From: Planctomycetota bacterium
Lineage (GTDB): Bacteria > Planctomycetota > B15-G4 > JADJEK01
Assembly: GCA_044225365.1 (NCBI GenBank)
Contig: JBGAIQ010000009.1
Span: forward strand, 96,462 to 160,461
Length of the DNA stretch: 64,000 nucleotides
Direction of reading: 5' to 3'
Shown here: positions 1-64,000 of the stretch, piece by piece
Position numbering within the stretch: position 1 is the stretch's first letter
How the letters are laid out: each line of letters begins with the position of its first letter
Translations under genes and position numbers: made by a program
The notes under the pieces: model-generated
Seen by the model: only the letters and a program-made list of their open reading frames with translations
Databases searched by the model: none
What the model was told of the DNA's origin: nothing

Positions 1-941
1 ACGTACTCGAGCTTCGACTTCGAGGGCGTCGTGACCGTGGCCGTGCGAGCCGGCGTGGAGCGCAGTTCGAAGGCGCCCGCAGCCGTCGTGACGATCGTCG
101 CGCGCGGATCCGGATGTGCGATCGTGATCGGCGCATTGCGCGTCGACGCGATCCCCGCGAGTCGACCGTCGCTTCCGTACGTGAAGTCCATCGCGAAGCT
201 CGCGTCGGACGCCGCGATCCGGACGAGTCGCCCGTTCTCCACCGTGAGGCCATAGCCGAGATCGTCCGTGACCTCGACCCGCGCGCCCGTCGGCAGCGAC
301 TTCCATACCGCGCTCGTATCGGCCCCCTCGATTCGTACGCGACGCATCTCACCGTCGGTCGTCACGACCCCCGTCGAATGCAGCGCCGATCCGAGATTGC
401 GAACGGAGCACGCCTCGAACACCGCCCCCGCCCGAAGATCTTTCAATTCGAACTCGACGACGTGATCCTTGCGGCGAGCACGAGCGAGCGGCGCGCCTTC
501 GCGCGCCCGTTCGATCGTGAGCCACCAATCACCCTCGTTCTCCTCCGCGCGGCCACGGTACACGCCTTCACCGAAAGAGGGCTCGGCGACGAACTCGACG
601 AGGCGCCCATCGTCGGTGAGCAGTCGCGGCGACTCCCCCCATTCGAGGCGTTGACCGAACGAACGCGTCCATCCCGGTCCGAGTCCCTCGGGGTCGGGAG
701 CGTCGGCGGTCGACGTGTCGTTGTAGTAGAGGACGAAGGGAGTGCGCGGAAGCTGCGTGACGAAGATCATGCCCCCCGTCGCGGGTAGGAGGCAGATCCC
801 GGAGTCCTCGATTGGGTAAGCGACGTCGCTGCCGATCGGGAGCCCGACTCCGCGCGAAGCCGAGCCGAGGTGATCGGCGCCGGACGAGGCCGGAACCGTC
901 GAGCACCACAGTGCGAGTATGCAGGTAAGGAGTGACATCAT
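1..941 (-). CDS. RHS/YD-repeat family protein, N-terminal part (gene runs off the left edge of the window)
   Basis: Not in the ORF track because it has no stop inside the window. The reverse complement from ATG at 941 (second ATG at 938) is preceded by GGAGGAG (complement of 942-950). It reads MMSLLTCILALWCSTVPASSGA (signal-like) ... DPEGLGPGWTRSFGQRLE ... FAMDFTYGSDGRLAGIAS (YD-type repeat) and stays open to position 1. Plus-strand ORFs such as 114-788 are Arg-rich antisense artefacts. Confidence 0.7.
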   Translation of the reverse strand, partial: MMSLLTCILALWCSTVPASSGADHLGSASRGVGLPIGSDVAYPIEDSGICLLPATGGMIFVTQLPRTPFVLYYNDTSTADAPDPEGLGPGWTRSFGQRLEWGESPRLLTDDGRLVEFVAEPSFGEGVYRGRAEENEGDWWLTIERAREGAPLARARRKDHVVEFELKDLRAGAVFEACSVRNLGSALHSTGVVTTDGEMRRVRIEGADTSAVWKSLPTGARVEVTDDLGYGLTVENGRLVRIAASDASFAMDFTYGSDGRLAGIASTRNAPITIAHPDPRATIVTTAAGAFELRSTPARTATVTTPSKSKLEY

Positions 942-952
942 GGCTCCTCCTC

Positions 953-1771
953 TCAGTGTCCTTGCTTCGTCCGAGTGTGTCGGCACTCGCAAGGGCTCTC
1001 GGCCATGTCGAGGAACCCCGCCAAACGGTCCGCATGTTCCTTGATGTCGTTCATTGCCTTCTGCATCGTCGGATGCTCGATGGATGTCGCAGGAATCGGT
1101 TTACCGTCTCGGCCGGGCGCTGTCGGTCCGGTCAAGGAATAACCATCTCCAATGACGGTGACCCGGGTCAGCTTTGGATCCGATGTATCCGGCACGTCGT
1201 GCGTCGGCTGACTCAGCATTCCATTGTGGACGACATCCGCCCACAGCATGATCGTGACGCTGCCGAACTGGTACTGATTCCAGATCTCGTTGATGATTCG
1301 CTTCCTCTGCAGTTCCCATTTCTCCTTCGCGTCGACATACGCCGCCATCGAATCATGCGTCATGAACGACTTGATTCCAGCGAGCGAGTTGAGCGCGTTT
1401 TGTAGGAAACGCTCCACGAAGGAGTACAAGAGCACGGCGTGGACCATTTCGTGGAAGTAGGCGGACTCCGTGATTCCTTTTCCAACCACTCTCAGCGTCT
1501 TATCAGGAGCCATGACGCTGGAATTCAGGGCTGCGATCTGCACCTTGATGCTGAAATCGGAATCTCCCGAGTGGGAGGTCCTCGCGTGATCCGTCTCGGC
1601 CGGATAGCACGGCGGATCCATCACGGGATTCACGTAGACGTACTTCTCGGAGTAGATGTCCACGCTGTCGAGCTCGGTGACGCCAAAGACCAGGCCTCCC
1701 AGCGCCTCCGAGAAGGCGACGCCAGCCAACTTCGGTCGCTGGATCTCACCGAGCACCCGACCGACCGTGCA
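953..1771 (-). other. C-terminal variable tip of the RHS protein: 272-aa putative zinc-metallopeptidase (HExxH) toxin domain
   Basis: This is the sequence after DPSGL. HEMVH is encoded at 1439-1453 (checked by reverse complement: CAC GAA ATG GTC CAC). Local GC drops: hand counts give 32/60 G+C for lines 1441-1500 and 1501-1560, against 41/60 for 3001-3060 in the repeat core. Confidence 0.6.
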
Positions 1772-4700
1772 TAGGCCACTAGGATCGACGAAATCGACCG
1801 GATCGTCGCCGACCCGGCTGTATTCCTTCTGGAGCGAGCTGGCGCGAATCGGATCCGGCTCCACGAACCGGCAATCCTCCGGATCGTACATCCGAGCGCC
1901 GTTCCAGTAGATCCCGTGGTTCGCGTCCCAGCGCATGCCCTGGAACCGGTCGACGTTCCACGTCGCGCCGCTCGTTCCGAGCGAGCCCCCGAAGGGATAG
2001 TACTCGAACCCCGCGGTCGCGAGCGTCGACTCGTCGAGCGTGCGCACCACGCTGCCCGTGATCGGATCGGCGAGCACGACGTGATCGACGCCGGATCGCT
2101 CGGACCAGATCTTCTGATCGATGCCGGTACCGAAATCCTCCTCCTCGAGTACCCAGTTGTTGTAGGAAAGAACGGGCTCGCCGTTGGGATCGAGCGTGAA
2201 GTAACGAATCGTCGAGCCCGTCACGGCACCGAGGATCGAGCCGAACGGATCGCGATAGAACTGGGTGGTGACGGCGCCGGTCGTGAGGGTCGCGATGCGG
2301 CCCCAGGCATCGTAGGTGTAGGTGCGAGTCGAAGCGCCGTTCGATCGCGAGGTCACGCGGCCCGCTGCGTCGTACGCGTACGTCGTCGTTGCGCTACCCT
2401 TCTGTGCCGTGATCAGGCGACTCGCCTGGTCGTAGCCAAAGGTCGTCGTCACGCCGGACTGCGTGGAAGTCGCGATGCGGCCGGCGGCGTCGTAAGTCAG
2501 GCTGGAGGTATACGCATTCGGTCCGGTTCGCTTGCTCGACGCCAGCGCACCGAACGATGTGTAGGTGAACGTCTCGCTGTCGCCCGCCGCGTGATCGATT
2601 TGCGAGACGCGATCTTCGCCATTGTATTTGTAAACGCGGTGCACCAGCGTCGTGCTCGATCGCGCGGCCGAGTAGTCGTTCAGTCGACCGCATCCGTCGA
2701 ATGCGAATCTCTCGTCGACGAGGCCGCGGATCCTTCGAAGCACGATGCGACCGATCGAATCGTACGTAAAGCTCGTCATCGGTTCGGTGATGCTTCCCCG
2801 TACGAGGTCGATCGATGAGATTCGACTCATCGAATCGTAGGAATACGAGAATGCATCGCCGTTCGGAACGACTCGCGCGATGAGGCGCCCTGTCGAATCG
2901 TAGTAATACGAGAACACCTCCCCGAATCCATTGGAGAACGACGTGACCCGCCCCGACGCGTCGTAAGCGTACTGATACCAGGTCGTGCCTTCCTGGATCG
3001 CGGCGAGGCGATCGTGCGCGTCGTACGTGTAACTGCGCGTCGCACCACCGATGCTCGAGCTGGATTGCGTGAGCTTGCCCGAGGCGTCGTAGGCGAAGGA
3101 ATACGTGACACCACCGGGCTCGGTCTGACTCGTGAGTCGACCGTTCGCATCATGCGTGAGGGTGAACGTCTGCGTACCGTGGACGACCGTAGCGAGGTTG
3201 CCGAGCGCGTCGTAGGAATACGACCACGCGAGATCACCGCCGTTCTTCTTGTACGTGAGGCGGCCGAGGGAGTCGTACGCGTACGTCACGGCCGGCGCGC
3301 CGTCGGGGGTCGACGTGAGGGGCTGACCCGCGAGATTGTAGGTATACGAACACCCATACCCCGTCGGATGGACCATGCGCGAAAGTCGGCCGTTCACGTC
3401 GTACGAGTAGGTCGTCGTCAGCACGGTGCTCGTCGACTGGGCAACGGGGTATTTCTTCACGGATACGAGCCGACCGCCCGAATCGTAGGTCTGGTCGATC
3501 CGAATCTCGCTCGAGGTCCCCGGAGCGAGTTTCGATACGGTGAGTCGACCGACGACGTCGTAGGCGAAGGTCGCCACCAGCACGCCGTTCTGCCGGACTT
3601 CCGTGCAGCGCCCCGCCGCATCCCGCGTGTAGGTCGTGGTCACACCGCCGCAGGTCGTGGACACGAGATCCGTGTAGAGGAATTGCGACGTGCTCGGCAT
3701 GGACCCCGAGGCGGCGTGCGACGTCTCGAGCCCTGCGAGGTTGTAGGCGCGTTGCAGTACGACGGCGGGATCGGAGTCGTTCGCGAGGCCATCGCTGTTC
3801 GAATCGATCCAGGGGCCGGTCTCGGTGACGGGGCGGCCCAGCGCATCGCGAGCGACCACGGTCGTCCGACCTCCCGAATCCACCGCGCGCGTGAGTCGGT
3901 CGGCGGCATCGTAGTCGTAGGTCGCCGTGCCGAGACCGAAGTACGTGTGCGACGTCTCCTGGTTCCGCGCTCCGAACGCGACCGACTCCTGCGGAGTCAT
4001 CGCGCCATCGAAAGTGGTCGCCTGGCGATTCAGCGCGTCGAACTGCGCCGCCTCGAGCACCGACGTCTGGTTCGCGATCATGGTCTGAACGCCGGCGAGC
4101 GAGGCGGCGGGACCATGGCGCGAAACGACGTTGCCCGACGCGTCGTAGCGGTTGCCGATCCACGTGACATTGCTCGACGTCGTGCGGATTCCCTGCGCTT
4201 CGATCCGTCCGGCGGAGTCGTACGACGTGAATTCGCTGCCGAGCGCGGTCGAGACTCCCGGGCGCGTGACTTTGATCACGCGATGCTGCGAATCGTAGTC
4301 GAAGTACGTGACGAGACCGTTGGGATCGGTCTCCGAGATCTTGTCGTGCGTCGCGTTGTAGGACCGGAACGTGATCGCGCCGGCCTCATTGCGGATCTGG
4401 ACCAGGTCGCCGTTCGAGTCGTAAGTGAATTGGCGATATTGACCCGCGGTGATCATCGCCTGAACGTCGGTCTGCGTGAACGCGGGTCCCGCGCTCTGGA
4501 TCACGCGCCCCATCGAATCGAGCGTGTCGAGGGTGATGCCCCCGCGGAAATCGGTCGTCATCGTCCGATTGCCCGCGAGATACGCGAAGGTCCAGGTGTA
4601 CGTCTCGGTGCCATTCGTCGCGGTCCGTGACGCGAGGCGACCCATCGAATCGTAGGTGTACGACTCGGTCAGCGCCCCGCCCTGGCGACTGTGGCTCGTC

Positions 4701-4978
4701 ACTCGGTACTGCGCATCCCACGTCCAGTTCTCGATCTGCCCACCGGGATGCGTCGCCTGCTGCAGGAGCGAGTAGCCGCCGGAATACGTGTACGTGTAGT
4801 TGTGCGTCTGAGCGGCGAGTTCCGCCGGATTCGGCACCGGACCGTACACCGGTCCACGGTGCTGGGTCACGTTGCCGAAGGCGTCGTACTGGAAGTCCTC
4901 GTAGAGTGATTGGGCGCTGGCAATTCCCGCCAGCGACATGGCTGCGGCGAAGAGCGAGACGGGGAGACGGAGCGACAT
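953..4978 (-). CDS. RHS/YD-repeat protein with signal peptide and C-terminal variable toxin domain
   Basis: 1341-aa ORF. The N-terminus MSLRLPVSLFAAAMSLAGIASAQS is signal-like. It has many YD-type repeats (YTYDSMGRLASR, YDALGNLATV, YAYDASGRVTS, YTYDAWGRIATL). The core ends with RMYDPEDCRFVEPDP...DFVDPSGL, the Rhs core boundary (DPSGL encoded at 1772-1786). Confidence 0.9.
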   Translation of the reverse strand: MSLRLPVSLFAAAMSLAGIASAQSLYEDFQYDAFGNVTQHRGPVYGPVPNPAELAAQTHNYTYTYSGGYSLLQQATHPGGQIENWTWDAQYRVTSHSRQGGALTESYTYDSMGRLASRTATNGTETYTWTFAYLAGNRTMTTDFRGGITLDTLDSMGRVIQSAGPAFTQTDVQAMITAGQYRQFTYDSNGDLVQIRNEAGAITFRSYNATHDKISETDPNGLVTYFDYDSQHRVIKVTRPGVSTALGSEFTSYDSAGRIEAQGIRTTSSNVTWIGNRYDASGNVVSRHGPAASLAGVQTMIANQTSVLEAAQFDALNRQATTFDGAMTPQESVAFGARNQETSHTYFGLGTATYDYDAADRLTRAVDSGGRTTVVARDALGRPVTETGPWIDSNSDGLANDSDPAVVLQRAYNLAGLETSHAASGSMPSTSQFLYTDLVSTTCGGVTTTYTRDAAGRCTEVRQNGVLVATFAYDVVGRLTVSKLAPGTSSEIRIDQTYDSGGRLVSVKKYPVAQSTSTVLTTTYSYDVNGRLSRMVHPTGYGCSYTYNLAGQPLTSTPDGAPAVTYAYDSLGRLTYKKNGGDLAWSYSYDALGNLATVVHGTQTFTLTHDANGRLTSQTEPGGVTYSFAYDASGKLTQSSSSIGGATRSYTYDAHDRLAAIQEGTTWYQYAYDASGRVTSFSNGFGEVFSYYYDSTGRLIARVVPNGDAFSYSYDSMSRISSIDLVRGSITEPMTSFTYDSIGRIVLRRIRGLVDERFAFDGCGRLNDYSAARSSTTLVHRVYKYNGEDRVSQIDHAAGDSETFTYTSFGALASSKRTGPNAYTSSLTYDAAGRIATSTQSGVTTTFGYDQASRLITAQKGSATTTYAYDAAGRVTSRSNGASTRTYTYDAWGRIATLTTGAVTTQFYRDPFGSILGAVTGSTIRYFTLDPNGEPVLSYNNWVLEEEDFGTGIDQKIWSERSGVDHVVLADPITGSVVRTLDESTLATAGFEYYPFGGSLGTSGATWNVDRFQGMRWDANHGIYWNGARMYDPEDCRFVEPDPIRASSLQKEYSRVGDDPVDFVDPSGLCTVGRVLGEIQRPKLAGVAFSEALGGLVFGVTELDSVDIYSEKYVYVNPVMDPPCYPAETDHARTSHSGDSDFSIKVQIAALNSSVMAPDKTLRVVGKGITESAYFHEMVHAVLLYSFVERFLQNALNSLAGIKSFMTHDSMAAYVDAKEKWELQRKRIINEIWNQYQFGSVTIMLWADVVHNGMLSQPTHDVPDTSDPKLTRVTVIGDGYSLTGPTAPGRDGKPIPATSIEHPTMQKAMNDIKEHADRLAGFLDMAESPCECRHTRTKQGH

Positions 4979-5096
4979 CGGGAATCCTCGAAGCGGTGGC
5001 GATGGTCGGGACCACCTGGGACGAGCGAGGATGCCGCGGCGACGTCACGCGGGATTCACGACTTTTTTTCCGTCCGTGGACGCCGCGGCGAACCGA

Positions 5097-8000
5097 TCAG
5101 GAGCGAAGAACGCGATCGGCCTCGCGCACGACGGCTGCGTTGAACAGATCGCTGGTCAGGAACGCCTCGCGCCGCTGGGCGTCCTCGATTCCCGTACTGC
5201 GCTCGAGCACGAGGTCGCGTGCCCGCACGAGGAACTCGCGAGCCTCGTCCTCACGATCGATCGCCTTCAGGCAGCGATAGTGGATGAACGACAGCTCGGC
5301 CTGGCGCTTCCTCGCGGCCTGGTGCGTCTCCAGGAACTTCATGCCCTTCTTGCTGACGGCGAGGGCGAACTTGGACTTGCCCTGCGCGAGGTAGGCGACG
5401 GCGAGCGCGGCGTAGGCGTAGGCCTCCTGTCGCGCAAGCTCGTACTTCTGCGCGATCGCCACGCCCGAGGCGGCATACGTCGCGGCGACGGCGGGGTCGC
5501 GCTCCGGATTCTGATTCGCGATGAAGAGGAGGGCGAGGGCGACGTGCGTGTACACCTCGAACGGCGCATCCGAGGTCATCTTGAACAGATCGAGCGCGCG
5601 TTCGAGGCGGGCCCTTGCTTCGGCATGGCGACGCGCTCGCATCGCGAGTTCGCCAGAGACGTACAGCGCGCGAGCCTTCAACGCCTGATCGGAGTTGGCC
5701 TCGGCGATCGTGAGCGCCGCGTCCGCGGACTTCTCGGCGCGTTCGAGGTCGCCGAGCTCGCGATAGGTCCTTGCGAGCTGAAAGAACGCGCGGCCCCGAC
5801 CGCGTTGATCCTCGAGTCGCTCGAAGAGCGCGAGGGCCTGCTTCTGCGTCTCGAGGGCGAGCTCGAGACGATCCGTCGCGAGATAGAGCTGGCCGAAGAT
5901 GAGGAAGCCGTAGGCGCGTCCCAGCTCGTCCCCCGCCGCAGCGGCGAGTTCGTCGGCACGCTTCAATTCGTCGTCATAATCGGTCTGACCGAGCGTCTCG
6001 AGCACGGCGGCCTCGACGCGGAGCGAGCGCGCCTCGAGCGCGAGATCACCCGCACGTCGCGCCGCCTCGCGCGAACGCTCGCAATGCTGCAGCGCCGCGA
6101 ACACGCGGCCGGTGGACGAGTCGTACGCAGCGAGTTCGACCTCGACCTGCGCGATGCGTCGATCGTCGTTGGCCGTGAGCGCTACGCGGGCGGCGGAGCG
6201 CAGCAATTCGCCCTGCCGCGCGCGCTGTCCCAGATGACCGTAGACCGAAGCCGCGCCGAGGAAGAGGGCCACGCGATCCGAGGCGACGATCGTGGCATCG
6301 TCGTCGGAAACCTGCGACAGGTGGTCGAGCGCCTTGTCGGCGAGCCGCTGCGCTCGCTCGTGGAGGTTGCGGTCCTCGCAGAAGTCCACGGCACCGATCA
6401 GATACCTGGCGGCGCGCGAGTGCGCCTCCGCGAAGGAGAAGTGGATGCCGGCTTCGTAGTTCGCGCGCGTCGCGGCGTGCGGGTCGGTGGACGACCGCGC
6501 GTGGATCTGCGCGACCGTCAGGTGATATTCGCGACGCAGGGCGGGATCGATCCCGAGGTACACCCGTTCACGCAGCAAGTGATGATCGAAGCGGTAGGCG
6601 TCGTCGAACGATCGAACGAGGTGATAGCGCTGGGTCAGTCGCGAGAGAACCTCGGAGGCCTTGAGGAGGTCGAGCCCGAGTCCCTCGATGACCGGCTCGG
6701 GTTTGAATCGCGCGCCGAACACCGACGCGAATTCGAGGAAGCGCTTCGCTTCGGCATCGATGTCCTCGAGCCTTCGCGCGAGCAGGTCGAGCACCGATTT
6801 CGGCAACGGCAGGCGCTTCAGCTCGGCGGGCTTGATCGAGCGCAGCTTGCCGCGCCGTTCCAGGTCGTCGATCAGCGCGAACAGGAAGCCGGGATTGCCT
6901 TCGCTCGCTTCGTGGAGGCGCTTGCCGAGAGATTTCAGGAGCGCCGGCGGAACGCCGACGTCCCGCAGCACGGAGCGGACGGCGGTGTCGTCGAGCCGCT
7001 CGAGCGTGACGTGGAGCGCTTCCTTCAGCTCGAACAGCTTCTTGAAGAACGGCGCCGACGGCGGCTCGCCCGGCATCGTCTCGGCGAGTGCGCTCTCGCG
7101 GGCCGTGAGCACGATGGCGATCGGGAACACCGCGAGCGTCGAGGCGAGTGCGAGCAAGGCGCGGAGCGAACCGCGATCGGCCCACTGGATCTCCTCGATC
7201 ACGAGGAAGATCGGCGAGCGCACCGACAGCGTGCGCAGGACCTCCGCGTACAGCGCGGGGACGGCTTCCGGCGGCAGTTGCTTCGCTGCCGAAGAACCGG
7301 CGAGCGCGCTCGCGCCCGGCGCATTCGTCCCGCCGGATGCGACGCCCGCGCCGCCTTCACCGAGAACGAGGGAAGCGAAAGCGTCGGCGAAGACGCGGCG
7401 CTCGGGCAGGTTCTCGCGCAACTTCTCGGCGAGCACGCGCGTGCGATCGGCGCGCGGGACCGCGTCGACGCCGAGGGCCATCAGCAGCGCCTCGTTCAGT
7501 GCGTAGTACGGCGTCGCTGCCGCTTGATCGAGGAAGCGCGAGACGAGGACCTGCGCGCCGAGCGGCTCGATCTCCTCGGACTCGAGTGCGCTATCGATGA
7601 GGCGCGATTTGCCGATCCCGGTCTCGCCGGTGACGACGACGACCCGTCCGCTCCGCGCGACGGCGGCCGTGCGCAATGCGTCGACGAGCGCGCCGCGCGC
7701 GGCGTCCCGTCCGTAGACCCGAGTCGCACGACGCACGCGCAATCGTCGCCGCGAACGCGACAGGTGCGCCTCCATGGCTTCGCCCTCGACGTAGGCCTTC
7801 CACCAGTCCGATTCCTCGCGTTCCTCGAGGATGCGAAGGAGGCGCGATGCCGGCTGGAGACGCCGCGCCGGGTCTTTCTCGAGCGCCTGCGCGACCACCC
7901 GCTCGAAGAAGTACGAAACGTCGGGCGCGAACGCCGAGACGGGACGCGGGACGAGCCTCGTCTGATTCGCCATCGTCGACGGCAGATCGGGACCGTGGAA

Positions 8001-8762
8001 CGGATTGAATCCCGTGAGGCACTCGTAGGCGGTGACGCCGAGCGAGTAGAGGTCGGTCGCCTTGCCGATCGGCCCGCTCGCGATCTGCTCGGGCGACGAA
8101 TACGCGGCGCTGCCGACGAACGTGCCGGGCAGCGAGATCTCCGTCCCCGGCTCCACGAGCCGCGAGAGTCCGAGATCGACGATGTGGAGATGGTCCTCGG
8201 CGTCGAGGAACAGGTTCCCGGGTTTGATGTCCCGGTGCAGGATGTCGTGCTCGTGGAGCGCCGCGAGCGCCGCGACGCCCTGTCGATAGACGTGGAACGC
8301 TCGGCTCTCGCTCATCCTCCCGTCGTCGTCGAGGACCTTCGAGAGCGTGCGCCCTCGCAGATACTCCATGACGATGAAGTGGAGCGTCTCGCCGCCCACC
8401 TTCTCGCTGCCGACGTCGTAGGTCGCGACCACGTTCTCGTGCTTGATCGCGAGGCCGACCCCGGCTTCGCGTTTGAATCGCCGGAGGATGTCCTCGTCGG
8501 CCGCGAGGTGCGGATGCAGGATCTTGAGCGCGACCTCGACGCCCACGCGCAGACCCTTCTTCGCCTTCACCACCTCGGCGAGGAAGACCGTTCCCATGCC
8601 GCCCGCGCCAAGGCGCTTGACGACGCGGTAGTTCTTGATGGTCTTGCCCTCGAGATCGTTCACGCACGTACTTTCGTTGTCAGGATCGAAGCTGGCGATT
8701 ATAGTCCGTGGCAGCGTAGGGCAAGCGTAAGCGATTGCGAGCGCGCTTTTAACGCACAGCAA
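5097..8762 (-). CDS. Ser/Thr protein kinase fused to a P-loop NTPase (STAND-like) and TPR repeats
   Basis: Kinase motifs are LGAGGMGTVFLAEV, ALKIL, HRDIKPGNLFLD, DLGLSR and GSAAYSSPEQ. A P-loop (VVVTGETGIGKSRL) follows, then a long helical-repeat C-terminal half. The true start may be GTG at 8663 (VNDLEGKTIKNYRV), which leaves a 112-nt divergent intergenic region with cysS. Confidence 0.85.
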   Translation of the reverse strand: MLCVKSALAIAYACPTLPRTIIASFDPDNESTCVNDLEGKTIKNYRVVKRLGAGGMGTVFLAEVVKAKKGLRVGVEVALKILHPHLAADEDILRRFKREAGVGLAIKHENVVATYDVGSEKVGGETLHFIVMEYLRGRTLSKVLDDDGRMSESRAFHVYRQGVAALAALHEHDILHRDIKPGNLFLDAEDHLHIVDLGLSRLVEPGTEISLPGTFVGSAAYSSPEQIASGPIGKATDLYSLGVTAYECLTGFNPFHGPDLPSTMANQTRLVPRPVSAFAPDVSYFFERVVAQALEKDPARRLQPASRLLRILEEREESDWWKAYVEGEAMEAHLSRSRRRLRVRRATRVYGRDAARGALVDALRTAAVARSGRVVVVTGETGIGKSRLIDSALESEEIEPLGAQVLVSRFLDQAAATPYYALNEALLMALGVDAVPRADRTRVLAEKLRENLPERRVFADAFASLVLGEGGAGVASGGTNAPGASALAGSSAAKQLPPEAVPALYAEVLRTLSVRSPIFLVIEEIQWADRGSLRALLALASTLAVFPIAIVLTARESALAETMPGEPPSAPFFKKLFELKEALHVTLERLDDTAVRSVLRDVGVPPALLKSLGKRLHEASEGNPGFLFALIDDLERRGKLRSIKPAELKRLPLPKSVLDLLARRLEDIDAEAKRFLEFASVFGARFKPEPVIEGLGLDLLKASEVLSRLTQRYHLVRSFDDAYRFDHHLLRERVYLGIDPALRREYHLTVAQIHARSSTDPHAATRANYEAGIHFSFAEAHSRAARYLIGAVDFCEDRNLHERAQRLADKALDHLSQVSDDDATIVASDRVALFLGAASVYGHLGQRARQGELLRSAARVALTANDDRRIAQVEVELAAYDSSTGRVFAALQHCERSREAARRAGDLALEARSLRVEAAVLETLGQTDYDDELKRADELAAAAGDELGRAYGFLIFGQLYLATDRLELALETQKQALALFERLEDQRGRGRAFFQLARTYRELGDLERAEKSADAALTIAEANSDQALKARALYVSGELAMRARRHAEARARLERALDLFKMTSDAPFEVYTHVALALLFIANQNPERDPAVAATYAASGVAIAQKYELARQEAYAYAALAVAYLAQGKSKFALAVSKKGMKFLETHQAARKRQAELSFIHYRCLKAIDREDEAREFLVRARDLVLERSTGIEDAQRREAFLTSDLFNAAVVREADRVLRS

Positions 8763-8775
8763 ACGGCAAAACCCA

Positions 8776-10203
8776 GTGATCCGCTTCTACAACACACTTT
8801 CGCGTCAGATCGAGGAGTTCGTCCCGCAGGAGAAGGGCAAGGTCCGCATGTACAACTGCGGCCCGACCGTCTACTCCAACCCCCACATCGGGAACTACCG
8901 CGCCTATGCGTTCTGCGATCTCCTGCGCCGCGTGCTCGAGATGGCGGGTTACTCCGTCACCCAGATCATGAACATCACGGACGTCGGGCACCTGCGCGAC
9001 GAGCGCAACGACGCCGGCGACGACCGGATGGAAGCGGCCGCGCGCGCGGAGCGGGTCGATCCGCAAACGATCGCGAAGCGCTACACCGATGAGTTCTTCG
9101 CCGGTCTCGAACTGCTCGGCATTCGCCGAGCGCACGAGCATCCGCGCGCTTCCGACAACGTGAAGCAGATGATCGAGATCATCGAATCGTTGATCGCGAA
9201 GGGCTTCGCCTACGTCGTCGATCACGAGGTCTACTTCGACGTGCCGAAGTTCCACGGCTACGGCAAGCTCTCCGGCAACGTCGGCGAAGAGGTCGAAGCC
9301 GGCGCTGGCGAGCGCGTCGCCGCCTCGGTCCTCGCGAAGAAACACGACAAGCGCGACTTCGCGCTGTGGAAGCACGATCCCGCGCATCTCCAGCAATGGG
9401 ATTCACCGTGGGGCCGCGGATTCCCGGGCTGGCACATCGAATGCTCGGCGATGGCGCGCCGCTATCTCGGCGACACGCTCGACATCCACACCGGCGGCAT
9501 CGACAACATGTTCCCGCACCACGAGTGCGAGATCGCGCAGAGCGAGGCATTCACGGGCAAGCCGTTCGTGCGCTACTGGCTCCACGCGGCGCACCTCGTG
9601 CTCGAAGGCGAGAAGATGTCGAAGTCGCTCGGCAACGTCCTGTTGCCGAGCGACCTCGTGAAGGACGGCGTGCCGGCGCGCGCGATCCGGTTCTACTTGC
9701 AGTCGGTGCACTACCGGCAGCCGATGAACTTCACGCGCGAAGAGTTGAAAGCGAAGTCCGCCGCGCTCGAGCGACTCCTCAACTTCTACGACGACATGCG
9801 GCATCGCGAGAAGAGCGGGAGCGACGCGCCGGTCACGGATTCGTTCCGCGCGCTCGTCGACACGGCCGCCGCACGCTTCCGCGATTGCCTCTACGACGAC
9901 CTCAATTCGTCCGGCGCGCTCGGTGCGATCTTCGAGATGATGAACGCCGTGAACGCGGCGTCGCCCGGAAAGGTCGGCGCCGCCCTCGTCACGAAGTTCC
10001 TGCGCGAGGCCGACTCGATCCTCGGCGTGCTGCCAATGGACACGCTCGATCTCGAATCGGAGATCGAAGCGAAGATCGCGCAGCGCGAAGCGGCGCGGAA
10101 GGCTCGCGATTTCAAGCTCTCCGACTCGATCCGCGACGAACTGCTCGCGCGCGGCATCACGCTGCTCGACACACCGCAAGGCGTGCGTTGGCGCAAATCT
10201 TGA
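8776..10203 (+). CDS. cysS: cysteine--tRNA ligase
   Basis: GTG start. Motifs are [18 protein letters not shown] (HIGH-type) and KMSKSLGN (KMSKS), with the expected overall class I CysRS layout. Confidence 0.95.
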
Positions 10204-10215
10204 GCGTCGTGCGCC

Positions 10216-11007
10216 TCACGGCGCGCGGCGTCTCAGCTCCGACTCGAACGCGGCGCGGTGACTTCGACTGAGCGTCACCTGTTCGCCCGATGAGAGTTCG
10301 ATGCGAGCATCGCCCGCCGGCATCTTGGTGATCGTGACCACCGCGCCAACGCGGACGAGCGCCGAACGGTGCACGCGGACGAATCCAGAGGCGGCGAGCT
10401 CGCGTTCGGCTTGCGCGAGCGTCCGTCGCTCGAGGAGCGCTTCTCCCTTGCGATGCACCATCACGTAGTTCGAACGAGCCTCGATCCACTCGATCTCTTC
10501 GAGCGGGACGAGCACGATTCGACCGCGTTGCCGCACGATGAAGTTCGTTCGCCTGCGCGTCGCGGTCGCGTCGACGAGACGCTTCAGGTCCTGCTCGCGC
10601 GAGTGCGCTTCGTCACCGCCATCGCCGAACGCCGGTAGGGCACGCTTTGCGCGATCGAGCGCTCGCAGGAGTCGCTCACGATCGAACGGCTTCAGCAGGT
10701 AATCGAGCGCGTGGACGTCGAACGCCTTGAGCGCGTACCGATCGTACGCCGTCACGAAGATCACGACAGGAGGAGTGCCCTCGATTCGCGACAGCACCTC
10801 GAATCCATCGATTCCGGGCATCTGGACGTCCAGCAGTACCAGGTCCGGTCGTCTTTCCTCGATCCACTCCAGTGCCTCGATCCCGTCCTTTGCCTCCCCC
10901 ACGAGCTCGAATTCGGGCAGCGTCGCCAGGTCGTCGACGAGTCCGCGGCGTGCGATCGGCTCGTCCTCCGCGATGAGCACGGTGATGCGACGCCGCGCCG
11001 TCGTCAT
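10216..11007 (-). CDS. LytTR-family two-component response regulator
   Basis: The start MTTARRRITVLIAEDEP at 11007 was verified as CAT at 11005-11007. Receiver motif LLDVQMPGIDG, and a C-terminal LytTR region (IEARSNYVMVH ... GFVRVHRSALV). The 627-aa ORF in the track is an upstream read-through. The start overlaps the kinase stop by 4 nt. Confidence 0.9.
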   Translation of the reverse strand: MTTARRRITVLIAEDEPIARRGLVDDLATLPEFELVGEAKDGIEALEWIEERRPDLVLLDVQMPGIDGFEVLSRIEGTPPVVIFVTAYDRYALKAFDVHALDYLLKPFDRERLLRALDRAKRALPAFGDGGDEAHSREQDLKRLVDATATRRRTNFIVRQRGRIVLVPLEEIEWIEARSNYVMVHRKGEALLERRTLAQAERELAASGFVRVHRSALVRVGAVVTITKMPAGDARIELSSGEQVTLSRSHRAAFESELRRRAP

Positions 11008-12083
11008 TCGCTCGTGCCTTCTTCGATTTGGGCGAATGGGATCTTGAGGCGCACGCTCGCGCCGCCCCCCTGCCGACGCTCGAGCGTCAATTCCCCGGCT
11101 GTGCCATAGAGCGCGTCGATCCGCCGCCGCGTATTGCCGATTCCGATGCCTTCGACGAGATCGGCCGCCGCGGGCGGATCCTCGCCGTCGTCGTCCACGC
11201 CGAGAGTCAACCGATCGCCGTCGCGGCGCGCCCGTATCTCGATCCGCCGAGTTCCAGGACAGCGCTCGATGCCGTGGCGGATCGCGTTCTCGACGAGCGG
11301 GAGCAACGCCTGACTCGGAACGCGTGCGCCTCGCACGCCGGCCTCGATGTCGACGTCGATCACGATGCGATCGCCGAACCGGATCTTCTGGATCTCGAGG
11401 TAGGGATCGAGGCGCGCCACTTCGTGCTCGAGCGCGACCTCCTGCGTGTCTCGTTCGTCGAGATGCGATCGCAGGAGGTCGCCGAGGAGCGTCGTCATCC
11501 TCGTCGCGGACGTGGGATCGGTTCGCGCCGCGATGCCGACGGCATGCAATGTGTTGAACAGGAAGTGCGGTTCGAGCTGGCTCTTCAGCGCGGAGAGGCG
11601 GGCCGCGATCAGGTCGGTTCGCATGCGCTCGGCGAGCACGGCTTCGCGACGCTCCCTCCGCCGATGCGCAGCGAGCAAGGCGACGCCGACGATGGCGAGG
11701 GCATGCAGGCTCGTGAACGGGATCGATCGCCCGAGGTGATCGAGCGCCCCTTCGACGAGCGGCGTCTCGTCGAGGCGTTGCGGCGCGACGAAGCCGTACG
11801 CGATGAGCGTCCGCTGCACCCCGAACGAAGCGAGCGTGAAGAGCGTCGCGACCGCGCCGACGAGGAGCGCGACGAGCACGCTCCTCATGGGTTCCGTGAC
11901 CCGCAGGACGCGCGCGGAGACGTGGAACACGAACGGCGTCAGCGGCGCGAAGGGCAACCATTGCGTCGCCGTCGAGGTGGCGATCCCGGGCCAGATCGGT
12001 GCGTCGGGGGTCCAGAACGCATGCTCGTGGAGGAAGAGCAGGGAACCGAATGCGCAGAAGAACGCGAACGAGCCGATCCACAT
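11004..12083 (-). CDS. membrane sensor histidine kinase (LytS/YehU-type His_kinase + HATPase)
   Basis: Start MWIGSF at 12083 (CAT at 12081-12083); a GTG about 60 nt upstream is also possible. It has several N-terminal hydrophobic helices, an H-box LEPHFLFNTLH, an N-box LLPLVENAIRHG and GIGIGNTRRRI. Confidence 0.8.
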   Translation of the reverse strand: MWIGSFAFFCAFGSLLFLHEHAFWTPDAPIWPGIATSTATQWLPFAPLTPFVFHVSARVLRVTEPMRSVLVALLVGAVATLFTLASFGVQRTLIAYGFVAPQRLDETPLVEGALDHLGRSIPFTSLHALAIVGVALLAAHRRRERREAVLAERMRTDLIAARLSALKSQLEPHFLFNTLHAVGIAARTDPTSATRMTTLLGDLLRSHLDERDTQEVALEHEVARLDPYLEIQKIRFGDRIVIDVDIEAGVRGARVPSQALLPLVENAIRHGIERCPGTRRIEIRARRDGDRLTLGVDDDGEDPPAAADLVEGIGIGNTRRRIDALYGTAGELTLERRQGGGASVRLKIPFAQIEEGTSE

Positions 12084-12208
12084 GCTCAGCCTCCGCCACG
12101 AAGCCGGATCCTCGGCAGCGGGTTCACCCGGCTCGATCTCACTCACAAGACGCACTCGGCTCGACAATCGACCCCTCACGACTCCTGTGTTCGCATTCGA
12201 TCCGGCGA

Positions 12209-13396
12209 TCAGCGCGCGCCCGTCGGACCCGATTTCGAAGCGCTCCGCACCGAGTTCGCCGGCGACTCCGAGCCCGACGCCGGCGGCCAAGGATACTCCA
12301 TCCCGCGGGCGGTCCTCTCGGCGACGTCCTTTCCGAGATCGCGCTCGACGAGATGGAGCGCCGCGTCGATCCCTGCGGAAACGCCCGCCGCGGTCACCAC
12401 CTTGCCATGGTCGACGTAGCGAACGCCCCTCACCACGTCCACCTTCGGGAAGTCGCGGGCGAGTCCGCCAAGAGCCGAGTGATGCGTCGTCGCCGACTTG
12501 CCGTCGAGCAGGCCGGTCTTCGCGAGCACGAAGGCGCCGGTGCACACGGAGAGGATCTGCGTCGAGGGCGTCGCGGCGGCCGCGAACCACTTCATGAAAG
12601 CCGTGTCTTCGAGGAGTCGTGGCGTATCGCCACCCGGCACGACGATCACGTCGGGAACGGGGCAGTTCTCGATCGTGTACGTCGGGACGATCGTCGCGTC
12701 GATTCCGTTTGGATGCACGGGAGTCGACGTCGAAGCCACGTAGAAGACCTGGTAGCACGGACCCTCGATGCGCCGGATCGCCGCTCCGAAGACTTCGGAC
12801 GGACCCGCGAAGTCGAGCATCTCGACGCCCTCGTGGATCACGATCGCCACCTTCGACGCATGACTCACGATCGAATCCATGGCGCGCTCGAAGCGCGGGT
12901 CGGCGCGCAGCTTCTTCAGGTCGGGATCATGACGGATGAGTCCCTCATTGCCGAGGCCCGCTGCGATCGCGCGCGAGAGACTCTCGAACGCGACGTCCGA
13001 TCGATCGAGCATCGCCTGCGCGCAGGCGATGTCGTACAGACTGAGGACGTGGACTTCGTGTTGCGATGGAGTCGCCGCATTCTCGGTGAGTTTCGCCGCG
13101 CGTTCGTGCGCGGGGAGCGCGTCGGTGAACCGCCCGAGTGAATGCAATGCGAACCCCAGGCGATGCCAGGCGACGGCATCGTCGTCGTGCGACGCGACGA
13201 GTCGCTGATAGGCCTCGGCAGCGGCCACCCAGTCGCCGGCATCGAAGGCCTGCGACGCTCGTTGCGCGAGATTCTCGTCCGCGGGTTTCGCCGCCTCACC
13301 GACGCCCGTCGGCGCGCTCCCTTGCGCATGGGCAGTACCGACGGCAAGCATGAGAATCGCGGGAATCAGCGCAAATCGGGTCCGTTCGAAATCCAT
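12209..13396 (-). CDS. secreted TPR-like + DJ-1/PfpI (class I glutamine-amidotransferase-like) fusion protein
   Basis: Start MDFERTRFALIPAILMLAVGTAHAQ (signal-like) at 13396, or MVM at 13402. The N-terminal helical-repeat region includes WVAAAEAYQRLV and AVAWHRLGFALHSLGRF. The C-terminal DJ-1/PfpI region includes VAIVIHEGVEMLDFAGP and ILSVCTGAFVLAKTGLLDGK (nucleophile-elbow Cys). Confidence 0.7.
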   Translation of the reverse strand: MDFERTRFALIPAILMLAVGTAHAQGSAPTGVGEAAKPADENLAQRASQAFDAGDWVAAAEAYQRLVASHDDDAVAWHRLGFALHSLGRFTDALPAHERAAKLTENAATPSQHEVHVLSLYDIACAQAMLDRSDVAFESLSRAIAAGLGNEGLIRHDPDLKKLRADPRFERAMDSIVSHASKVAIVIHEGVEMLDFAGPSEVFGAAIRRIEGPCYQVFYVASTSTPVHPNGIDATIVPTYTIENCPVPDVIVVPGGDTPRLLEDTAFMKWFAAAATPSTQILSVCTGAFVLAKTGLLDGKSATTHHSALGGLARDFPKVDVVRGVRYVDHGKVVTAAGVSAGIDAALHLVERDLGKDVAERTARGMEYPWPPASGSESPANSVRSASKSGPTGAR

Positions 13397-13696
13397 GACC
13401 ATCCTCTCGTATTCGAGCTCGCTTCGTCTTTGGGCGGCAGGGCGCGCTCGGCCAGCTCGATGACCGGCGCGCCTTGAATGGAACCGAGGCCAACGCCGGA
13501 TGCGTCCCTGCTGGGACCAACCGTTCTCTCCTTGTCGCGAGGGACGGCCGACGGGTCGATCTCGGGCGATTTCTCCCAAGTGCGCAGAATTTGGCGGAGC
13601 GACGGCGCCCGACTCCACCGTTTTGCCCACTGCTCGCGCCGATTCGTGCGGCACCTCGTTCGCTCTTCGAGCGAGCGAGCTTTCCGGAGGTGTTCC

Positions 13697-14509
13697 ATGC
13701 GTGTGATCGACATCATGACGAAGAACTGCGTCACCATCGAGCCGATGGCGTCGCTGAAGCAGGCGATGGACGAGATGGAACGGCACGACGTGCGACATCT
13801 CGTCGTCGTCGACGCGGATGGACGGCTCGAGGGCATCGTCTCCGATCGCGATCTGCTCGCGGCGACGGGATGGGTCGATGATCCGACCGATTCCCGGCGT
13901 GTCATGGATGTGATGCATCGCGACGTGAAGACGACGAATCGCCAGGCGGAGGTCGTCGCGATCGCGACCGAGATGATCGTCGATGCGATCGGCTGCTTCC
14001 CGGTCGTCGAGGACGACCACGTCGTCGGCATCGTCACGGAGACCGATCTCGTCGGGGCGTTCCTGAAAGCGCTGGAGCAGGGCATCCTCCCCCGCGACGC
14101 GGATCCGTTGATCGCGACGAAGATGACGCGCGATCCGCTCTGCATCTCACCCTCGGATACCTTGCTGGAAGCGCGACTCATCCTGCGAGCGCGCAAGATC
14201 CGCCATCTCCCAGTGATCGACGGGGATCGCGTGCTCGGCGTGCTGTCCGACCGCGATACGCGGCGCGTCGAAGGACGCCATCAACTTCGCGAGCCGGTGC
14301 TCGCGGAAGCGATCAAGCGTCACGTCGTCATCATCGCTCCCGATCAACGCCTCTCGACCGCCGCCGTGCTGATGTTGGATCGCAAGATCAGCTGCCTGCC
14401 CGTGGTCACGCCGGACACGAACAAGCTCGTCGGCATCCTGACCCTCGCCGATCTGCTCGACCATTGCGCCGCGACGCTCTGGCAACCGACGAGATTCGTG
14501 ACGGCGTAA
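13697..14509 (+). CDS. CBS-domain protein (four CBS repeats)
   Basis: ATG at 13697 with GGAGG at 13686-13690. Repeated CBS-type units are MRVIDIMTKNCVTIEP, VMDVMHRDVKTT, IATKMTRDPLCISP and EAIKRHVVIIAP, each followed by (R)HLPV/VVD-type strands. Confidence 0.85.
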   Translation: MRVIDIMTKNCVTIEPMASLKQAMDEMERHDVRHLVVVDADGRLEGIVSDRDLLAATGWVDDPTDSRRVMDVMHRDVKTTNRQAEVVAIATEMIVDAIGCFPVVEDDHVVGIVTETDLVGAFLKALEQGILPRDADPLIATKMTRDPLCISPSDTLLEARLILRARKIRHLPVIDGDRVLGVLSDRDTRRVEGRHQLREPVLAEAIKRHVVIIAPDQRLSTAAVLMLDRKISCLPVVTPDTNKLVGILTLADLLDHCAATLWQPTRFVTA

Positions 14510-14511
14510 AC

Positions 14512-14536
14512 GCGCGGCCGCGCACCCGGTTTTTTT
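14512..14536 (+). terminator. putative intrinsic terminator after the CBS gene
   Basis: GC palindrome GCGCGGCCGCGC (14512-14523), then ACCCGG and a T7 run (14530-14536), starting 3 nt after the TAA stop. The stem geometry is poor (short stem, tiny loop), so the call is weak. Confidence 0.4.
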
Positions 14537-14596
14537 GAACGCAACGGCGGGCGTAGGGGCGCACGGATTGTGCGCGCGAGTCTCACCCCGCCGACC

Positions 14597-14965
14597 CTAG
14601 AACGGCCGGTGGCGCGATTCGACGGCGTAGAGCTTCGAGTAGGCCTCGAGGAGTTGCCGCGAGCGCTCGTACGATTCCGATTCGTCGGCGGCGTCCGCCT
14701 CGGGCTTCAGCTTCGCGTCGTTGCGGAAGATCTCGAGCAAGGCCTCGTAACGCTCATGAGCGGCGAGCATCGAGCTGATGTTCGTGGCCTGATCGTGGCG
14801 GGCGACGTCGTCGAGGACGTTGATCGCTTCCTCGGCGGCGATATCGAGCGCCTCTTCCAGGCGATTCCAGCGCTTGTGACCTTCGGTCTGCGTATCGATC
14901 CGCTTCCGAGTCTCCTCGACTCGCGCAGCCACTTCGGAAGCGATCGCCTTCGGGTCGAACATCAC
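14597..14965 (-). CDS. hypothetical helical protein, translationally coupled to rbfA
   Basis: 122-aa ORF (MMFDPKAIASEVAARVEETRKRID...). Its start overlaps the rbfA stop by 4 nt. It has normal acidic/helical composition and no motif I recognise. Confidence 0.6.
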   Translation of the reverse strand: MMFDPKAIASEVAARVEETRKRIDTQTEGHKRWNRLEEALDIAAEEAINVLDDVARHDQATNISSMLAAHERYEALLEIFRNDAKLKPEADAADESESYERSRQLLEAYSKLYAVESRHRPF

Positions 14966-15411
14966 TCGTCCTCGTCCGGCTCCGATTCGTGCGGGGCCGC
15001 TTTATCCTCGGTCGGCTCGGGCGTCGCCTCGGGAGCTTCGGACTCGGGCAACTCTCCGCGGGCGCGGCGCTCCGCGTCGAGGTCCTTCAGGAGGTGGTCG
15101 ACGCGCATCGAGCCATCGATCGAATCGTCGTACTGGAAGATCAGGTGCGGAACGGTGCGGGTGCGCAGGACCTTTCCGAGCGTGTGCTGGATGAACCCGC
15201 GGGCTTCGTCGAGAGCGTGCTTCGTCTTGCTCTTGTCGCCCTCGCTGCCGAGCACGGAGTAGAAGACCTCGCAGCGCGACAGATCGCGCGCGAGCTTCAC
15301 GCGCGTGATCGTCGTGAACGCGATGCGCGGATCCTGCAATTCGAAGAGCACGATCTGCGCGACGCGCTCGCGGATCCGCTCTGCCAGTTTCGAGTCAGCG
15401 TTCCAGCCCAC
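14962..15411 (-). CDS. rbfA: ribosome-binding factor A
   Basis: RIRERVAQIVLFELQDPRIAFTTITRVKLARDLSRCEVFYSVLG ... TRTVPHLIFQYDDS matches RbfA. Its position after infB and a DUF503 gene fits known synteny. Confidence 0.85.
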   Translation of the reverse strand: MGWNADSKLAERIRERVAQIVLFELQDPRIAFTTITRVKLARDLSRCEVFYSVLGSEGDKSKTKHALDEARGFIQHTLGKVLRTRTVPHLIFQYDDSIDGSMRVDHLLKDLDAERRARGELPESEAPEATPEPTEDKAAPHESEPDEDE

Positions 15412-15420
15412 GTCGCGCCT

Positions 15421-15711
15421 TCATTCGATCGATTGAATGTTCCAGTCGAGCAGCTCCGCCTCGGGATGTACCCGAAGCTGCTGCAGGATCGCGTCGAGTT
15501 CGCCGCGAACGTATCCGCTGTCGGAGCCGACCGCCGCGAACCCCAGGACGATCGACTGCCAGAGATCCTGGTCGTCGACCTCCGCCACCGACACGTTGAA
15601 GCGCGCGCGGATGCGGTCCTTGATGCTCCGCAGCACCTTGCGCTTCTCCTTCAAGGAGTGCGAGGACCGCAGCCGCATTCTCACTTCGAGAACGGAGGCT
15701 TCGAGCGCCAC
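15421..15711 (-). CDS. DUF503 (YlxP-like) protein
   Basis: 96 aa. LRSSHSLKEKRKVLRSIKDRIRARFNVSVAEVDDQDLWQ is typical of the small DUF503 gene found between infB and rbfA. Confidence 0.8.
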   Translation of the reverse strand: MALEASVLEVRMRLRSSHSLKEKRKVLRSIKDRIRARFNVSVAEVDDQDLWQSIVLGFAAVGSDSGYVRGELDAILQQLRVHPEAELLDWNIQSIE

Positions 15712-15723
15712 GAGTACCTTCGA

Positions 15724-18700
15724 TCAGCTCGCACCCGCCGAGAAGTCGAGCGTGCGCTTCTCTTCTGCGACCTCGAAGGCCTCGACGATGTCGCCGACCT
15801 TGATGTCGTCGTAGCCATCGACCTTGAGACCGCACTCGAGGCCTTCCTTGACCTCGCGCACGTCGTCCTTGAATCGCTTGAGCGAGGCGAGTTTGCCGGT
15901 GTGGACGATGCGACCATCGCGCGTGAGGCGAATCTTCGCGTTGCGCTTGACGATGCCGTCCTTGACGATACAGCCAGCGATCGTGCCGACCTTCGAGACC
16001 TTGAAGATCTCGCGGATCTCGACGTGACCGATGACCGCCTCCTTCTGGATCGGCGACAGCTTGCCTTCCATCGCGGCCTTCACGTCGTCCACCAGCTGGT
16101 AGATGATCTCGTAGGTCCGGATATCGACGCCGCGCTGATCGGCGAGGGATCGCGCCTTGTCGTCGGCGACCACGTTGAAGCCGATGATCGTCGCTTCGGA
16201 AGCGATCGCGAGCAGCACGTCGTCCTCGGTGATGCCACCGAGCGCGTCGCGGATGATCTTGATCTTCACTTCCTTCTTCGACAGCGACTCGAGCTCCTTC
16301 TTCACGACTTCGAGCGAGCCCTTCACGTCGCAGCGGACGATGAGGAGCACTTCCTCGGCCTTGCCGGCTTCGAGGTTCGCGAACAGGTTCTCGAGCGTGA
16401 TGTTGTTGCGCGACGGACCCGTGACGCGGTCCTTGTTCTTCGAATGCAATCGCTCCTCGGCGACCTCGCGAGCCTGCTTCAAGCTCTCGAGAACGAAGAA
16501 CGGCGCCGAAGCGTCCGGCGGGTCGTTGAGGCCGAGCACGTTGACCGGAGTGGATGGCGCCGCTTCGGTGATGCTCGTGCCGTCGTCCGCGATGAGCTTT
16601 CGGATGCGACCGTAGCTCGTGCCCGAGAGCATCACGTCGCCGACGCGGAACGTGCCCTCCTGCACCAGCACCGTCGCGATCGCGCCGAGCTGATCGTCCT
16701 TGCGCGCCTCGATCACGGTGCCGCGCGCCTCGCGCGTCGGGTCGGCCTTGAGGTCCATGACCTCGGCCTGCAACGTGATCTTCTCGAGCAATTCGTCGAT
16801 CCCGCGGCCGGTCGTCGCCGAGGTCTTCGCGACCTGGACGTCGCCGCCCCATGCCTCGACGAGCACGCCCGCGGTGGCGAGTTGCTGCATGACACGGTCG
16901 GCGTTCGCTTCGCCGCGGTCGATCTTGTTGAGTGCCACCACGATCGGGCACTTCGCGGCCTTCGCGTGCTGGATCGCCTCCTCGGTCTGCGGCATGACGC
17001 CGTCGTCGGCGGCGACGACGAGCACGACGATATCGGTCACGTTCGCGCCGCGGGCGCGCATCTCCGTGAACGCCTTGTGACCCGGCGTGTCGAGGAGCGT
17101 GATCTTGTGGCCGGTCGGCGACGTCACGCTGTACGCGCGCATCGACTGCGTGATGCCGCCGGCCTCACCCGCTGCGACGTTCGAGTTGCGAATGCGGTCG
17201 AGCAGCGAGGTCTTGCCATGGTCGACGTGGCCGAGGAACGCGACGACGGGCGGGCGCGGTTGCAGCCGACCGGTTTCCTCGCGGGCCGCGAGCTTCTTGT
17301 CCATCGCATCGACCTTGGCCATCAGCGTCTGTTCGAGGTTCTGCTTCGCGACGATGTTCACTTCGCGATTGCGAGCCGCCGCGACTTCGAGCACGGCCAT
17401 TTCGTTCAACGCGCTGTTCACACCGGCTTCGTGACCGCCGCCGAGAAGGATGCGCAAGATCTCGGAAACCTTTGCGCCGAGCAACGACGAGAGATCGCGC
17501 ACACTGATCGGAACCGCGACTTCGAGCGGACCGGTGGGGACCGGCGGAGCCTGGGGCTTCTTCGCTTTGCGCGGACCGACGCGGCGCGGCGGTCGCCGCA
17601 GACTGTTCGCCGCCTGCCGCAGGCGGATGCTCTGCAGCAGCGGATCGTCCTCGTCGTCCGGATTCCATGCCGCGGAGTCGGAACGTCCGCGGATCCCGCG
17701 TTTCTTCGCGTTCTCCGCTTCGGTGATCGGATCGAGGATCGGACCCCGTCCGGGACCGCGCGCCGCGGCAGCGCCCGCATCGGGGCTCGCGCCCGGCGCG
17801 TTCGTCGTCGTCGGACCCGGAGCGGTCCGCATCTGCCGCTGCCGCTCGAGTTCCTCGCGAGGCAGCTCGATACGACCGAGGATCTTCGCGCCACCCGCCG
17901 GGCGAGAAGGACGCTTGATCGGACTCTGCGGCGCCGCGCCCGTGGCGGCGGTGCCCGCTCCACCCTGCCCGCCCGGCGCGCCGTGCTGGCTGGAAGGATC
18001 GTTCGTGCGAGGCGGCGGCGGAGCCACCGGCCCACCGCGAACGGTGCGCCCGCCCGGGAGATTCGCGCCCGACATCGAACCGAGGGATCCGATCGGTCCG
18101 CGAGCTGCGATCGAAGGCCGCGCCGGCGGCGCGGAGTGACTGGGAGACGGCGGCGCCGTCGAAGGCGATGGCGTACGCGGCGGCGCGGGCGGCACGGGCG
18201 CAGCGGGCGTCACCGCGGCCGCGGCCGGCCGCACGGGCTCGGATGGATGACTCTCCTTCGGCTTCGCCGCGGGCACGTGCGCGGGCGCTACCGCGGGCTT
18301 CTCCGCTTCGGGGGCCACGCTCGCGGGAGCCGCCGGCGGCTCGACGCGCGCGACCGGAGGGGCGGCGCTCTGGGGTGCGGGCGACGGAGGAGCCGTCGGA
18401 GCCGCAGCGACCGGTGCCACGGGCTCGGGGGCACTCACGCTCGAGCTCTCGCTCTCGCTCGAACCTTCGAAGCCACTCTCACCGGGCACGGACTCGTAGG
18501 AGTCGCCATCGCCCTCGGTCGCTTCGCCTTCGTTCTCGGAGGTGCGCACGCGCATGCGGCGCTTGCGCGGCTCCGCCTTCGCGGCGTCGGCAGGAGCGAC
18601 TTCCACGGCCGCGACCGGCGGCGGCGTCGAATCGCCGTGTTCTTCGCGGTAGGCCGCCTTGAGCAGAGCGATCTCGCCGACCGTCAAGGTCGCCGAGTGA

Positions 18701-18789
18701 TTGCGCGCCTTGAGGCCGAGCTCCTTCGCGAGAGCGAGCAGGAGCTTGCTCTCGGCGCCGATTTCCTTGGCCAATTCGTGAAGTCTCAT
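15724..18789 (-). CDS. infB: translation initiation factor IF-2
   Basis: The likely start [11 protein letters not shown] at 18789 was verified as CAT at 18787-18789. There is a long Pro/Ala-rich N-terminal region. G-domain motifs are [17 protein letters not shown] and NKID. Confidence 0.95.
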
Positions 18790-18833
18790 CGTGTGATCAC
18801 CGCGTACGTCGCGACCTCGGAGGTCGGCGACGC

Positions 18834-20090
18834 TCACGCGCCTCCTGTCGAGGCGTCGCCAGCGCTTGCGTTCGCGTCCGGTTTGGCCGGGGATTCCGCG
18901 GACGCCGAACCGCTCGTCGCGGAATCGGGCGCCTCGGACTTCGATTCCTTGTCCTCACCGCGCGCGGCGGAGAGTTCAGCGCGGAGCCGGCGTTCGAACT
19001 CGTCGGCGCCGACGGGGCTCGCGGGGGTCGTCGAGGACGACGACTCCGGCGAAGCGTTGCCCGGCGCGACGCCGCCGGTGAGCAGCGCTTCGCGCGCCTT
19101 CTCGACCTCGGCATCGGCCGCACTGCCACGCGGCTCGTCGTACGCAGCCTGCGTCGGGCTCTTGATCTTGATGTCGTAGCCGGTGAGACGCGAGGCGAGT
19201 CGCACGTTCTGGCCCTTGCGACCGATCGCGAGCGAGAGCTGGTCGTCGTTCACGAGCACGTGAGCGATCTGGTTGGCGTCGTCGAGCTCGATCGAGTTGA
19301 TCGTCGCTGGCTTGAGCGCCTGCTGGATGAACTCTTCGGTGTCGTCGCTCCAACGGATGATGTCGATCTTCTCGCCGTTCAACTCGTCGGTGATCGCCTT
19401 GATGCGACTGCCGCGAATGCCGACGCAGGCGCCGATGCAGTCGACGCGCGAATCGATCGAATTGACCGCGATCTTGGTGCGGAAGCCCGGCTCGCGTGCC
19501 ACCGCTCGGATCTCGATCACGCGATCGGAGATCTCCGGCACTTCGAGCTCGAAGAGCTTGAGGACGAGCTCCGGTGCCGCGCGCGAGAGCATGATCTTGA
19601 CCTTCGGGCCGACCTTCTTGACGTCGTACACGATGGCCTTGATGCGGTCGCCCGGGTTGTAGTTCTCGGTGCGCACCTTCTCGTGCTTCGGGACGATGCC
19701 CTCGGCACGACCCAGGTTGACGATGATGTTGCCGAGCTCGATGCGCTGTACCGCACCGGACACGATCGTGTTGACCTTGTGCTCGTAGTCGCCGTAGATG
19801 ACGTCGCGTTCGGCGTCGCGGATTCGCTGGATGATGACCTGCTTCGCCGTCTGCGCGGCGATGCGGCCAAGCTCGGTCATGTTGATGCCTTCGGCTTCGA
19901 ACTCGCCGTCCCAGACATCGACCTTGCCGGATTCACGATCGATCTCGACGGCAAGGCCTTCGCGCTCGCCGTAGCGCTTCTTGACGGCGGTCAGCAACGC
20001 GCTCTCGATCGCTTCGAACAGGATCTCTTTGTCGATATCCTTGTCGCGATGGATGGCGTCGACCAGTCGAATGAGCTCTTCGCCGTTCAT
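18834..20090 (-). CDS. nusA: transcription termination/antitermination factor NusA
   Basis: Start MNGEELIRLVDAIHRDKDIDKEILFEAIESAL at 20090 (CAT at 20088-20090). There is an S1-like region, and KH motifs GACVGIRGSRIKAI and AIGRKGQNVRLAS. The C-terminal tail is low-complexity Ser/Ala/acidic. Confidence 0.9.
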   Translation of the reverse strand: MNGEELIRLVDAIHRDKDIDKEILFEAIESALLTAVKKRYGEREGLAVEIDRESGKVDVWDGEFEAEGINMTELGRIAAQTAKQVIIQRIRDAERDVIYGDYEHKVNTIVSGAVQRIELGNIIVNLGRAEGIVPKHEKVRTENYNPGDRIKAIVYDVKKVGPKVKIMLSRAAPELVLKLFELEVPEISDRVIEIRAVAREPGFRTKIAVNSIDSRVDCIGACVGIRGSRIKAITDELNGEKIDIIRWSDDTEEFIQQALKPATINSIELDDANQIAHVLVNDDQLSLAIGRKGQNVRLASRLTGYDIKIKSPTQAAYDEPRGSAADAEVEKAREALLTGGVAPGNASPESSSSTTPASPVGADEFERRLRAELSAARGEDKESKSEAPDSATSGSASAESPAKPDANASAGDASTGGA

Positions 20091-20310
20091 GGCCTCGGTA
20101 CCGTCCGATCCGTTCGAATCGGCGGCGCTGTCCTTTGGATCAGGTGATGAAAATCCGTCGCTCGCGTCTTCGGATCGCGAAACGACCGTTCGGTGAATGA
20201 CCGAGCGAGCGCACCCTCGGGCTTTCGCCTCGAAGGCCGCTACCCCGCGATTCACCGACCTGCACCCCCGACTCCGGACCACCAGAAACACGACGTACGA
20301 GGCGACCTCC

Positions 20311-20340
20311 AAAAAAAGAAAGTGGGCAGAGCCCACTTTG
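20311..20340 (-). terminator. rho-independent terminator-like hairpin in the nusA upstream region
   Basis: The minus strand reads CAAAGTGGGC-TCT-GCCCACTTT-CTTTTTTT. It has a 9-bp stem (20319-20327 / 20331-20339), a 3-nt loop and a T7 tract (A7 on the plus strand at 20311-20317). A T-run this long is rare in this window. Confidence 0.65.
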
Positions 20341-20523
20341 CGGGGGTACACCTCGTGGTGCAGGCGGCGCTATCGTAAGCCGAGTCGTGAGGCCTTTCAA
20401 TTGCTTTCGCCCTACCGCCCACGCGGCCCGGTAAATAACCGTGAGACCGGGCTGCGTCGAATCGACCGCGATCCAGACTCCCCAAATGCCCAGTCGAAAG
20501 ACCTCTCGAGGCCAAGAACGTAC

Positions 20524-22506
20524 ATGACTGCCCGTTCCAAGCTGTTTCTCGGCCGCGTGGCGCTCGCGGTGTTCGGCCTCGGCACGCTGGGCCCGAGCCC
20601 ACGGGCAGCCGCTCGACAGCACGAAACAGAAACGCCCGTTCCCCCGCCAGCCCAGAAGCCGACGACCCCGGGCCAGGAAAATCCTCGCCGCGCATCCCGA
20701 GACGCGACGATCGAAAGCTTGATCTTCGGACCGAGCGGACTCGTGTCCGATGGCCCCCCCGGTGCCGCGGCCGTCGCGCTCGAAGAGGCTCTCACGGCGA
20801 GCGCACACCGCCTGCGGGCGATCACCGAAGCCTGCCCCCGCCCGCTCGGGGCGATCGGTCTCGACTTCGCGAGGGCTGCAGCGACCCGTCTCGACCCCAC
20901 TGCGCGACGCATCGCGACGGAACTTGCGGCGCGGGTGACTCCCTCCGACGCCGAGGACTGGCTGCTCGCGGGAGTCTCTCCCTGGCCTCCCGACGCGGGC
21001 GCCGCGACTCCCGTTCCGAGTCTGCCGCTCCCCGTGACGGACGTCCTCGACGCACTCGGTCGCGTCGGCAGCGAACACTCGAGCCACGCGATCGCCCGCT
21101 TCCTCGCCGCGAAGGACCCGCAGGTCGCGTACGCGGCGAAGAGCGCCGCCCTGCGCATCACGCCGCGCCTGCTCGCCCTCGGAAAGTCCGAGGAGGCCGC
21201 GCTCGCGCTGCGCGCCTTCGTCACCGGCGATCCGCGCGATCTCGTCCTGCGCGAGAATCTCGCCGTCGTGCTCGGCGTCTACCTCGAGCAGCCCGACGAG
21301 GGCCGCGCCGTCCTCGCGGCGTACCCCGAGACGGACGCGAGCCGCGGCCCGCTTTCGCACGACTTCGCCGAACTCGAAGTCGCACGCGCGATGATCGATT
21401 TCTTCGAAGGAGCGTCGGAGGGTGAACGCCACGCACTCGAACGACTGACGAGCGCCCGCGCGCGCGTGCTCGCCGCTCCGCCAGCGGTGGAAGCCGCGGC
21501 CGAGACTTTCGTGCGCGTCGAACTGTGTCGCGCGATCGTCCTGCTCGCGCAAGCGCAGCCCGATGTCGAAGCCGCCGCAAGAGCGATCGCGCTCGCCGTG
21601 GAGCACGCACCGCACGAGAACTCGCGCTACCGCTGCGACGACGCGCTCCATGGGCCGGCAGGACCGCGTGCCTGGCTCGAACGATTGCGGCGAATCGGTC
21701 GCCCCGAGATCCGTCGCGCGTTCTATCACGCGATGGCGAAGGCCGCGCACGCCGCGGATCCCGCCGCTTCTCCCGACGCCGAGATCCCGGCGCGCAGTTG
21801 GTCCGCGCTCTTCGCCGCGTCCGCCGCTCTCGACGACGGCGATCTCGACAGCGCGATCGAGAACGCGAGCGAACTCATCACGCGGATGCAGGGCTCGTCG
21901 GCGTGGTACGACCGCACGATGCTCGGAGAGGCCGAGTACGTGAAGGGAATGGCAACGCTCTTCCGGGGCGATGCGAAGGCAGCGTCCACGCTGCTCGAAT
22001 CCGCCTTCGCGCGGATCGAGGAGCTCGCGCGCGAGGAGGTCGACTCGTGGGCGCAGGACCGCATCGAACGCAACGCGCTCGTCGAAGCGGGCGCGGCGCC
22101 GATGCGCACGTCGCTCGCCTCGACCGAGGCGAGGATGGCACGCAGCGTCGTCGAAGCGGCGCTCGCGGCGAAGGATCGCAAGACGGCCCTGCGCTACGCC
22201 GCCGCCGCGGTCGCGGCCGATCCTTTCGATGACGCGTCGGTCGCACTCGAACTCGCCCTCGCCACGCCTGCCGAATCGAACCCGCGCGGCACGCGGGAGC
22301 GCGGCATGCGCGCCCTTTCGACCTTGCCCCGGTCGTCGGGGACGCTGCTCGATCTCGCTCGGCTCGCTGTCGCGCTGGGGGATGCGAGAGACGCTCAGAC
22401 GCTCTTCGAGCGACACGTCGAATGGAATGCCCTCACGCCTGCGCGCAAGGCGATCGAAGAGGGCCGCCGCGCCCGCGACCCTCTGCTCGCCACGATCGGG
22501 CGCTGA
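20524..22506 (+). CDS. secreted Ala-rich helical-repeat protein (hypothetical)
   Basis: ATG at 20524 gives [23 protein letters not shown] (signal-like). Third codon positions are G/C-rich on this strand, while the opposite-strand 852-aa ORF is Arg-rich. It has HEAT/TPR-like helical segments and no catalytic motif that I recognise. Confidence 0.6.
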
Positions 22507-22582
22507 GCTGCGGAAAACGCGACGAGTGGCGCGGGCGAACCGTCGCGGGATAGAATGCGCGGTCGTTCCCAGGAGCCGAGAC

Positions 22583-22789
22583 GTGAAGATTCGAATCGTC
22601 CTCAACGGACGCGTAAGAGAGATCGACGACACGACGACGATCGCGCAGCTCCTGCTCACCCTCGAGCAGAAGCCCGCGCTGCTCGCGGTCGAGCGCAATC
22701 AGCGCATCGTGCCGAAGGCGCTCCATGCGACGACCTGCCTCGCCGATGGCGACCAGATCGAGATCGTCACGTTCGTGGGCGGAGGCTGA
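22583..22789 (+). CDS. thiS: sulfur-carrier protein ThiS
   Basis: 68 aa from GTG 22583, with AGGAG at 22571-22575. It ends ...[10 protein letters not shown] (C-terminal Gly-Gly) and sits immediately upstream of thiG. Confidence 0.8.
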
Positions 22790-22790
22790 G

Positions 22791-23606
22791 ATGACGACGC
22801 AGGACGCAGCGACCGAATTCGCGATCGAACCGCTCGTGGTCGGTCCGTACACGATGAAGTCTCGACTCATCGTCGGCACCGGGAAGTACCGAGATTTCGA
22901 ACAGATGGAGCAGGCGATCGAGGCGTCGGGCGCCGATTGCGTGACCGTGGCGCTGCGCCGCGTCGACCTCTCCCAGAAGGAGACGATCCTCGATCATCTC
23001 GATCGGAAGAAGATCGTCCTCTTGCCGAACACCGCGGGCTGCTACACGGTCGAGGACGCGCTGCGCATCTCCCGCCTCGCGCGCGAGATGCTCGACACCA
23101 CGCTCGTGAAACTCGAAGTGATCGCAGACCCGGTGACGCTCCTGCCCGATCCCATCGCGACGCTCGAAGCCACCGCGGTGCTCGTGAAGGAAGGCTTCAC
23201 GGTGATGGCGTACACCAGCGACGATCCCGTGCTCGCGCGGCGGCTCGAGGCCGCGGGCGCGGCCGCCGTGATGCCGCTCGGATCCGCGATCGGTTCGGGG
23301 ATGGGCATTCTCAATCGCCACAACATTCGCCTGATCCGCGACACTTTGAAGTGCCCGGTGATCGTCGATGCCGGAGTGGGCACGGCGTCGGACGTGACGG
23401 TCGCGTTCGAACTCGGCGTCGCCGGTGTGCTGTTGAACACCGCGATCGCGCACGCGCAGGATCCCGTCCGCATGGCGCGGGCGATGCGGCTCGCGACCGA
23501 AGCCGGCATCCAGGCCTTCCGCGCAGGACGCATGCCGGCGAAGGCGTACGCGAGTCCGTCGTCGCCGACCGAGGGTCTCATCACGGGCGGGAGCAAGACG
23601 GCGTGA
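22791..23606 (+). CDS. thiG: thiazole synthase ThiG
   Basis: ATG at 22791, 1 nt after the thiS stop. Motifs are [41 protein letters not shown] and [10 protein letters not shown]. Confidence 0.95.
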
Positions 23607-24457
23607 CGGGCGTGGAAGACGAACTCGATTCCGGGGCCGCGGCGGATCTCGACGCGAAGGAAGCGCGACTGCGTAGAGCGGTGCGGGAGCTCGAAGGCGG
23701 CGTCGTCGTCGCGTTCTCTGGCGGCGTCGATTCGGCGCTCCTGCTCCTCGTCTGCGCGGACGAGCTGAAGGGCCGGGTGCTCGCGGTCACCGCCGAGTCG
23801 CCGTCGTTCCCGCAGCAGGATCGCCGCGACGCCGCACTCGTCGCGAAGCAGCTCGAGGTCGCTCACGTCAGCGTCTCGACGCACGAGATGAACGATCCGC
23901 AGTACGTCCAGAACGACGCCTCGCGCTGCTACTTCTGCAAGCACTCGTTGTTCGAGACCCTAGAGCCGATCGCGCGCTCCTCCGGCCTTCGCCATCTCGC
24001 GTTCGGCGCCAACCTCGACGACGAAGGCGATTATCGACCGGGCCATCGCGCCGCGGCGGAGTTCGCCGTCAAGGCGCCGCTGCTCGATGCGGGATTGCGA
24101 AAGGCCGACGTCCGCGCGCTCGCGAAGAAGCTCGGACTCTCGATCTGGAACAAGCCCGGCTCGGCGTGCCTCGCCTCGCGGATCCCCTACGGAACGGCGA
24201 TCGATCCCGCCGTCCTGGCGCGCGTCGACGCCGCGGAGAATGCGCTGCGGGAGCTCGGATTCCCGCAACTGCGCGTGCGGCATCATGGCGACGTCGCGCG
24301 TCTCGAGCTCGATCCAAGCGACATCGCGCGTGCGGCGGAATCGCGCGAGGCGATCCACGCGGTGTTGCGCGCACAGGGCTGGCGCTATGCGACGCTCGAT
24401 CTGCTCGGCTATCGCACGGGCAGTCTCAACGAAGCGCTGCCGCGACGCGAGACCTGA
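23603..24457 (+). CDS. LarE-like PP-loop ATP pyrophosphatase (putative sulfur transferase)
   Basis: GTG 23603 overlaps the thiG stop (GTGA). It has the PP-loop [14 protein letters not shown] and three Cys in RCYFCK (CxxC) and [12 protein letters not shown]. The C-terminus reads [13 protein letters not shown]. Confidence 0.8.
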
Positions 24458-24481
24458 ACGATCGGCGACCCGCGTCGCCCA

Positions 24482-25765
24482 TCAGCCGCGGGTGCGGCGC
24501 AGGACGTCCGCGAGCGAGCGTGCCGAACGATAGCCGACGAGCTTCTCGACGATGCTTCCGTCCTTGTCGATGAAGACCATCGTCGGCACGATGGCCGCGT
24601 TGTGCCGCGCGGCGAGCGCGCGTTCGAGCGCCGGATTCAGTCGCACGCAGACGAAACGAGACCGCAAGAGCTCCGACACTTCGGCGTCCTGCAGAGTTCG
24701 CTGATCGAGATCACGCGCGATCTTCGACCAATCGGCGGTATAGAGCACGCAGAGCGTCTTCTTGTCCCTCTTCGCGAGCTCCTCGCCCTTGCCGATGTCG
24801 GTGAGCCATTCCACCGGCTTGTCGGTGCGGGGGCGCGGTGGCTCGAGCTGGAGCGGGTCGGAGTCGAGCAAGGCCTGCTGCGCGGAATCGACGCTCTCCT
24901 CGCCGACGTCGACCCGCCGCGCCTCCGGCATGAGACTCGTGATTCGATACGGAATGCCGCCGAACTGGATCGGAACGGTGCATGGAACGAGTTCGAGGCC
25001 CTGCGGGAGTGGCGCGCCTGGCGCGAGTTCGATCAGTGCCCAGCGTGCCGAGCCGACGGCGTACATCGCCGTACCGCTGTCGTCATAGAGCACGACCCGC
25101 GCGTCCTTGCCGAGCAGCTTCGCGGTTCCTTCGCGCCAGTTCGCATCGATCACGAAGAGCTTCGTCATCTCCGACGGATCGTTGGAGCGCGGGAGCCAGG
25201 AATAGAACGTGAATCGGCACGCGTCCTCGATCCGGTCCGAACCGCCGGACGTCTCAACCCTCGCGCCGAAGTAGACGGTGACGGGGACCGCGGTGAATTC
25301 GACGTAGTCGGTCTCGCGCTGCGGATCCTTCACGACGACACCCTTCACGGGCTCTTGTTCATCGCTCCCGGAGAAGGATTGATCGCGATCGCGATCGATC
25401 CACAGCAGGTCGTAGCGATGCGTCGAGGGATTCGATTGGTCGAGGATGATCGTCTGGCGCCCACCGCGGCCGAAGCGCACGATTCCGTAGAGCGGCGTGT
25501 CGCACCGGAGCTGCGGGAGTTGCTTGATCTCGAGCATCGGTTTCTGAGCGAGCGCGATGGCGGTCGGCGAGCGCGAGACGAACGGACGCTCAGCCGGGTT
25601 CCCGGCCACGAGTTCGAGGGGGAACGACGTCTTCTTGACGAGGTTTCCGGCCGTGATGCCAACCTGGTTCGGATCGTCCTGCTGCGGGTCGGGTTGTTGG
25701 GCGAACGCGCGGCTGAAGCACAGCGCGCCGAAGGCCACGGCGAAGGCGAACGGGAAACGAAGCAT
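24482..25765 (-). CDS. secreted protein with C-terminal thioredoxin-fold domain lacking CxxC
   Basis: Start MLRFPFAFAVAFGALCFSRAFAQ at 25765 (CAT at 25763-25765). The C-terminus KTLCVLYTADWSKIARDL...IVPTMVFIDKDGSIVEKLVGY is thioredoxin-like, but YTADWSK replaces the usual WCxxC. Confidence 0.6.
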   Translation of the reverse strand: MLRFPFAFAVAFGALCFSRAFAQQPDPQQDDPNQVGITAGNLVKKTSFPLELVAGNPAERPFVSRSPTAIALAQKPMLEIKQLPQLRCDTPLYGIVRFGRGGRQTIILDQSNPSTHRYDLLWIDRDRDQSFSGSDEQEPVKGVVVKDPQRETDYVEFTAVPVTVYFGARVETSGGSDRIEDACRFTFYSWLPRSNDPSEMTKLFVIDANWREGTAKLLGKDARVVLYDDSGTAMYAVGSARWALIELAPGAPLPQGLELVPCTVPIQFGGIPYRITSLMPEARRVDVGEESVDSAQQALLDSDPLQLEPPRPRTDKPVEWLTDIGKGEELAKRDKKTLCVLYTADWSKIARDLDQRTLQDAEVSELLRSRFVCVRLNPALERALAARHNAAIVPTMVFIDKDGSIVEKLVGYRSARSLADVLRRTRG

Positions 25766-25829
25766 TCTCGAACTCTCTCTTCGAAGGAAGATCAGATTCT
25801 TCGGCGATCGACGGGCTCGCGCAAGAGCC

Positions 25830-27032
25830 CTACTTCTGGAAGATCGGCAAGTACTGCTGCGGCATGAGGAGGATGAGGCACGCGGACGCCGTGGAATAGA
25901 CTCGACCGTAGTCGCTCTCACCGATCGAGCCCTTCGGATCCTGGCTCTCCGCGAACTCGTCGACGATCGCCGTCTGCCACGCGCGGAACAGACTGGGATC
26001 ACGGTACAGGTAGTAGGCCTCTGCCGCATAGAGCCGCGCGTAGAAGGGATGAGTATCGCCGAGAGTGCGCAGGCTGGGATTCAGAACCGGATCCTTGATC
26101 TGCATGTACTCGATGCCGCGGTCGATCACGTCGCTGGCATAGTCGCCCGTGGCGTTGAGGGTCGCGATGGCGGCAGCCGTGAGTCCGTAACTCACCTGCT
26201 CCTTCATCATCTTGCTGTAGCAGAAGGCCCCGCTCGGCCGCTGGAGCTCCCTCACGTACTTCACGGCGTCGTCGATGCATTGCTTGTTGACGTAGATTCC
26301 GACGTCGCGTGCCGCTCGCAGGGCCTGGATCATCGTGATGGTGACCGACCCCTCGTGCTCGGCGTCTCCGGGCTCGTAATACCAGCCGCCATCCTTCGTC
26401 TGCGACCATTCGATGAGCTGGACGGCGTCGACGAGGATCCGGCGCAGCTCGGCCATCTCGCCGCGCACGCGCTTCACCGAGCCGTCCCCGTAGGCATCGT
26501 CGATGCGGTAGGTGCCATAGGCCTCGGCGAGGGCGAGGGTCGCGTACCCGTGGCCGTGCATCTTCGACGTCCCGTCACCGGGGAACGAGAAGTAGATGTG
26601 GTTGACGTCGATGTCCTCGGCCTTGTCCTCACCCAGAATCCGATGCGCGGTGAACGTCGTGGCGTTGCCGCACTTCATGAGGAACTGGATCGCCTTCTGC
26701 ACGTTCTCGCGATACGGCCCGCGGCCGAGCGTCGAGCCACCCGCCATGAACGCGAGCGCACTGAGGGCGGTCACGGCGACGGGAGCCGACGTCACTCCGG
26801 TATCGGACTTCGCCTTGTTGAACTGACCATCCTCGGCCTGTTGCTTCGCGAGCCACTCGAGCCCGCGCTGGCCGATCTCGAACGCGCGATCCTCGACCTC
26901 GCGCGTGGCGTGCTGGGAATTCCCGTCCGATCCGAAACCGGCGCCGCTCGGGCGGCACATCGCCTTCGCCGCGACGAGGATTGCCGCGACAGCGAGGACA
27001 GTGCTTACCGGGATGGCGCGGGCCGGGATCAT
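25830..27032 (-). CDS. prenyltransferase/squalene-cyclase-like alpha/alpha-toroid (QW-repeat) protein, paralogue 2
   Basis: The N-terminus is hydrophobic. QW-type motifs are LAKQQAEDGQF, WSQTKDGGWYYEP and ELQRPSGAFCY. It ends QQYLPIFQK, like the paralogue at 32941-34092. The start overlaps the upstream stop by 1 nt. Confidence 0.65.
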   Translation of the reverse strand: MIPARAIPVSTVLAVAAILVAAKAMCRPSGAGFGSDGNSQHATREVEDRAFEIGQRGLEWLAKQQAEDGQFNKAKSDTGVTSAPVAVTALSALAFMAGGSTLGRGPYRENVQKAIQFLMKCGNATTFTAHRILGEDKAEDIDVNHIYFSFPGDGTSKMHGHGYATLALAEAYGTYRIDDAYGDGSVKRVRGEMAELRRILVDAVQLIEWSQTKDGGWYYEPGDAEHEGSVTITMIQALRAARDVGIYVNKQCIDDAVKYVRELQRPSGAFCYSKMMKEQVSYGLTAAAIATLNATGDYASDVIDRGIEYMQIKDPVLNPSLRTLGDTHPFYARLYAAEAYYLYRDPSLFRAWQTAIVDEFAESQDPKGSIGESDYGRVYSTASACLILLMPQQYLPIFQK

Positions 27033-27742
27033 CAGGGCTGCTTGCTCTTGTTCCGCGTCCGGTAGTACTGCAACAGGAGCTCTCGATAGCGGTCCGGGAA
27101 CTCGTTCTGCGAGAGCTTCTGGAACATCTCCTGGACCTTCGGCGGCAGGACGCCCCAGCGGCCGGCGACGTTCTCGCGCTGGTACTTCTCCTTCTCCGAC
27201 GGCGGATCGACGCCATCCGCCTTCTGCTGATCCGGCTTGCTCTTGTCCGGCCCACCATCCTTCGGCTGGCCCGATTTCTCCTCGGGCTTCTGCTTGCCCT
27301 CGCCCTTGTCCTTCTCGCCTTGCTGCTTCAGCTTGTCGACCTCGGGATCCTTGCCCCGCTCGTCCTGCTGTTTCTGCTGGGGAGAGTTCTTGGGATCGGG
27401 CTCGCCCGACCCCTTGCCGCCGCTGTTGGACTGCCGCTTCGCCATGCGGACGAGTTCCTCGATGTCCGTCACGGCCTGCGACTGCTTGGATTGGATGTCC
27501 TTCAGCAGCTTGTCGAGATCGGCTTTCACCTGCTCGATCCTCGCGGCGGCATCCTTGGGCGCATCCTTCGCAGCCTGCAACAGCAGCTCGTCGATCTCGC
27601 CCATCTCCTTACGGATCTTGGCTTGGAGCTCCTTCGCCTTGATCTCGTCGGCTTGTCCCCCGTCCTGCGCGACCGCGCGCTGCGCGCTCACGCCCGTGAG
27701 GATCGCCGCGACGCAGAGGAATCGCTGGATGCGCGTGTTCAT
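27032..27742 (-). CDS. secreted Lys/Gln/Glu-rich protein with conserved-looking C-terminal WGxLPP...YRELLLQYYR motif
   Basis: MNTRIQRFLCVAAILTGVSAQRAVAQ is signal-like. The middle is low-complexity KQ-rich. The C-terminus reads RWGVLPPKVQEMFQKLSQNEFPDRYRELLLQYYR. An ATGA overlap links it to the upstream gene. Confidence 0.6.
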   Translation of the reverse strand: MNTRIQRFLCVAAILTGVSAQRAVAQDGGQADEIKAKELQAKIRKEMGEIDELLLQAAKDAPKDAAARIEQVKADLDKLLKDIQSKQSQAVTDIEELVRMAKRQSNSGGKGSGEPDPKNSPQQKQQDERGKDPEVDKLKQQGEKDKGEGKQKPEEKSGQPKDGGPDKSKPDQQKADGVDPPSEKEKYQRENVAGRWGVLPPKVQEMFQKLSQNEFPDRYRELLLQYYRTRNKSKQP

Positions 27743-30525
27743 TTGCCACCCGGGCCCTTCTCGTCCTTCACTTCGACCGGCGGCCCCTGCGAGTCGTCGA
27801 TCATGCCGCGGAAGAGTTTCGTGATCTCGGAGTGCTGTAGTCCGAGGCGGGTCAGGCGGTCACGCGAAATCGCGTCGAGACCACCCTCCGCATTGGCGCC
27901 CTGGAGCCGCATGAAGACGTCGAGACGCTTCATCATGCTCTCCTCCATTCGCTTCAACATGAGCAACTCGGCGACGGGCGGGATCAAGGGCTGCTTCTGT
28001 TGCTGCTGCGGCGAATTCCCGTTCTGGCCGTCCGGCGGCTGGCCCTCCTCGCCCTCCTTCGGCTTGAGCTTCGCCTGCTTGCGGCGCTCGACTTCTTCAT
28101 CGAGGGTCGCGAGAAGCGTGTCGTAGCGATCGAGGATGTCGCGCGCGATCGACTGCGTGAAGTCGTCGGTGCGGTAGGGAGCGGTCCCGAGCAGTTCGGT
28201 CACTCGATCGAAATCGCCGTCGTTCTGCTCGAGCGCGAACGTGAAGACCGTCGCTCCATCCTCGCGCAGCTTCGACACGACCTCCTGATTCTGCACCTTC
28301 AGTTCTCGCGACTTCTGCGCGAGCTTCTTCGACGTATTCTGTCCGACTCGCGACAGCTTGCCCTTGCTCTGGCGCTCGAGTTCGAGCTCCTCGGTCTTGG
28401 CTACGACCTCACCCTGGCCCGTACGAAGGAGGGTCAACTGCTCCTTCACCTTGAAGAGCAACTCCTCCTGGCGAAGGTTCTGGTACTTGTCCTTCTCCTG
28501 CTTCAGTTCCTGCTCGGCCTTCTTCAAGAACTTCTCGGCTTCTTCCTGGCGCGGGGTTGCTTCCTCGCCCTGCTCCTTCTTGAGGCTCGATGCCGCCTGA
28601 TCCATCTTCGATGCGGCGGCGGAGAGCGACTGCTCGCGTTCGGGCTTCTTCTCGTCGCGGATACGATCCATCAGCTCTTTCAGCTTCTTCTCGAGCTCCC
28701 GCTGACGGCTCTCGAGGTCGTCGTACTTCTGCTGCTGATCCGCGGCCGAAGGGGAGTCCTTCGCGGACTGCTCGGCTTCCGACTGCTGCTGGTCGAGCTC
28801 CTGCGAGGCCTTCTCGAGTTGTTCACCCGCCTCGCTCTGGCTCTTCGCTGCTTTCTCCTGCTGGCCGCTGCGCATCGATTGCGCCGCCTGCTGCATCGAC
28901 TGCGCCGCCGACTCCACGGCCTTCGAGGCTCCCGACGGCGAATCCTTCTTCATGGCCGCGTCGAGGCGGGAGAGCGTCTTCGCGAGAGCCTCGGCCTGCT
29001 GGCTCGCGTACTCCTGCTTCGCGGCGAGGGAGTCGCTCCGTTCCTGCGCAGCCTTCTCGGCACCGTCGATCGCGTTGCGCGCCTCCTTCATCTTCTCGAG
29101 CGCATCGCGTTGCGCCGCGGCCGCGCCTTCGAGGTCGGGCTTCTCCATCTCGGAACCGGCTTCGTTCGCCGCTTGCGCGCTCTGCTCGAGCGCCGCCGCC
29201 GCGTCGCTCGCTCGCTTCTGCGCCGCTTGGTTTCGTTCGGCGGCCTGCGGATCGCCCGCACTCTTCGAATCGCGTGAGTCCTGCGTCGGCAACTTCTCCA
29301 CCCGGGAAGCAGCTTCTGCGAGCTTCTTCGCTTCGTCACCGAGTTCGCGTTGCTGGTCGGCCGCCTTCGCGTCGGTCGCCGACTTCGAGAGCGCCTTGTC
29401 GAGCTGCGCCTTCGCGGCATCGACGTTCTCGTTCTCGGCGTTCGCGAGCTGCGCCGCCGTGGACGCGTCGCCGTTCTTCTCGGCGTCGCGCGCCGCCTTC
29501 ATCCGCTCCGAAGCACTCGCGAGTGCTTTGGCGAGGGCTTCGCGGGCGGTTGCGATCTCGGCGGCGTTCGCCGGATCCTTCGCGCCGTTCTCGCCGTTCT
29601 TTGCGTCGGCCGCGGTCGCCTCCTGTGACAACGCGTCCTTCGCCGCCGCGAGTTGTTCGGCAACCTTCTTCATCGCGTCGGCGTCGCCCGCGGCCTTCGA
29701 GTCGTCAGATGCGTCGGCCTTGGACTTCGGGGAGCCGTCGGCGGAGGCTGCCTCGGCCTTCTTGGCAAGGTCCTTCGCGAGAGCCTTCTGGGCTTCGATC
29801 GCGGCCTGTGCAGCGAGGAATCCGGGAGCCGCCCGCTCGAGCGAGTTCTCGGTCGCTGCGAGCGCGGCATTCTGCTTCGCGATCAGGTTCTCCAACTGGT
29901 GCTTCAGAGCGGCGAGTGCCGAGTCCTTCGACTGCGACTCGCTCGTGTTCTCCTTCGCCAGCTTCTGTTCGTTCTCCTTCAGGTCCTTCAACTGACTCTT
30001 CGCCTGCTCGGCGAGAGCCTTCGGATTCGTCGCCAGAACGGTCGTCTCGTTCGTCAGCTTCTGCTGCTCGCTCCGCACCTGCGCAATGTCGCGGACCGCT
30101 TGTTCGAGCTTCTTGGCTTCGGCGTCGAGCGAATCGAAGTCCGTTCGATCGAGGAGGATCGCGTACACGGACTCGAGATCCTTGAGCAGGTCCTCCTGCT
30201 CCTTCACCGAGGCGAACTCCTGGCGGTCGAGACTCGACCCGATCTTCTCGATCGTTCGGGTCAGCTCGCGCTTCTTGATCTCGGCGATCGCATTGTCGAG
30301 CAGGTCGGCGCTGTGCTGCTTTCCCTCCGCCCGCAGCCGCTTCGACAGCGACTCCATGTTCTTCTTCGTCGACTCGATGCGGCTCTTGAGGTTCTGCTGC
30401 TCCTGCGAGATGCGTTTGACGTCGGTCGCGGCGTCGGTCTCATCGCTCGCCCACGAGCGTGCGAACGGCAGTGCACAGAGCGACAGCGAGAGGAGACACG
30501 GAGCGAAGTGGAATCGGCTTCTCAT
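27739..30525 (-). CDS. 928-aa secreted Ala/Lys/Glu/Gln-rich coiled-coil protein
   Basis: Start MRSRFHFAPCLLSLSLCALPFARSWA at 30525 (CAT at 30523-30525). Nearly the entire length has heptad-like AKE/Q-rich composition. The C-terminus has LIPPVAELLMLKRMEESMMKRLDVF. Confidence 0.65.
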   Translation of the reverse strand: MRSRFHFAPCLLSLSLCALPFARSWASDETDAATDVKRISQEQQNLKSRIESTKKNMESLSKRLRAEGKQHSADLLDNAIAEIKKRELTRTIEKIGSSLDRQEFASVKEQEDLLKDLESVYAILLDRTDFDSLDAEAKKLEQAVRDIAQVRSEQQKLTNETTVLATNPKALAEQAKSQLKDLKENEQKLAKENTSESQSKDSALAALKHQLENLIAKQNAALAATENSLERAAPGFLAAQAAIEAQKALAKDLAKKAEAASADGSPKSKADASDDSKAAGDADAMKKVAEQLAAAKDALSQEATAADAKNGENGAKDPANAAEIATAREALAKALASASERMKAARDAEKNGDASTAAQLANAENENVDAAKAQLDKALSKSATDAKAADQQRELGDEAKKLAEAASRVEKLPTQDSRDSKSAGDPQAAERNQAAQKRASDAAAALEQSAQAANEAGSEMEKPDLEGAAAAQRDALEKMKEARNAIDGAEKAAQERSDSLAAKQEYASQQAEALAKTLSRLDAAMKKDSPSGASKAVESAAQSMQQAAQSMRSGQQEKAAKSQSEAGEQLEKASQELDQQQSEAEQSAKDSPSAADQQQKYDDLESRQRELEKKLKELMDRIRDEKKPEREQSLSAAASKMDQAASSLKKEQGEEATPRQEEAEKFLKKAEQELKQEKDKYQNLRQEELLFKVKEQLTLLRTGQGEVVAKTEELELERQSKGKLSRVGQNTSKKLAQKSRELKVQNQEVVSKLREDGATVFTFALEQNDGDFDRVTELLGTAPYRTDDFTQSIARDILDRYDTLLATLDEEVERRKQAKLKPKEGEEGQPPDGQNGNSPQQQQKQPLIPPVAELLMLKRMEESMMKRLDVFMRLQGANAEGGLDAISRDRLTRLGLQHSEITKLFRGMIDDSQGPPVEVKDEKGPGGK

Positions 30526-30569
30526 GGTGTGCCTTACGACCGATTGCGCGCGGCGGGGTTCCATCGTTG

Positions 30570-32906
30570 TCATTCTCTCTTCAGCGACTGCTTGGTGCGC
30601 TGATTGAGCGACCGTTGATCCTCGACCAGATTGCGAAACGTCGCAACGATCTCTTGAAAACTCTCCCACTCATCGAGGCGGGCGATCAAGGCGTCGAGCC
30701 GTTCGAGCGCCCGTTTCTCCTCCTCGAGGGCTTGCCGCAAGGCCAAGGGCCGCTGCGCAGGATCGACGGCGAGCCGTGCATCGGACAGCGCTTTCGCGGC
30801 CGCCGGCGAATGCAGCTCGGCGACGTCGATCACGCAATGGATCATCTCGAAGATGCGACCGAGGATCTCGAGTCGACCGTACGCACTCGCGGCGTTCGCT
30901 TCGACGAGCGGTCGCCACAGCTTCGGATCGAACCCGTCCAATTGGGAGCTGCCGCGCTTCTTCTCGAGCATCACCGCGATCAATCCTTCGACGCCCGAAC
31001 TCGTGTCGAGCCGATTGAAGAGGTACTCCTCGAAGATCTCCGCGAACTCTCGGCACTGCTTCAGCGACCGTGCGGTCACCTGGTTCTGGCCCACCTCGAG
31101 CGTGGCGACGTCATCGGCCGTCGCGCCGGTCACCCCTTCGGCCTGGTCGAACTCCTTCAGGATCACTTCGAGTCGCTCGATCTTCTCCTGCTGGAGAGCG
31201 CGCAAGGAGCCGACCTCCTCCTTGGTGCGAGTCTGACGCTCCGCCAGGAGTCGCTGTTTCTCGCCGGGCGCGACGATGTCGACGCGCCGCTCCTCGATCG
31301 CCGTCTCGTTGCCGCCGGTCGAGGGCTTGCCGTCCTTGCCAAGGACGATGCCGTCGAAATTGTCCTTGGCCGCGACGCGATAGACGAGCGACTCCCCCGC
31401 CGCCATCGCGCGCGGCCCGCCTTCGTGCTCGAACACCTTCTGCTTGAGGTCGAGGTGCTCGTAGACGAGGACGCGACGCGATTCGTCCGGACCCTTGCCG
31501 ATCGGGAAGTCGATCTTCAGCGGGGTCGCACCGCCAAACGGCTTCATCTCGATCGCGAGGCTCGTGAGTCCGTAATCGTCGTCGGCGGCGATCCGCAACG
31601 GAACGATGCCGTTCGGTGTCACGTCGACGTCGGCGCGGCCGGGCTCGAGGACTCGCACGGTCGGACCGCGATCCTTGACGGCGAGGACCGAGTAGGTCGG
31701 GGGTTCGAGATTCTTGAACCCGATGTCCGAGACCAGCTCGATGGAATAGGCGCACGACTGCGTGATGTCGAACGACGCTCGCAGCTTCCGCGAATTCGAA
31801 TCGGCGACGAGTAGAAGCGGCAGTGCCGCGATCCCGCTGTCGAAGACGAGGCGACCGGCGGCCACCGCATCGGCGGTCTGGACGTCGATCGTGACGTGTG
31901 TCCCGACGAGTCCTTCCACGTCGCCTCGTGGTTCGACCCGCGGTCCGAGACCGGTGTAGGCCGGGAACTGGAGCTGCGACGTGACGCTCGCGACCGCGGG
32001 CGGCGTGAAGATCTCGACTTCGACTTCGCGGCCGCCGCCATCATCGTCGCCGCCGACCGGTCGGAACGTGAAGGGCGCGCGCACCGATCGGAACCGGCCC
32101 GCCCACTCACCATTGCCCGTCGACGACAGGGCGATCTTCGAATCCCCGCTCTCGCGCGACTCGGTCCGGACCTCGACGAGCTCGGGGTTCTCGCCGTTCG
32201 CCGTCACTGCGACCGGCAGACTCGCGCCACGAGCGATGCGGACGCGAATCGGGCGCTTCTCGTTCGAGGAGTCCTTCGCGTCGTATTCCACGACGTAGTG
32301 CGTGCCGTGCTCGGGGAACTTCACCGCGAGCATCGTGCGTTGCGGCCATCGTGCGCTCCCGCCGAGTAGGCGGCGGAAGAAGACGTCGGCGAGCGACGAC
32401 TGCGTCGCCACGAACGTGATGACGCCGAGGACGAGCACGGCCGCCGCCGCGCCGAGGCGCTGCAGGTGCCGATACTCGAAGATCGTCGAAAGGGGCAGGG
32501 TGGCCCGGATCGCCGAAGTCTCGCGCCGCAAGTCGGCGACGAGCTCGGGCGACACGTTGCGCTGCGGATCGATCGCCTCGCCCTCGAGTTCGAGGACCGC
32601 GAGCAGACGGCCGTCGAACTGCGGGAAGCGCCGCTCGATCGCACACGCGACATCGCGCTCGGTCGGCCGCTTCTTCAGGGGGTAGACGATGCCGCGATAT
32701 ACCTGCACGGCGAGGCCGGCGACGACGACGAGCAGCAGCACGATGCGAACCGGCGCGGGCAGGGCGAGCGACCGATCGAGGACGTAGAGGGCGGCGAGCC
32801 CGCAGCATACGAAGGCGACGACGCGCGCGATTCCATACAGCAGCGCGAGCTTGAGCCAGCGGCCCGCGAGACGCGAGAATTCGGCGCGCAGTTCGTTCAG
32901 GTCCAT
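30570..32906 (-). CDS. 778-aa membrane protein (N-terminal TM hairpins, large ectodomain, C-terminal helical region); DUF4175-like by recollection
   Basis: Hydrophobic segments are WLKLALLYGIARVVAFVCCGLAALYVL, VRIVLLLVVVAGLAVQVY and LGAAAAVLVLGVITFVAT. A beta-rich middle and a helical C-terminus follow. The family name comes from memory of similar architectures and was not searched. Confidence 0.55.
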   Translation of the reverse strand: MDLNELRAEFSRLAGRWLKLALLYGIARVVAFVCCGLAALYVLDRSLALPAPVRIVLLLVVVAGLAVQVYRGIVYPLKKRPTERDVACAIERRFPQFDGRLLAVLELEGEAIDPQRNVSPELVADLRRETSAIRATLPLSTIFEYRHLQRLGAAAAVLVLGVITFVATQSSLADVFFRRLLGGSARWPQRTMLAVKFPEHGTHYVVEYDAKDSSNEKRPIRVRIARGASLPVAVTANGENPELVEVRTESRESGDSKIALSSTGNGEWAGRFRSVRAPFTFRPVGGDDDGGGREVEVEIFTPPAVASVTSQLQFPAYTGLGPRVEPRGDVEGLVGTHVTIDVQTADAVAAGRLVFDSGIAALPLLLVADSNSRKLRASFDITQSCAYSIELVSDIGFKNLEPPTYSVLAVKDRGPTVRVLEPGRADVDVTPNGIVPLRIAADDDYGLTSLAIEMKPFGGATPLKIDFPIGKGPDESRRVLVYEHLDLKQKVFEHEGGPRAMAAGESLVYRVAAKDNFDGIVLGKDGKPSTGGNETAIEERRVDIVAPGEKQRLLAERQTRTKEEVGSLRALQQEKIERLEVILKEFDQAEGVTGATADDVATLEVGQNQVTARSLKQCREFAEIFEEYLFNRLDTSSGVEGLIAVMLEKKRGSSQLDGFDPKLWRPLVEANAASAYGRLEILGRIFEMIHCVIDVAELHSPAAAKALSDARLAVDPAQRPLALRQALEEEKRALERLDALIARLDEWESFQEIVATFRNLVEDQRSLNQRTKQSLKRE

Positions 32907-32940
32907 CGGTTGATCGGGTCCGTCTCGTGGTCCATCGGGC

Positions 32941-34092
32941 TCAGCGCTGCAGGATCGGCAAGTACCGGTAAGGGACCTGCAGGATGATCGACGCTACGGC
33001 GGTCGAGAAGGCGTCGCCGGGACCCTCCTTGTTGCGCCAGAAACCGTCGCGCGTCTGCACGTTCAACAGGTCCGCCTTGATGCTTTTATAGTACCGACTC
33101 CACCACGGGTCGCCCGCGACAAAGAACGCCTGCACCGCGTAGTAGTGGCCGTACCAGAAGAAGAAGTGTTCGTAGCGACTCCGCATCTGGTCGTACTCGC
33201 GCTCGAGGAGATCGAGCGACTCGCGAAGGGTTTCGTTCGAGTACACGCCTGCGTTGTAGAGCGATGCGATCCCCGCCGCCGTGAGCGCGAACGAACTGCG
33301 CGTGTTGTCCTGCTTCTGATACTTGAACGAGCCGCGCTTCAAGAAGTAGTAGTCGTTCGAGTCGCCGTATCCCGCGTAGGGGTCGTCCTCCGGCTGATAG
33401 GAGTCGATGACGTACTTCACGGCGTTGTCGATCGTGGTCTTCGGGACCTTGATCCCGATGTTGCGAGCCGAGCGCAGCGCCATGATCTGGCAGACCGTGA
33501 TCGACATGTCGGACTCGATCGCGAACGGCTCGTAGCGCCACGAACCGTAGCTGTTCTGCGATTCGACGATGAGGTCGACGGCGCGCTGCAGTTTCTCGCG
33601 CAGGTCGTTGCGATGCGTCATCCCGACGACTTCGGACAGGAAGAGCGTCGCGAACGCGTGGCTGTACATGCGCGTTCCGTCGCGCGAGATGTAACCGTGC
33701 TCGTCGACCGAGGTGAGGATGAAGTCGATCGCCTTCGTCAGCGTCTCGCCGTAGCGGCCGCGACCCGGCAGATTGCCGCCCGCGAGGTACGCCATGCCCG
33801 CGAGCGCCGTCACCCCGACGTGATGGACCTTCTCGTGCTCGACCATGTAACTCTGATTCAGCTTGAAGCCGACATCCCCGGTCCACGAGCCGTCGGCGTT
33901 CTGCTGCTTCTGGAGCCAGCGCAGCGCCTTGTCGACCGCGGTCGCCACCGCGGGATCGGGATCATCGGCACCCACGTTCGAATCGTCGCTCGCAGTGACG
34001 GGGACGGGTGCGATGGGCGACACCCCGAACGACACGAGCGGCGCGAGGAGGACGAAGCCCACGCCGAGTCCGAGCGACCGAAACATTCTCAT
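32941..34092 (-). CDS. prenyltransferase/squalene-cyclase-like alpha/alpha-toroid (QW-repeat) protein, paralogue 1
   Basis: Start MRMFRSLGLGVGFVLLAPLVSFG at 34092 (or 34086). QW-type motifs are LQKQQNADGSWTGD, ESQNSYGSWRYEP and NVQTRDGFWRNK. It ends YRYLPILQR. Confidence 0.65.
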   Translation of the reverse strand: MRMFRSLGLGVGFVLLAPLVSFGVSPIAPVPVTASDDSNVGADDPDPAVATAVDKALRWLQKQQNADGSWTGDVGFKLNQSYMVEHEKVHHVGVTALAGMAYLAGGNLPGRGRYGETLTKAIDFILTSVDEHGYISRDGTRMYSHAFATLFLSEVVGMTHRNDLREKLQRAVDLIVESQNSYGSWRYEPFAIESDMSITVCQIMALRSARNIGIKVPKTTIDNAVKYVIDSYQPEDDPYAGYGDSNDYYFLKRGSFKYQKQDNTRSSFALTAAGIASLYNAGVYSNETLRESLDLLEREYDQMRSRYEHFFFWYGHYYAVQAFFVAGDPWWSRYYKSIKADLLNVQTRDGFWRNKEGPGDAFSTAVASIILQVPYRYLPILQR

Positions 34093-34145
34093 GGATTCGA
34101 TTCCTTCAAGCGTTCGCGCGGGGTCCATCGACTTTCCTTTGCCGC

Positions 34146-37100
34146 TCACTTCGAAGTCTCGTAGACGGCGAGAGCCGTTCCGGACAGGACCGCGAAGTGG
34201 CGCGGGGTTGCAACGCTCTGCACCGGCGCGCGTTCCGAGGTCAGCGGGATCTCGACCGCGGCGAACGTGCCGGCATCGGGCGCGAACGTGAATAGGTACG
34301 TGCGCCGGGGATTGCCCGACGCACGCCGGATCTCCGCGAGACCGTAGACGTCACCGGTTCGGGTGAGCGACGCGCGGAACGTCGGACTCCCGGGGGGCAG
34401 GGCCGTCATGTCGACCGTTCGTTCGATCGCTTTCTTGTCGAGGTCGATCACGACGAGGCGATCCCGCTTCGCCGCTCCCGACCCCGTGCCCGCGCCGACG
34501 AGCACGAAGCGGCGCTTGGACGTGCCGCTTCCCGTGTCGAAGGCTCGCAGGTTCTCGAGGCCCATGACACACTGTTCGACCGTTCCCGTCCGCGGCTCAA
34601 GTCGGCTGACCGAAACGATCCCGCGCGGGGATCGCGTGTAGGTCGGCGAGGTTCCCTTGGGCAACAGGAATCCGTTCGTGGTCGGAACGAGCCACTCGAA
34701 CGACATCGGGAACGGCACTTCCTTCACGTAGGCGAGCGGCCGACCGTCCTCGAGGTCGAACGACGCGAGCGACTTCGTCTCGGCGTTCTCGCGACCGAGC
34801 GTCAACACGACGCCGAACTCCTCGTAAGCGCGCGCTTCGAACCGCTTGTTCATCGCGAGGTTCGAGATCGCGAAACGCTTCACGCCCGTGAGCGCATCGA
34901 GCGACACGACCGTCGGCTGCTCGCTCGCGCCGATCGCCAGCACGGCATCGCGGACGGCTTGGATTTCGAGGCACTCGAAATCGAGCGGCGTCGACCACAG
35001 CACCATGCCGGTCGCGGTCTCGACGGCGACGATCATCGAAGCGCCTTGCGTCGGTGGCGTGAGCAGCGCGAAGATCAGGCTGCCCGCGGAATCGACCGCC
35101 CCCACCGAGGCCCCGGAACTCCCGGCGAGGCTCGTATCGAAGCGGGTGATACCGCTCTTCTTGTCGATCCCGAACAGCCGATCCCGCTGCCGAAAGACGA
35201 TGCGATCTCCGATCGAGAACGCTCGCAGCGGGTCGAGGTCCGACGCATAGGCCGGCACGCGAACGTGCCAGATCTCCGACAACGTCGCGAGGTCGATGCG
35301 ACGCAAGACGGCGTCGGGCGCTCCGAGTTGCTCCTCCTCGTACACCAGGATCGCATCCTCGGAGTCGAATTCGACGGGGACGAGCACGCTGCGCGTCACC
35401 TGGAGTTCGAGCGTCTTCGCCGCAGGATCGGGGAGTCGCTCGAGGCGCGCCCTCTCCGCGACCGCGGCCGGCTCGGCCCCGAGGGCTTCGAGATCACGGG
35501 TTGCGACGCTGCGCACGTCCGAGGCCGGCTCGACGACGCTCGCGGCCGCCGAACCCGTCGCGACGATGCGCTTCAGCATGAGGCGAGCGAGCGCGGAATC
35601 GCCAGCGAGCGCGGCGCCGCGCGCAGCGAGGAGGAGAGCGTTCTGCCGATCGCCGTCGTCGTTCGCGGAAGTGAGCAGCGGCGCGACGACGCGGAACACC
35701 TCGGAGTACTCCTTGCGTTCGAGGCGGATCATCGCGAGGTCGAGACGCGCCCGCGGCGCCGCGGCGGCGTTCGGGAATCGCATCACGATCTCGAGGAGGG
35801 CCGCCGCATTGCGCGACGCGCTCGCCGCGCTGCGGGCGTCGCTCGCGGCGGCGTCGAATTCGGCGTAGATCGATCGGCCGTACTTTGCGATGGCATCCGC
35901 GATGAGTCGCTCGGCGTGCTTGCCCGCAGTTCCACCCGGGAAAGGGGTGTCGCGATACAGATCGATGATCCGCTGCCAACTCGAAACCGCCGCCTTGGCG
36001 TCGCGGCGGCCGAGCGCATACACGGCGCGCCGATCGAGGGTGTAGAGACCCGCGGGGATCGGAGTGCCGTAGGCGTTCGCCGCGAAGGCGTACTGCGCAT
36101 TCGGACAGCGCTCGTCGATCCAGTCGAGGACCGCCGGGATCCGCGAAGGATCCGCAGCCTCGAGCGAGTGGATCAACTGTTCGCAGGCGCGGAGGAAGTC
36201 GGCGTCGTCGAGGGAATGCTCCGCCTCCGCGAATCGGTGCTGCGCGGCCACCGCTGCGAGCCCGGACTTGTCGGCGCGTTCTGCGAGTTGATGATGCGCC
36301 ACCGCGAGTCGCTCGTGTGCGCGACGAACCAGGCTCGCATCGGTCGCGGGGGACGAGATCGATGGATCGGCCAGTACGCCCTCGAACTCCGTGATCGCAC
36401 GCTCGACGTTACCGCGCAGTGCCAGCAACTCTCCGAGATCGACGTGATCGGCGAGCGTGCCCTTGCCGCTGCCGATCCGCGTCTCGACGCGCTGGATCAG
36501 GTTCTCGAGATCGTAGAACACCGTCATCTGGCTCGCGGAGACGACGATCTGGAAGTCGCGATGCACCAGGAGATTCCCGGGCAATCCCGCCGAGTCCGAG
36601 AAACCCCAGTCGAGCGTGCGATCGCGCAGATCCATTCCCGCCTTGGTCCGCTGGTACCGCAATTCGAGCAGGCCTTCGGCGAGCGGTTGGAAGAGGACAC
36701 CGTCGCCGAGGCAGCCGCGGCCCGCGTACGACCGCGCCTGGCGGAAGCGATAGGCCCCGAGGAGTCGACCGTTGCGAAGATCGTGGAAACCGATCCCGCT
36801 CGGCCCGGAGAAGATCACGGCCCCCTGATCCACACCGAGCACGGTGCAGTAGTCGAAGGGATGGTTCTTGTCCTGATTGCACTCGACCGACCAGAGGATC
36901 TTGCCCGTCGACGCCTCGTACGCGTAGGCCGAATCCGAGTCGAGCGGAGTGACGATGCAGACTCCCTCGCGCACGATGGCCGGATCGTTGATCCAGAACC
37001 GCGGCCGCTCGAAGGTGCGTCGATAGTGACGCGTCGCCTTGATGGGAATCGCTTCGTACTGCGCGAGCCAGCGAGGATTGCCGGTGAGACCGTCGAGGCA

Positions 37101-38780
37101 GCCGGAGAGCCCGAGATTCGTCGACAGGAAGATCGAGCCGTCCTTCTCCGCGACCATCTGGGTCGTGAATTCCTTGAACGGCTTGTTGAACATCGTCAGC
37201 TCCTGCTGACCGATGACGAGCGGCGTCTTCCACAGGAGCGAGCCGTCCTGCAGCGAGAGGCACATCGCGTAGACGTTGATCGCGCCCTCGAGCAGCGAAC
37301 CCGTCACGTAGATCCGATCCCCCACCGCGACGGGCGCCGAGAGGATCGAGACACGATTGATGAAATCGTGGAGCGGGCGATCATCGCGCCGCATGCGCCA
37401 CAGCAGCCTGCCGTTCTCGACGTCGACCGCGTAGAGCCCGCGCCGCGGAACGGTCTGGGTGATGCGCGTCTGATCGAACTCCACGTCCCGGCCGTGGGGC
37501 GCGGGTTCGAGGAGGGCGCCGAGAACCACGTGATCGGAGATCGTCGCGACGAGCGGCAAGGAGCGGGCCAGGGTCCCGAAATCGTTGTCCATTCCGGGCA
37601 TCGGGCTGTCCCAGAGCAGACTGTTGAAGTCGTAGAGCTGGGGCGCGACGGAGCCCGAGAGCGGCCCGATGTACTTCCACTTCGGCGTGGCCGAGTAGAA
37701 CGACCAGGCGCGGATCGAGAGACCATCGCAGAGGACGATGACATCGGAGGCGACGACCGGATGGAACGGACTCGATTCCCGGATCTCGCGAACCCGACGC
37801 CACGGATTCTCGTCACCACTGAAGGAGTCCGTCGTCCAGCGCGACGCGAACGTCAGCGCCTCGGGATCGAACTGGACGAGTCCATCGTGGGCGCCATTGC
37901 CGCCGACCACCGGCCACGCGGCGTCCCTCGGGGGCATCATCGAGCCGAACTCCGGCAGGATCCCACGGGCTTTCGCCGGCGAGCCGGAGACCGTGACGGA
38001 GGGATCGCCGAATCGCTCGATCCAGCGCGACGCCGGCGAGTCCGAACGGCCGAACGCCGCCGACGCGGCCGCGAGGAATGCATCCCCGGATGCCTTCTCC
38101 GCTGTGCTCGATACGGATTCGAATGCCAGCTTGCGGCCGTAGAAACGCTCGGATGCTTCGAAATCACCGCGCTCGAGGGCGAGGCGACCGAGACGATCGA
38201 GCGCGCGTTGCCCTTCGGGAGTGAGTTCCCAGAAGCGCACGAACTCGATCAGCTTCGAAGGATCCTGGGTCTCGGCGATCGCCCGCCAGAGCGACTCGGA
38301 TCGCAGGCGAGCGAACTCGGTGTAGGCGGCGCGACCCTCGGCCGGGAACGACGCGATGAGGTACTTTGCGTACTCCGCGGCCCCGACGTAGCGCGGCGGG
38401 TCGTTCGCCACTTGGTAGACGTGTGTCGGGTAGAGAGTGATCAACTCCTGGAGCGAGTCACACGCGACGCGGTATTCGCCGCGCCGCATCGCATCGCGCG
38501 CCGACTCGAACAGCACGCGGACCCGCGCCGTCGTCTGCACCGCGAACGTCGCGACGGCGCTGTGATCCGGGTCGTACTTGAAGTTCGGGTCCTGGATCGA
38601 CTCCCATCCGCCGAACGGCAAGAACGGTTCGTCCTGGGCCCGCAGGACCGAAGTCGTCAGGAGGCCAACGACGACCGCGGCCACCGCCGCGCCGGAGGCA
38701 GTGGAGATGCGAGCGGCCGGAACGGCGGCCGTTGCTCGCGGCGCGCCCTCGTCCGTGCGGTGTTTCGAAGCGAGCTTCAC
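34146..38780 (-). CDS. 1544-aa secreted TPR + PQQ-like beta-propeller repeat protein
   Basis: GTG start at 38780. The N-terminus has a hydrophobic segment AAVAAVVVGLLTTSVLRAQ. Propeller-type repeats include GRLLWRMRR, DGSLLWKTPL, GKILWSVE and GMVLWSTPL. TPR-like helical blocks sit between them. Confidence 0.65.
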   Translation of the reverse strand: MKLASKHRTDEGAPRATAAVPAARISTASGAAVAAVVVGLLTTSVLRAQDEPFLPFGGWESIQDPNFKYDPDHSAVATFAVQTTARVRVLFESARDAMRRGEYRVACDSLQELITLYPTHVYQVANDPPRYVGAAEYAKYLIASFPAEGRAAYTEFARLRSESLWRAIAETQDPSKLIEFVRFWELTPEGQRALDRLGRLALERGDFEASERFYGRKLAFESVSSTAEKASGDAFLAAASAAFGRSDSPASRWIERFGDPSVTVSGSPAKARGILPEFGSMMPPRDAAWPVVGGNGAHDGLVQFDPEALTFASRWTTDSFSGDENPWRRVREIRESSPFHPVVASDVIVLCDGLSIRAWSFYSATPKWKYIGPLSGSVAPQLYDFNSLLWDSPMPGMDNDFGTLARSLPLVATISDHVVLGALLEPAPHGRDVEFDQTRITQTVPRRGLYAVDVENGRLLWRMRRDDRPLHDFINRVSILSAPVAVGDRIYVTGSLLEGAINVYAMCLSLQDGSLLWKTPLVIGQQELTMFNKPFKEFTTQMVAEKDGSIFLSTNLGLSGCLDGLTGNPRWLAQYEAIPIKATRHYRRTFERPRFWINDPAIVREGVCIVTPLDSDSAYAYEASTGKILWSVECNQDKNHPFDYCTVLGVDQGAVIFSGPSGIGFHDLRNGRLLGAYRFRQARSYAGRGCLGDGVLFQPLAEGLLELRYQRTKAGMDLRDRTLDWGFSDSAGLPGNLLVHRDFQIVVSASQMTVFYDLENLIQRVETRIGSGKGTLADHVDLGELLALRGNVERAITEFEGVLADPSISSPATDASLVRRAHERLAVAHHQLAERADKSGLAAVAAQHRFAEAEHSLDDADFLRACEQLIHSLEAADPSRIPAVLDWIDERCPNAQYAFAANAYGTPIPAGLYTLDRRAVYALGRRDAKAAVSSWQRIIDLYRDTPFPGGTAGKHAERLIADAIAKYGRSIYAEFDAAASDARSAASASRNAAALLEIVMRFPNAAAAPRARLDLAMIRLERKEYSEVFRVVAPLLTSANDDGDRQNALLLAARGAALAGDSALARLMLKRIVATGSAAASVVEPASDVRSVATRDLEALGAEPAAVAERARLERLPDPAAKTLELQVTRSVLVPVEFDSEDAILVYEEEQLGAPDAVLRRIDLATLSEIWHVRVPAYASDLDPLRAFSIGDRIVFRQRDRLFGIDKKSGITRFDTSLAGSSGASVGAVDSAGSLIFALLTPPTQGASMIVAVETATGMVLWSTPLDFECLEIQAVRDAVLAIGASEQPTVVSLDALTGVKRFAISNLAMNKRFEARAYEEFGVVLTLGRENAETKSLASFDLEDGRPLAYVKEVPFPMSFEWLVPTTNGFLLPKGTSPTYTRSPRGIVSVSRLEPRTGTVEQCVMGLENLRAFDTGSGTSKRRFVLVGAGTGSGAAKRDRLVVIDLDKKAIERTVDMTALPPGSPTFRASLTRTGDVYGLAEIRRASGNPRRTYLFTFAPDAGTFAAVEIPLTSERAPVQSVATPRHFAVLSGTALAVYETSK

Positions 38781-38951
38781 GTCGATTACCCCGCTAACGC
38801 GGAGACGATCGGGCGCAGCCTCCCCTCGGAACCGGCAAGGTTGCGAGGCGTCGCGGCAATCGTCTCCGTAAGTCCAATCAATGTATCGTCTTCTTTGCCC
38901 GGATGATCCAGTGTTCGGAGTTCGTGAGCGGCCGGGTCCGAGTCGTCGCCG

Positions 38952-40907
38952 TCAGTGCGGGTGGGAGACCTGGGAATCGTCGCTCGGACCGCGCGCCAGC
39001 TTCTCGAGCCGCAGGCGATAGGTACGAAGGATCTGCTCGCGTGACAGCAGCCCAATCAATTTCCAGCGATCGCCATCGGGAACCACGATCGGTACCTCGT
39101 CGCACTCCTCCTCGGAGAGCTTCTGGAGGGCCGTGAGCAGCGGGTCGTCCGGGCGGACGATCGGGTAGGCATCGCTCATCATCTCCGAGACCAGGACGAG
39201 TCGGTGGACGCTGGTGTCGAGCAAGAGGTCGCGAACGTCCTCGATCGTGACGATGCCGAGCACGAATCCGGCTTCGTCGAGCACCGGAAAGCACTGCTGC
39301 CGCGTCCGTCGCAGCATCTGGACCATGTCGGCGATCGTCTGACCCGGCTTCAGTGTCGCAACCTTCGAATGTTGAGCCGTGGCGTTCTCGACGGTGAGTG
39401 GCGCGAGCACGTCGACGCTGTACGAACCGAGGTGTGCCGGCGACTCGAAGCGCGATCCAACCTGGGCCGTGTAGACCGACGCGCGACCGGTGAACACGTA
39501 GGCGAGCGCGCAGACCAGCACGAGCGGCAGGAGCAGTCCGTACGAGCCGGTGATCTCGCACACCATGACGAGTCCCGCGATCGGCACCTTGGTGATACCG
39601 GCGAACACACCGCTCATGCCGACCAGGACGTAGGCCCCCGGATCGGTGACGACGTCGGGGAACAGGAGATGCGCGAGCTGTCCGTAGCCCGCACCCACCA
39701 TCGCGCCGATGTAGAACGCAGGGCCGAACACGCCTTCACCCCCGCGCGTCGCGAAGGTGATGCCCGTCGCGAGCGATTTGGCGAGCGCGAGTCCGAGCAG
39801 GAAGAGCACGCCGCGCATTCCGGGGCCCGCGAGGCTGCCATCGATCGCTTGCTGCACCCAGCCGTAGCCGGTGCCCCACACCTCTGGAACCGCGAGAACG
39901 AGCACGCCGAGGAGGAGCCCGCCGATCGCCGGCCGAGCGAACGACGGCAGCGTGAAGCGCGCGAAGATCTTGTCGAAGACGCCCACGCGCAGCGTTTTCA
40001 GCGCCATGACGTAGACGATGCCGGCGAGCGCGCAAACGAGTCCGAAGACAGCGTAGATCGGCAGCTCGAGCGGCGACATCAGTTTGAACGCCGTCGCATG
40101 GAAGACCGGTGTCCAGCCGTAGACACAACCGAAGGTCGCGTACGCCGAGAGCGACCCGATGATCGCGGGTACGAACGCCGTGTACTCGAACTCCGGATTG
40201 CGATACGGCGACTCGATGGCGAAGATCGCGCCCGAGAGCGGTGCGCGGAAGATCGCCGCGAACCCGGCCGCCGCGCCGACGAGTAGCGAGATCCGCCGAT
40301 CCGCAGAGCGCAGCTTGAACGTATCGGCGATCTTCGAACCGATCGCCGCTCCGAGTCCGACCGCCGGCCCTTCGCGACCGACCGACCCACCGGAGCCGAT
40401 GACGACGAGCGAACTGAGCGCTCGCAGGACTGGATCCTTCAATCCGAATTTCCCGCGTCGCTGATGGAACGCATCGAGCACGCCGTCGGTTCCGCCGCGG
40501 GTGGGATCGGGCCGTGCGATCGTGAAGAGCAGGCCCGCGAGGAGTCCACCGAGGCCGGGCACCAGGACGAGCATCCAGCGAATCGGTTCCGCGACCGCGC
40601 TGCCCGTGGGCTCGGGCGGATCGCCGCCGGGCACCGGCGGATGGAACGACGCGAGGCGATGCGTGAAGAACGCGACCGCGAGCCGCAGCGCCTCGAAGAA
40701 CACGATCGACACCGCGCCCGCGAGGACACCGATCAGCACCGCGAGGAAGAACCACTTCGCCGCGTGGCGGATGTCGGGCAGCGACGTGAACGAGGCCGGA
40801 CGCGACGCGTCCCGGCCGACAGGATGGAACGGCGCGATACGAGTCGTCGCGCTCGCCGCCGGATCGGGCCGTTTCAGATCAGATTGAATCTCTTGCGTAG
40901 GATCCAC
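38952..40907 (-). CDS. ClC-family chloride channel/antiporter with C-terminal CBS pair
   Basis: Motifs are GSGGSVGREGP and GFAAIFRAPLSGAIFAIE, with about 10 hydrophobic helices. The C-terminal CBS region includes TIADMVQML...CFPVLDE and MMSDAYPIVRP...VPIVV. The start is uncertain. The only in-frame ATG/GTG/TTG before the first helix and near the upstream stop is GTG at 40907, giving a 34-nt overlap. Confidence 0.85.
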   Translation of the reverse strand: MDPTQEIQSDLKRPDPAASATTRIAPFHPVGRDASRPASFTSLPDIRHAAKWFFLAVLIGVLAGAVSIVFFEALRLAVAFFTHRLASFHPPVPGGDPPEPTGSAVAEPIRWMLVLVPGLGGLLAGLLFTIARPDPTRGGTDGVLDAFHQRRGKFGLKDPVLRALSSLVVIGSGGSVGREGPAVGLGAAIGSKIADTFKLRSADRRISLLVGAAAGFAAIFRAPLSGAIFAIESPYRNPEFEYTAFVPAIIGSLSAYATFGCVYGWTPVFHATAFKLMSPLELPIYAVFGLVCALAGIVYVMALKTLRVGVFDKIFARFTLPSFARPAIGGLLLGVLVLAVPEVWGTGYGWVQQAIDGSLAGPGMRGVLFLLGLALAKSLATGITFATRGGEGVFGPAFYIGAMVGAGYGQLAHLLFPDVVTDPGAYVLVGMSGVFAGITKVPIAGLVMVCEITGSYGLLLPLVLVCALAYVFTGRASVYTAQVGSRFESPAHLGSYSVDVLAPLTVENATAQHSKVATLKPGQTIADMVQMLRRTRQQCFPVLDEAGFVLGIVTIEDVRDLLLDTSVHRLVLVSEMMSDAYPIVRPDDPLLTALQKLSEEECDEVPIVVPDGDRWKLIGLLSREQILRTYRLRLEKLARGPSDDSQVSHPH

Positions 40908-43333
40908 TCGGCGGAGAGAAGGGCGAGGAACAGGAGCAACGTGCTCCAAGACGACCACAGTTCGCGGCGCCGTGGCTCGCCGGTCAAGCGCTCGCGCACG
41001 TCGCCTTCGATCGTCGCGAGTGCGTCCTTGATCTCGTGGACCCCAAAGTAGCGTCCGCGAGTCGCCGCTGCGACCTGTTCGAGTGCATCTCGCGCAAGTA
41101 CCGGATTCTCCCACTCGCGCTTCGGCACTTCGACGGTGAACGACTTCGGCGACAGATGTCCCGCGTCGCGACCGGCGGCATCCTCGAGCCATGCCTGGTA
41201 CGAACCCGGGAGCGCAAGTCGGATCGTACCCTGGAAACGACCCTCGGCGGGATCGACGTTCGTGAGTTCGAGTTGCGTGACCACACCTCGCGGATCGGCC
41301 AGGTGCGCGACGTACTTCGCGTCCGTGAGCGGACCGAAGTCGACGTTGCGGATGCGCGCGTTCAATCGGATCGGCTCATGGATGTCGTAGACCGACTTGT
41401 CGGTCGTGAGCTCGAAGCGCTTGTTGGTGCGGCGCAACTTGTTGAGCGCCACATAGCGAACGACGGCTCGCCAGAACCGTTCCGGATACCGGTTCCCGTA
41501 GTACTTGCGCCACAGCCACGTCGAGTCGAACCCGACGAACATCGTGCGCCCCGCCGGATAGAACGACGAAGCGAGCAGGACGTGCTTGCCGAAGGAGTTG
41601 CCGTTCTCCGGATGCCGGAGCATGACCTCGGCGCCGCCCTTCGCCTTGCGCGCCGCGAAGTACCACTCCTGCGGGGGAAGGCCGACAGCCGGGTCCTCCC
41701 ACAACTTGCGGTTCATCGCGAGATCCTTCTCGAGCCGCACCGGCTCCGGCGGATCGAGCGGGTTCTCGAGCATCGGGCGAAACGGCTTCTTCGCCGAATC
41801 GAGGCGCGCCCGCTGGTCCTCGGCGTCGTTACCGACGACGACCGGAAGGAGATCCTCGAGCGGCGTTCCGATGTAGGAGACGGGATCGTCGAGTTCGCCC
41901 GCGAGGAAAACCAAGCCGCCGCCGAGTTCGACGAACTGGCGGAGGTTCTTCAAGGCGTCGTCCGCCGCCTGCGTCGACGTCGGCACGATGAGGTACGGGT
42001 TCACGTCGCCCAGGATCACCACGTCGTACGTGAGCAGCGCTTCCTTGGTCGGGGGGAACGCCGTGAGCGCGGGGACGTTGTCGGACGACTCCTGGATGAA
42101 GTCCTTGTCCGCGTCGAGCAACAGGCACTGCACCTTGAAGTTCTTCGAGCGCAGCAGGATGTTCATCAGGAAACGGTATTCCCAGCGAGCGTAGCCCTCG
42201 ACGTAGAGGACCTTCACCTGCTCGGGATCGACGCGGAGATGGTGGTTGCGGACGTTGTCGTCCTGGAACTGCTCGCCCTGGAGCGGCGCCACCTGGATCT
42301 CGAGATCGAACTCCCCTTCGCGTTCCGGGCGCCAGTAGAGGGTCTCGAGTTGCTCGCGCCCGCTCTGCTGCGCGAGCGTGATCTCCTTGCTCGACAGGAC
42401 TTCGCCGCTCTCGCGCGACTTCAGCACGAGGCTCGTCGTGCGGCCTTCGTAGCCCTTGCTCGAGATCGTGACGTCGAACGCGACGTCGTCGTTCACGAGC
42501 GCGACGTCGGGTGCGCGCACGGCCTGGATCGCGATGTTGCGCGGTTCGTTCGGGTCGCCCACGCCGATGCAGTGGACTCGCACGCCGTCGAGCGACGCCT
42601 GACTCGCGGCTTGCGCGAGATCGAGCCCAGCGTTCGATCGTCCGTCGGAGATGACGATCATCTCTTGCACGCGATCGCCACGATTCTCGATGTCGGTCAA
42701 CGCATCGGCGATCGCCGACCCGAGCCGCGTGGAGTTGGACGATGCCGACCAATCGTCGAGCGAATCGAGGCTGCGCAATTCGTCGCCGAACGCCATGAGC
42801 CGCACGTCGTTCTTGACCTTCAAGGCGTCGAGCAGCGTGGACTGATTCTTCAGGATCGCCTTCACCAGATCGACACGCGGCGTCGTCGCGAGCGCGTCCT
42901 TCGAAGGCAGCTTGGCGAGGTCGGTGAGGGCGTCCGCGGCGTCCTTGTCGTTGTACGAGTCGGCCCGTGTCATCGATGCGCTCGCGTCGAACAGGATCGG
43001 CAAGACCGATTTCTCGATCTCGACCTGCTGCGTCTCGAGCACCGGACGGAATAGAACGACGAACAGAACCGCGAACGCGAGCGCGCGCAGACCGGCGAGC
43101 AGACCGCGCTGGCGCGCAGTCAGTGGCGCGCGTTCCTTTCGGTAGGCGTACACCGAGGCCGCGATCACTCCCGGGACGATCAACAGCGCGATGATCCAGC
43201 CGGCGGGCGCCTCGAGGAACTTGAAGGTCGTGATGTCGTGCGAAACGTTCGGCAACACGGAGTTCGGTGCGTTGGAAGACGTACCCTGCGGAATCGCAGC
43301 GAGCCAGAGTGCGACCAGGCGATCCTGAATCAC
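40874..43333 (-). CDS. membrane-anchored VWA-domain protein with C-terminal GATase1-like (DUF1355-like) region
   Basis: GTG at 43333 overlaps the upstream stop (GTGA). It has a TM segment GWIIALLIVPGVIAASVYAY and the MIDAS-type motif ILFDASASM. Later come VKVLYVEGYARWEYRF and YDVVILGDV. Confidence 0.7.
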   Translation of the reverse strand: MIQDRLVALWLAAIPQGTSSNAPNSVLPNVSHDITTFKFLEAPAGWIIALLIVPGVIAASVYAYRKERAPLTARQRGLLAGLRALAFAVLFVVLFRPVLETQQVEIEKSVLPILFDASASMTRADSYNDKDAADALTDLAKLPSKDALATTPRVDLVKAILKNQSTLLDALKVKNDVRLMAFGDELRSLDSLDDWSASSNSTRLGSAIADALTDIENRGDRVQEMIVISDGRSNAGLDLAQAASQASLDGVRVHCIGVGDPNEPRNIAIQAVRAPDVALVNDDVAFDVTISSKGYEGRTTSLVLKSRESGEVLSSKEITLAQQSGREQLETLYWRPEREGEFDLEIQVAPLQGEQFQDDNVRNHHLRVDPEQVKVLYVEGYARWEYRFLMNILLRSKNFKVQCLLLDADKDFIQESSDNVPALTAFPPTKEALLTYDVVILGDVNPYLIVPTSTQAADDALKNLRQFVELGGGLVFLAGELDDPVSYIGTPLEDLLPVVVGNDAEDQRARLDSAKKPFRPMLENPLDPPEPVRLEKDLAMNRKLWEDPAVGLPPQEWYFAARKAKGGAEVMLRHPENGNSFGKHVLLASSFYPAGRTMFVGFDSTWLWRKYYGNRYPERFWRAVVRYVALNKLRRTNKRFELTTDKSVYDIHEPIRLNARIRNVDFGPLTDAKYVAHLADPRGVVTQLELTNVDPAEGRFQGTIRLALPGSYQAWLEDAAGRDAGHLSPKSFTVEVPKREWENPVLARDALEQVAAATRGRYFGVHEIKDALATIEGDVRERLTGEPRRRELWSSWSTLLLFLALLSAEWILRKRFNLI

Positions 43334-45648
43334 GGGCGGCCTCCGAGCGAGCGACGACCGAACCAGGCGGCGAGCGCCATCTCCGCGGCGAGCAGAGCGA
43401 TGATCACGTAGAGCATCGGCTTCCACAGCTCACCCTCGTGCGACGCGACCGATTCCTGCTTCTTCACTTCGATGCGATCGAGGATCGTCAGCGGGACGTT
43501 CGGGTAGATCGAAGCGAGAGACTTCGCATCGATGCGTTCGGGGTCGCTCTCGACGGGATCGAGATTCACGGCGTACGGAATGGTCTTCTTCTCGCCCGCG
43601 CTCGATGCAGCCGCGAGCGGGAACTCGAGGTCGAGGGAGTAGATGCCGGGCTCGTACGTCCGACTGAAGACGGGCAGGACGAATCGGCCGTGTTCCTTCT
43701 CGTCGAAGTTGGCCTCGAGCGCCACGCGCTCGTTGTTCGGTAGGACGATCGCGATCGACGAGGGGATCGCGCGCTCGGTGCGGCGCAAGCGATCGGAGAT
43801 GCCGATGTTGAATTGATCGAGGTCCGGCATCGTGAGGAACGCCGCGATCTCGTGGATCAGCGAAAGGTATCCCATCACGTTGTCGCCGTCGGCGAAGGAC
43901 GCCCAGCTCGAATCGATGCTCGTGCCGAAGAGGACGACGCGACCGTGCCCCGCGGGCTTCTCGAGGATGAGCGGGCTCGGCGATGCCGCGTCATCGTCGA
44001 GCGAGAGGACCGTGGCCGTCGCCGCATCCTTGTTCCCGACCACCACGCGAACGTAGCGCATCACGGGGATGCGGAGCTCCGAAGTGAGTCGCGGATCGCG
44101 GAACAGTTCGAGCAAAGGGTGCGAGAGGTCCTCGACTCGCGGGAGCACCGCGCGCGACTTGTCGGCAGCGGCGTCCCCTCGGAATTCGACGAGGCGGGCG
44201 GGCAATAGACCGGTCCCGTCCTCCCGATACAGGCGTTCGTTCCAGGCCCGCAGATCGAGATCGTCGCCGGCGAAGATCAGGAGGCCGGCACCATTGCGCA
44301 CCGTATCCTCGAGTTCGCGCGCGATCTTCTCGTCGATCCTTCCGACGTCCGCGAGCACGATCATGTCGTAGTCGGAGAGCGTCTCGGCCCCGAGATTGAA
44401 TCGCCGATCGTCCATCGTCTTCACGAGGTACGGCGAGAGGCTCGGCTGGTCGTCGACGCCCGGATTCAGCATCGCGGCGAACTCGGAGGTCGATCGCAGG
44501 TCGTCGCCCTTGTCGTACTGGCCGTCGACGACGAGGACGTTCACGCGATCGCGAACCGGGAACGCGAGGAAGCGGCGGTCGTCCCCGGGAATCTCGTCCT
44601 CAGCGATCTCGAACTCGACGCTCGCGAACCCCTCGTCCTTCATGCTCGCCGCGAACTCGACGCTCGCCGTTCCGTGCGCGGGGACGTCGAACGCCACGGT
44701 CCGCGCCTGCTCGCGCCGTCCATTCAGGACGAACGACCCTCGCACGCCGTGCTCCGCCGTCGCGCCCTGGTTCTTCACCGTCGCGGTGAACGAGACGACG
44801 TTGTCCTTCACCACGTTCTTCGGCGAGGAAACGAGATCCTCCACCGTCAAGTTGTGGGACGGCTCGGAGTCGCCGACGTCGACGATGACGAACGAGGCAT
44901 CTCGCGACGTCGCGCGACGAAGCGCTGCGGCGGGCAGCGCTTCGTTTCGACCCTCGTGCGTCGGCGGTGACGCCGGTTCCTTGCCCTTGCCGAGGTCAGC
45001 GGTGCTCGGATCGTCGGGATCGAAAGTCAGTCGCTGGAGATCGCTGAAGAGGAAGACCTCGTGATGCGAAGTCGCGGGAGCGAGCACGAGTTCGTCGACC
45101 AGTTCGACTCCGCGAACGAGATCGCAACCGCGCCACTCCGGCTTCAACCGCGAGATCGCGTCGCGCACGAGATCGAGGCGGGTGGACTCCTGGACGAGGA
45201 TCTGCGGAGCCGCGGAGAGCGAGACGAGGGTGACGCGATCGCCACGCTCGGCGGACAATTGATCGATGAGCTGCCGCGCCTGCTCCTTCGCGCGATCGAG
45301 CGCGCTGTCGCCGCCCCGGGTCGTCCGCGTCATCGAGTACGAAGTGTCGATCATCACGACGAGATTGCGCTGCGAATTCGTGAGCATCGACAGCGGATTC
45401 GACAGCGGCACGAACGGCCGCGCGAGCGCGAGCGCGAGCAGCACGATCAACGCGCAGCGCACGAGCAGGAGCAGGAGTGACTCGAGCGTGAGGCGACGAC
45501 GCGTCTTGCGATAGGCCTCGAGCAGGAACTCCTGCGCCGCCCACTTCACGGGCGTGAATCGCCGCCGATTCAGCAGATGGATGATCAGCGGCACCGCGAA
45601 GAGGAGCGCTCCGGCGGCGAGCGCTGGGCTCGCGAAGGAGAAGTTCAT
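43330..45648 (-). CDS. BatA-type N-terminal double-TM domain + VWA protein
   Basis: MNFSFASPALAAGALLFAVPLIIHLLNRRRF...WAAQEFLLEA is the aerotolerance-regulator N-terminal motif. It also has the MIDAS motif VVMIDTSYSMT. An ATGA overlap links it to DUF58. Confidence 0.75.
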   Translation of the reverse strand: MNFSFASPALAAGALLFAVPLIIHLLNRRRFTPVKWAAQEFLLEAYRKTRRRLTLESLLLLLVRCALIVLLALALARPFVPLSNPLSMLTNSQRNLVVMIDTSYSMTRTTRGGDSALDRAKEQARQLIDQLSAERGDRVTLVSLSAAPQILVQESTRLDLVRDAISRLKPEWRGCDLVRGVELVDELVLAPATSHHEVFLFSDLQRLTFDPDDPSTADLGKGKEPASPPTHEGRNEALPAAALRRATSRDASFVIVDVGDSEPSHNLTVEDLVSSPKNVVKDNVVSFTATVKNQGATAEHGVRGSFVLNGRREQARTVAFDVPAHGTASVEFAASMKDEGFASVEFEIAEDEIPGDDRRFLAFPVRDRVNVLVVDGQYDKGDDLRSTSEFAAMLNPGVDDQPSLSPYLVKTMDDRRFNLGAETLSDYDMIVLADVGRIDEKIARELEDTVRNGAGLLIFAGDDLDLRAWNERLYREDGTGLLPARLVEFRGDAAADKSRAVLPRVEDLSHPLLELFRDPRLTSELRIPVMRYVRVVVGNKDAATATVLSLDDDAASPSPLILEKPAGHGRVVLFGTSIDSSWASFADGDNVMGYLSLIHEIAAFLTMPDLDQFNIGISDRLRRTERAIPSSIAIVLPNNERVALEANFDEKEHGRFVLPVFSRTYEPGIYSLDLEFPLAAASSAGEKKTIPYAVNLDPVESDPERIDAKSLASIYPNVPLTILDRIEVKKQESVASHEGELWKPMLYVIIALLAAEMALAAWFGRRSLGGRP

Positions 45649-46562
45649 CGCCGCGAACCTCGCCGTTCGCGCAGCGCGAGGTACGAAGTGAGTGCGACGT
45701 CGAGCGGCGTGTCGGTGAGGAGCACGCGGAAGTCGACTCCGTTGTTGAGACAGCCCTTCTTCAACTTGGCCTGATGCGCGTTGAAGACCTCAAGGTACGC
45801 GGCGCGCAGGGCCTGAGGATCGGCGATCAGGTCGCCCATCCCCTCGAGGCCCTCGAACTTCATCATGCGGTCGAACGCGAAGTCGACTTCGTCACGATCG
45901 AGCACCTGGAAGACCATGACGTCTTGCCGCTTGGTCTTGAGGGCGCGGATCCCCGCGAGCACTTTCTCGGGCGGCGCGAAGAAGTCCGAGATGACGGCGA
46001 CGATCGATCGCGGCGGGAGTCGCGTAGCGAGTTCACGCAGTGCGAGCCCAGGGTCGGTCTTCTTCACGAGCTTCACGCGCTCGATCGCGTCCGTGATCTT
46101 GAGCAGGTGCGAGGGCCGCGTCGCCGCGGGAACCCATTTGTCGACGTCCTCGCTCGTGAGCGCGAGCGCGGCGGCATCGCGGTGATCGAGGACGAGGAAC
46201 GACAAGGTCGCCGCGACGAATGCGCCGTAACGGAACTTGCTGACCCGATCGACGCCCGCGTAGCTCATGGACTCCGAGCAGTCGAGGACGATCGACAGCG
46301 TGAGGTTCGTCTCTTCCTCGTAGCGCTTGATGTAGTAGCGATCGGATCGTCCGAAGATCCGCCAGTCGAGATGGCGCAGGTCGTCGCCGGGCACGTATTC
46401 GCGATGCTCCGCGAACTCGACGGAGGCCCCGCGATGCGGGCTCTTGTGCATCCCGGCCATGAATCCTTCGACGGCCTGGCGCGCCTTCAGTTCGAGGCGC
46501 CCCAGCTTGTCGAGGACCTTAGGATCCAACCACTGGCGGTAGTCGTGTGTCGCTGAGGACAT
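45645..46562 (-). CDS. DUF58 family protein
   Basis: HRGASVEFAEHREYVPGDDLRHLDWRIFGRSDRYYIKRYEEETN is the DUF58 signature. It also has LDCSESM. Confidence 0.85.
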   Translation of the reverse strand: MSSATHDYRQWLDPKVLDKLGRLELKARQAVEGFMAGMHKSPHRGASVEFAEHREYVPGDDLRHLDWRIFGRSDRYYIKRYEEETNLTLSIVLDCSESMSYAGVDRVSKFRYGAFVAATLSFLVLDHRDAAALALTSEDVDKWVPAATRPSHLLKITDAIERVKLVKKTDPGLALRELATRLPPRSIVAVISDFFAPPEKVLAGIRALKTKRQDVMVFQVLDRDEVDFAFDRMMKFEGLEGMGDLIADPQALRAAYLEVFNAHQAKLKKGCLNNGVDFRVLLTDTPLDVALTSYLALRERRGSRR

Positions 46563-47562
46563 CGGATTCAGCGCGCGGAACGCTTTCGAGGATGCGCTTC
46601 ACGAGGTCGTCGGACGTGATGCCCTCCGCCTCAGCGCTGAAATTGGGAAGGATGCGATGGCGCAGCACGGGCTGCGCGACGGACCGAACATCGTCGCCGA
46701 GGACGTTCGCATGTCCCTTGAGGAGGGCGCGCGCCTTGGCAGCGAGGACGAGGAATTGCGATGCGCGCGGACCAGCGCCCCATGCCACCGACTCCCGGAT
46801 GAAGCCGGGCGAATCGGGTTGGGTCGGGCGCGAGACGCGCGCGAGGCTCATGGCGTAGCGGATCATCGAGTCGTGGATCGGGACCCGTCGCACGAGTTGC
46901 TGCAGCTTCAGGATCTCCTCGGCGGAGAGAACGGGGAGCGGCTCGGCGGATTCGCGCGCCGTCGTCCGACGAACGATCTCGAGTTCCTCGACATCGCTCG
47001 GATAGTCGATCCGGATGTTGAACATGAAGCGATCGAGCTGCGCTTCGGGCAGGGGATAGGTGCCTTCCTGTTCGATGGGGTTCTGCGTCGCGAGGACGAA
47101 GAACGGCTGACCGAGCGAGTGCTTCTTGCCCGCCACGGTGACCTGGTACTCCTGCATCGCCTCGAGCAACGCCGCCTGGGTCTTCGGGGGCGTACGGTTG
47201 ATCTCGTCGGCGAGGATCACGTTGGCGAACAGAGGCCCGGGGATGAATCGCATCTCGCGCTCGCCTGTGCTCTTGTTCTCCTGGATGACCTCCGTGCCCG
47301 TGATGTCCGACGGCATGAGGTCCGGCGTGAACTGAACGCGGTTGAAGGAGAGAGACAGGGTCCGCGCGAGGGTCGAGATGAGCAACGTCTTCGCGAGACC
47401 GGGGACTCCCGTCAGGATGCAGTGGCCGCGCGCGAAGAGCGCGATCAGGAGCTGATCGACGACTTCGTCCTGCCCGACGATGACCTTCTGGATCTCGGTC
47501 TTCAGGCTCGTGTACGCCGCGCGGATCTGCTCCACCGCGGCGAGGTCTTGCGACTCGGTCAT
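46519..47562 (-). CDS. MoxR-family AAA+ ATPase
   Basis: Start MTESQDLAAVEQIR at 47562 (CAT at 47560-47562). Motifs are VIVGQDEVVDQLLIALF, GVPGLAKT (Walker A), ILADEINRTPPKTQAALLEAMQE and ATQNPIEQEGTYPLPEAQLDRF. Confidence 0.9.
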   Translation of the reverse strand: MTESQDLAAVEQIRAAYTSLKTEIQKVIVGQDEVVDQLLIALFARGHCILTGVPGLAKTLLISTLARTLSLSFNRVQFTPDLMPSDITGTEVIQENKSTGEREMRFIPGPLFANVILADEINRTPPKTQAALLEAMQEYQVTVAGKKHSLGQPFFVLATQNPIEQEGTYPLPEAQLDRFMFNIRIDYPSDVEELEIVRRTTARESAEPLPVLSAEEILKLQQLVRRVPIHDSMIRYAMSLARVSRPTQPDSPGFIRESVAWGAGPRASQFLVLAAKARALLKGHANVLGDDVRSVAQPVLRHRILPNFSAEAEGITSDDLVKRILESVPRAESDVLSDTRLPPVVGS

Positions 47563-47677
47563 TGCGAAACTCCAGGTACGGCCGTGATTCCGCGGGACGT
47601 GAGGCCCCGCAGATCCAACCATCTAGGATACGATCGGCAAACGAGAGGCGAGAGACGAAATCGTTCGTGAGATCTCG

Positions 47678-49945
47678 TCACCGGCGCTGAACGACCGCGG
47701 TGAACTCCGGTGACGCGGACAGGATCGTCCCGCCGCTCGCCGTCAGATTTCCGAAGTACGAAGAATCCTGGTTCTCGTACGCCGTCGGCGGCGGCGCGAC
47801 GGCGCCGATCCACTTCAGCTCCGCACCGAGATCGAGCACCAGTAGCCGCCGATTCGTCGGCACGAACATGAGGTCACCCACGAATGCGACCTTGCCGAAG
47901 CGCTGCTCCTGCAGATCGAGAGGCGGAGTGATCCACGAACTCTTGTCGTTGCCATCGAGATCCGTGGCTTCGAAGAATACGCTGTCGACGTTCGCGCCGC
48001 TGACGTGCGCCGATTCGAAGATCAAACGGCCGTGCTCCTCGTCGAATCCGAGTAGCGTCGTACGCTCGCTCTTGAACAGCGGATCGTTCAGGAGGACGTC
48101 GCCGCGCTGCGACGGCGAGCGAGCGAGGACATAGAGGTATCGCGAGTCGGAGGGCGTGACGACGATTCGATCGCCGGTCACGATCGGGGGCGCCGTTGTC
48201 CACCCGCCCGTGATGTAGATCTGTTCGGGGGTGTACTTCCCCCGGTCCGTCGGCGTGATCCGATGGTACTTCACGATCCAGTCGATCGCGCCCGTTTGCG
48301 CGTCGACGGCCGCGAAGACTCCCACGTTGGTCTGAACGTAGGCAAGACCGTCGGCGACGACGACCGGCGAAGGTCGCGAGCGCCGTGCTTCGGTCGGCTG
48401 ATTGCGCATCTCGTACTCGGAGACGTCGGCCGCCGAGGCGATGAATCGGCTGTACACGAGCGCGCCACTCTTCCGATCGAATGCGAACAGGGCGCACTCG
48501 GAAGCGGTCGTGAGACGCGTCGCGGTGTAGAGGACGAGATCCCCCGCGATGGCGGGTGGAGTCTCGAACGCATAGCCCTCGAGCGCGTCATCGCGCTGTT
48601 CGGGTCCGGCATAGCGCCATGCGAGTTTGGGTGGAAGCGATGCGTCGCGGCCGATCGTGACGGCGCACGCGGCGCTGCGCGTACCGGCCGCCCCGACGGT
48701 CACGGCGAAATAGAGACGCTCGCCATCGAACACTCCGCCGACGCTCCGTGCCGTACGATCGATGGCCTCGGTCGTGGTCGAGAGGACCTTGGAGTACGGG
48801 AACTCCGCAGCGATCGGATCCCGCGGGTTGCCCGGCTGCGAAGCGTTGTGCTTGCCGCCCGCGAGGACGTGACGATGGAGATAGAGGCCACATCGCCCGA
48901 GAACAGCGAGACTGTCGCCGATGGGAATCACGGTCGTCGCCGGAATGGCTTCGAATTCGACGTCCGACAGCAGGTTCGTGCTGTTCCGGTTGAACGCCCT
49001 CTGCTCGGAGAGTTCCTTGACCGACTGACGCCCGACCTGGAAGGACTCGAACTTGCCGAGGTCGGCGCCGCTGGAGTCGGGCTCTTCGAATTCCGCATCG
49101 AACGATCGAACAAACTCGGAGAGCGGCATCGACTTGCCGGCGACCGTCACGGGTTCCGCCGCGAGCGAGTTCGCCCGCTCACGAATCGCGTCGAATTCCG
49201 AACGATCCCGCCGCGCCGCGGCCATGGCGAGGGCGCGTGCGAGATCGATCGTGCGCAATGCCGTGGAGTCGATCGCCTGTAGCTCGAGCAGCGCGTCGAA
49301 CGCGCGGTGACCGTTGTCGAAGTCGCCCTGTTCGACGGCGAGCGCGAGACTCTCGCGCAGCGCCGCTACCGCCGTGGCCGCGAGCGGAAAGCGGAGGCCG
49401 ACGTCGAGGAGTCGACGCGGCGAGTGCGAAGGGCGGGTCTGGGCGAGAGCGGCCGCGGCGGCGGATCCGAAGAGCTCTGTGTATCGCGCGCGCGCTTCGG
49501 GACCGAGGGCCAGGAGGCGCCGGCGCGCCGCGCCGGACGCCGAGAGCCAGGTCCGCGCGCCGAATTCGACGACGCCGTCCGAACTCTCGATCATCCGTTG
49601 ATAGCGCTGGACCGCTTCCGCCCAGTCCTTGCGCTTTGCCGCATCGTCGGCACCGAACAAATCGGCCTTCGCATTGTTGCTGACGACGACGAACGCGCCG
49701 TTCGTGAAGTTCTCGTCCTCACGCGGCATCACCTGCGCGCGAGCCAACGTGGCGAACACGACGAGGGCCGCGACGCAAGCGGTCGTCTTGCTTCGGAGAG
49801 AGGACGAGAACGCGCAGCGACGAGCGATCAGTCGTCGCGTGACGCTTCGTCGATACCGACCTTGCCTTGTGTCCACCGGGCCTGCACCACTCGCGACAGC
49901 GTCGTCGGGTCGCGGGTCTCGAGAGCTTGCTTCTGGAGTCCCCAT
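47678..49945 (-). CDS. secreted TPR-like + PQQ-like beta-propeller protein (shorter paralogue of the 1544-aa protein)
   Basis: It has a hydrophobic segment TTACVAALVVFATLARAQ, a helical N-terminal third and propeller-type repeats (SGALVYSRF, TGAIDWIVKY). The start is uncertain: ATG 49945 or GTG 49876. Both overlap the upstream ftsB-like gene. Confidence 0.6.
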   Translation of the reverse strand: MGTPEASSRDPRPDDAVASGAGPVDTRQGRYRRSVTRRLIARRCAFSSSLRSKTTACVAALVVFATLARAQVMPREDENFTNGAFVVVSNNAKADLFGADDAAKRKDWAEAVQRYQRMIESSDGVVEFGARTWLSASGAARRRLLALGPEARARYTELFGSAAAAALAQTRPSHSPRRLLDVGLRFPLAATAVAALRESLALAVEQGDFDNGHRAFDALLELQAIDSTALRTIDLARALAMAAARRDRSEFDAIRERANSLAAEPVTVAGKSMPLSEFVRSFDAEFEEPDSSGADLGKFESFQVGRQSVKELSEQRAFNRNSTNLLSDVEFEAIPATTVIPIGDSLAVLGRCGLYLHRHVLAGGKHNASQPGNPRDPIAAEFPYSKVLSTTTEAIDRTARSVGGVFDGERLYFAVTVGAAGTRSAACAVTIGRDASLPPKLAWRYAGPEQRDDALEGYAFETPPAIAGDLVLYTATRLTTASECALFAFDRKSGALVYSRFIASAADVSEYEMRNQPTEARRSRPSPVVVADGLAYVQTNVGVFAAVDAQTGAIDWIVKYHRITPTDRGKYTPEQIYITGGWTTAPPIVTGDRIVVTPSDSRYLYVLARSPSQRGDVLLNDPLFKSERTTLLGFDEEHGRLIFESAHVSGANVDSVFFEATDLDGNDKSSWITPPLDLQEQRFGKVAFVGDLMFVPTNRRLLVLDLGAELKWIGAVAPPPTAYENQDSSYFGNLTASGGTILSASPEFTAVVQRR

Positions 49946-50109
49946 CGCTCGGCTTCGTCGCGCAGCTTCACGAGCTCCTGTTCGGAGTGCTTCTCCGCGT
50001 CGAGGAGCGCGCGCCGTCGGAACTCCGCGGGAATCGTTCGCCCGAAGTAGACGGCGACCATCAACCCGAGAAGGAGGAACAGGGCACCATTGCGTTGAAC
50101 TGCGATCAT
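49828..50109 (-). CDS. FtsB/DivIC-like septum-formation initiator (small bitopic coiled-coil protein)
   Basis: Start MIAVQRNGALFLLLGLMVAVYFG at 50109 (CAT at 50107-50109). It has a single TM segment followed by EKHSEQELVKLRDEAERWGLQKQALE. It lies directly downstream of eno, a common eno-ftsB arrangement. Confidence 0.5.
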   Translation of the reverse strand: MIAVQRNGALFLLLGLMVAVYFGRTIPAEFRRRALLDAEKHSEQELVKLRDEAERWGLQKQALETRDPTTLSRVVQARWTQGKVGIDEASRDD

Positions 50110-50194
50110 CAAGCGGGACACGAAAGACCCTCCACCGTTGCCGCGCGGATTCTCGCGGTCACGGGGAGACAAGTCAAAGCGAACACCAACTTCT

Positions 50195-52166
<1,972 letters not shown>

Positions 52167-52167
<1 letters not shown>

Positions 52168-52754
52168 TACGACAGCGCGGGCCGCGAGAGGATCCCGGCC
52201 TCGATCTCGGCGACGAGCGCCGACGAACGCAAGCGCGTCACGATCGCGTAGGCGAATTCGAACGCCGTTCCCGGCGCCTGGCTGGTCAGGACATCGCCGT
52301 CGCAGACGACGCGTTCGCCCGCGTCGACCGCAACGCCAGCCGCCCTCAATTCATCCCGCACCGCGGGATGGCTCGTCACCCGGCGTCCGTGAAGGAGACC
52401 GGCGCGGAGGAGGACGATCGGCGCGGCGCAGATGGCGGCGACGAGCTTGCCGGCCGCCGCATGGTTGCGCAGCAGAGCGAGCACACGCTCGTCCTCGCGC
52501 ATCGCCTTCGCACCCGGAGCGCCGCCCGGCACCACGACGGCGTCGAAGAGCGGCGTGGCGTCCACTGTGCGGGCCAGGAGTTCGTCGAGCGTGATGTCGG
52601 GAACGAGGACGACGCCGCGCGAAGCGCGAACCGCGCCGGGATGGAGCCCTGCCACTGTGACGTCGATCGTCGCGCGACGCAATACGTCGATCACGGTGAC
52701 GGCTTCGATCTCCTCGGAGCCGTCTGCGATCAGAACGAGGGCGCGCGGATTCAC
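52167..52754 (-). CDS. DJ-1/PfpI/YajL family protein
   Basis: Motifs are ALVLIADGSEEIEAVTVIDVLRRA, DAVVVPGGAPGA and KLVAAICAAPIVLLRAGLL (nucleophile Cys), with TSQAPGTAFEFA. Confidence 0.85.
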
Positions 52755-52767
52755 GCGAAGGACGCGA

Positions 52768-54633
52768 TCAGAACGGCAGCGTGAGCTCGAGCATCAGCGC
52801 CGTTCGATTCTCCGGCGCCAATCCGCGCGCGCCGCCCAGGGCGTTCGCCGCGTTCGACCGTGTCGCACCCTCGCCGCTGCGCACCATCTTCTCGAGCGCA
52901 CGGAGCGTATCCGGGTTGCCCGCGTTCTTCGCGAGGATGCCCCGCAGGGCGTACGCCGCGGCGACGTGCGCCTCGGGGGACGCCGCCGCATCGCGCAAGA
53001 GCGCGAGCGCCGGGGCTTCGCCGTCGGCATGCCCGAGCTTGGAGAGCGCCACCATGGCCGGAACGCGGACCACGTCGTCGCGCTCGATCGCGGCGATCAA
53101 TGCGCGGCCCGCGGGCGCCAACGCGCCGCCGTCCATCGCCGCGAGAGCGAGCGCCGCCCGCCGCGAGAATTGCTCGGCCTCCATGCGTTCATCGTTGAGC
53201 GCGGCCTTCTCGAAGGCGGCGTCGTAGGCAGGCTTCAGGATCGCCCCGGACTTGATCGGTGCGGGCACGATCGCCGCGACCTTGTCGCCGAACAGGCTCT
53301 GCATGCGATCGCGATCGGCTTCGTCGACGACGAGGATGACGGGCAACGTCGCGGTGCGGACGTCGCGCTTCAGACTCGCGATGATCTGGTCGGCCTTCAC
53401 GTCGGAGACCGTCGAGCGAATCACGACGGCGTCCTTGATCGGCGGCTCCTTCGCGCGGACGAGCCCCATCGCGCCGGTCTCGGCCGTGATGGCGACGACG
53501 CGAAGCGACTGCGTCGCCGCGACGATCGAGTTGCGCTCAGCGGCATCGGGATCGATCACGAGCACCTGGCGCGTCGCGCTCTCGGACACCGCGTCACCGA
53601 GCGTCGCGACGATCTGCGGCGTCGGCTGGCCGGCGAGAGACAGGGCCGCGAGATAGCGCAGTCGCTTGTCGCCGCTGTTCTGCGCGAGGTCACTCGCACC
53701 ATTCACGTTCTCGGCCTTCGGCGCTTCGACTGCGGGAACATCGATCTGCGCGCCACCGAGGCGGAGCAGATCCTCGAGACGCGGCAGCGCCTTGTCCCAG
53801 CCGGCCGGGCCGACGACATCGCCGCCGCCCCGAATCACCTTGTTCAGCGCTTCGTAGGCCTGCGTCAGCGTCGCCTGCGCGGCGAGATTGGCCGGATCGA
53901 GTCGGAGGGCCCACTCGGCGTACATCTTGGCGTTCGCGGCGTTCGCCAGATTCGGCGTCGCCTCGCGATCCATCACCCGATGACCATTCCAGAAGTAGAC
54001 GTGGACCTTGCCATCGGCGCCCGCCGGCTGAGCGCGGCCACCCGCAAGGCACTCGTTGGCGGCGGTGAGCAGAGCCCCCGCGGCGGAACCCCCGGCTCCG
54101 GGCGCCATCGCGGCGAGCGCCTTGCTGGCCTCGGAGCGGGCGATCGGGTCGGAGTCGTGCTGCGCGATCGCGCCGAGCGCGGCCGCGGCTTCGACCGCGT
54201 TGACCTGCCCGAGCGTGATCACGAGGTTGCGCCGCACCATCGCGTCCTTCGATTGCAGCCCAGCGATCATCGCCGCGACCGAGTCGCTGCCGAGTCGCTT
54301 GAGGGCCATCACCGCTTGAGCGCGGGCGTCGTTGTCGGCGTTCGAACCGATCCAGCGCAGGAGCGCAGCGACGCCGCGTCCTCCATACTGCTTGCCCAAG
54401 GTCTCGAGGGCCGCGCGACGCGCGTTCCATTGACCCGTCGCAGCGTCTTCCGCGAGTTTCGCGAGGTCGCCGTCGATCGGGGCATCCGTCCAGGAAATCG
54501 CCGCGACCGGCGCGGCGTCGCCGCCCTTCTTGTCCGCAGCATCCGCGGCAGCATCCTGCGCGAAGGCATTCGCCCCGGCGAGAAGTGCGACGGCGATCAG
54601 GGACGACAAAGCCTTGCGGGTGATCGGAACCAT
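52768..54633 (-). CDS. secreted HEAT-repeat protein
   Basis: Start MVPITRKALSSLIAVALLAGANAFAQ at 54633 (CAT at 54631-54633). HEAT/PBS-lyase-like units include DARAQAVMALKRLG, DAMVRRNLVITLGQV, DPIARSEASKALAAM and ATRSNAANALGGA. Confidence 0.65.
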   Translation of the reverse strand: MVPITRKALSSLIAVALLAGANAFAQDAAADAADKKGGDAAPVAAISWTDAPIDGDLAKLAEDAATGQWNARRAALETLGKQYGGRGVAALLRWIGSNADNDARAQAVMALKRLGSDSVAAMIAGLQSKDAMVRRNLVITLGQVNAVEAAAALGAIAQHDSDPIARSEASKALAAMAPGAGGSAAGALLTAANECLAGGRAQPAGADGKVHVYFWNGHRVMDREATPNLANAANAKMYAEWALRLDPANLAAQATLTQAYEALNKVIRGGGDVVGPAGWDKALPRLEDLLRLGGAQIDVPAVEAPKAENVNGASDLAQNSGDKRLRYLAALSLAGQPTPQIVATLGDAVSESATRQVLVIDPDAAERNSIVAATQSLRVVAITAETGAMGLVRAKEPPIKDAVVIRSTVSDVKADQIIASLKRDVRTATLPVILVVDEADRDRMQSLFGDKVAAIVPAPIKSGAILKPAYDAAFEKAALNDERMEAEQFSRRAALALAAMDGGALAPAGRALIAAIERDDVVRVPAMVALSKLGHADGEAPALALLRDAAASPEAHVAAAYALRGILAKNAGNPDTLRALEKMVRSGEGATRSNAANALGGARGLAPENRTALMLELTLPF

Positions 54634-54932
54634 CCTGCGGACCTCCCAGACTGCGAAGTTCTGGACTGGCGTGGACCTCGCACGCGCGTTCGCAGCGAAC
54701 CCGGCACTTCCCGGATCCATCCGCCACGACTGCGCACGATGCGCGACATCGAATTCCGCACTCCAAATCACGATACGTGTTTCGGCGAATGCGGAAAGCG
54801 CGCGATTAGAGCGGTGACCTTGGAAACGATCAAGCGAAACCTCCTCGTGTCCGCCGTTTGGCGTGCGAGGCGACGCGCGCGTCGTCGTTTACCGTCCGGA
54901 TCGGCAGCGGCAACGAGGTGAACTCGGATTCT

Positions 54933-54990
54933 GGACCGCCGGGCTCTACCCGACATCGTATGGGAAATGCCGGGCAGAGCCCGGCGGTCC
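54933..54990 (-). repeat. 24-bp-stem GC-rich hairpin (REP-like element) in the sodC 3' region
   Basis: The arms are 54933-54956 and 54967-54990 with a 10-nt loop. On the minus-strand RNA all 24 positions pair, two of them as G-U wobbles. On the plus-strand RNA those two would be A-C mismatches. It begins 25 nt after the sodC stop. One arm is identical to 60282-60305. Confidence 0.75.
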
Positions 54991-55015
54991 AATTGCCCGG
55001 CGGCCCGACTTCCCC

Positions 55016-55573
55016 TCACTTCGCAGGATTCGCGATTCCGATCACGCCGGCCGCGATGCGTGCACCGGCGTTACCCGTCGGCTGCGTCTTGAAGTCGTCG
55101 GCGTCGGCGTGGACGATCATGCCGCGGCCGTAGATCGAGTTCGGGCCGGTGAGGCGAAGTTGCTTGTCGACGCGCGAGTACTTCGCCGTGCCATCGGCGC
55201 CCGCCTCGAGATTGCCGAGATCACCGGCGTGGCGCACGGCATCCTCGGGCGCGCCGTGATTCTGGGCGCCGGGATTGAAGTGGCCGCCGGTGCACTTGCC
55301 GTCGGCGCAATCGAGGTCGCCCCATTCGTGGACGTGGAACCCGTGCTTGCCGGGCTTCAGACCATGGATCTCGGCTTCGATGAGAACGCCAGCCTCGCCG
55401 GGTTGCTCGGTGAAGTGGATCGTTCCCGTGACTTCGCTCCCAGAGCGCGGCGACAACACGCAGATCGCGCGGGCAGCCGGCTTGCTGTCCTTCGTATCGG
55501 TTTGCGTCATCGCGATACCTGCAGCGAGGGCGAAACCGGCGACGAGACCGAAGAGCATCGACTTCGAATGCAT
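55016..55573 (-). CDS. sodC: Cu/Zn superoxide dismutase (periplasmic)
   Basis: Start MHSKSMLFGLVAGFALAAGIA at 55573 (CAT at 55571-55573). Motifs are HGFHVHEWGDLDCADGKCTGGHFNP, HAGDLGNLEA and GMIVHADADD. Confidence 0.9.
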   Translation of the reverse strand: MHSKSMLFGLVAGFALAAGIAMTQTDTKDSKPAARAICVLSPRSGSEVTGTIHFTEQPGEAGVLIEAEIHGLKPGKHGFHVHEWGDLDCADGKCTGGHFNPGAQNHGAPEDAVRHAGDLGNLEAGADGTAKYSRVDKQLRLTGPNSIYGRGMIVHADADDFKTQPTGNAGARIAAGVIGIANPAK

Positions 55574-55775
55574 GATCCTGATTCCTCTGTAGAGCGCGGC
55601 GAGCGCCGCGAATCGCGGAGCGTGCCCAAAAGTGTAGGAAGATCGCGGACGAATCGCGCTACAAGATGTCGCTCGGTCGCCCAATCGCTTCGATCGCGAA
55701 ACCGAGCCTCATCGCGGCGCGACGACTCGTCACGATAGCGCGGAAATCCAACCCTGACTCCACGGGAGATCCTCG

Positions 55776-57161
55776 ATGGCACCGGTCCTCCAGTTCCTCG
55801 GCGCCGCCGGTTGCGTGACGGGATCGAAGTACCTGCTGTACGCGAATGGTCAGGAGGTGCTCGTCGACGCCGGGCTCTTCCAGGGCGAGCGCGAGTTGCG
55901 CGAGCGCAACTGGGACCGCATGCCGCTCGATCCGAAGAAGATCGATGCGATCGTCCTCACCCATGGTCACATCGACCACGTGGGGTACCTGCCGCGCCTC
56001 GTGAAGTTCGGCTACCGGGGGCCCGTGATCTGCACCGAAGCGACGCGCGCGCTGCTCCAGATCCTGCTCCCCGACTCGGCGCGGATCCAGGAGGAAGAGG
56101 CCGAGTACGCCAACAAGAAAGGTTACTCGCGCCACAAGCCCGCACTGCCGCTGTACACCGAGGACGATGCGAACCGCGCGCTCGGCCTCGTTCGCACGAT
56201 GGACTATGGGAAGTCGTTCGAGGCAGCGCCTGGGATCACGGCGATCTTCCATCCCGCTGGACACATCGTCGGCTCAGCCTTCGTCGAGATGCGTGCAGAA
56301 GAGCGCACGATCCTCTTCTCCGGCGACATCGGCGGCTACGACTCCGAGTTCATGAAGCCACCCGCGCCGCTCCCCGCGGCGTTCGACTACTTGTTGGTCG
56401 AATCGACGTACGGCGGGCGCATCGAGGAGGAGCCGCCGATTGGCGATCAACTGGAGAAGCTCCTCGGTCCCGTCCTCCGCGCGGGCGGAGTCGTCGTGAT
56501 CCCTGCATTCGCCGTCGGCCGTACCACGATCGTGCTCTACCACCTGCGCAAACTGATGGAATGCGGCAAGCTTCCGAACGTGAAGGTCTTCGTCGACAGC
56601 CCGATGGCGACCGATGCCGTCGAGATCTACCAGAAGTTCTCGTCCGAGCTCAATCTGCGCCCCGAAGAGCTCCGCGACGACGACCGCTGCGCGATCCGCA
56701 CCCAGCAGGTGCGTCTCGTCCGCGATCGGGAGGGCTCGAAACTCATCAACAAGGAGCCCGGTCCCGCGATCATCGTCTCGGCGAACGGCATGGCGTCCGC
56801 CGGCCGCGTGCTCCATCATCTGCGGCATCGTCTTCCCGATCCGAAGAACCTCGTCCTCCTGGTCGGGTATCAGGCCGAAGGAACGCGTGGACGTCAGCTC
56901 GCGCAGGGCGCGAAGGAAGTGAAGTTGCTCGGCGACTACATTCCCGTTCGCGCGAAAGTCGCGTCGATCCGTGGGCTCTCCGCGCATGGCGACTGCGGCG
57001 AGATCGTGCGGTGGCTGAAGACGGCGCAGAGCCGTCCGCGGATGACGTTCCTCGTCCACGGCGAAACCGACGCCCTGAGAGCGATGGGCAAGAGCCTCGG
57101 GGACGAACTCGGCTGGGCGAGCCACGCCCCGCAATATCTAGAGAAGGTTCCCCTGGATTGA
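55776..57161 (+). CDS. metallo-beta-lactamase fold / beta-CASP family hydrolase (RNA-metabolising type)
   Basis: Motifs are LQFLGAAGCVTGSKYLL, LTHGHIDHVGYLP and ESTYGGR. Late motifs are SAHGD and LVHGE. Confidence 0.8.
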   Translation: MAPVLQFLGAAGCVTGSKYLLYANGQEVLVDAGLFQGERELRERNWDRMPLDPKKIDAIVLTHGHIDHVGYLPRLVKFGYRGPVICTEATRALLQILLPDSARIQEEEAEYANKKGYSRHKPALPLYTEDDANRALGLVRTMDYGKSFEAAPGITAIFHPAGHIVGSAFVEMRAEERTILFSGDIGGYDSEFMKPPAPLPAAFDYLLVESTYGGRIEEEPPIGDQLEKLLGPVLRAGGVVVIPAFAVGRTTIVLYHLRKLMECGKLPNVKVFVDSPMATDAVEIYQKFSSELNLRPEELRDDDRCAIRTQQVRLVRDREGSKLINKEPGPAIIVSANGMASAGRVLHHLRHRLPDPKNLVLLVGYQAEGTRGRQLAQGAKEVKLLGDYIPVRAKVASIRGLSAHGDCGEIVRWLKTAQSRPRMTFLVHGETDALRAMGKSLGDELGWASHAPQYLEKVPLD

Positions 57162-57171
57162 TCGCGCGCGT

Positions 57172-57218
57172 CGAAAACGAAACCGGCCGGTCCGCGCTTC
57201 TTGCGAACCGGCCGGTTC
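57172..57218 (-). terminator. hairpin terminator between convergent genes (best fit for the minus-strand dehydrogenase gene)
   Basis: An 11-bp stem AACCGGCCGGT (57182-57192) / ACCGGCCGGTT (57208-57218). On the minus strand it is followed by TCGTTTTCG (57172-57180). Confidence 0.5.
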
Positions 57219-57243
57219 CTCGTCTCACGTCACAGCTCTTCGA

Positions 57244-58809
57244 TCAGGGCTGCAGATCGACGCGGATGCCGTTGGACAATCCGACTCCGCCGGACGCGCC
57301 GGGATCGTCGATCGCCCACTGGCTGTAGAACGACACCGGGCCGCCGCCGCCCGCGACGGCGGGGATGTTGATCTCACCGTTCGCGTCGGTGAAGAGCGGA
57401 ACCGTGAGCACGATCGGGAAGCCGACCGTCAGCGTGCCGCCGAAGAACGGCGTCGCGCCCTGAGTGAACGAGAGGAAGAGCAGCGTCGGACGGCTCGGGG
57501 GACCATAGAGGAGCTGGTAGTCCGCCGTCTGACCCGTGCCCATCTGACCGCATGCGAACCAGTACGGCGTGCGACCGTTGCCGCCCACCTTGCCGCCGCC
57601 GAGATCCGCCATCGCCGTGACGGTCGGAACGATCTTGTAGAGTTCGCCACCCGTCTGATCGACGATCAGGATCTCGCCGCAGGCGTCGCGCCCGAAGCTC
57701 ACCGGATTGTTGATCGCGAGTGCGCCAGCGGGATCGAGTTCCGCCGTGCGATCGGTGAGGTTGCTCACCGCGCCGCCGACGATCTTGAATGACTGGATCT
57801 TGCCCGTGCAGTAGTCCGCGAAGAAGTACGTTCCGGCGAGATCCGGGATCGCGCAGCCGCGGTACACGACGCCGCCCGTGATCGAGCACGCGCCGCCGGT
57901 GTGCGAGTAGGTCAGGACAGGATACGTGAAGCTGGGGTCATTGCACAGGGGCGCCGACTGACAGGCCGCGAGGCCCGTGCAGTTGTTGCCTTCCATCACG
58001 CGCCAGCCGAAGTTGCGACCGCCCGTCGTACCCGACGCGACCCAGTCGACTTCCTCGATCAGGTTCTGGCCGACGTCCGCGATGAAGAGATCACCCGTCG
58101 CCGGATCGAAGTCCCAGCGCCACGGATTGCGCAGGCCGTAGTTGTAGATCAGCGGGTTGAAGGCCGTGTTGCCGACGAACGGATTCGTCGCTGGCGCCGA
58201 GGCTGGAACCGTGCTGACGTCGAGTCGCAGCATCTTGCCGAGCAGCGACATCTTGTTCTGCGCATTGCACGGCGGATCGTTGCCCGAACCGCCGTCGCCC
58301 TGACCCGAGTACAGGTAGCCATCGGGTCCGAACTGGAGGAGGCCACCGTTGTGGTTGGTGTTCGTCGGGTGCGGGATCGTCAGCATCGTCGTCGCGGAAC
58401 TGGCGTCCGCGACGTCGTTGACCATCGGATCGCCATTCACGTGATACCGGCGGATGTTGATCGTTCCGCCGGTGGCCGTGAAGTAGACGTAGAAGAGACC
58501 ACTCACTTCGTAGTTCGGGTCGAACGCCATCGAGAGCAGACCCTGCTCATTGCCACCTGCCATGCCCGACACGGTGACGAACGGCGCCGCGAGGAGCACG
58601 CCATCCTTAAGGATCTCGATGCGGCCCGTGTGCTGTTCGATCACGAAGATGCGATGCTTGTCACCTGGGGGCGAGCCCGCCCACACCGGCGCGGTGAATC
58701 CGCCTTGCAGCAGCACCGTCTTGAGAGGGGTCTGGGAGTGAAGGGTCGTGGCCATGAGCGCGCTGAGCGCGATGGCCGCGGTCAACGGACCGCGTTTCTG
58801 AGACAGCAT
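57244..58809 (-). CDS. PQQ-dependent sugar (glucose/sorbosone) dehydrogenase-like beta-propeller protein
   Basis: The N-terminus is signal-like. It has LLSMAFDPNY and HNGGLLQFGPDGYLYSGQGDGGSGNDP. There is a C-terminal extension of about 100 aa. Confidence 0.75.
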   Translation of the reverse strand: MLSQKRGPLTAAIALSALMATTLHSQTPLKTVLLQGGFTAPVWAGSPPGDKHRIFVIEQHTGRIEILKDGVLLAAPFVTVSGMAGGNEQGLLSMAFDPNYEVSGLFYVYFTATGGTINIRRYHVNGDPMVNDVADASSATTMLTIPHPTNTNHNGGLLQFGPDGYLYSGQGDGGSGNDPPCNAQNKMSLLGKMLRLDVSTVPASAPATNPFVGNTAFNPLIYNYGLRNPWRWDFDPATGDLFIADVGQNLIEEVDWVASGTTGGRNFGWRVMEGNNCTGLAACQSAPLCNDPSFTYPVLTYSHTGGACSITGGVVYRGCAIPDLAGTYFFADYCTGKIQSFKIVGGAVSNLTDRTAELDPAGALAINNPVSFGRDACGEILIVDQTGGELYKIVPTVTAMADLGGGKVGGNGRTPYWFACGQMGTGQTADYQLLYGPPSRPTLLFLSFTQGATPFFGGTLTVGFPIVLTVPLFTDANGEINIPAVAGGGGPVSFYSQWAIDDPGASGGVGLSNGIRVDLQP

Positions 58810-58981
58810 TCTTCTGTGCTCCTGGGATTCTGGTGGGGCTTCCGGGAATCGAGTTTCGTGGCTTGGCGTGAACCGTGAACGACTCGGGGCAGGTTCGCGC
58901 TGGAGAGAGGCTTGACTCGACCGGAGAGTCTACGTCGCCGCAGCTCTTCGGTCAACGTGACGTGGTACGCGCGCAGCTCGC

Positions 58982-60271
58982 GTGGGAAACGCAAGAATTC
59001 CGCATGACGGCGCGGCTCCAACCGCCGATGGCCAACCGCCGATCGCTCCTTATGATGCTCTCCCCCTAACGGAGCCCCGCGTGGACGATCTGCTGCGCTA
59101 TCGCGCCGAATTCCCCATCCTCGAGAAGTGCACCCATTTGATCTCGCATTCGCTCGGCGCGATGCCACGCGGCGTGTTCGATCGCATGCGCGACTACGCC
59201 GAGCTGTGGAACACCCGCGGGATCCGCGCCTGGGAAGAAGGCTGGTGGGACATGCCGCTCGCGGTCGGCGACCTGCTCGCGCCGATCCTCGGCCTCGGAT
59301 CCGACAAGGGTTCGATCGTGATGCATCAGAACGTCTCGGTCGCGATGTCCCTCATCCTCTCGTGCTTCGACATCGGCAAGCCACGGAACAAGATCGTCTA
59401 CTCCGACATGAATTTCCCGTCCGTGATGTACGTGAACGAAGCGCACAAGCGCCTCGGCGCGGAGATCCAGATGGTGAAGTCGGACGACGGCATCGGCGTC
59501 GACCTCGAGAAGCTGCTCGCCGCGATCGACGAACGCACATTGCTCGTGCCGATCTCCCACGTGCTGTTCCGTTCGGCGTTCATCCAGGACGCCGCAGCGA
59601 TCACGAAGCGCGCCCACGAAGTCGGCGCGATGGTCGTGCTCGACTGTTATCAATCGGCCGGCTGCGTCCCGATCGAGCTGAAGAAATGGAACGTCGACTT
59701 CGCCGTCGGCGGCAGCGTGAAGTGGCTCTGCGGCGGGCCGGGCGCGGGCTACCTCTACGTCCGCGAGGATCTGCGCGCGAAGCTCGAGCCGAAGATGACG
59801 GGCTGGGCCGCGCACGAGTCGCCGTTCGCGTTCGAGATCGGGCCGATCCACTACGCCTCGAGCATGCGCAGGTTCCTCCATGGCTCCCCCGCCATCCCGG
59901 CGCTCTACGCCGCGAAGACCGGCTACGAGATCGTCGGCAAGATCGGGATCGAGAAGATCCGTGCCAACTCGATGCGCCAGACCGCGCGCATGATCGCCAA
60001 GGCCGAAGACCTCGGGTTCACGGTGAAGTCCCCGAAGGATCCCGCACGCCGCGGCGGCGCGATCGTCGTCGACGTCCCGCACGGCAAGGCCGTCTGCCGC
60101 GAACTGAATCGCCGCGAGATCCTTTGTGACTACCGTCCGGGCGCTGGGATCCGCATGTCCGCGCACTTCTACAACACCGACGAAGAGATCGACCGCGCGA
60201 TCGCGGAGTGCCGCGCCATCCTCGAGTCGAAGGCTTACGAGAAGTTCCTGGACGCGAAAACCACCTATTGA
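58982..60271 (+). CDS. kynureninase-like PLP-dependent (class V aminotransferase fold) enzyme
   Basis: Motifs are HSLGAMP, FAVGGSVKWLCGGPGAGYLYV (Lys-containing PLP region), MTGWAAHESPFAF and RRGGAIVVD. The start is uncertain: GTG 58982, or a GTG near 59081. Confidence 0.65.
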   Translation: MGNARIPHDGAAPTADGQPPIAPYDALPLTEPRVDDLLRYRAEFPILEKCTHLISHSLGAMPRGVFDRMRDYAELWNTRGIRAWEEGWWDMPLAVGDLLAPILGLGSDKGSIVMHQNVSVAMSLILSCFDIGKPRNKIVYSDMNFPSVMYVNEAHKRLGAEIQMVKSDDGIGVDLEKLLAAIDERTLLVPISHVLFRSAFIQDAAAITKRAHEVGAMVVLDCYQSAGCVPIELKKWNVDFAVGGSVKWLCGGPGAGYLYVREDLRAKLEPKMTGWAAHESPFAFEIGPIHYASSMRRFLHGSPAIPALYAAKTGYEIVGKIGIEKIRANSMRQTARMIAKAEDLGFTVKSPKDPARRGGAIVVDVPHGKAVCRELNRREILCDYRPGAGIRMSAHFYNTDEEIDRAIAECRAILESKAYEKFLDAKTTY

Positions 60272-60281
60272 CCGCTCTGTC

Positions 60282-60336
60282 GGACCGCCGGGCTCTGCCC
60301 GGCATCTCGTGAAGGAACGGCGGGCGGATGCCGGCG
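60282..60336 (+). repeat. second copy of the 24-nt GC-rich repeat, with a truncated partner arm
   Basis: 60282-60305 (GGACCGCCGGGCTCTGCCCGGCAT) is identical to the reverse complement of 54967-54990. It starts 10 nt after the kynureninase-like stop. Only ATGCCGG of the expected partner arm remains (from 60328). After that the sequence becomes the leader of the Rpn-like repeat. Confidence 0.7.
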
Positions 60337-60389
60337 TTTCGATCGAGGCAGATCTTCCGTCACCACCTCGCGCGAAACGCGTCTCGACC

Positions 60390-61309
60390 ATGGAGAGAAC
60401 CATGGCGAGCGACGCGACGACCGACCACGATTTCGACGGCTTCTGGAAGGAACTCCTCGATGAGTTCCTGCCGGAGTTCCTCGCGTTCTTCGTGCCGGAT
60501 CTGCTTGGCGTGATCGACCTCTCACAGCCGATCGTCTCGCTCGAGAAGGAACTCCATGAACTGTTCCCCGAGGACCGCTCGGGCCGTGGGTTCGTCGACA
60601 AGCTGTTCAAGGTTGGATTACGCGATGGCGGGTCCGCCCGACTCCTCCTGCACATCGATGCACAAGGCGATCCCGAGGCGAGTTTCCCCGAGCGCATGTT
60701 TCGCTATCGCTATCGCCTGATCGACAAGTACCACCTGCCGATCTACTCCATCGCCGTCCTCGCCGATCGTGATCCGAACTGTTCCGGTTTCGGACGATCA
60801 AGCTGCTCGACTTCGCGGACCGCGTCGCCGAGCTCGAACGCAGCGAGAATCCCGTCGCGCTCTTGGCTCTCGCTCACCTGCGAACGCAGGCGACCCGCCC
60901 CGACCGTCGGCGGTTAGAATGGAAGAAGACGCTCCTTCGACTCGTGGTCGAGCGCGGCTTCCCGCGCCAGCGCATGATCCGAATGCTGCGGCTCGTCGAC
61001 TGGCTGATGACCCTGCCGCCCGACTTGAAACTGGAGTTCCGAAACGCCGTGAAAGAGATCGCCGAGGAGAAGACGATGCCGATCCTGATGGACATTGAGA
61101 TCGAGGCCATGGCCAGGGGTGCTCTGGGCGCGAAGCGGCACGACATCCGGCAGGTCCTTCGTGCACGGTTCGGCGAGTTGCCGCAGCGGATCGATCTCGC
61201 GCTCGAGGCGTGTGTCGAAGTCTCCGTGCTCGATCGCCTCGTCGTCGCCGCGGCCCTCGCGAAGGATCTCGCGGACTTCGAGCGCCAACTCGCGATCAGT
61301 TCGATGTGA
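60390..61309 (+). pseudogene. Rpn/DUF4351-type PD-(D/E)xK nuclease / putative transposase, copy 1 (frameshifted by internal deletion)
   Basis: The N-terminal frame reads (MERT)MASDATTDHDFDGFWKELLDEFLPEFLAFFVPDLL...LLLHIDAQGD...YSIAVLADRDPN. Relative to copy 2 a 46-nt segment is missing after 60781, which shifts the frame. The C-terminal DUF4351-like part (60863-61309, ...MPILMDIEIEAMARGALG...) is intact in another frame. Confidence 0.7.
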
Positions 61310-61664
61310 GGCTTCGCCCGAAATTGCAATCAGGGTGACCTGGATGAGAGTCCACGATTGCCCCCGTTGGGAATACGGGCTTGAAGATTGCGCCGATCAC
61401 CCGCGATCCGCGATCCATGAGGCGGCTTCGTGATGGGACACGGGCGGCCGGCGCGCACGCTCGCGGAAACGTCGCCTCCCGAATTCTCGATCCACCTCCA
61501 CGATCGACGCCACACGCCTGCAATTGCGGCAATCGACCGTAGGTGCACGATCATCGGTGATCGGCGCGGTGTGCGGCTTGCACCCTCCGACACGCGCCCT
61601 TTCATTTCTCGATGCCTCTCCTTCACCGCTGCGCCTTTTCTGCGTCACGTCCCTGGAGAAAACC

Positions 61665-62650
61665 ATGGCGAGCGACGCGACGACCGACCACGACTTCGAC
61701 GGCTTCTGGAAGGAACTGCTCGATGAGTTCCTGCCGGAGTTCCTCGCGTTCTTCGTGCCGGATCTGCTCGAACTCATCGATCTCTCGCAGCCAATCGAGT
61801 CGCTCGACAAAGAGCTTCATGAGTTGTTCCCCGAGGACCGCTCGGGCCGTGGGTTCGTGGACAAGCTCTTCAAGGTTGGACTACGCGATGGAGGGTCCGC
61901 ACGACTCCTTCTGCACATCGACGCGCAAGGCGATCCCGAGGCGAGTTTTCCCGAGCGCATGTTTCGCTATCGCTATCGCCTGATCGACAAGTACCACCTG
62001 CCGATCTACTCCATCGCCGTCCTCGCCGATCGCGATCCGAACTGGCGTCCCGATCGTTTCGAGCTGCGCTTCCACGACGATCTCGTTCTCTTCCGGTTTC
62101 GGACGATCAAGCTGCTCGACTTCGCGGACCGCGTCGCCGAGCTCGAACGCAGCGAGAATCCCGTCGCGCTCTTGGCTCTCGCTCACCTGCGAACGCAGGC
62201 GACCCGCCCCGACCGTCGGCGGTTAGAATGGAAGACGGCCTGTTCGTCTCGCAGGGTCGAGCGCGGCTTCCCGCGGCAACGCACGATCCGAATGCTGCGG
62301 CCTGCCGACTGGCTGATGACCCGCCGCCTGACCTGAAACTGGAGTTCCGAAACGCCGGGAAGAGCTCGCTGAGGAGAAGACGATGCCGACCCCGCGACAC
62401 GAGATCGAGGCCATGCCGCAAGGGCGAGGCCAAGGGCAATTGCTTGGCGAGGCCAGGGGTGCTTTGGGCGCGAAGCGGCACGACGATCCGGCAGGTCCTT
62501 CAGGCACGGTTCGGTGAGCGCCGTAGTGATCGATCTCGGTACCGGACTCGTGTGTCGAATCTCGGTGCTCGATCGCCTCGTCGTCGCCGCAGCCCTCGCG
62601 AAGGATCTCGCGGACTTCTGGAGCGCCAACTGTTGATCACCTCGATGTGA
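61665..62650 (+). pseudogene. Rpn/DUF4351-type PD-(D/E)xK nuclease / putative transposase, copy 2 (C-terminal part decayed)
   Basis: The N-terminal two-thirds is intact through ...RPDRRRLEWK. After that there are indels, a premature stop at 62334-62336 and an insertion of about 36 nt relative to copy 1. It shares the terminal sequence GATGTGAGGCTTCGCCC with copy 1. Confidence 0.7.
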
Positions 62651-62836
62651 GGCTTCGCCCATTACGATGTGGCGAGCGCGCGCGCTCTTTGCTTCCAGCT
62701 TCCTGTTTCTACTTTCCATCACCCACGCTTCGATAGACTTCCGCGTCTTCATCGACGGGGTCGAACCGATGCCGGACTCGAATCGCGCAGAGACATTGTT
62801 CCTCGGTTGGCTGAACTGCGTCGACGCCAGTATTGC

Positions 62837-64000
62837 ATGGACATCGAACATGTCGCCGCGCGAATCCCGGAATGCGCCGAAGAACTGCGCCGACTGCACG
62901 CCAACTGGGTTCTCAACAAGGTCCTCGAGCAGCGGCTCGGCGTGCGCAACATCTCGTCGTTCTCCGATAGGTTGCGCGAAGTTCGGCTCCGGCGCCGACC
63001 CGGGCGTTGCGGCTCGACGACGACGCCACGACGACGGAAAGCGCGCTCCGCTTCGAGCGACGACTCCAGCTCGCCGAACTCCGCTCGCGCGGCCCCTCGT
63101 CTGGGCGCTACCGCCCTCGAGGGCGAAATCGCGCAAGGCGGCATGGGCATCCGTGACGCACGTGTTCGACAAGGACCTGCGCCACAACCTCGCCGATGAA
63201 GGTGATGCTCCACGAACACGAGGCGAAGCAGGGCAGGCTCTCGCTTCCTCGAAGAAGCGCAGGTCACGGCCAGCTCGATGCCCGGCATCGTTCCGGTGCA
63301 CGAACTCGGCATCGACGAGCACGGCAAGGTCGTCTTCACGATGAAACTGGTGAAGGGGAAGAACTCGCCGACGTGTTCGAGATGACGGTGACCGGTGAAG
63401 AAGGTTGAACGTCACCGGCGCGCTGGATGTGCTCCAGCGGGTCGCAGGCGATGGCCTCGCACGAGAAAAAGGTGATCCACCGCGACATCAAGCCCGCGAA
63501 CATCATGGTCGGCCGGCACGGCGAGTGTACGTCATGGATTGGAAACCGTCGCGAGTCCTCGAAGAAGGACTTGAAGGACGTGCGCCTACGGACCGCGCAA
63601 TCGATCGTCGACACCGAGCGCCGCGAGAAAGGCCGGCGATGCGCCGGACTCGCCGCTGCTCACGTGGACGGCGACGCGGTCGGCACGCCGTCCTACATGC
63701 CGCTCGAGCAGGCCGAAGGCGATCTCGATTCGATCGGGCCGCAGTCGGACGTGTATGCGGTCGTGCGATGCTCTACCACCTGCTCGCGGGCATTCCGCCC
63801 TACGTCGAGCCGGGGACGTCGCCGAGCGGCGCGGATCCTCGATCGAGTGAAGCGAGCGCCGCCCGCCGCGATCCGCTCGCTGGCGAAGTCCGCGCCCATC
63901 GAGCTGATCATGATCTGCAGGAAGGCAATGGGCAGGAAAGCCGGAGAGCCTACGCCTCGATGGTCGATCTCGGCGACGACCTGCGTGCCTACCTCGAGCG
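62837..64000 (+). pseudogene. Ser/Thr protein kinase pseudogene (multiple frameshifts; runs off the right edge)
   Basis: Kinase motifs are scattered over different frames: LEGEIAQGGMG (about 63115), MKVMLH, PVHELGIDEHGKVVFTMKLVKG, VIHRDIKPANIMVG (HRDIKPAN at 63478-63501), VYVMDW, GTPSYMPLEQAEG (from 63682) and LYHLLAGIPPYVEPG. The 5' limit is uncertain. The confident part is 63100-64000. Confidence 0.7.

Follow-up and report, generated by a model that had tools for sequence, protein, structure and literature searches.

The Rhs effectors of known structure are cut into an N-terminal, a shell and a toxin piece, which are kept together non-covalently (PMC8765631, PMC10684867). The N-terminal plug of these cocoons is the domain DUF6531, which is homologous to the cork of RhsA and to a domain of the Tc BC components (PMC8765631). 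That a seal is removed mechanically has been proposed as the way in which the cocoons of T6SS effectors open for toxin release (PMC8765631). The Tc BC components (TcdB2-TccC3, YenBC) form a cocoon of two polypeptides, in which the N-terminal piece carries the DUF6531-homologous domain while the Rhs core, together with a toxin of ~30 kDa, is found in the C-terminal piece, with no immunity gene (PMC8765631). The Sec-dependent YD-shell toxins, WapA of Bacillota and the bacterial teneurin-like proteins (PMC13018210), are single polypeptides with anchoring domains and a fused plug, which in teneurin-like proteins is an FN-plug plus an NHL domain, and almost all of them have a small cognate immunity gene immediately downstream.

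We analysed a stretch of 64,000 nt (the window) from a Planctomycetota bacterium (GTDB B15-G4; JADJEK01; assembly GCA_044225365.1, contig JBGAIQ010000009.1, positions 96,462-160,461 of the forward strand), at the left end of which a pair of genes occupies window positions 1-4978 on the minus strand. The loci compared were three in all, each from a metagenome assembly, namely L002 (same organism, carrying gene 2), L003 and L004. With moderate confidence, we regard the gene pair as a conserved cassette for a single RHS toxin container, made as two separately exported pieces. The features on which this reading is built are listed below, in the order of transcription.

953-4978, minus strand: gene 1, candidate RHS/YD-repeat toxin of 1341 aa plus a TGA stop at 955-953 (ORF list and translation)
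4913-4978, minus strand: signal-peptide-like N-terminus of gene 1, aa 1-22, MSLRLPVSLFAAAMSLAGIASA and then Q (direct reading and hydropathy)
2003-4912, minus strand: YD-repeat shell of gene 1, aa 23-992 (~970 aa), opening with a YD hairpin right behind the putative signal peptide, no DUF6531 plug
1772-2002, minus strand: Rhs-associated core of gene 1, aa 993-1069, predicted C-terminal plug and aspartyl autoprotease (TIGR03696)
1844-1855, minus strand: DPIR, followed by a 19-residue spacer and then by DPSGL at 1772-1786
956-1771, minus strand: C-terminal cargo domain of gene 1, aa 1070-1341, 272 aa, orphan family
1439-1453, minus strand: HEMVH of the cargo, aa 1176-1180
942-952, minus strand: spacer of 11 nt, GAGGAGGAGCC, with the Shine-Dalgarno sequence GGAGGAG at 950-944 (direct reading)
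1-941, minus strand: gene 2, ATG at 941, the first 313 of 388 codons and 2 bases lying in the window
876-941, minus strand: hydrophobic N-terminus of gene 2, best 11-aa Kyte-Doolittle mean above 2
591-737, minus strand: DUF6531-like plug core of gene 2, aa 69-117, FVLYYNDTST...GLGPGWTRSFGQRLEW...TDDGRLVEF

As judged from its sequence, gene 1 encodes a member of the RHS proteins, with a predicted YD-repeat shell and an Rhs core that carries a two-aspartate autoprotease motif. RHS_repeat (Pfam PF05593) was found in 13 stretches (E 6.9e-74), TIGR01643 matched at E 2.1e-54 and Rhs_assc_core (TIGR03696) at E 6.1e-15 over aa 993-1069, and Rhs proteins in the PDB were matched with E-values down to 1.7e-39. 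The two halves of the putative protease motif match the DPXGX19DPXG described for Tse5 (PMC10684867); the spacing DPxx-x19-DPxG is the same in both relatives of gene 1, and each of the three loci has kept this motif of the core intact. The N-terminus has a hydropathy of 2.07 over 11 aa (Kyte-Doolittle), and both relatives carry an equivalent one that stops just before a conserved mature start, Q-S/Q-L/I-Y. These results are in line with the initial annotation of this DNA, in which gene 1 had been read as an RHS toxin with a putative signal peptide; its tip of 272 aa comprises residues 1070-1341, and a motif for autoproteolysis is present.

The domain missing from this protein is the N-terminal plug. 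DUF6531 was absent from gene 1 by Pfam at E<=0.01, and when its first 160 aa were compared by hhalign with nine bona fide DUF6531 regions, only the YD part of the latter was matched. Besides, no FN-plug, NHL or wall-binding domain was found in gene 1 by Pfam, and a match to TEN_YD-shell was weak and below the cut-off. The first 100-150 residues of gene 1, signal peptide included, are its best-conserved part (68-70% and 40-56% identity to the two relatives), overall identity being about 50% and 34%.

The C-terminal cargo is probably a zincin-like metallopeptidase, with its HExxH at H1176/E1177/H1180. Two beta-strands and then a helix are predicted here, the helix containing the motif, and the candidates for the third metal ligand are the invariant His 139 and 182 (domain numbering) and the CECxH motif. 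Invariant in all three members are HExxH, PCYPxxTDH, GI[KR]SxxTH and CECxH along with several Cys/His positions. The domain had no Pfam match, Tox-MPTase families included, and no match to any PDB chain by sequence, and an exhaustive search of 1.84 billion representative proteins gave only two true relatives (39% and 27% identity); by sequence comparison the cargo is a new, very rare family with three members. Its GC content is 57.8%, as compared with 63.7% in the shell. A word-index protein search with the cargo, capped at 8000 candidates, gave nothing among the matches listed. P0003, P0005, P0007 and P0008 were rejected as relatives, being repetitive proteins matched via one short, many-times-repeated stretch, and so was P0006, a repeat-rich protein of 2112 aa with a weak match (E 1.9e-5, 28% identity). 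The AlphaFold2 model of the cargo from a single sequence was unusable (pLDDT 35), and Foldseek with that model returned nothing.

The junction between the genes was read directly and agrees with its first description: gene 1 ends with TGA at 955-953, the 11 nt at 952-942 contain GGAGGAG, and the ATG of gene 2 follows at 941. In the two relatives the corresponding gaps measure 16 nt, with a GGAGG inside, and 5 nt. No terminator-like site lies between gene 1 and gene 2, and the promoter and terminator scans of the locus were uninformative. The junction sequence suggests that gene 2 is translationally coupled to gene 1. The tip of the second gene had been expected to the left of the window, an expectation that failed, as gene 2 ends 75 codons past the window edge. 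It lies at 11-1177 on the Logan contig L002, and its full product, P0001, is a protein of 388 aa that is 100% identical to the 313 residues encoded in the window and has no tip. An exact look-up of gene 1 and CysS found no encoding contig on record; the upstream kinase was also found on Logan contigs.

Both products have an N-terminus whose best 11-aa Kyte-Doolittle mean is above 2, and Sec-type export of both proteins is plausible. To this extent the Sec-dependent export put forward in the initial annotation stands. Its statement that the window holds no T6SS marker was also borne out, as PAAR, prePAAR, VgrG, Hcp and other T6SS families were absent by Pfam and NCBIfam from gene 1, gene 2 and the ~45 other ORFs with coding-like codon bias in the 64-kb window. 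Similarly, no TcA-like gene was present in the window or in L002-L004.

The profile searches of both proteins separated what had been described as two RHS genes: gene 1 is an RHS protein by its RHS_repeat and Rhs core matches, whereas gene 2 gave a weak DUF6531 match and no RHS core. In gene 2 the Pfam domain DUF6531 (PF20148) was matched at E 1.4e-3 with 19.4 bits, below the cut-off of 24.1 bits, and the match was obtained for one of the three gene 2 homologues only. The similarity became significant in profile-profile comparison alone, where hhalign of the gene 2 family against the nine bona fide DUF6531 regions gave a probability of 95.7% and E 8.7e-9 over aa 69-115 (47 core columns); HMMER with the N-domain of gene 2 alone found nothing significant among canonical RHS ORFs. 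Of 10 canonical RHS proteins checked, 9 had the sub-threshold HMM matches of gene 2 on their true DUF6531 domain. The C-terminal half of gene 2 matches the YD repeats of solved Rhs proteins with E-values down to 8.9e-8. Being a protein of 388 aa that lacks the Rhs core, a C-terminal toxin and a full shell, gene 2 does not qualify as a full RHS protein, and no immunity, adhesin, lipobox, beta-barrel, chaperone or propeller family was matched by it in Pfam. Its AlphaFold2 model from a 2-row alignment was unusable (pLDDT 39), and the Foldseek matches of this model, which were local, of low TM and to sheets of Rhs, teneurin and OspA, with 6suq and 6sue also among the weak local ones, were not used as evidence.

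Through comparison of the related loci, we found that both true relatives of the cargo sit in RHS genes colinear with gene 1, each with a homologue of gene 2 immediately downstream. These homologues are 370 and 472 aa long, with 39% and 26% identity to gene 2, share a conserved start context and end at the same YD hairpin, RE[FI]D..GR....Y..DGS; conservation is highest in the plug core and in the final YD hairpins. That length and end point have stayed alike at such identity speaks for a functional short protein rather than a truncation. The homologue in L004 is longer at its N-terminus by a segment of some 90 aa, and the RHS gene of that locus contains an in-frame TAG. The loci have no flanking genes in common; on L002, gene 2 is followed by a 107-aa ORF, which has no counterpart in L003 or L004, and then by a HEAT/VWA protein. 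As the flanking genes differ, gene 1 and gene 2 appear as a conserved two-gene cassette.

All three shells bear the same cargo family and are colinear end to end. The relatives were retrieved via the cargo, so shells with other tips were invisible, and the pairing in three of three loci cannot separate a partner of the shell from a partner of the cargo, that is, an immunity protein. A metagenome scan with the conserved N-terminus of gene 1 gave 80 generic RHS loci (~30% identity) and no further member of the family. Taking these 80 unrelated metagenomic loci as the background set for DUF6531 placement, we found the domain in 45 ORFs, 44 of which were at least 710 aa long, and thus a plug fused to the shell is the norm. 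Searches with gene 2, as protein or profile in the word index, gave among the matches listed no protein beyond those already found, the limit of 8000 candidates probably being filled by YD words, and gene 2 and its alignment had no relative in the species-representative genomes.

The two halves of the cassette could complement each other as follows. Gene 1 would supply the signal peptide, the YD shell, the aspartyl-protease plug (DPIR-x19-DPSGL) and the 272-aa cargo, which would be cut off after Leu1069 and held within the shell. Gene 2 would supply what gene 1 lacks, the DUF6531-like N-terminal plug together with a few YD hairpins. After Sec export both proteins may assemble so that gene 2 caps or lengthens the gene 1 shell where it is open, at its N-terminal end, and a non-covalent lid of this kind could be the point at which the cargo is released. 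The producer might be protected by export and encapsulation or by lacking the target, with no dedicated immunity gene. This fuller version, a T6SS-independent, Sec-exported RHS cocoon that has a separate N-terminal plug as a removable non-covalent lid, releases a new, metalloprotease-like HExxH cargo and needs no immunity protein, would be a delivery format not described before and is put forward tentatively, and that its target is non-self or eukaryotic, as had been suggested before, is speculation.

The strong conservation of the first 100-150 residues of gene 1 and of the plug core and last hairpins of gene 2 fits an interface between the two. As both structure predictions were unusable (pLDDT <40), we infer the assembly of a split cocoon from the genes. 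Against it, the gene 1 shell (~970 aa) is as long as the whole barrel of Tse5 and therefore may not need extra hairpins, the gene for the C-piece precedes that for the N-piece, opposite to the order in tcB-tcC, and the family consists of three members, all from metagenome assemblies, one with an in-frame stop in its RHS gene. In other RHS proteins, shell length and cargo length are correlated (Spearman 0.59, p = 0.006, n = 20); the trend predicts a shell of about 1270 aa, which lies between the 1052 of gene 1 alone and the 1399 of both genes and favours neither. A mapping of the gene 1 N-terminus to ~340 aa after the plug of fused RHS proteins gave best-hit offsets that were too scattered.

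As gene 2 occupies the place usual for an immunity gene, tightly coupled downstream of the toxin tip, it might instead be the cognate immunity protein or inhibitor of the HExxH cargo, recruited from the N-terminal fragment of an RHS gene and exported to the periplasm as the place where the toxin would act. The initial annotation had rightly concluded that there is no room for a conventional immunity gene: no ORF fits into the 11-nt gap, and beyond gene 2 the three loci have no conserved small ORF, so that the small cognate immunity gene usual next to a polymorphic toxin tip is missing. The want of any other conserved small ORF favours gene 2 in that role, as do its co-occurrence with the cargo family in all three loci, its export signal, which periplasmic immunity proteins also have, and its divergence (39%/26%), which is closer to that of the cargo (39%/27%) than to that of the shell (~50%/34%). 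However, with 370-472 aa the gene 2 proteins are far larger than usual immunity proteins, no Pfam immunity family is matched, and among these three shells, which were retrieved via the cargo, no exchange of the cargo is seen, so that the usual logic of a toxin and immunity cassette is not evident. The GC content of gene 2 is host-like (67.1%) and differs from the 57.8% of the cargo, unlike a toxin tip and an immunity gene that move together. Moreover, gene 2 is homologous to structural parts of RHS proteins (DUF6531 plug and YD hairpins), exactly the part that is absent from gene 1, which makes immunity less parsimonious than a structural role; we consider it unlikely.

We hold equally doubtful an accessory role for gene 2 outside the cocoon, whether as a surface tether, as a helper in receptor binding or outer-membrane crossing or as a folding chaperone for the Sec-exported RHS protein. 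In favour of it, gene 2 is conserved and appears to be coupled and exported, the extra segment of the L004 homologue suggests modular additions, and the window offers no explanation of the way in which an RHS protein in the periplasm would get across an outer membrane. Yet no adhesin, lipobox, beta-barrel or chaperone family was detected in gene 2, and its recognisable parts are plug-like and YD-like only, which are parts of the shell in all solved Rhs structures.

It is very improbable that duplication and deletion of a second RHS gene left gene 2 behind as a functionless 5' remnant in decay. RHS loci are rearrangement hotspots that often carry fragments, and the in-frame TAG of the L004 RHS gene might hint at decay, but in three loci, at 26-39% identity, the ORF has remained intact, alike in length, end point and start context, and a neutral remnant would not be kept open over such divergence; the codon bias of gene 2 is also gene-like (GC3 0.80). 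The original proposal of a tandem of two Sec-exported RHS genes, each of full length and toxic on its own, is ruled out by the complete 388-aa product, which shares the hydrophobic N-terminus and a few YD-like repeats with an RHS protein but stops with neither Rhs core nor tip ahead of the 107-aa ORF and the HEAT/VWA gene, and is no RHS toxin.

If the split-container reading of the pair is true, a separately exported plug would make the opening and closing of an Rhs cocoon testable with two purified components, and the two-piece cocoon of the Tc toxins would not be unique. In the pair one would then have the TcB/TcC split in a minimal bacterial form, with a natural Rhs cork that acts as a lid in trans. 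Apart from this, the cassette defines a very rare HExxH cargo family, with three members among 1.84 billion representative proteins, in a compact two-gene unit open to reconstitution. It also advises caution in annotation, as a short YD/DUF6531 ORF that follows an RHS gene may be something other than a fragment, an immunity gene or another toxin.

Among the known systems, the T6SS Rhs effectors Tse5 of P. aeruginosa, RhsA of P. protegens and Rhs1 of Photorhabdus laumondii resemble the pair in the YD barrel, the two DPxG motifs 19 residues apart and the C-terminal toxin, which is encapsulated in them and would be so here. Unlike them, the pair has putative Sec-type signal peptides where those effectors carry PAAR, prePAAR or a VgrG-binding N-terminus, no T6SS lies in its vicinity, its DUF6531-like plug lies on the separate gene 2 and is not fused, no small immunity gene is present, and in the three loci the cargo is conserved along with the shell. 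The Sec-exported YD-shell toxins (WapA of Bacillota; teneurin-like proteins) share with gene 1 a YD shell led by a signal peptide, a C-terminal toxin and independence from T6SS, but gene 1 has no FN-plug, NHL or wall-binding domain and no fused plug. The cargo is like the Tox-MPTase zincin domains in bearing HExxH in a predicted helix after beta-strands and in standing at the C-terminus of an RHS protein, where the toxin is placed; however, it has no sequence match to those families and has an extra conserved C-terminal CECxH. A loose parallel is TcB/TcC, with which the pair would share a split container. Here the gene order is reversed, the N-terminal piece has 388 aa as against about 1470 aa and shows no beta-propeller, the TcA translocator is missing from the window and the related loci, and both pieces appear to carry signal peptides, which Tc proteins do not have.

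The initial annotation described two tandem RHS genes with Sec signals, 11 nt apart and without room for an immunity gene. Direct reading confirmed its coordinates, the GGAGGAG and the gap, and the spacer indeed leaves no coding room, but the second gene proved not to be an RHS gene. The features of the locus are as follows:

4978-953, minus strand: gene 1, the RHS gene, ATG at 4978 to TGA at 955-953, 1341 aa by direct reading
952-942, minus strand: 11-nt spacer GAGGAGGAGCC, with Shine-Dalgarno-like GGAGGAG at 950-944
From 941, minus strand: gene 2, starting with ATGATG at 941-936, its ORF leaving the window at position 1
5097-8663, minus strand: Ser/Thr kinase with AAA_16 and TPR, 1188 aa, same strand as gene 1 and ending 118 nt before gene 1 begins
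27739-30669 and 30570-32906, minus strand: ORFs with weak DUF4175 matches only

With the visible part of gene 2 (313 residues) as query a single protein was recovered, P0001, which is 388 aa long, 100% identical and encoded on a 161-kb NCBI contig. The gene also occupies 11-1177 of L002, a contig of the Logan assembly of run SRR28480385, where the next two ORFs encode a 107-aa product and a HEAT/VWA protein. As the complete product is 388 aa in both, the stop codon lies 75 codons left of the window, and this product contains neither Rhs core nor toxin tip. The locus is a conserved RHS-plus-partner cassette, not an RHS tandem. The Logan assembly is from the same organism, and its contigs break at window positions 2792 (L001, inside the gene 1 shell) and 951, where L002 begins in the spacer immediately past the stop codon of gene 1; possible causes of these breaks are repeats, strain variation of the toxin tip or the GAGGAGGAG run.

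The window is ordinary chromosome of about 65% GC. Beyond the kinase it encodes CysS, NusA, IF-2, DUF503, RbfA, ThiG, a MoxR/DUF58/BatA/VWA cluster, enolase, SodC and others, and AT skew is strongly negative (down to -0.42) at 27000-31000, over the two large DUF4175-like ORFs. As had been noted from the sequence, no T6SS marker, PAAR or VgrG was found in the 64-kb window, nor were TcA families. Downstream of gene 2, at a distance of about 5.7 kb, L002 encodes another, unrelated kinase (L002:6870-8900); in the related loci neither kinase is conserved.

Gene 1 encodes 13 RHS repeats (Pfam, E 6.9e-74), YD repeats (NCBIfam, E 2.1e-54) and an Rhs-associated core at aa 993-1069 (NCBIfam, E 6.1e-15), and among solved structures it matched T6SS Rhs proteins and teneurins (E down to 1.7e-39). 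In its core DPIR (aa 1042-1045) and DPSGL (aa 1065-1069) are separated by 19 residues, a spacing identical to that of the Tse5 aspartyl-protease motif DPXGX19DPXG (PMC10684867), and both relatives described below keep it. From direct reading and hydropathy, the N-terminus (MSLRLPVSLFAAAMSLAGIASA, then QSLYEDFQYDAFGN) reads as a putative Sec signal peptide with a YD hairpin directly after it; PAAR and DUF6531, the N-terminal cork or plug, were absent in a Pfam scan.

The plug appears instead on gene 2. Over its C-terminal half gene 2 resembles YD repeats of the generic kind found in solved Rhs proteins (E down to 8.9e-8), and aa 69-117 matched DUF6531 weakly (E 1.4e-3, 19.4 bits against a Pfam cut-off of 24.1). 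Within a background set of 80 unrelated metagenomic RHS loci, sub-threshold HMM matches of its profile fell on large canonical RHS proteins just ahead of where their YD repeats begin, and Pfam places a true DUF6531 there in 9 of 10 proteins checked. Against those nine DUF6531 regions the gene 2 family aligned over aa 69-115 with 95.7% probability (E 8.7e-9), a similarity significant at the profile-profile level only, whereas in the gene 1 family the N-terminal 160 aa matched nothing but the YD part of these regions. The stretch FVLYYNDTST..GLGPGWTRSFGQRLEW..TDDG of gene 2 aligns with the DUF6531 consensus s..R.YNS....G.fG.GW.h.Y...L....dG. In the background set DUF6531 occurred on 45 ORFs, 44 of them at least 710 aa long, and thus the plug is normally fused to the shell. 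By sequence comparison, then, the plug is missing from the shell protein and probably resides on the small downstream protein. At one background locus a 542-aa ORF with DUF6531 (L011:2437-4065) is found upstream of the RHS match (5907-6299); a frameshift, or a further plug/shell split with the genes in their usual order, could explain this.

The C-terminal domain of gene 1 (aa 1070-1341), its cargo, had no Pfam or PDB sequence match either as a single sequence or as a profile, and a word-index protein search gave no matches. An exhaustive HMMER search of 1.84 billion representative proteins gave seven, of which two are true relatives: P0002 (1332 aa, E 7.9e-40) and P0004 (735 aa, E 3.1e-12). 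P0003, P0005, P0007 and P0008 are repetitive proteins from public assemblies and not homologues; the cargo stretch QYQFGSVTIMLWADVVH pairs with the unit TNQFGTVNLVVWADLCH, present in them in many copies, and because this repetition inflates scores their whole-sequence E-values are as low as 1e-24. P0006, a repeat-rich 2112-aa protein with a weak match (E 1.9e-5), was also set aside. HExxH (HEMVH, aa 1176-1180 of gene 1), PCYPxxTDH, GI[KR]SxxTH and a C-terminal CECxH are invariant in all three cargo domains. A single-sequence AlphaFold2 model, unusable at pLDDT 35, placed two strands first and then a long helix with HExxH close to its beginning; this order fits a zincin but is no proof of one, and a fold search with this model was empty. 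We regard the domain as a candidate metallopeptidase of the zincin type; its family is new and very rare, with three members that all come from assemblies. The cargo segment (956-1771) has 57.8% GC and GC3 of 0.75, the shell (2003-4912) 63.7% GC and gene 2 (3-941) 67.1%.

Both cargo relatives were located on contigs:

L003: RHS gene at 5748-9746 (1332 aa), a 16-nt gap including GGAGG, then a 370-aa gene at 9763-10875
L004: RHS gene at 559-4632 with an in-frame TAG at 2383-2385, a 5-nt gap, then a 472-aa gene at 4638-6056

Aligned with gene 1, their RHS proteins are 50% and about 34% identical and run colinear with it from the start of the mature protein up to its last residues; their downstream proteins are 39% (L003) and 26% (L004) identical to gene 2. 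The latter have hydrophobic N-terminal segments and share with gene 2 a last YD hairpin, RE[FI]D..GR....Y..DGS, about 10-25 residues before the stop; the L004 homologue has some 90 extra residues after the hydrophobic segment, absent from the other two (alignment A1, columns 20-100). Owing to the single TAG (...ARDT*GRHS...) gene callers divide the L004 RHS gene into two products of one frame, 608 aa and 735 aa long; the TAG may stem from a sequencing error, mark a gene that has recently become a pseudogene, or truly split the gene. In the three-locus comparison no common flanking genes were found, and gene 2 and its family profile had no relative in the species-representative genome set.

Since all relatives were found via the cargo, the pairing in three of three loci fits a partner of the shell or of the cargo alike. 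Gene 2 could be read as the immunity protein of the cargo, as it occupies the immunity position, carries a predicted export signal and has diverged as fast as the cargo; we consider this unlikely because it leaves the plug missing from gene 1 unexplained. No conserved small ORF lies downstream of the cassette in the three loci. The L002 contig has one basic ORF there:

L002:1330-1653: 107 aa, gene-like codon bias (GC3 0.80), AGGAG upstream; separated from gene 2 by 152 nt and located about 390-710 nt outside the window on its left

It has no export signal, Pfam match or counterpart in L003 or L004. Gene 2 is very unlikely to be a remnant: its reading frame has stayed intact, and its ends unchanged, while identity fell to 26-39%, which shows that it is under selection.

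The explanation that best fits the RHS-plus-partner cassette is a cocoon in two parts, exported through Sec, with its plug encoded in trans and a new HExxH domain as cargo. Sec would export both proteins, gene 1 would form a YD barrel from which, given the intact motif, the cargo may be cut off after Leu1069, and the plug and hairpins of gene 2 would cap or extend the open N-terminal end of this barrel. Such a mechanism is hinted at by the first 100-150 residues of gene 1 being its best-conserved region (identity 68-70% and 40-56% there, about 50% and 34% over the whole protein), by the concentration of gene 2 invariant positions in the plug core and last hairpins, and by the host-like GC of gene 2 against that of the cargo, a contrast unlike a tip and immunity module moving as a unit. 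Plug-to-core length correlated with cargo length (Spearman 0.59, p = 0.006, n = 20). The trend predicts about 1270 aa, a value that lies between gene 1 alone (1052 aa) and gene 1 plus gene 2 (1399 aa) and favours neither; in a positional test of colinearity the best-hit offsets scattered too widely to place gene 1 relative to the plug.

[quoted passage not shown] RhsA has the same cork domain, homologous to a domain of Tc BC components, and T6SS Rhs proteins cleave themselves into pieces that stay associated (PMC8765631). TcB/TcC is the closest precedent for a cocoon built from two polypeptides. Compared with it, the cassette has no TcA, its gene order is reversed, its N-piece, gene 2, is very small and without a propeller, and both of its pieces carry predicted signal peptides.

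Follow-up and report, generated by a model that had tools for sequence, protein, structure and literature searches.

Organization of the RHS locus

The window analysed here, a 64,000-nt stretch of a Planctomycetota bacterium genome, carries at one end a complete gene on the reverse strand that encodes a 1341-aa RHS/YD-repeat protein (953..4978 by ORF call, with the stop codon at 953-955), followed directly downstream by a partner gene on the same strand (1..941) that is cut by the window edge. The RHS protein is identical to P0008, found by whole-protein search on an NCBI 161-kb contig. The window is ordinary chromosome, containing the genes for IF-2 (15724-18837), enolase (50195-51781) and CysS (8776-10203) and a BatA/VWA/DUF4175 cluster (27739-45648, reverse strand), and it also encodes a 1544-aa PQQ_2/BamB-like repeat protein (34146-38780). 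Upstream of the RHS gene, at a distance of 119 nt and in the same orientation, is the gene for a 1221-aa Ser/Thr kinase with AAA_16 ATPase and TPR domains (5097-8762, reverse strand), which is not conserved beside the homologues described below. Long antisense ORFs, such as the 1384-aa frame opposite the kinase (4938-9092, forward strand), are an artefact of the 66% GC content and not genes.

The RHS protein opens with a predicted Sec signal peptide spanning aa 1-23 (4910..4978, reverse strand), read by eye from the sequence as MSLRLPVSLFAAAMSLAGIASA with the cut ahead of QS, and displaying a basic n-region, a hydrophobic core and an A-x-A site. The RHS repeats start directly after it and are matched by PF05593 RHS_repeat in Pfam (E 7e-74, 20 stretches) and by TIGR01643 in NCBIfam (E 2e-54), where YD_repeat_2x and RHS_core are also matched. 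The Pfam search returned no PF20148 match in the window protein, that is, no in-cis DUF6531 N-terminal plug, and PF20148 is also missing from the precomputed Pfam annotations of P0008, P0001 and P0009, while most canonical RHS matches there have it.

At the other end of the repeats, an RHS-associated core, or C-terminal plug, occupies aa 993-1069 (1772..2002, reverse strand), where TIGR03696 Rhs_assc_core is covered in full (1-76/76, E 6e-15), and contains the aspartyl autoprotease motif DPIR-x19-DPSGL, with DPSGL at aa 1065-1069 (nt 1772-1786). The first half of this motif in the window protein, DPIR, is without the Gly of DPxG. Beyond DPSGL lies the tip, an orphan C-terminal domain of 272 aa and 30.0 kDa (aa 1070-1341; 956..1771, reverse strand) with no library match, which contains an HExxH motif at 1439-1453. 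On recomputation, the coordinates given in a first-pass annotation for the ORF, DPSGL, HExxH and the 272-aa tip all proved exact.

The tip founds a small domain family

Neither Pfam, NCBIfam, PHROG nor PDB returned anything significant for the window tip, permissive thresholds included, and sequence and profile searches of curated libraries with all five tips of the family described here and with their conserved 133-residue core were equally empty. None of the five tips was matched by the Tox-MPTase1-5 or Peptidase_M91 models in hmmscan against Pfam-A at E up to 5-10. A word-index search of 5.8 billion proteins gave no match for the tip alone, a word-index homology search with a 3-sequence tip alignment gave nothing, and nothing emerged from pattern scans with the tip alignment across genome and metagenome contigs or with the scaffold N-terminus across metagenome contigs.

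An exhaustive phmmer search of 1.84 billion cluster representatives returned seven matches to the tip, two of them real, namely P0001, a 1332-aa RHS protein with 40% identity across tip residues 1-267, and P0003, a 735-aa RHS fragment bearing the tip. P0009 (1328 aa) came from the whole-protein search at 34% identity, and scanning for the pattern of the conserved N-terminus gave one further member, L007, in a Planctomycetota MAG (CAYJMF010000003.1). Beyond these members, identity in the whole-protein search drops abruptly to generic RHS proteins at 28% or less. The known family therefore comprises the window protein and four homologues, which makes five in about 15 billion predicted proteins, and from sequence comparison the tip founds a very small domain family not described before. 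The first-pass annotation had called the tip a unique domain that could not be placed in a named Tox-MPTase family, and on both counts it was right: the tip has four relatives in all, no curated-library match and no matching Pfam model, Tox-MPTase and M91 included.

The remaining phmmer matches were rejected, P0002, P0004, P0006 and P0007 as repetitive sequences in which the matched segment spans only ~25-40 residues, and P0005 as a spurious repeat-protein match. The stretch NQYQFGSVTIMLWADVVH, at tip residues about 155-196 (window about 1184-1309), attracts such spurious multi-copy matches, and the repeat unit of P0002, P0004, P0006 and P0007 (NQFGTVNLVVWADLCH) probably represents translated repeats.

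The five scaffolds are orthologous and ~1330-1355 aa long, and all share one layout: a signal peptide, YD repeats beginning at Q-[SQ]-[LI]-Y-[EV], a ~1045-residue shell, the motif DPxx-x19-D[PA]xG[LV] with both Asp conserved, and then a Cys. An equivalent leader is present in five of five and ends just ahead of the conserved repeat start. In the homologue at locus L002, a single in-frame TAG (about 2383-2385) separates ORFs of 608 and 735 aa, and past it the frame resumes (ARDT*GRHSTF); a pseudogene, a sequencing error or read-through are all possible.

A YD-repeat partner follows the RHS gene in most lineages

The partner gene encodes at least 313 aa within the window, with a signal peptide, a DUF6531-like N-terminus (E 0.0014, short of the Pfam cut-off) and YD repeats, and its ATG lies 11 nt past the RHS stop codon, behind a GAGGAGGAG ribosome-binding site. 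Orthologs of 370 aa in L001 (9763-10875; 40% identity, E 4e-48), 472 aa in L002 (4638-6056; 26% identity) and 524 aa in L007 (13917-15491) all carry significant RHS repeats, and the gap separating them from the RHS stop ranges from none, the genes being adjacent (L007), to 16 nt (L001). The partner is directly downstream of the RHS gene in four of the five lineages (window, L001, L002 and L007) and is absent next to P0009 on the four contigs that encode it (L003-L006), which indicates that it is not strictly required. In most lineages it is a translationally coupled downstream gene whose product may plug or extend the RHS shell in trans.

No small conserved ORF that might serve as an immunity gene is shared among loci L001-L007, and none follows the window tip. 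Its export, its YD repeats and its DUF6531-like N-terminus make the partner itself unlikely to be an immunity protein. A CarboxypepD_reg-repeat protein follows the RHS gene at the P0009 loci and follows the partner in L002 and L007; large exported CarboxypepD_reg-like repeat proteins lie at 6107-9661 in L002, at 12410-14758 and 7549-8358 in L004, and at 15504-17531 in L007, so that they recur beside the RHS module in three lineages. In the genome of the window, the equivalent region is outside the 64 kb.

The tip is inherited with its shell

The first-pass annotation had seen in the tip a horizontally swapped toxin cassette. In a classical polymorphic-toxin system, a recent horizontal swap would have joined a foreign tip of low GC to the core at DPSGL, with a cognate immunity gene nearby, and RHS proteins as a rule vary in the part C-terminal to DPxGL (PMC3482391). 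The window tip has some of the expected features, having the lowest GC of any 816-nt stretch in the 64-kb window and evolving faster than the core, with 39% identity to L001 against 54% for the core. The family as a whole, however, tells of common descent. The same tip recurs on all five orthologous scaffolds, no exchange of cassettes was seen among them, and core identities parallel tip identities in 10 of 10 pairs, amounting to 54% and 40%, respectively, between L003 and L007 and to 32-42% and 17-28% in all pairs other than this one and the window with L001. A search for the tip on other scaffolds, whether RHS, CDI or MAF, which the annotation had suggested, found none among 1.84 billion representative proteins, genome scans and metagenome scans. 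Moreover, the gene 11 nt downstream encodes a conserved YD-repeat protein rather than an immunity protein, and no conserved small ORF flanks the homologues. The tip thus diverges faster than the shell yet shares its history, and we conclude that it is inherited with the RHS shell and is not a swapped toxin cassette; the cassette explanation, largely refuted by the core/tip congruence, now appears improbable.

In base composition, on which the annotation had relied, the direction of the reported GC drop held, with GC at 0.581 in the tip, 0.638 in the rest of the gene and 0.658 in the window, and its size did not, the fractions corresponding to 35/60 against 38/60 instead of 32 against 41. The drop is also not sharp at the core boundary: in blocks of 68 codons, the first block of the tip (aa 1070-1137) is core-like (GC 0.642, GC3 0.853), so that the fall begins near aa 1138, about 200 nt inside the tip and not at DPSGL. 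An equally deep low stretch lies within the repeat core at aa 662-797 (about 2588-2995; GC 0.57, GC3 0.72).

Predicted from the residues under host codon usage, taking as reference 20-odd confidently framed genes within the window, GC would be 0.619 in the tip and 0.644 in the core, so that about 40% of the fall reflects amino-acid composition. The tip has fewer Gly, Ala, Arg and Thr and more Lys, Ile, Met and His than the core, and its GC2 is 0.415 against 0.528. The remainder reflects a real shortage of G+C at third codon positions: GC3 is 0.754 where 0.849 is expected, and this value, 0.095 below expectation, stands at the 0.4th percentile of 272-codon windows and speaks for the cassette explanation. 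This drop is missing in the four homologues, in which tip GC3 minus core GC3 ranges from -0.012 to +0.042, while GC2 lies below that of the core in every homologue tip. Since GC2 is lower in all tips and GC3 is flat in the four homologues, the recurrent part of the GC dip reflects amino-acid composition. The modest GC3 deficit is confined to the window tip and is not accounted for by co-inheritance.

An HExxH motif is invariant across the family

The five tips could be aligned end to end at pairwise identities of 17-40% (tip numbering below has C1 at aa 1070), and only 16 of about 260 columns are invariant: C1, G4, P54, C55, D61, H107, E108, H111, L130, G132, S135, H139, A144, W152, C261 and C263. 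Among them are both His and the Glu of HEMVH (aa 1176-1180; 1439..1453, reverse strand), the proposed metal-binding and catalytic motif, which sits within YFHEMVHAVLLY of the tip. Invariant His1208 (H139; 1355..1357, reverse strand) stands 27 residues past HExxH, inside a conserved G-[IA]-x-S-x-x-[TIV]-H block, and is a candidate third metal ligand, a role that we guess from the alignment. The alignment contains no invariant Glu or Asp after HExxH of the kind found in gluzincins.

Four invariant cysteines complete the signature, all encoded on the reverse strand. Cys1070 (C1; 1769..1771) is the predicted new N-terminus after autoproteolysis, Cys1124 (1607..1609) belongs to a conserved P-C-[YW] motif in which P54 and C55 are invariant, and a C-x-C close to the C-terminus (aa 1330-1332; 983..991) supplies C261 and C263.

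Because the full H-E-x-x-H and the His 27 residues on survive at 17-40% tip identity, their conservation shows a motif that is functional and not incidental, with the proviso that invariance in five sequences is weaker evidence than it appears. A decaying or non-functional C-terminal extension with a chance HExxH is accordingly very improbable. By our estimate about 2% of 272-aa proteins with such a composition would contain an HExxH by chance, the family is extremely rare, and the L002 homologue has an in-frame stop in its repeat region, all of which would fit that explanation; against this, the tip can be aligned over its whole length across five lineages with core identities of 32-54%, its motif blocks are conserved, and its reading frame is intact in all five.

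Fold prediction and the nature of the tip

AlphaFold2 models of the tip reached a mean pLDDT of 35.2 from the single sequence and 38.7 from a 3-sequence alignment, too low to judge the fold. These low-confidence models place beta-strands first, then HExxH opening a long helix, and then a second helix from H139, and a Foldseek search of the better model against PDB returned noise only. Searches of Pfam, NCBIfam, PHROG and PDB gave no significant similarity of the tip to any peptidase family or structure. The top matches of a PDB profile search were the HExxH active sites of the M41 proteases YME1 and FtsH, at non-significant E values of 0.1-0.5, and in Pfam a sub-threshold match to DUF922 across HExxH was obtained with one tip only; we regard both as hints, not tests.

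Taking these observations together, the tip is best read as a new zincin-like metallohydrolase, probably a peptidase, and this is the interpretation that we consider probable from the conserved motifs. The first-pass annotation had raised the idea of a new metallopeptidase toxin clade, of which the unplaceable domain with an invariant HExxH survives, and the cassette does not.

A less likely explanation is a conserved domain that is not a peptidase, either another metal-dependent enzyme (for instance a hydrolase of lipids, glycans or nucleic acids) or a module with a structural or binding role, in which His, Glu and Cys bind metal for other chemistry or for stability, and which might be displayed outside the shell in a teneurin-like manner. 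No peptidase family was matched at significance, the four invariant Cys and several invariant His could build structural metal sites or disulfides, 30 kDa is large for encapsulation (PMC8636562), and the lack of polymorphism and immunity suits a role other than that of a toxin. However, zincin hydrolases are characterized by exactly such a combination, an invariant H-E-x-x-H on a predicted helix followed by another invariant His; zinc proteases account for the only weak echoes in the databases; and the autoprotease motif, being intact, speaks for a cargo that is released.

A model for a putative exported RHS cocoon

In the model that best explains the locus as a whole, to which we assign a probability of about 0.6, the RHS protein would be exported by Sec as a cocoon shell with a fixed cargo of the zinc-hydrolase type. 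By analogy with characterized Rhs proteins, the two conserved Asp of the C-terminal plug probably cut after Leu1069, which would free the 30.0-kDa domain inside the shell with the invariant Cys1070 as its first residue. The freed domain would then carry out zinc-dependent hydrolysis through His1176, His1180 and Glu1177, probably with His1208 as the third metal ligand, and in the exported protein the four invariant Cys would probably be paired in disulfides or build a second metal site. Finally, the DUF6531-like YD partner may act in trans to close the shell as a plug or to lengthen it, much as TcB serves TcC. We infer this last step from a scaffold without DUF6531, an oversized cargo and the usual presence of a DUF6531-like YD protein downstream, and the absence of the partner in one lineage limits our confidence in it.

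For Rhs1 and Tse5 it is established that the protein is cut behind the Leu of DPxGL and that the toxin is encapsulated (PMC8636562, PMC10684867), with cut sites between L1342 and A1343 (PMC8636562) and between L1168 and I1169 (PMC10684867). The Rhs cavities of 28,000-35,000 cubic angstroms enclose toxins of 15-16 kDa and are said to fit <25 kDa (PMC8636562, PMC10684867), and a tip of 30 kDa, measured against the <25 kDa said to fit a single Rhs shell (PMC8636562), counts against the encapsulation step. DUF6531 forms the N-terminal plug (PMC10684867), and in Tc toxins a different protein supplies the N-terminal plug and lengthens the barrel (PMC8636562).

As for the target, the lack of polymorphism and of an adjacent immunity gene makes an effector directed against non-self, or against extracellular or envelope proteins, more likely than an intraspecific competition toxin. 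A bolder version of the model, which we put forward only tentatively and think unlikely in full, would set these proteins apart as a distinct, non-polymorphic class of Sec-exported RHS cocoon in which the DUF6531/YD partner closes the barrel around a fixed 30-kDa zincin-type cargo with an N-terminal Cys and a non-kin role. Such a class, so far seen in a Planctomycetota MAG and in metagenome lineages, would resemble a reversed, miniature TcB-TcC, and in place of kin competition its role could be in preying on other cells, in remodelling surfaces or in attacking eukaryotes.

RHS proteins with peptidase-type tips are already known, so that the basic idea is not new, and no long-standing question is answered here. 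What the locus adds to the known RHS proteins with HExxH tips is a very rare domain family, new within that class, whose organization is fixed, immunity-less and possibly two-protein. The enzymatic claim is inferential; if the activity were shown, the catalogues of toxins and peptidases would gain a new HExxH family. The family also departs from the usual rule by which a GC dip in an RHS tip marks a swapped cassette, since here tip and shell co-diverge, and the missing in-cis plug, the downstream DUF6531-like/YD protein and the over-sized cargo together hint at a two-protein RHS shell outside Tc toxins.

Comparison with known systems

The local resemblance of the tip to M41 proteases (FtsH/YME1) and DUF922 covers the HE-x-GH-A motif and the preceding ~30 residues; unlike a family relationship with these proteins, it is confined to the motif region, is not significant (E 0.1-0.5) and stands in an unrelated domain context.

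RHS proteins with HExxH metallopeptidase tips for which no immunity protein is listed are a recognised class, comprising Tox-MPTase1-5 and HopH1, and a signal-peptide (T2SS/Sec) route is listed for several Tox-MPTase/HopH1-type families (PMC3482391). With Tox-MPTase1-5 and the HopH1/NleD-type M91 domains (Zhang et al. 2012, PMC3482391) the window protein shares a YD-repeat shell, a core ending in DPxGL and an HExxH tip, and its lack of immunity and polymorphism matches the table of Zhang et al. for RHS-borne metallopeptidase toxins (PMC3482391). By contrast, none of the five tips matches the Pfam models of those families, and the tip is larger (272 aa), is not polymorphic, is fixed as one tip to one scaffold, and bears a signature of its own consisting of a C-T-x-G start, P-C-[YW], HExxH-x27-H and a C-terminal CxC.

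Like the T6SS proteins Rhs1 of P. laumondii, Tse5 of P. aeruginosa and RhsA of P. protegens, the window protein combines a YD-repeat beta-barrel shell with an aspartyl-protease plug (DPxG-x18/19-DPxG in those proteins), and by homology Leu cleavage and an encapsulated C-terminal domain would be expected. Unlike them, the window system is without PAAR, prePAAR, an in-cis DUF6531 plug and an Eag chaperone, and has instead a Sec signal peptide; its cargo is 30 kDa rather than 15-16 kDa, no immunity gene is present, and a separate DUF6531-like/YD protein is encoded downstream.

The closest parallel for such a pair of genes may be the TcB-TcC cocoon of Tc toxins. The gene order here is reversed, with shell and cargo first and a small partner second, the partner measures 370-524 aa and is missing in one lineage, and neither a beta-propeller nor a TcA partner was detected. 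As in TcB-TcC, however, and as predicted from the genes, two YD-repeat proteins could jointly enclose a cargo of ~30 kDa and release it through an aspartyl protease of the TcC type.

Follow-up and report, generated by a model that had tools for sequence, protein, structure and literature searches.

A predicted iron-sulfur-type LarE encoded behind thiS and thiG in a single planctomycete lineage

We analyzed a 64 kb stretch of DNA (the window) in which three genes form a single unit on the + strand: thiS (22583..22789, +), encoding a 68-aa sulfur carrier protein that ends in VGGG; thiG (22791..23606, +), encoding a 271-aa thiazole synthase; and larE (23603..24457, +), encoding a 284-aa PP-loop ATP-dependent sulfur insertase of the predicted [4Fe-4S] (CxxC...C) type. 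ThiS scored 62.8 bits against PF02597 and 74.6 bits against the equivalog TIGR01683 (cutoff 37.45) and has a C-terminal GGG, and ThiG scored 348 bits against PF05690 and is 47% identical to E. coli ThiG. The open reading frames and the sequence place the GTG start of larE (23603) over the TGA of thiG (23604-23606) as GTGA, exactly as an earlier note on this DNA had described. The only alternative in-frame start is GTG 23612, 5 nt past the thiG stop, so that thiG and larE are tightly coupled either way.

A conserved gene of 660 aa with no Pfam match lies upstream (20524..22506, +; gene call in locus L001, offset 19836). It has a syntenic homologue of roughly 30% identity in seven sister loci, and faint TPR matches occur in sister loci. 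The gene ends 76 nt before thiS, and the search for + strand terminators gave nothing there; it may be co-transcribed with thiS-thiG-larE, and it is not implicated in sulfur chemistry. No + strand terminator-like sites were found within or between thiS, thiG, and larE, in a terminator and promoter search whose counts were not above those of shuffles. In addition, no TPP riboswitch was found upstream of thiS, either at Rfam gathering thresholds across the whole window or at E ≤ 1 over 19800-24800, the sole matches being two at chance level.

The third protein matched the 'LarE' equivalog TIGR00268 with 312.1 bits (cutoff 150) over model positions 2-259 of 259. It also matched Lactiplantibacillus plantarum LarE (PDB 5udq) over residues 14-281 with E 9e-50, and PDB 8cnz with E 8e-16. 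The names thiS, thiG, and LarE-like given in the earlier note are borne out by the TIGR01683, PF05690, and TIGR00268 matches. An AF2 model of the protein (pLDDT 92.2, pTM 0.88) was searched with Foldseek, and all 50 PDB matches listed were L. plantarum LarE (best E 2e-27), with target-normalised TM of 0.77-0.91 and about 36% identity. No signature of the ThiF or ThiI type was detected in the protein (no PF00899 or PF02568 match at E ≤ 0.001).

The motifs that the earlier note had pointed out were readily located. The PP-loop SGGVDS, the ATP-binding motif of LarE (PMC9283937), occupies residues 39-44 (23717..23734, +) and is invariant in an alignment of 96 LarE sequences. Two predicted ligands of a [4Fe-4S] cluster, C109 and C112, form a CxxC in RCYFCK (23927..23938, +) that aligns with RCYNCK of 8cnz and is near-invariant in the LarE family. 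The third predicted ligand is C189 in SACLASR (24167..24169, +), which lies one residue beyond the site of Cys176, the sacrificial residue of L. plantarum LarE: in the alignment, C176 corresponds to A188 here, and C189 to S177 of L. plantarum. Such a one-residue shift has been described, and the CXXC-C motif, which binds the catalytic [4Fe-4S] cluster in Thermotoga maritima LarE, is carried by most LarE homologues (PMC9283937). This agrees with the association of the cysteine triad with [4Fe-4S]-dependent sulfur transfer that the earlier note had drawn. Furthermore, S192, R224, and R226 (24176..24280, +) align with S180, R212, and R214 of L. plantarum LarE, for which roles in binding the phosphate of P2CMN, the known LarE substrate, are reported (PMC9283937), and are proposed to act likewise here. 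All nine members of the clade described below keep these residues, as do 95% or more of the 87 LarE sequences outside it.

The same conservation extends over the whole protein. All 41 positions that are near-invariant in the 87 other LarE are kept in each of the nine clade members, including the PP-loop, R108-C109-x-x-C112-K113, C189, S192-R193, and R224/R226, and only about seven clade-specific substitutions were found (nine against 87 sequences), none of them at a family-invariant position. Judged by family score, fold, and residues, the third gene is an orthodox LarE of the iron-sulfur type with a predicted cluster and a predicted LarE substrate, and nothing in the protein indicates a new role in thiamine synthesis.

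We surveyed the distribution of this arrangement. A scan of a genome collection with a single LarE protein yielded five loci, and the wider survey combined a metagenome scan with a LarE alignment and 12 exact-protein contig look-ups. The order thiS-thiG-larE occurs in nine species-level planctomycete-like loci, whose LarE are 56-68% identical to that of the window, and an overlap of 4 or 8 nt between thiG and larE is available in all nine (at NusA identities down to about 75%). Their LarE form a clade that was monophyletic in 56 of 60 neighbor-joining bootstraps and has no long stem; its sister, L015, has no thi link. The loci lie within one conserved block of about 20 kb, with a shared neighborhood of nusA, an unknown gene, thiS, thiG, larE, a thioredoxin-like gene (lost in two of the nine), and a prenyltransferase-like gene, and synteny holds even for genes at only about 30% identity. 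As the nine loci are one clade in one conserved block, we counted them as a single evolutionary event. Another group of LarE loci, represented by L039, was considered as a sister of the clade and rejected: it stood near the clade in the first neighbor-joining tree, but of the 56 replicates in which the clade was monophyletic, just 8 had it inside the smallest split enclosing the clade, and it was treated as an independent event.

The link between thiSG and larE, which the earlier note had read as functional, is thus conserved among nine related loci, but thiG was upstream of larE in none of the 63 LarE loci outside the clade with at least 900 nt of upstream sequence. An HMM of the ThiS of the clade, run against all ORFs of the other LarE loci, gave no matches. 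Among the matches listed, the LarE relatives outside the clade form a near-equidistant crowd at about 50% identity, and the nearest contexts are larE-larB-larC (L016, 51% identity), larB-larC-larE (L017, 52%), and larB-larE-larC (L020, 53%). Outside the clade, a solitary larE is the norm: larB or larC was adjacent in only 7 of 40 loci with at least 1.5 kb available on both sides. We found no report of a coupled thiS-thiG-larE unit in the searchable literature. What is new here is the context, namely a translationally coupled unit that has been stably retained throughout a deep planctomycete lineage.

The statement in the earlier note that the window contains no thiF, thiI, or larABC also stood. 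Pfam scans of about 40 ORFs of the window found no ThiF, ThiI, Lar_N, AIRC, or Ni_insertion, and six-frame tblastn extended the coverage to several further ORFs that are short or ambiguous (at about 11.1-12.2 kb and 62.3-63.4 kb). In the tblastn searches, E. coli ThiF, MoeB, ThiI, ThiH, ThiE, and ThiC and two LarB/LarC probes were used against the window and eight sister loci (185 kb, E ≤ 0.01), and only thiS and thiG were matched; larA was sought by Pfam scans alone. Across the 64 kb of the window and 121 kb of sister loci, the searches turned up no larA, larB, or larC and no gene for another known nickel-pincer user; the pathway context of larE is thus assumed rather than seen. Nor does the lack of larB and larC nearby say much, given that either is adjacent to larE in just 7 of the 40 other loci; both are presumably located elsewhere in the genomes of the clade. 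Since thiF often lies apart from thiSG, failing to find it in 64 kb is uninformative. At the genome level, larB, larC, and larE are reported to co-occur in about a quarter of genomes (PMC11796402).

The most likely reading, which we consider rather probable, is that thiS, thiG, and larE are co-transcribed and that the third gene encodes an orthodox iron-sulfur LarE that came to lie behind thiG through one rearrangement in the ancestor of this single planctomycete lineage. Its position would have persisted because the whole block of about 20 kb stayed syntenic. C109, C112, and C189 would hold the [4Fe-4S] cluster, with a non-core sulfide carried on its open iron; this sulfide would displace AMP to give a thiocarboxylate, and the thiolation would be performed twice to yield P2TMN, the precursor of the nickel-pincer cofactor. 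Besides the lack of nickel-pincer genes in the sequence covered, it counts against this reading that a thiG/larE overlap is available in nine of nine loci down to 56% LarE identity, while the thioredoxin-like neighbor has gone from two of them; this is a stability somewhat beyond what drift alone would call for. The earlier note had instead suggested that this enzyme is a sulfur source for ThiS thiocarboxylate or thiazole formation. On such a reading, LarE would adenylate the ThiS C-terminus and thiolate it from its cluster in place of ThiF and/or ThiI, or would otherwise bring sulfur to ThiG. Such a role would suit the tight and conserved coupling to thiG, as well as the lack of thiF, moeB, and thiI matches in 185 kb around the operons, of which the thiF result carries little information for the reason given above; the path from carboxylate through acyl-adenylate to thiocarboxylate in LarE would also be formally equal to the conversion of ThiS-COOH to ThiS-COSH. 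Nevertheless, we regard it as highly improbable, given that the protein keeps the P2CMN phosphate binders together with every other family-invariant residue and shows hardly any clade-specific substitution, that relatives at 51-53% identity sit in larBCE clusters, and that linkage to thiSG is limited to a single monophyletic, syntenic lineage and occurs in no other LarE lineage surveyed. Moreover, we know of no PP-loop enzyme that adenylates a protein C-terminus. It is also quite unlikely, if slightly less so, that an enzyme of the LarE fold thiolates some other small carboxylate, neither P2CMN nor ThiS. The lack of any nickel-pincer pathway gene in the accessible sequence (window and sister loci) would fit this, as would the many solitary LarE homologues, with neighbors such as GcpE, GTP cyclohydrolase I, and a redoxin-FMN_bind gene. 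Conversely, the score is at equivalog level, the P2CMN-binding and catalytic residues are fully conserved, a solitary larE is common in our sample, and larB, larC, and larE are reported to occur together at the genome level in about a quarter of genomes (PMC11796402).

A more tenable alternative, although still a doubtful one, keeps LarE orthodox and places ThiS on the donor side: ThiS-COSH, made by a ThiF/MoeB E1 encoded elsewhere, would dock by its C-terminal Gly-Gly-COSH at the open iron site of the cluster in LarE and supply the non-core sulfide for P2TMN, so that ThiG and LarE would share ThiS as their carrier. If there is any functional link, precedent favors this direction, from ThiS-COSH to LarE, which is the reverse of that in the earlier note: the thiocarboxylate of TtuB attaches to the unique Fe in the [4Fe-4S] cluster of TtuA, where it gives up its sulfur (PMC7138817), and TtuA has been used as a mechanistic model for LarE (PMC9283937). 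The start-stop overlap available in every clade locus is in line with such a link, and other LarE neighborhoods also hold sulfur-transfer genes. A NifS cysteine desulfurase is directly downstream of larE in L043, L067, and L098 and about 1 kb away in L019/L027/L029; an E1 of the MoeB/ThiF family is directly upstream of larE in the L039 group; and a SAMP1/MoaD-like gene of the ThiS family, found by a search for ORFs of 55-115 aa ending in Gly-Gly, lies about 1 kb from larE in L021/L022. Altogether, 3 of 41 LarE lineages, the planctomycete clade included, have a gene of a ubiquitin-like sulfur-carrier system within about 1 kb, against a rough, post hoc expectation of 0.2-0.4. The two lineages outside the clade hint that the link to ThiS is perhaps not accidental. 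However, all three associations come from one narrow lineage apiece; the arrangement in L021 is convergent, at a distance of two genes, and resembles a cluster of the CysO/ThrC type; no ThiS-like ORF lies close by in the L039 group; and the HMM of the clade's ThiS found nothing near any other LarE. In addition, the clade LarE show no sign of adaptation relative to the 87 other sequences, no link between LarE and a sulfur carrier protein was found in the literature searched, and the only demonstrated donor is IscS with cysteine, which worked with T. maritima LarE in vitro when sulfide did not (PMC9283937). Overall, it seems unlikely that the physiological sulfur donor of [4Fe-4S] LarE is a ubiquitin-like protein thiocarboxylate (here ThiS-COSH), be it in this clade or, more tentatively, in the lineages whose larE adjoins an E1 of the MoeB/ThiF type or a carrier resembling MoaD/SAMP.

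The protein itself is nothing new, being a further LarE of the iron-sulfur type, the commonest form according to the literature. Its gene neighborhoods across the family suggest candidates for the sulfur donor, namely NifS (four lineages), an E1 like MoeB/ThiF (one lineage), a MoaD-like carrier (one lineage), and, in the planctomycete clade, ThiS. If ThiS-COSH does feed LarE, a relay of the TtuB-to-TtuA type would extend from tRNA thiolation to cofactor biosynthesis, a second such relay and one acting on a small-molecule cofactor precursor, and one carrier would supply the synthesis of both the thiamine thiazole and the nickel-pincer cofactor. If it does not, the locus calls for caution in annotation, in that no thiamine role should be assigned to larE from its operon.

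Among characterized proteins, L. plantarum LarE (5udq and related entries) shares the fold, the PP-loop, and the substrate-phosphate residues with the protein described here. It has no CxxC and consumes its Cys176 as the sulfur source; the planctomycete protein has Ala at this position together with a three-Cys cluster site, and a catalytic, non-sacrificial mechanism is therefore expected. PDB 8cnz, annotated as 'NAD_synthase domain-containing protein', is presumably the archaeal [4Fe-4S] LarE of Methanococcus maripaludis. It is far more distant than L. plantarum LarE by E-value, but all three Cys align (RCYFCK/RCYNCK and SACLASR/DTCMATR). T. maritima LarE, as described in PMC9283937, resembles our protein in having an SGGxDS PP-loop, a CXXC...C triad with the third Cys shifted by one residue, the Ser/Arg/Arg set for the P2CMN phosphate, and a matching length and domain layout. 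It differs in that a non-essential fourth Cys beside the triad is Ala188 here, and in that the gene described here stands behind thiS-thiG and not with lar genes. The ThiF/ThiI route of E. coli likewise turns an ATP-activated carboxylate into a thiocarboxylate, but ThiF is an E1-like Rossmann enzyme and no PP-loop protein, and ThiI provides a rhodanese persulfide. TtuA/TtuB of Thermus thermophilus (PMC7138817) also combines a PP-loop ATPase and a three-Cys [4Fe-4S] cluster with an open Fe, which is predicted here. TtuA is paired genetically with TtuB, a ThiS-like thiocarboxylate donor and a sulfur carrier of the ubiquitin-like Gly-Gly kind, as larE is with thiS in this clade by gene adjacency. 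TtuA is, however, a tRNA 2-thiolase of a different PP-loop family, whereas the locus described here encodes a bona fide ThiS as the carrier, with thiG next to it.

The larE gene under study lies in a compact unit on the forward strand of the window, whose G+C content is 65.8%. thiS (22583-22789, +) encodes 68 aa with the C-terminal end VGGG and matches PF02597 and the TIGR01683 equivalog model. A single base separates its stop from the start of thiG (22791-23606, +; PF05690, 348 bits), which is followed by larE (23603-24457, +; 284 aa), whose GTG start overlaps the thiG stop as GTGA, as the earlier note described. The only other in-frame start is a GTG at 23612, 5 nt past the thiG stop, and a start further downstream is discounted because the N-terminus of L. 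plantarum LarE aligns from residue 14. We found no TPP riboswitch before thiS and no terminator-like site on the + strand breaking up the three genes. The larE stop is 24 nt from that of a convergent thioredoxin-like gene (24482-26029). A 660-aa gene without a Pfam match (20524-22506, +) lies 76 nt upstream of thiS; its N-terminus resembles a signal peptide in the translation read by eye.

The third gene had been called LarE-like, correctly so: its protein scores 312 bits against the LarE equivalog model TIGR00268 (cutoff: 150) and contains the SGGVDS, RCYFCK and SACLASR motifs reported for it. It matches L. plantarum LarE over residues 14-281 (E = 9e-50) and 8cnz (E = 8e-16), the latter with all three Cys, those of the CxxC and the distal one, in alignment. 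The interpretation of the CxxC...C triad as a [4Fe-4S]-type LarE pattern agrees with T. maritima LarE, in which the three Cys of CXXC-C, a motif present in "most LarE homologs", hold the catalytic [4Fe-4S] cluster, and the third Cys shows a "single residue shift" relative to L. plantarum LarE (PMC9283937). The window protein shares this shift: Cys189 comes one residue after Ala188, which aligns with L. plantarum Cys176. In the alignment, S192, R224 and R226 are the counterparts of L. plantarum S180, R212 and R214, the proposed binders of the phosphate of the LarE substrate P2CMN. An AF2 model from 24 homologues had a pLDDT of 92.2, and all 50 of the Foldseek PDB matches listed were LarE structures (best E = 2e-27). 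Sequence, cluster site, substrate site and fold thus identify the third protein as a real LarE, and we infer its probable cluster binding, substrate and sulfur donor by homology.

Approximately 40 window ORFs were scanned against Pfam. Besides the genes already mentioned, the window contains cysS, a CBS-domain protein, rbfA-DUF503-infB-nusA, prenyltransferase/SQHop-like genes, DUF4175 proteins, a PQQ-repeat protein, a ClC channel, enolase, DJ-1/PfpI proteins, a HEAT-repeat protein, Cu/Zn SOD, a beta-CASP protein, a glucose/sorbosone dehydrogenase family (GSDH) protein and a kynureninase-like gene. A 1363-aa RHS-repeat protein (953-5044, -) adjoins a 1229-aa Ser/Thr kinase-AAA_16-TPR protein (5097-8786, -), and the gene for the latter also borders the syntenic block in two sister loci (L008 and L009). 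An aerotolerance-operon-like set of MoxR AAA ATPase, DUF58, BatA/VWA and VWA/GATase1-like genes occupies 40874-47622 (-) and is followed on that strand by long genes of the DUF4175, PQQ-repeat and prenyltransferase-like kinds (25830-38951); these downstream genes recur in sister loci, where the MoxR/BatA set falls beyond the available sequence. None of the scanned ORFs was ThiF, ThiI, LarA, LarB, LarC, ThiC, ThiE or a cysteine desulfurase. Six-frame tblastn of the window and eight sister loci, 185 kb of sequence altogether, using E. coli ThiF, MoeB, ThiI, ThiH, ThiE and ThiC together with two LarB/LarC probes, returned thiS and thiG as the sole matches. The claim that the window lacks thiF, thiI and larABC therefore holds, by Pfam and, for ThiF, ThiI and LarB/LarC, also by tblastn.

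The closest database relatives of the protein are 56-75% identical, those that carry a name being planctomycete MAG proteins with a LarE annotation. We inspected nine distinct loci carrying such genes (the window, equal to L001 and L002, plus L003, L004, L008, L009, L011, L013, L099 and L100), with LarE identities to the window of 56-68%. The thiS-thiG-larE order occurred in 9/9, and each offers a start for larE with a 4- or 8-nt overlap onto the thiG stop; the automatically called start in L099 lies 8 nt past that stop instead. Synteny extends over the entire neighbourhood and takes in divergently and convergently oriented genes whose functions are unrelated; identities are approximately 75% for NusA, 70-77% for ThiG and only about 30% for the 660-aa and thioredoxin-like proteins. 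In all seven sister loci whose sequence reaches far enough upstream, the 660-aa gene occupies the same place (identity only ~30%), and its L011 homologue is called as overlapping thiS. In a neighbor-joining tree of 96 LarE sequences, the nine proteins formed one clade (monophyletic in 56 of 60 bootstrap replicates). Its sister is the solitary larE of L015 (protein P0046), overlapped by a stop/start-coupled redoxin/AhpC-FMN_bind gene (L015:10942-11985). One clade and a wholly syntenic neighbourhood point to a single ancestral event that was retained; repeated selection for the arrangement is not shown.

The comparison beyond the clade took in another 87 LarE loci, 44-56% identical (L005-7, L015-18 and 80 metagenome loci), as well as L101/L102. 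The thiSG-larE adjacency, conserved throughout the clade, did not extend beyond it: thiG was near larE in none of the 63 loci having at least 900 nt upstream, and an HMM of the clade's ThiS found no matches in non-clade loci. At 51-53% identity, larE occurs in canonical clusters (L016, larE-larB-larC; L017, larB-larC-larE; L020, larB-larE-larC). Where at least 1.5 kb of sequence flanked larE on each side, larB or larC adjoined it in only 7 of 40 non-clade loci; solitary larE is thus usual, and the missing lar genes in the window carry little weight. Across genomes, larB, larC and larE occur together in roughly a quarter, and in ~15% of those without larA (PMC11796402). Nickel-pincer users beyond the LarA family are now known, and some aldo/keto reductases (NphT family) are reported as nickel-pincer enzymes (PMC13524815). 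Aldo/keto reductase genes (PF00248) a few kb from two lar clusters (L016:8007-8876, -; L017:15073-15990 and 15992-17035, -) would agree with that report. In six loci (L030, L032, L037, L042, L046 and L063), larE is preceded on its own strand by gcpE/ispG (PF04551, 488 bits; e.g., L032:1190-2299), which encodes a [4Fe-4S] enzyme and stops 33-69 nt before larE; the IspG proteins share 66-82% identity with that of L032. The solitary larE encoding P0029 (55% identical) is stop/start-coupled to a two-domain GTP cyclohydrolase I-like gene (L101:4215-5285).

A neighbor census covered 41 LarE lineages (60% single linkage). A NifS-type cysteine desulfurase gene lay directly or closely downstream of larE in four: it begins 6-18 nt past larE on the same strand in L043 (2902-3417, cut by the contig end), L067 (5994-7160; TIGR03402, 588 bits) and L098 (7835-9001), and ~1 kb downstream in the L019 group (L019, L027 and L029). 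Such a placement is in line with the IscS-dependent supply of sulfur published for [4Fe-4S] LarE. In another lineage, a MoeB/ThiF-family E1-like adenylyltransferase gene (L039:9151-9996, +; PF00899, 278 bits; NF004281, 289 bits, cutoff 266), whose product shares ~41% identity with MoeB and ThiF of E. coli, directly precedes larE (10007-10834) on the same strand, an FGGY sugar kinase following. Six contigs share this arrangement (L039, L052, L057, L061, L074 and L077) and, being 89-96% identical, count as one lineage; the neighboring PMT mannosyltransferase and TAP-like hydrolase suggest an actinobacterium. In one more lineage (L021/L022), a convergent SAMP1/MoaD-like ThiS-family gene with a Gly-Gly end (L021:4006-4314, -; NF041918, 61.8 bits, cutoff 60) and an adjoining ThrC-like PLP enzyme gene (4357-5697, -) lie ~1 kb from larE, beyond an FAA-hydrolase gene; the pair probably represents an amino-acid sulfur pathway that depends on a carrier.

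The earlier note proposed that LarE delivers sulfur for ThiS thiocarboxylate or thiazole formation, generating ThiS-COSH in place of ThiF/ThiI. The chemistry is conceivable, as both reactions proceed from carboxylate through acyl-adenylate to thiocarboxylate, but the LarE genes surveyed outside the clade lack a neighboring thiG and relatives at 51-53% identity sit in lar clusters. When the nine clade sequences were compared with 87 others, all 41 positions conserved in at least 95% of the latter were kept in every clade member. Some seven clade-specific positions (V27, G33, C51, D73, F134, V170 and L236) and the replacement of the common E115 by Ser or Ala fall at no family-invariant site, and the stem branch is not elongated. 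Residue conservation and a normal stem argue against a switch of substrate from nucleotide to protein C-terminus. The gene order is confirmed, whereas the functional inference to thiamine is not supported, by either residue conservation or loci outside the clade, and we regard ThiS-COSH formation by LarE as very improbable. We rather lean towards an ordinary [4Fe-4S]-type LarE that would make P2TMN, the dithiolated precursor of the nickel-pincer cofactor, and would be co-transcribed with thiSG owing to a lineage-specific rearrangement. The clade's larE should not be annotated as a thiamine gene.

Conversely, the LarE cluster could receive its sulfur from ThiS-COSH, which we consider doubtful. 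The census lends this idea some color: counting the planctomycete clade, 3 of the 41 lineages had a gene of a ubiquitin-like sulfur-carrier system no more than ~1 kb from larE. The rough expectation is 0.2-0.4 (taking some six genes of this kind in a genome of ~4000 genes, and 2-4 neighbor slots); as this estimate is post hoc and uncorrected, the excess counts as a lead rather than a result. We found no literature joining LarE, a sulfur carrier protein and the nickel-pincer, and did not find an earlier report of the thiS-thiG-larE context, which offers a testable suggestion as to what supplies sulfur to iron-sulfur LarE enzymes in vivo. The precedent is TtuA, a PP-loop enzyme with a [4Fe-4S] cluster, whose donor TtuB-COSH binds the unique Fe of that cluster and is desulfurised there (PMC7138817); TtuA has already been taken as a mechanistic model for LarE (PMC9283937).

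What the first reader, a model, noticed from the sequence alone, without database searches (positions are those of the whole stretch)
24482..38780. Seven-gene exported module downstream of the MoxR-VWA core: candidate undescribed envelope system
Seven genes are co-directional on the minus strand. Two junctions overlap (1 nt at 27032; ATGA at 27739-27742) and all other gaps are 65 nt or less. In order they are a 1544-aa TPR+PQQ-like propeller, a QW-repeat alpha/alpha toroid and a 778-aa TM protein. Then come a 928-aa coiled coil, a 236-aa Lys/Gln-rich protein, a second QW toroid and a thioredoxin-fold protein without CxxC. Every product starts with a signal- or TM-like segment, and I can read no catalytic motif in any of them. 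The set does not correspond to the named BatA-E components of the (itself poorly understood) aerotolerance operon as I know it. The composition (scaffold, membrane anchor, long rod, toroids) looks like a structural, envelope-spanning or surface-layer-associated assembly. It might be matured by the upstream MoxR/VWA chaperone module.
Basis: inference. Interest (0 to 1): 0.75.

Follow-up and report, generated by a model that had tools for sequence, protein, structure and literature searches.

The report
Planctomycete MoxR–BatA operon's periplasmic extension
The seven genes are real and stay linked across Planctomycetota, but they are the distal half of a larger MoxR–VWA ("Bat-like") envelope operon, and three of them are pieces of a known but uncharacterised protein type (DUF4175), so this is a lineage-specific expansion of a known mystery system, not a wholly new one.

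Summary
Seven co-directional minus-strand genes lie at 24482-38780 with the stated overlaps, gaps of 64 nt or less, and N-terminal signal or TM segments.

The block is conserved in about 40 Planctomycetota genomes at 28-50% identity. The order is always DUF58 > BatA-VWA > VWA/GATase1-like > TPR-propeller > toroid B > TM protein > coiled coil > Lys/Gln protein. Toroid A follows in most loci. The thioredoxin-like gene occurs only in the closest clade.

In most relatives, including the cultured Rohdeia mirabilis Pla163, the propeller gene directly follows the VWA genes. The ClC channel gene that separates them here is a clade-specific insertion.

The TM protein and the coiled coil hit the N- and C-parts of Pfam DUF4175. 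One metagenomic protein (P0290) fuses the two. Distant single-chain relatives sit in DUF4159–MoxR–DUF58–BatA operons. The Lys/Gln protein shares their C-terminal motif, but I found that match after seeing both sets.

The toroids are the most conserved parts (median 55% identity). They lack DxDD and CxEQ motifs.

Best reading: a MoxR-serviced assembly anchored in the cytoplasmic membrane and extending into the periplasm, with an envelope role. I rate it a new variant of a known, uncharacterised kind, of moderate interest.

The parts
47678..49945 (-). PQQ755: exported TPR-like plus beta-propeller protein, probably the first gene of the cluster. It is a paralog of the N-terminal half of the 1544-aa protein.
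   Evidence: Weak PQQ_2 Pfam hit. BLASTP against the 1544-aa protein gives colinear matches at E=1e-8 and 3e-4. A homolog lies upstream of MoxR in L045 (33% identity). A gene of the same size and position exists in Pla163. The start codon is uncertain.
46519..47622 (-). MoxR (MRP-type) AAA+ ATPase.
   Evidence: AAA_3 at 3.4e-63 plus AAA_lid_2. Walker A GVPGLAKT and Walker B VILADE are intact.
45645..46562 (-). DUF58 VWA-like protein with no TM segment, predicted cytoplasmic partner of MoxR.
   Evidence: DUF58 at 5.4e-39. MIDAS motif DCSES. No hydrophobic segment.
43330..45648 (-). BatA-type protein: N-terminal double-TM anchor, VWA, Ig-like (CARDB) domain, and a C-terminal TM helix.
   Evidence: BatA, VWA_2 and CARDB hits. 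TIGR02226 'two_anch' at 7e-19. MIDAS motif DTSYS. TM segments at 8-26, 58-76 and 741-759.
40874..43426 (-). Second membrane-anchored VWA protein with a GATase1-like domain and an MG2-like domain.
   Evidence: VWA, GATase1_like and a weak MG2 hit. MIDAS motif DASAS. Two N-terminal TM segments. A conserved neighbour of the module in 24 loci. The start codon is uncertain.
38952..40750 (-). ClC chloride channel/antiporter with a CBS pair. It is inserted between the VWA genes and the module and is probably not a functional part of the system.
   Evidence: Voltage_CLC at 2.5e-87 plus CBS. Found only in the window's clade (L009/L045, L010, L012). Absent at this position in about 25 other loci and in Pla163. 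The start is uncertain; the first-ATG ORF reaches 41192.
34146..38780 (-). PQQ1544: exported giant TPR plus two PQQ/BamB-like beta-propeller regions. Core gene.
   Evidence: PQQ_2 at 4.5e-18 and TPR hits. BamB-like second propeller at 1166-1307. Orthologs lie directly after the VWA gene in 29 loci.
32941..34128 (-). Toroid B: exported (alpha/alpha)6 toroid with QW repeats. Core gene and the most conserved component.
30570..32906 (-). TM778: the N-terminal piece of a DUF4175-type protein. Three TM helices flank a conserved cytoplasmic segment of about 80 aa. About four periplasmic Ig-like domains follow, then a long helical bundle. Core gene.
   Evidence: DUF4175 profile positions 192-325 at 26.2 bits, against a cut-off of 27.3. 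Three orthologs carry PF13779. AF2 model pLDDT 88. Foldseek finds only Ig-like strings. 17,900 relatives at E<=1e-3.
27739..30525 (-). CC928: exported Ala/Glu/Lys/Gln-rich helical protein, corresponding to the C-terminal part of DUF4175. Core gene.
   Evidence: DUF4175 profile positions 646-795 at 31.4 bits, above the cut-off. A helical unit of about 100 aa recurs. Fused to a TM778 homolog in P0290. An alternative ATG at 30573 would give an ATGA overlap with the TM gene.
27032..27742 (-). KQ236: exported Lys/Gln-rich protein with a conserved C-terminus (RWGxLPxK ... FPxxYRxLLxxYYR). Core gene and probably the detached C-terminal end of a DUF4175-type protein.
   Evidence: No Pfam hit. Orthologs in all 30 loci that extend far enough. 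The C-terminal motif is shared only with the single-chain DUF4175-like proteins P0024 and P0027 among 7,343 sequences.
25830..27032 (-). Toroid A: a paralog of toroid B. Accessory gene, present in about two thirds of loci.
   Evidence: SQHop_cyclase_C hit. 45 positions are conserved and identical in both toroid families, and both share the C-terminal YLPI[LF]Q[RK] end. Missing after the KQ gene in 7 loci.
24482..25765 (-). Trx427: exported protein with an N-terminal domain of unknown fold and a C-terminal thioredoxin fold lacking CxxC. Clade-specific last gene.
   Evidence: Thioredoxin_2/_7 hits. The site reads D-W-[SNA]-x-x-x instead of W-C-x-x-C in all orthologs. Found only in L001, L008, L009, L010, L012 and L033.

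Best explanation
The seven genes are the distal part of one conserved Planctomycetota operon. Its order is TPR-propeller, MoxR, DUF58, BatA-type VWA, VWA/GATase1-like, [ClC insertion here], giant TPR-propeller, toroid B, TM-Ig-helical protein, coiled coil, Lys/Gln protein, toroid A, thioredoxin-like protein.

What is shown:
- Gene order is conserved across the phylum.
- The TM protein plus the coiled coil equal one DUF4175-type polypeptide that is split here. A natural fusion exists.
- Single-chain DUF4175-like relatives sit in DUF4159-MoxR-DUF58-BatA operons elsewhere.
- The ATPase motifs and all three MIDAS motifs are intact.

What is inferred:
- The two BatA-type VWA proteins and the TM protein sit in the cytoplasmic membrane with large periplasmic domains.
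- The Ig-like stalk and helical bundle of the TM protein are extended by the exported coiled coil and capped by the Lys/Gln protein, forming a periplasmic rod.
- The TPR-propeller protein scaffolds the assembly.
- The two toroids bind, or act on, an envelope ligand (a glycan or lipid-like molecule) through a conserved acidic/aromatic residue set.
- Cytoplasmic MoxR and DUF58 use ATP to assemble or remodel the complex. The likely contact points are the short conserved cytoplasmic segments of the membrane proteins. The mode of action would follow other MoxR/VWA-MIDAS pairs.
- The physiological role is envelope maintenance or integrity, not aerotolerance as such.
For: Synteny:
- tblastn and jackhmmer give the same order in every locus with enough sequence (about 40 loci, 28-50% identity).
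- DUF58 is seen at the left edge in L022 and L035.
- The full upstream part (enolase, 759-aa protein, MoxR, DUF58, BatA, VWA, PQQ1533, toroid, TM765) is present with junctions of 0-20 nt in Rohdeia mirabilis Pla163.
- The junctions in the window are overlapping or short.

DUF4175 relationship:
- The Pfam hits are colinear: TM778 on profile positions 192-325, CC928 on 646-795.
- PF13779 is precomputed on three orthologs.
- Distant single-chain homologs P0024, P0026 and P0027 hit the same profile region. P0024 and P0031 lie in DUF4159-MoxR-DUF58-BatA operons.
- P0290 (1183 aa) fuses TM778-like and CC928-like parts. BLASTP gives 8e-45 and 3e-19; the family HMMs give 1.7e-14 and 4.6e-56.
- The KQ236 C-terminal motif is shared with P0024 and P0027 only.

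Topology:
- Hydropathy profile and positive-inside charge distribution.
- AF2 model of TM778.
- The BatA-like protein BB0173 was shown experimentally to be an inner-membrane protein with a periplasmic VWA domain (PMC5700661).

Machine intact: Walker A/B and three DxSxS MIDAS motifs are present.

Envelope role:
- Mutation of RL3499-RL3502 in R. leguminosarum causes morphology and envelope-integrity defects. I know this only from the title of Vanderlinde et al. 2011, as cited in PMC5700661.
- A TIGR02302 (DUF4175-type) gene and a MoxR gene are direct targets of CenR, an envelope and division regulator, in R. sphaeroides (PMC9275681).

Toroid constraint: median identity is 55%, against 29-41% for the other parts. 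The conserved set D79, R123, Q191, W197, Y199, R219, Y270, Y326, Y330 and Q333 is shared by both paralogs.
Against: - There are no expression, interaction or localisation data for any of these proteins.
- TM778's own DUF4175 score (26.2 bits) is just under Pfam's cut-off. The DUF4175 family itself has no known function.
- The KQ236 link rests on a short motif that I defined after seeing both sets. A full-length KQ HMM did not find the single-chain proteins.
- One distant locus (L042) carries TM > CC > KQ > toroid > toroid with no MoxR or VWA genes within 10 kb upstream. The sub-block can therefore exist away from MoxR.
- In this window a ClC gene interrupts the operon, followed by a 171-nt gap to the next gene. 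Co-transcription with MoxR is therefore uncertain here.
- Signal peptides were judged without a dedicated predictor.
- How a cytoplasmic AAA+ ATPase would act on periplasmic domains is unexplained.
- The fold of the toroids does not discriminate between enzyme, lectin and scaffold.
Confidence: 0.55

Rival explanations
1. The toroids are the functional heart of the module: periplasmic enzymes such as GH76-like glycosidases, epimerases or lyases, or a non-canonical cyclase, acting on peptidoglycan, an envelope polysaccharide or a hopanoid-like lipid. The rod, the propeller and the MoxR/VWA proteins would only position or regulate them.
For: - Toroid B is by far the most conserved component: median 55% identity, 82 invariant columns in 42 sequences.
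- An acidic residue (D207 in toroid B, E227 in toroid A) is conserved in both paralogs, together with Arg, Gln and many Tyr/Trp.
- The family is huge, with more than 4278 hits.
Against: - No known catalytic signature is present. DxDD is absent in 42 of 42 sequences, and there is no CxEQ.
- I could not map the conserved residues onto the model.
- Toroid A is dispensable in 7 loci.
Confidence: 0.25
2. The cluster is a biological-conflict or immunity system of the MoxR-vWA-beta-propeller 'ternary' type. In that case the distal genes would be sensors or effectors.
For: - MoxR gives a secondary hit to PF20030 bpMoxR (2.3e-11).
- Two beta-propeller proteins flank the MoxR/VWA genes.
- Relatives insert FG-GAP propeller genes.
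- Such systems are described in PMC7159879 (listed). I did not read the paper.
Against: - The AAA_3 (MRP-type) hit is far stronger (3.4e-63).
- None of ten proteins hits PADLOC.
- No effector domain (nuclease, protease, TIR, pore-former) was found.
- The locus is a vertically conserved chromosomal core region. Enolase lies upstream in the window and in Pla163, and thiG lies convergent downstream in the window and in 10 related loci, across deep divergence. Defence islands are typically patchy and mobile.
- All distal products are exported.
Confidence: 0.05
3. The cluster is a periplasmic alpha-2-macroglobulin-like protease trap, split over several genes: MG-like Ig domains in the VWA and TM proteins, and TED-like toroids.
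For: - Weak MG2 hit in the VWA/GATase protein (1.2e-4) and a CARDB hit in the BatA protein.
- Weak TED_complement hit in toroid A (0.004).
Against: - No thioester CxEQ motif in either toroid.
- The Ig-like matches are generic (TM-scores 0.1-0.2).
- All the Pfam hits are below their cut-offs.
- No bait region or receptor-binding domain was detected.
Confidence: 0.03
4. The cluster is a set of neighbouring but functionally unrelated genes, and the apparent module is an accident of gene order in this genome.
For: - No promoter or terminator signal beyond chance, so transcription units are undefined.
- A ClC gene sits inside the cluster.
- The last two genes are not universal.
Against: - The order is identical in about 40 loci down to 28% identity.
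- Stop and start codons overlap at two junctions.
- A natural fusion of two of the genes exists.
- A paralogous pair (toroid A and B) lies within the block.
Confidence: 0.03

Closest known systems
DUF4159 / MoxR (MRP subfamily) / DUF58 / BatA-type TIGR02226 VWA / DUF4175 (TIGR02302) operons of other bacteria. These include the R. leguminosarum RL3499-RL3502 operon and the metagenomic loci L002-L004.
   Same: - The same MoxR (AAA_3), DUF58 and double-TM BatA-type VWA proteins, and a GATase1-like VWA protein.
- A DUF4175-type protein with N-terminal TM helices, a beta-rich middle, a long helical and low-complexity tail, and the same kind of C-terminal motif.
- The genes are contiguous and co-directional.
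   Different: - Here the DUF4175-type protein is split into two genes, and probably three.
- A 1544-aa TPR/double-propeller protein and one or two exported toroids are added between and after the known genes. A thioredoxin-like protein is added in one clade.
- No DUF4159 gene was seen next to MoxR in the window, Pla163 or L045.
- The fused-type loci L002-L004 lack the toroid and propeller genes.
Bacteroides fragilis Bat (aerotolerance) operon and its spirochaete homologs (BatI/MoxR, BatII/DUF58, BatA, BatB, BatC, BatD, BatE).
   Same: A MoxR plus DUF58 plus BatA-domain VWA membrane-protein core. The VWA domain is periplasmic, as shown for BB0173 (PMC5700661). Function is unresolved (PMC3557215).
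   Different: None of the seven genes matches BatB-E: there are no BatD or SH3 hits. Bat operons lack DUF4175-type, toroid and giant propeller genes.
Single-domain (alpha/alpha)6 toroids: class II terpene-cyclase-like proteins (8paj, 8pak), squalene-hopene cyclase QW repeats, GH76 mannanases, and the exported protein YPO2471 (7tem).
   Different: - The proteins are exported.
- No DxDD general-acid motif and no GH76 catalytic pair was identified.
- They carry a family-specific invariant E-S-D-M-S segment and a C-terminal YLPI[LF]Q[RK] end.
- Sequence identity to any solved structure is 21% or less.
MoxR/VWA remodelling pairs with known mechanism: NorQ/NorD, CbbQ/CbbO, RavA/ViaA and the Mg-chelatase BchI/BchD.
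   Same: An AAA+ MoxR hexamer gene next to a VWA-MIDAS partner (DUF58). The general logic is ATP-driven remodelling or maturation of a dedicated target complex (abstracts of PMC9976466 and PMC13036017, listed).
   Different: The targets in those systems are cytoplasmic or membrane enzymes that receive a metal. Here the presumed clients are large periplasmic domains, and no metalloenzyme is encoded in the cluster.

Membership tests
Pfam DUF4175 (PF13779) / TIGR02302-type protein | Score at or above the Pfam gathering cut-off (27.3 bits) on PF13779. | tested here: inconclusive
   CC928 scores 31.4 bits (met) and TM778 scores 26.2 bits (just below). Three TM778 orthologs (P0004, P0009, P0013) carry PF13779 in the precomputed table. 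No NCBIfam TIGR02302 hit for either protein.
Pfam DUF4175 (PF13779) / TIGR02302-type protein | Architecture: 2-3 N-terminal TM helices, then a long extracytoplasmic region with a helical and Gln/Gly-rich low-complexity tail, in one polypeptide. This description of TIGR02302 is from my own memory. | tested here: not met
   The parts are all present but lie on separate genes. TM778 has 3 TM helices, Ig-like domains and a helical bundle. CC928 is the helical, low-complexity part. KQ236 is Lys/Gln-rich. The fused form exists elsewhere (P0290; P0024 and P0027).
Pfam DUF4175 (PF13779) / TIGR02302-type protein | Genomic association with MoxR, DUF58 and BatA-type (TIGR02226) genes. | tested here: met
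   Window, Pla163, L022 and L035. The distant fused relatives P0024 and P0031 show the same association. Exception: L042.
Bat (Bacteroides aerotolerance) operon | MoxR (BatI), DUF58 (BatII) and a BatA-domain VWA membrane protein. | tested here: met
   AAA_3 at 3.4e-63, DUF58 at 5.4e-39, BatA at 4.3e-15 plus VWA_2. TIGR02226 at 7e-19.
Bat (Bacteroides aerotolerance) operon | BatB-E components: VWA+TPR, TPR, BatD, and SH3+TPR proteins. | tested here: not met
   No BatD, SH3 or BatB/C-type hit in any of the 13 proteins. Only generic, sub-threshold TPR hits in the 1544-aa protein.
Bat (Bacteroides aerotolerance) operon | A role in oxygen or oxidative-stress tolerance. | not testable with these tools
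   This is a phenotype. It is disputed even for the Bat proteins of Leptospira (PMC3557215).
Class II terpene cyclase / squalene-hopene cyclase family | DxDD general-acid motif in the central cavity. | tested here: not met
   No D.D[DE] in toroid A or B. 0 of 42 toroid B family members have DxDD after residue 60.
Class II terpene cyclase / squalene-hopene cyclase family | (alpha/alpha)6 toroid fold with QW repeats. | tested here: met
   [not shown]
Alpha-2-macroglobulin / complement thioester proteins | Thioester CGEQ (CxEQ) motif in the TED toroid. | tested here: not met
   No C.EQ in toroid A or B. The TED_complement hit is 0.004 and below the cut-off.
MoxR-vWA-beta-propeller ternary conflict systems (bpMoxR) | MoxR of the bpMoxR clade, with a dedicated vWA and beta-propeller and associated effector domains. 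| tested here: inconclusive
   The bpMoxR hit (2.3e-11) passes its cut-off but is much weaker than AAA_3 (3.4e-63). No effector domains and no PADLOC hits. Propeller proteins are present.
Thioredoxin / DsbD-type thiol-disulfide oxidoreductases | CxxC active site. | tested here: not met
   The position reads DWSKIA in the window protein, and DW[SNA]xxx in its four correctly aligned orthologs (L001, L008, L010, L033); the L009 and L012 rows were taken in the wrong frame. The fold hits Thioredoxin_2/_7 pass their cut-offs.

The most novel reading that the evidence does not exclude
The operon builds a Planctomycetota-specific, MoxR-assembled periplasmic rod. The rod would consist of the Ig-like stalk, the helical bundle, the exported coiled coil and the Lys/Gln cap. 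It would carry highly conserved toroid enzymes or lectins, and it would set or sense the architecture of the unusually wide planctomycetal periplasm, acting as a spacer or tether between the cytoplasmic membrane and the wall. If so, it would give the first mechanistic handle on the DUF4175/Bat class of systems.
Probability: 0.15. Interest if true: 0.8.

Novelty: new variant of a known kind. Interest (0 to 1): 0.45.

Why it matters
MoxR-DUF58-BatA operons are among the most widespread bacterial gene clusters without a mechanism. The Bat operon has been known since 1999, and envelope defects have been reported in Rhizobium mutants.

This variant adds a defined, phylum-wide set of partners: a split DUF4175 stalk, two toroids and a giant propeller. 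Together they suggest what the ATPase/VWA core services, namely a large periplasmic assembly.

The split and fused forms give Rosetta-stone evidence for which proteins act together. The very strong conservation of toroid B points to a specific ligand or reaction that could be searched for.

The complete cluster is present in a cultured strain (Rohdeia mirabilis Pla163), so the hypotheses can be tested. For annotation, three 'hypothetical proteins' can be relabelled as parts of a DUF4175-type protein.

Tried and rejected
1. Apparent CC928-KQ236 and TM778-CC928 fusions in the loci (long stop-to-stop ORFs in L039, L033 and L008). The genes lie in different frames. The long ORFs are high-GC artefacts, so I rejected them. 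The only accepted fusion is the database protein P0290.

2. KQ236 as a significant HMM match to DUF4175 or to the single-chain relatives. Pfam at E up to 10 and a family HMM with --max found nothing. Only the short C-terminal motif remains.

3. Solved structures by sequence. There were none for the TM778 family. PQQ1544 gave only a designed TPR. Trx427 gave only weak thioredoxin matches.

4. Fold search of the TM778 model. It returned only generic Ig-domain strings with TM-scores of 0.2 or less. The afdb50 library was unavailable.

5. Defence-system models (PADLOC): no hits.

6. Promoter/terminator scan and Rfam: nothing above chance.

7. Literature. No paper describes this gene set. Searches for DUF4175, DUF4159, TIGR02226, 'squalene oxidase repeat' plus VWA, and YPO2471 gave nothing relevant beyond the items cited. 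Vanderlinde et al. 2011 is not held in the library.

8. The 347-348-aa neighbours of the fused DUF4175-like genes (L002, L004) as toroids: no Pfam or tblastn support.

9. The source organism of the window could not be named. The exact proteins are on an unnamed 161-kb NCBI contig.

Full report
**1. Observation**

The window is high-GC (about 65%).

- 34146-38780: 1544 aa.
- 32941-34149: 402 aa from a GTG start. The database gene call starts at ATG 34128 and gives 395 aa.
- 30570-32906: 778 aa.
- 27739-30525: 928 aa.
- 27032-27742: 236 aa.
- 25830-27032: 400 aa.
- 24482-25765: 427 aa.

The 1-nt overlap at 27032 and the ATGA overlap at 27739-27742 are real. The other gaps are 34, 44 and 64 nt, plus -4 or 17 nt at the propeller/toroid B junction depending on the start chosen. 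An in-frame ATG at 30573 would create a further ATGA overlap between the TM gene and the coiled-coil gene, but the true start is unsettled. Six of the seven products exist with exactly these sequences as gene calls in a public NCBI assembly.

Pfam and NCBIfam confirm the domain calls:

- TPR and PQQ/BamB-like propellers in the 1544-aa protein.
- QW-repeat toroids in both toroid proteins.
- A thioredoxin fold in the last gene, without CxxC in it or in any ortholog.

All seven products start with a hydrophobic signal-like or TM segment. I judged this by hydropathy and by eye, because no dedicated predictor was available.

Downstream, the block ends convergently against a PP-loop ATPase gene and thiG.

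**2. The module is the distal half of a larger operon**

Upstream on the same strand lie the following genes:

- A ClC/CBS channel gene.
- A membrane-anchored VWA/GATase1-like/MG2-like protein.
- A BatA-type (TIGR02226) VWA protein.
- DUF58.
- An MRP-type MoxR.
- A 755-aa TPR-propeller protein that is a paralog of the N-terminal half of the 1544-aa protein.
- Enolase.

MoxR has intact Walker A and B motifs. All three VWA-type proteins keep the DxSxS MIDAS motif.

**3. Conservation**

A homolog search with the 778-aa protein and one scan of species-representative genomes gave 38 loci. All but one are labelled Planctomycetota or unclassified 'bacterium'. They span Phycisphaerae, Planctomycetia and a Brocadiaceae-labelled MAG.

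I ran tblastn and jackhmmer with the window's 13 proteins. In every locus with enough sequence the order is BatA-VWA > VWA/GATase > TPR-propeller > toroid B > TM protein > coiled coil > Lys/Gln protein. DUF58 is visible at the left edge of L022 and L035.

- Toroid A follows the Lys/Gln gene in about 18 loci. In 7 loci it is absent, and unrelated genes follow instead, such as a P-type ATPase or a Ser/Thr kinase.
- The thioredoxin-like gene is confined to the six closest relatives.
- The ClC gene is present only in the window's clade (L009/L045, L010, L012). Elsewhere the propeller gene starts within tens of nucleotides of the VWA gene.

The cultured strain Rohdeia mirabilis Pla163 (CP036290) carries enolase > 141 aa > 759 aa > MoxR > DUF58 > BatA > VWA > PQQ1533 > toroid > TM765 with junctions of 0-20 nt.

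So the unit under selection is the whole operon.

One distant locus (L042, 24% identity) has TM > CC > KQ > toroid > toroid without MoxR or VWA genes in the 10 kb upstream. The sub-block can therefore be detached from MoxR.

**4. Three of the seven genes are pieces of a DUF4175-type protein**

- The TM protein matches Pfam DUF4175 at profile positions 192-325 (26.2 bits; cut-off 27.3). The coiled coil matches positions 646-795 (31.4 bits). The two matches are colinear. Three orthologs of the TM protein carry PF13779 in the precomputed table.
- Distant single-chain relatives of 1036-1234 aa (P0024, P0026, P0027) hit the same N-terminal profile region. One of them is annotated 'DUF4175 family protein'.
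- P0024 and P0031 lie in DUF4159-MoxR-DUF58-BatA operons.
- A profile of the TM-protein family finds 17,900 cluster representatives (4,429 at E<=1e-30). Most are 700-800 aa. One of them, P0290 (1183 aa), is a natural fusion. Residues 10-715 align to the TM protein (BLASTP 8e-45). Residues 705-1150 align to the coiled coil (3e-19). The family HMMs of the coiled coil's N- and C-terminal parts score 1.7e-14 and 4.6e-56. This is Rosetta-stone evidence that the two gene products act as one unit in the same compartment.
- The 236-aa protein has orthologs in all 30 loci that reach far enough. It has a conserved C-terminus (RWGxLPxK...[FV]PxxYRxLLxxYYR). Among 7,343 sequences, a regex for the last part matches only these orthologs and the C-termini of P0024 and P0027. 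I wrote that motif after seeing both sets, and HMMs do not support the link. I treat it as a good lead, not a result.

**5. Structures**

*TM protein.* The AF2 model (pLDDT 88) has five parts:

- Two TM helices.
- A conserved cytoplasmic helical segment of about 80 aa.
- A third TM helix.
- About four beta-sandwich domains (residues 190-545).
- A bundle of very long helices (residues 547-776).

Foldseek finds only generic Ig-domain strings. No solved relative exists by sequence.

*Coiled coil.* It is rich in Ala, Glu, Lys, Leu and Gln, and it contains a recurring helical unit of about 100 aa before a unique C-terminal domain.

*Toroid B.* The model (pLDDT 86.5) is an (alpha/alpha)6 toroid. The structural neighbours are:

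The fold therefore does not discriminate between these functions. DxDD and CxEQ motifs are absent.

Toroid B is the most conserved component, with a median identity of 55% against 29-41% for the others. There are 82 invariant columns in 42 sequences. The two paralogs share 45 identical, conserved positions, including an acidic residue, Arg, Gln and many aromatics. Both end in YLPI[LF]Q[RK].

**6. Mechanism**

This section is inference, and I mark each step's basis.

*Topology.*
- The positive-inside rule and hydropathy place the large domains of the two BatA-type proteins and of the TM protein in the periplasm.
- This matches the experimentally determined topology of the BatA-like protein BB0173 (PMC5700661).
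- The five other products carry signal peptides. The P0290 fusion places the coiled coil on the same side as the TM protein's C-terminus.

*Proposed assembly.*
- The complex is anchored in the cytoplasmic membrane and extends into the periplasm.
- An Ig-like stalk and helical bundle are extended by the coiled coil and capped by the Lys/Gln protein.
- The TPR-propeller protein scaffolds the complex.
- The toroids bind or modify an envelope ligand.
- The VWA-MIDAS domains provide metal-dependent contacts.
- MoxR and DUF58 in the cytoplasm would assemble or remodel the complex. This is by analogy with NorQ/NorD-type pairs (abstracts listed). The likely contacts are the conserved cytoplasmic segment of the TM protein and the basic TM1-TM2 loops of the BatA-type proteins.

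*Role.* Two indirect lines point to an envelope function:
- The title of Vanderlinde et al. 2011 on RL3499-RL3502, which I could only cite from a reference list.
- The presence of a TIGR02302 gene and a MoxR gene among direct targets of CenR, an envelope and division regulator, in R. sphaeroides (PMC9275681).

How ATP hydrolysis would be transmitted across the membrane is unknown.

**7. Rivals**

- *Toroid-centred enzymatic function.* This is the main alternative and is compatible with most of the data.
- *Conflict-system reading (MoxR-vWA-propeller ternary systems).* It is disfavoured by the dominant AAA_3 signature, the lack of PADLOC hits and of effector domains, and vertical conservation between housekeeping genes: enolase upstream in the window and Pla163, and thiG downstream in the window and 10 related loci.
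- *Split alpha-2-macroglobulin-like trap.* It fails on the thioester motif and rests on sub-threshold hits.
- *Chance co-location.* It is excluded for the five core genes.

**8. Comparison with known systems and novelty**

The closest known entity is the DUF4159/MoxR/DUF58/BatA(TIGR02226)/DUF4175 operon type, and more loosely the Bacteroides and spirochaete Bat operon. The cluster shares their core.

It differs in three ways. The DUF4175-type protein is split. A giant TPR/double-propeller protein and one or two exported toroids are added as conserved members. The BatB-E and DUF4159 components are missing.

I found no publication describing this gene set.

Verdict: a new, phylum-wide variant of a known but mechanistically uncharacterised kind of system. 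It is worth following up, because a cultured carrier exists and toroid B offers a concrete biochemical target. It is not a categorically new system. I set interest at 0.45.

Noticed in passing
window 38952-41192 (-): A ClC chloride channel/antiporter gene with a CBS pair sits inside the operon, between the VWA genes and the propeller gene. This occurs only in the window's clade (L009/L045, L010, L012). All other relatives lack it, and L005 has a C25 peptidase gene at the same spot. The site looks like a recurrent insertion point within the operon.
   Followed up: partly
window 47678-49945 (-); L045 119-7961: The gene upstream of MoxR encodes a TPR-propeller paralog of the 1544-aa protein. In the close relative L045, three FG-GAP (integrin-alpha-like propeller) genes are inserted between this gene and MoxR.
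   Followed up: partly
window 25830-25850 and 32941-32961 (C-termini of toroid A and B): Both toroid families end exactly in a conserved Y-L-P-I-[LF]-Q-[RK]-COOH motif. It could be a docking or sorting signal. No known signal of this form came to mind.
   Followed up: no
L042 1-18256: A distant planctomycete locus carries TM > coiled coil > KQ > toroid > toroid downstream of a PilT-like ATPase, a Wzc-like tyrosine-kinase/ParA-like protein and a FecR-like anti-sigma factor, with no MoxR or VWA genes within 10 kb.
   Followed up: partly
L027 (JBLIMM010000055.1): A contig labelled Pseudohongiellaceae (Gammaproteobacteria) carries the complete planctomycete-type block at about 30% identity. Mis-binning is more likely than horizontal transfer.
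   Followed up: no
window 22617-24457 (+) and the related loci listed: thiG, and in the window a PP-loop ATPase gene, lie convergent to the end of the module in the window and in 10 related loci, even at about 30% identity. Enolase lies upstream in both the window and Pla163. The operon therefore sits in a deeply conserved chromosomal neighbourhood.
   Followed up: partly
[not shown]
   Followed up: no
window 953-5044 (-) and 5097-8786 (-): An RHS-repeat/YD-shell protein (1363 aa) lies next to a Ser/Thr kinase with AAA_16 and TPR domains (STAND-like, 1229 aa). Neither is related to the finding.
   Followed up: no
window 20197-22506 (+) / 20140-22698 (-): A long ORF pair on opposite strands has no Pfam hit in either frame. 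By GC3 the + strand frame (769 aa) looks coding. Function unknown.
   Followed up: no
window 28001-30000: A strong AT skew (-0.42) coincides with the Ala/Glu/Lys/Gln-rich coiled-coil gene. This is a compositional effect of the protein, not a replication signal.
   Followed up: no
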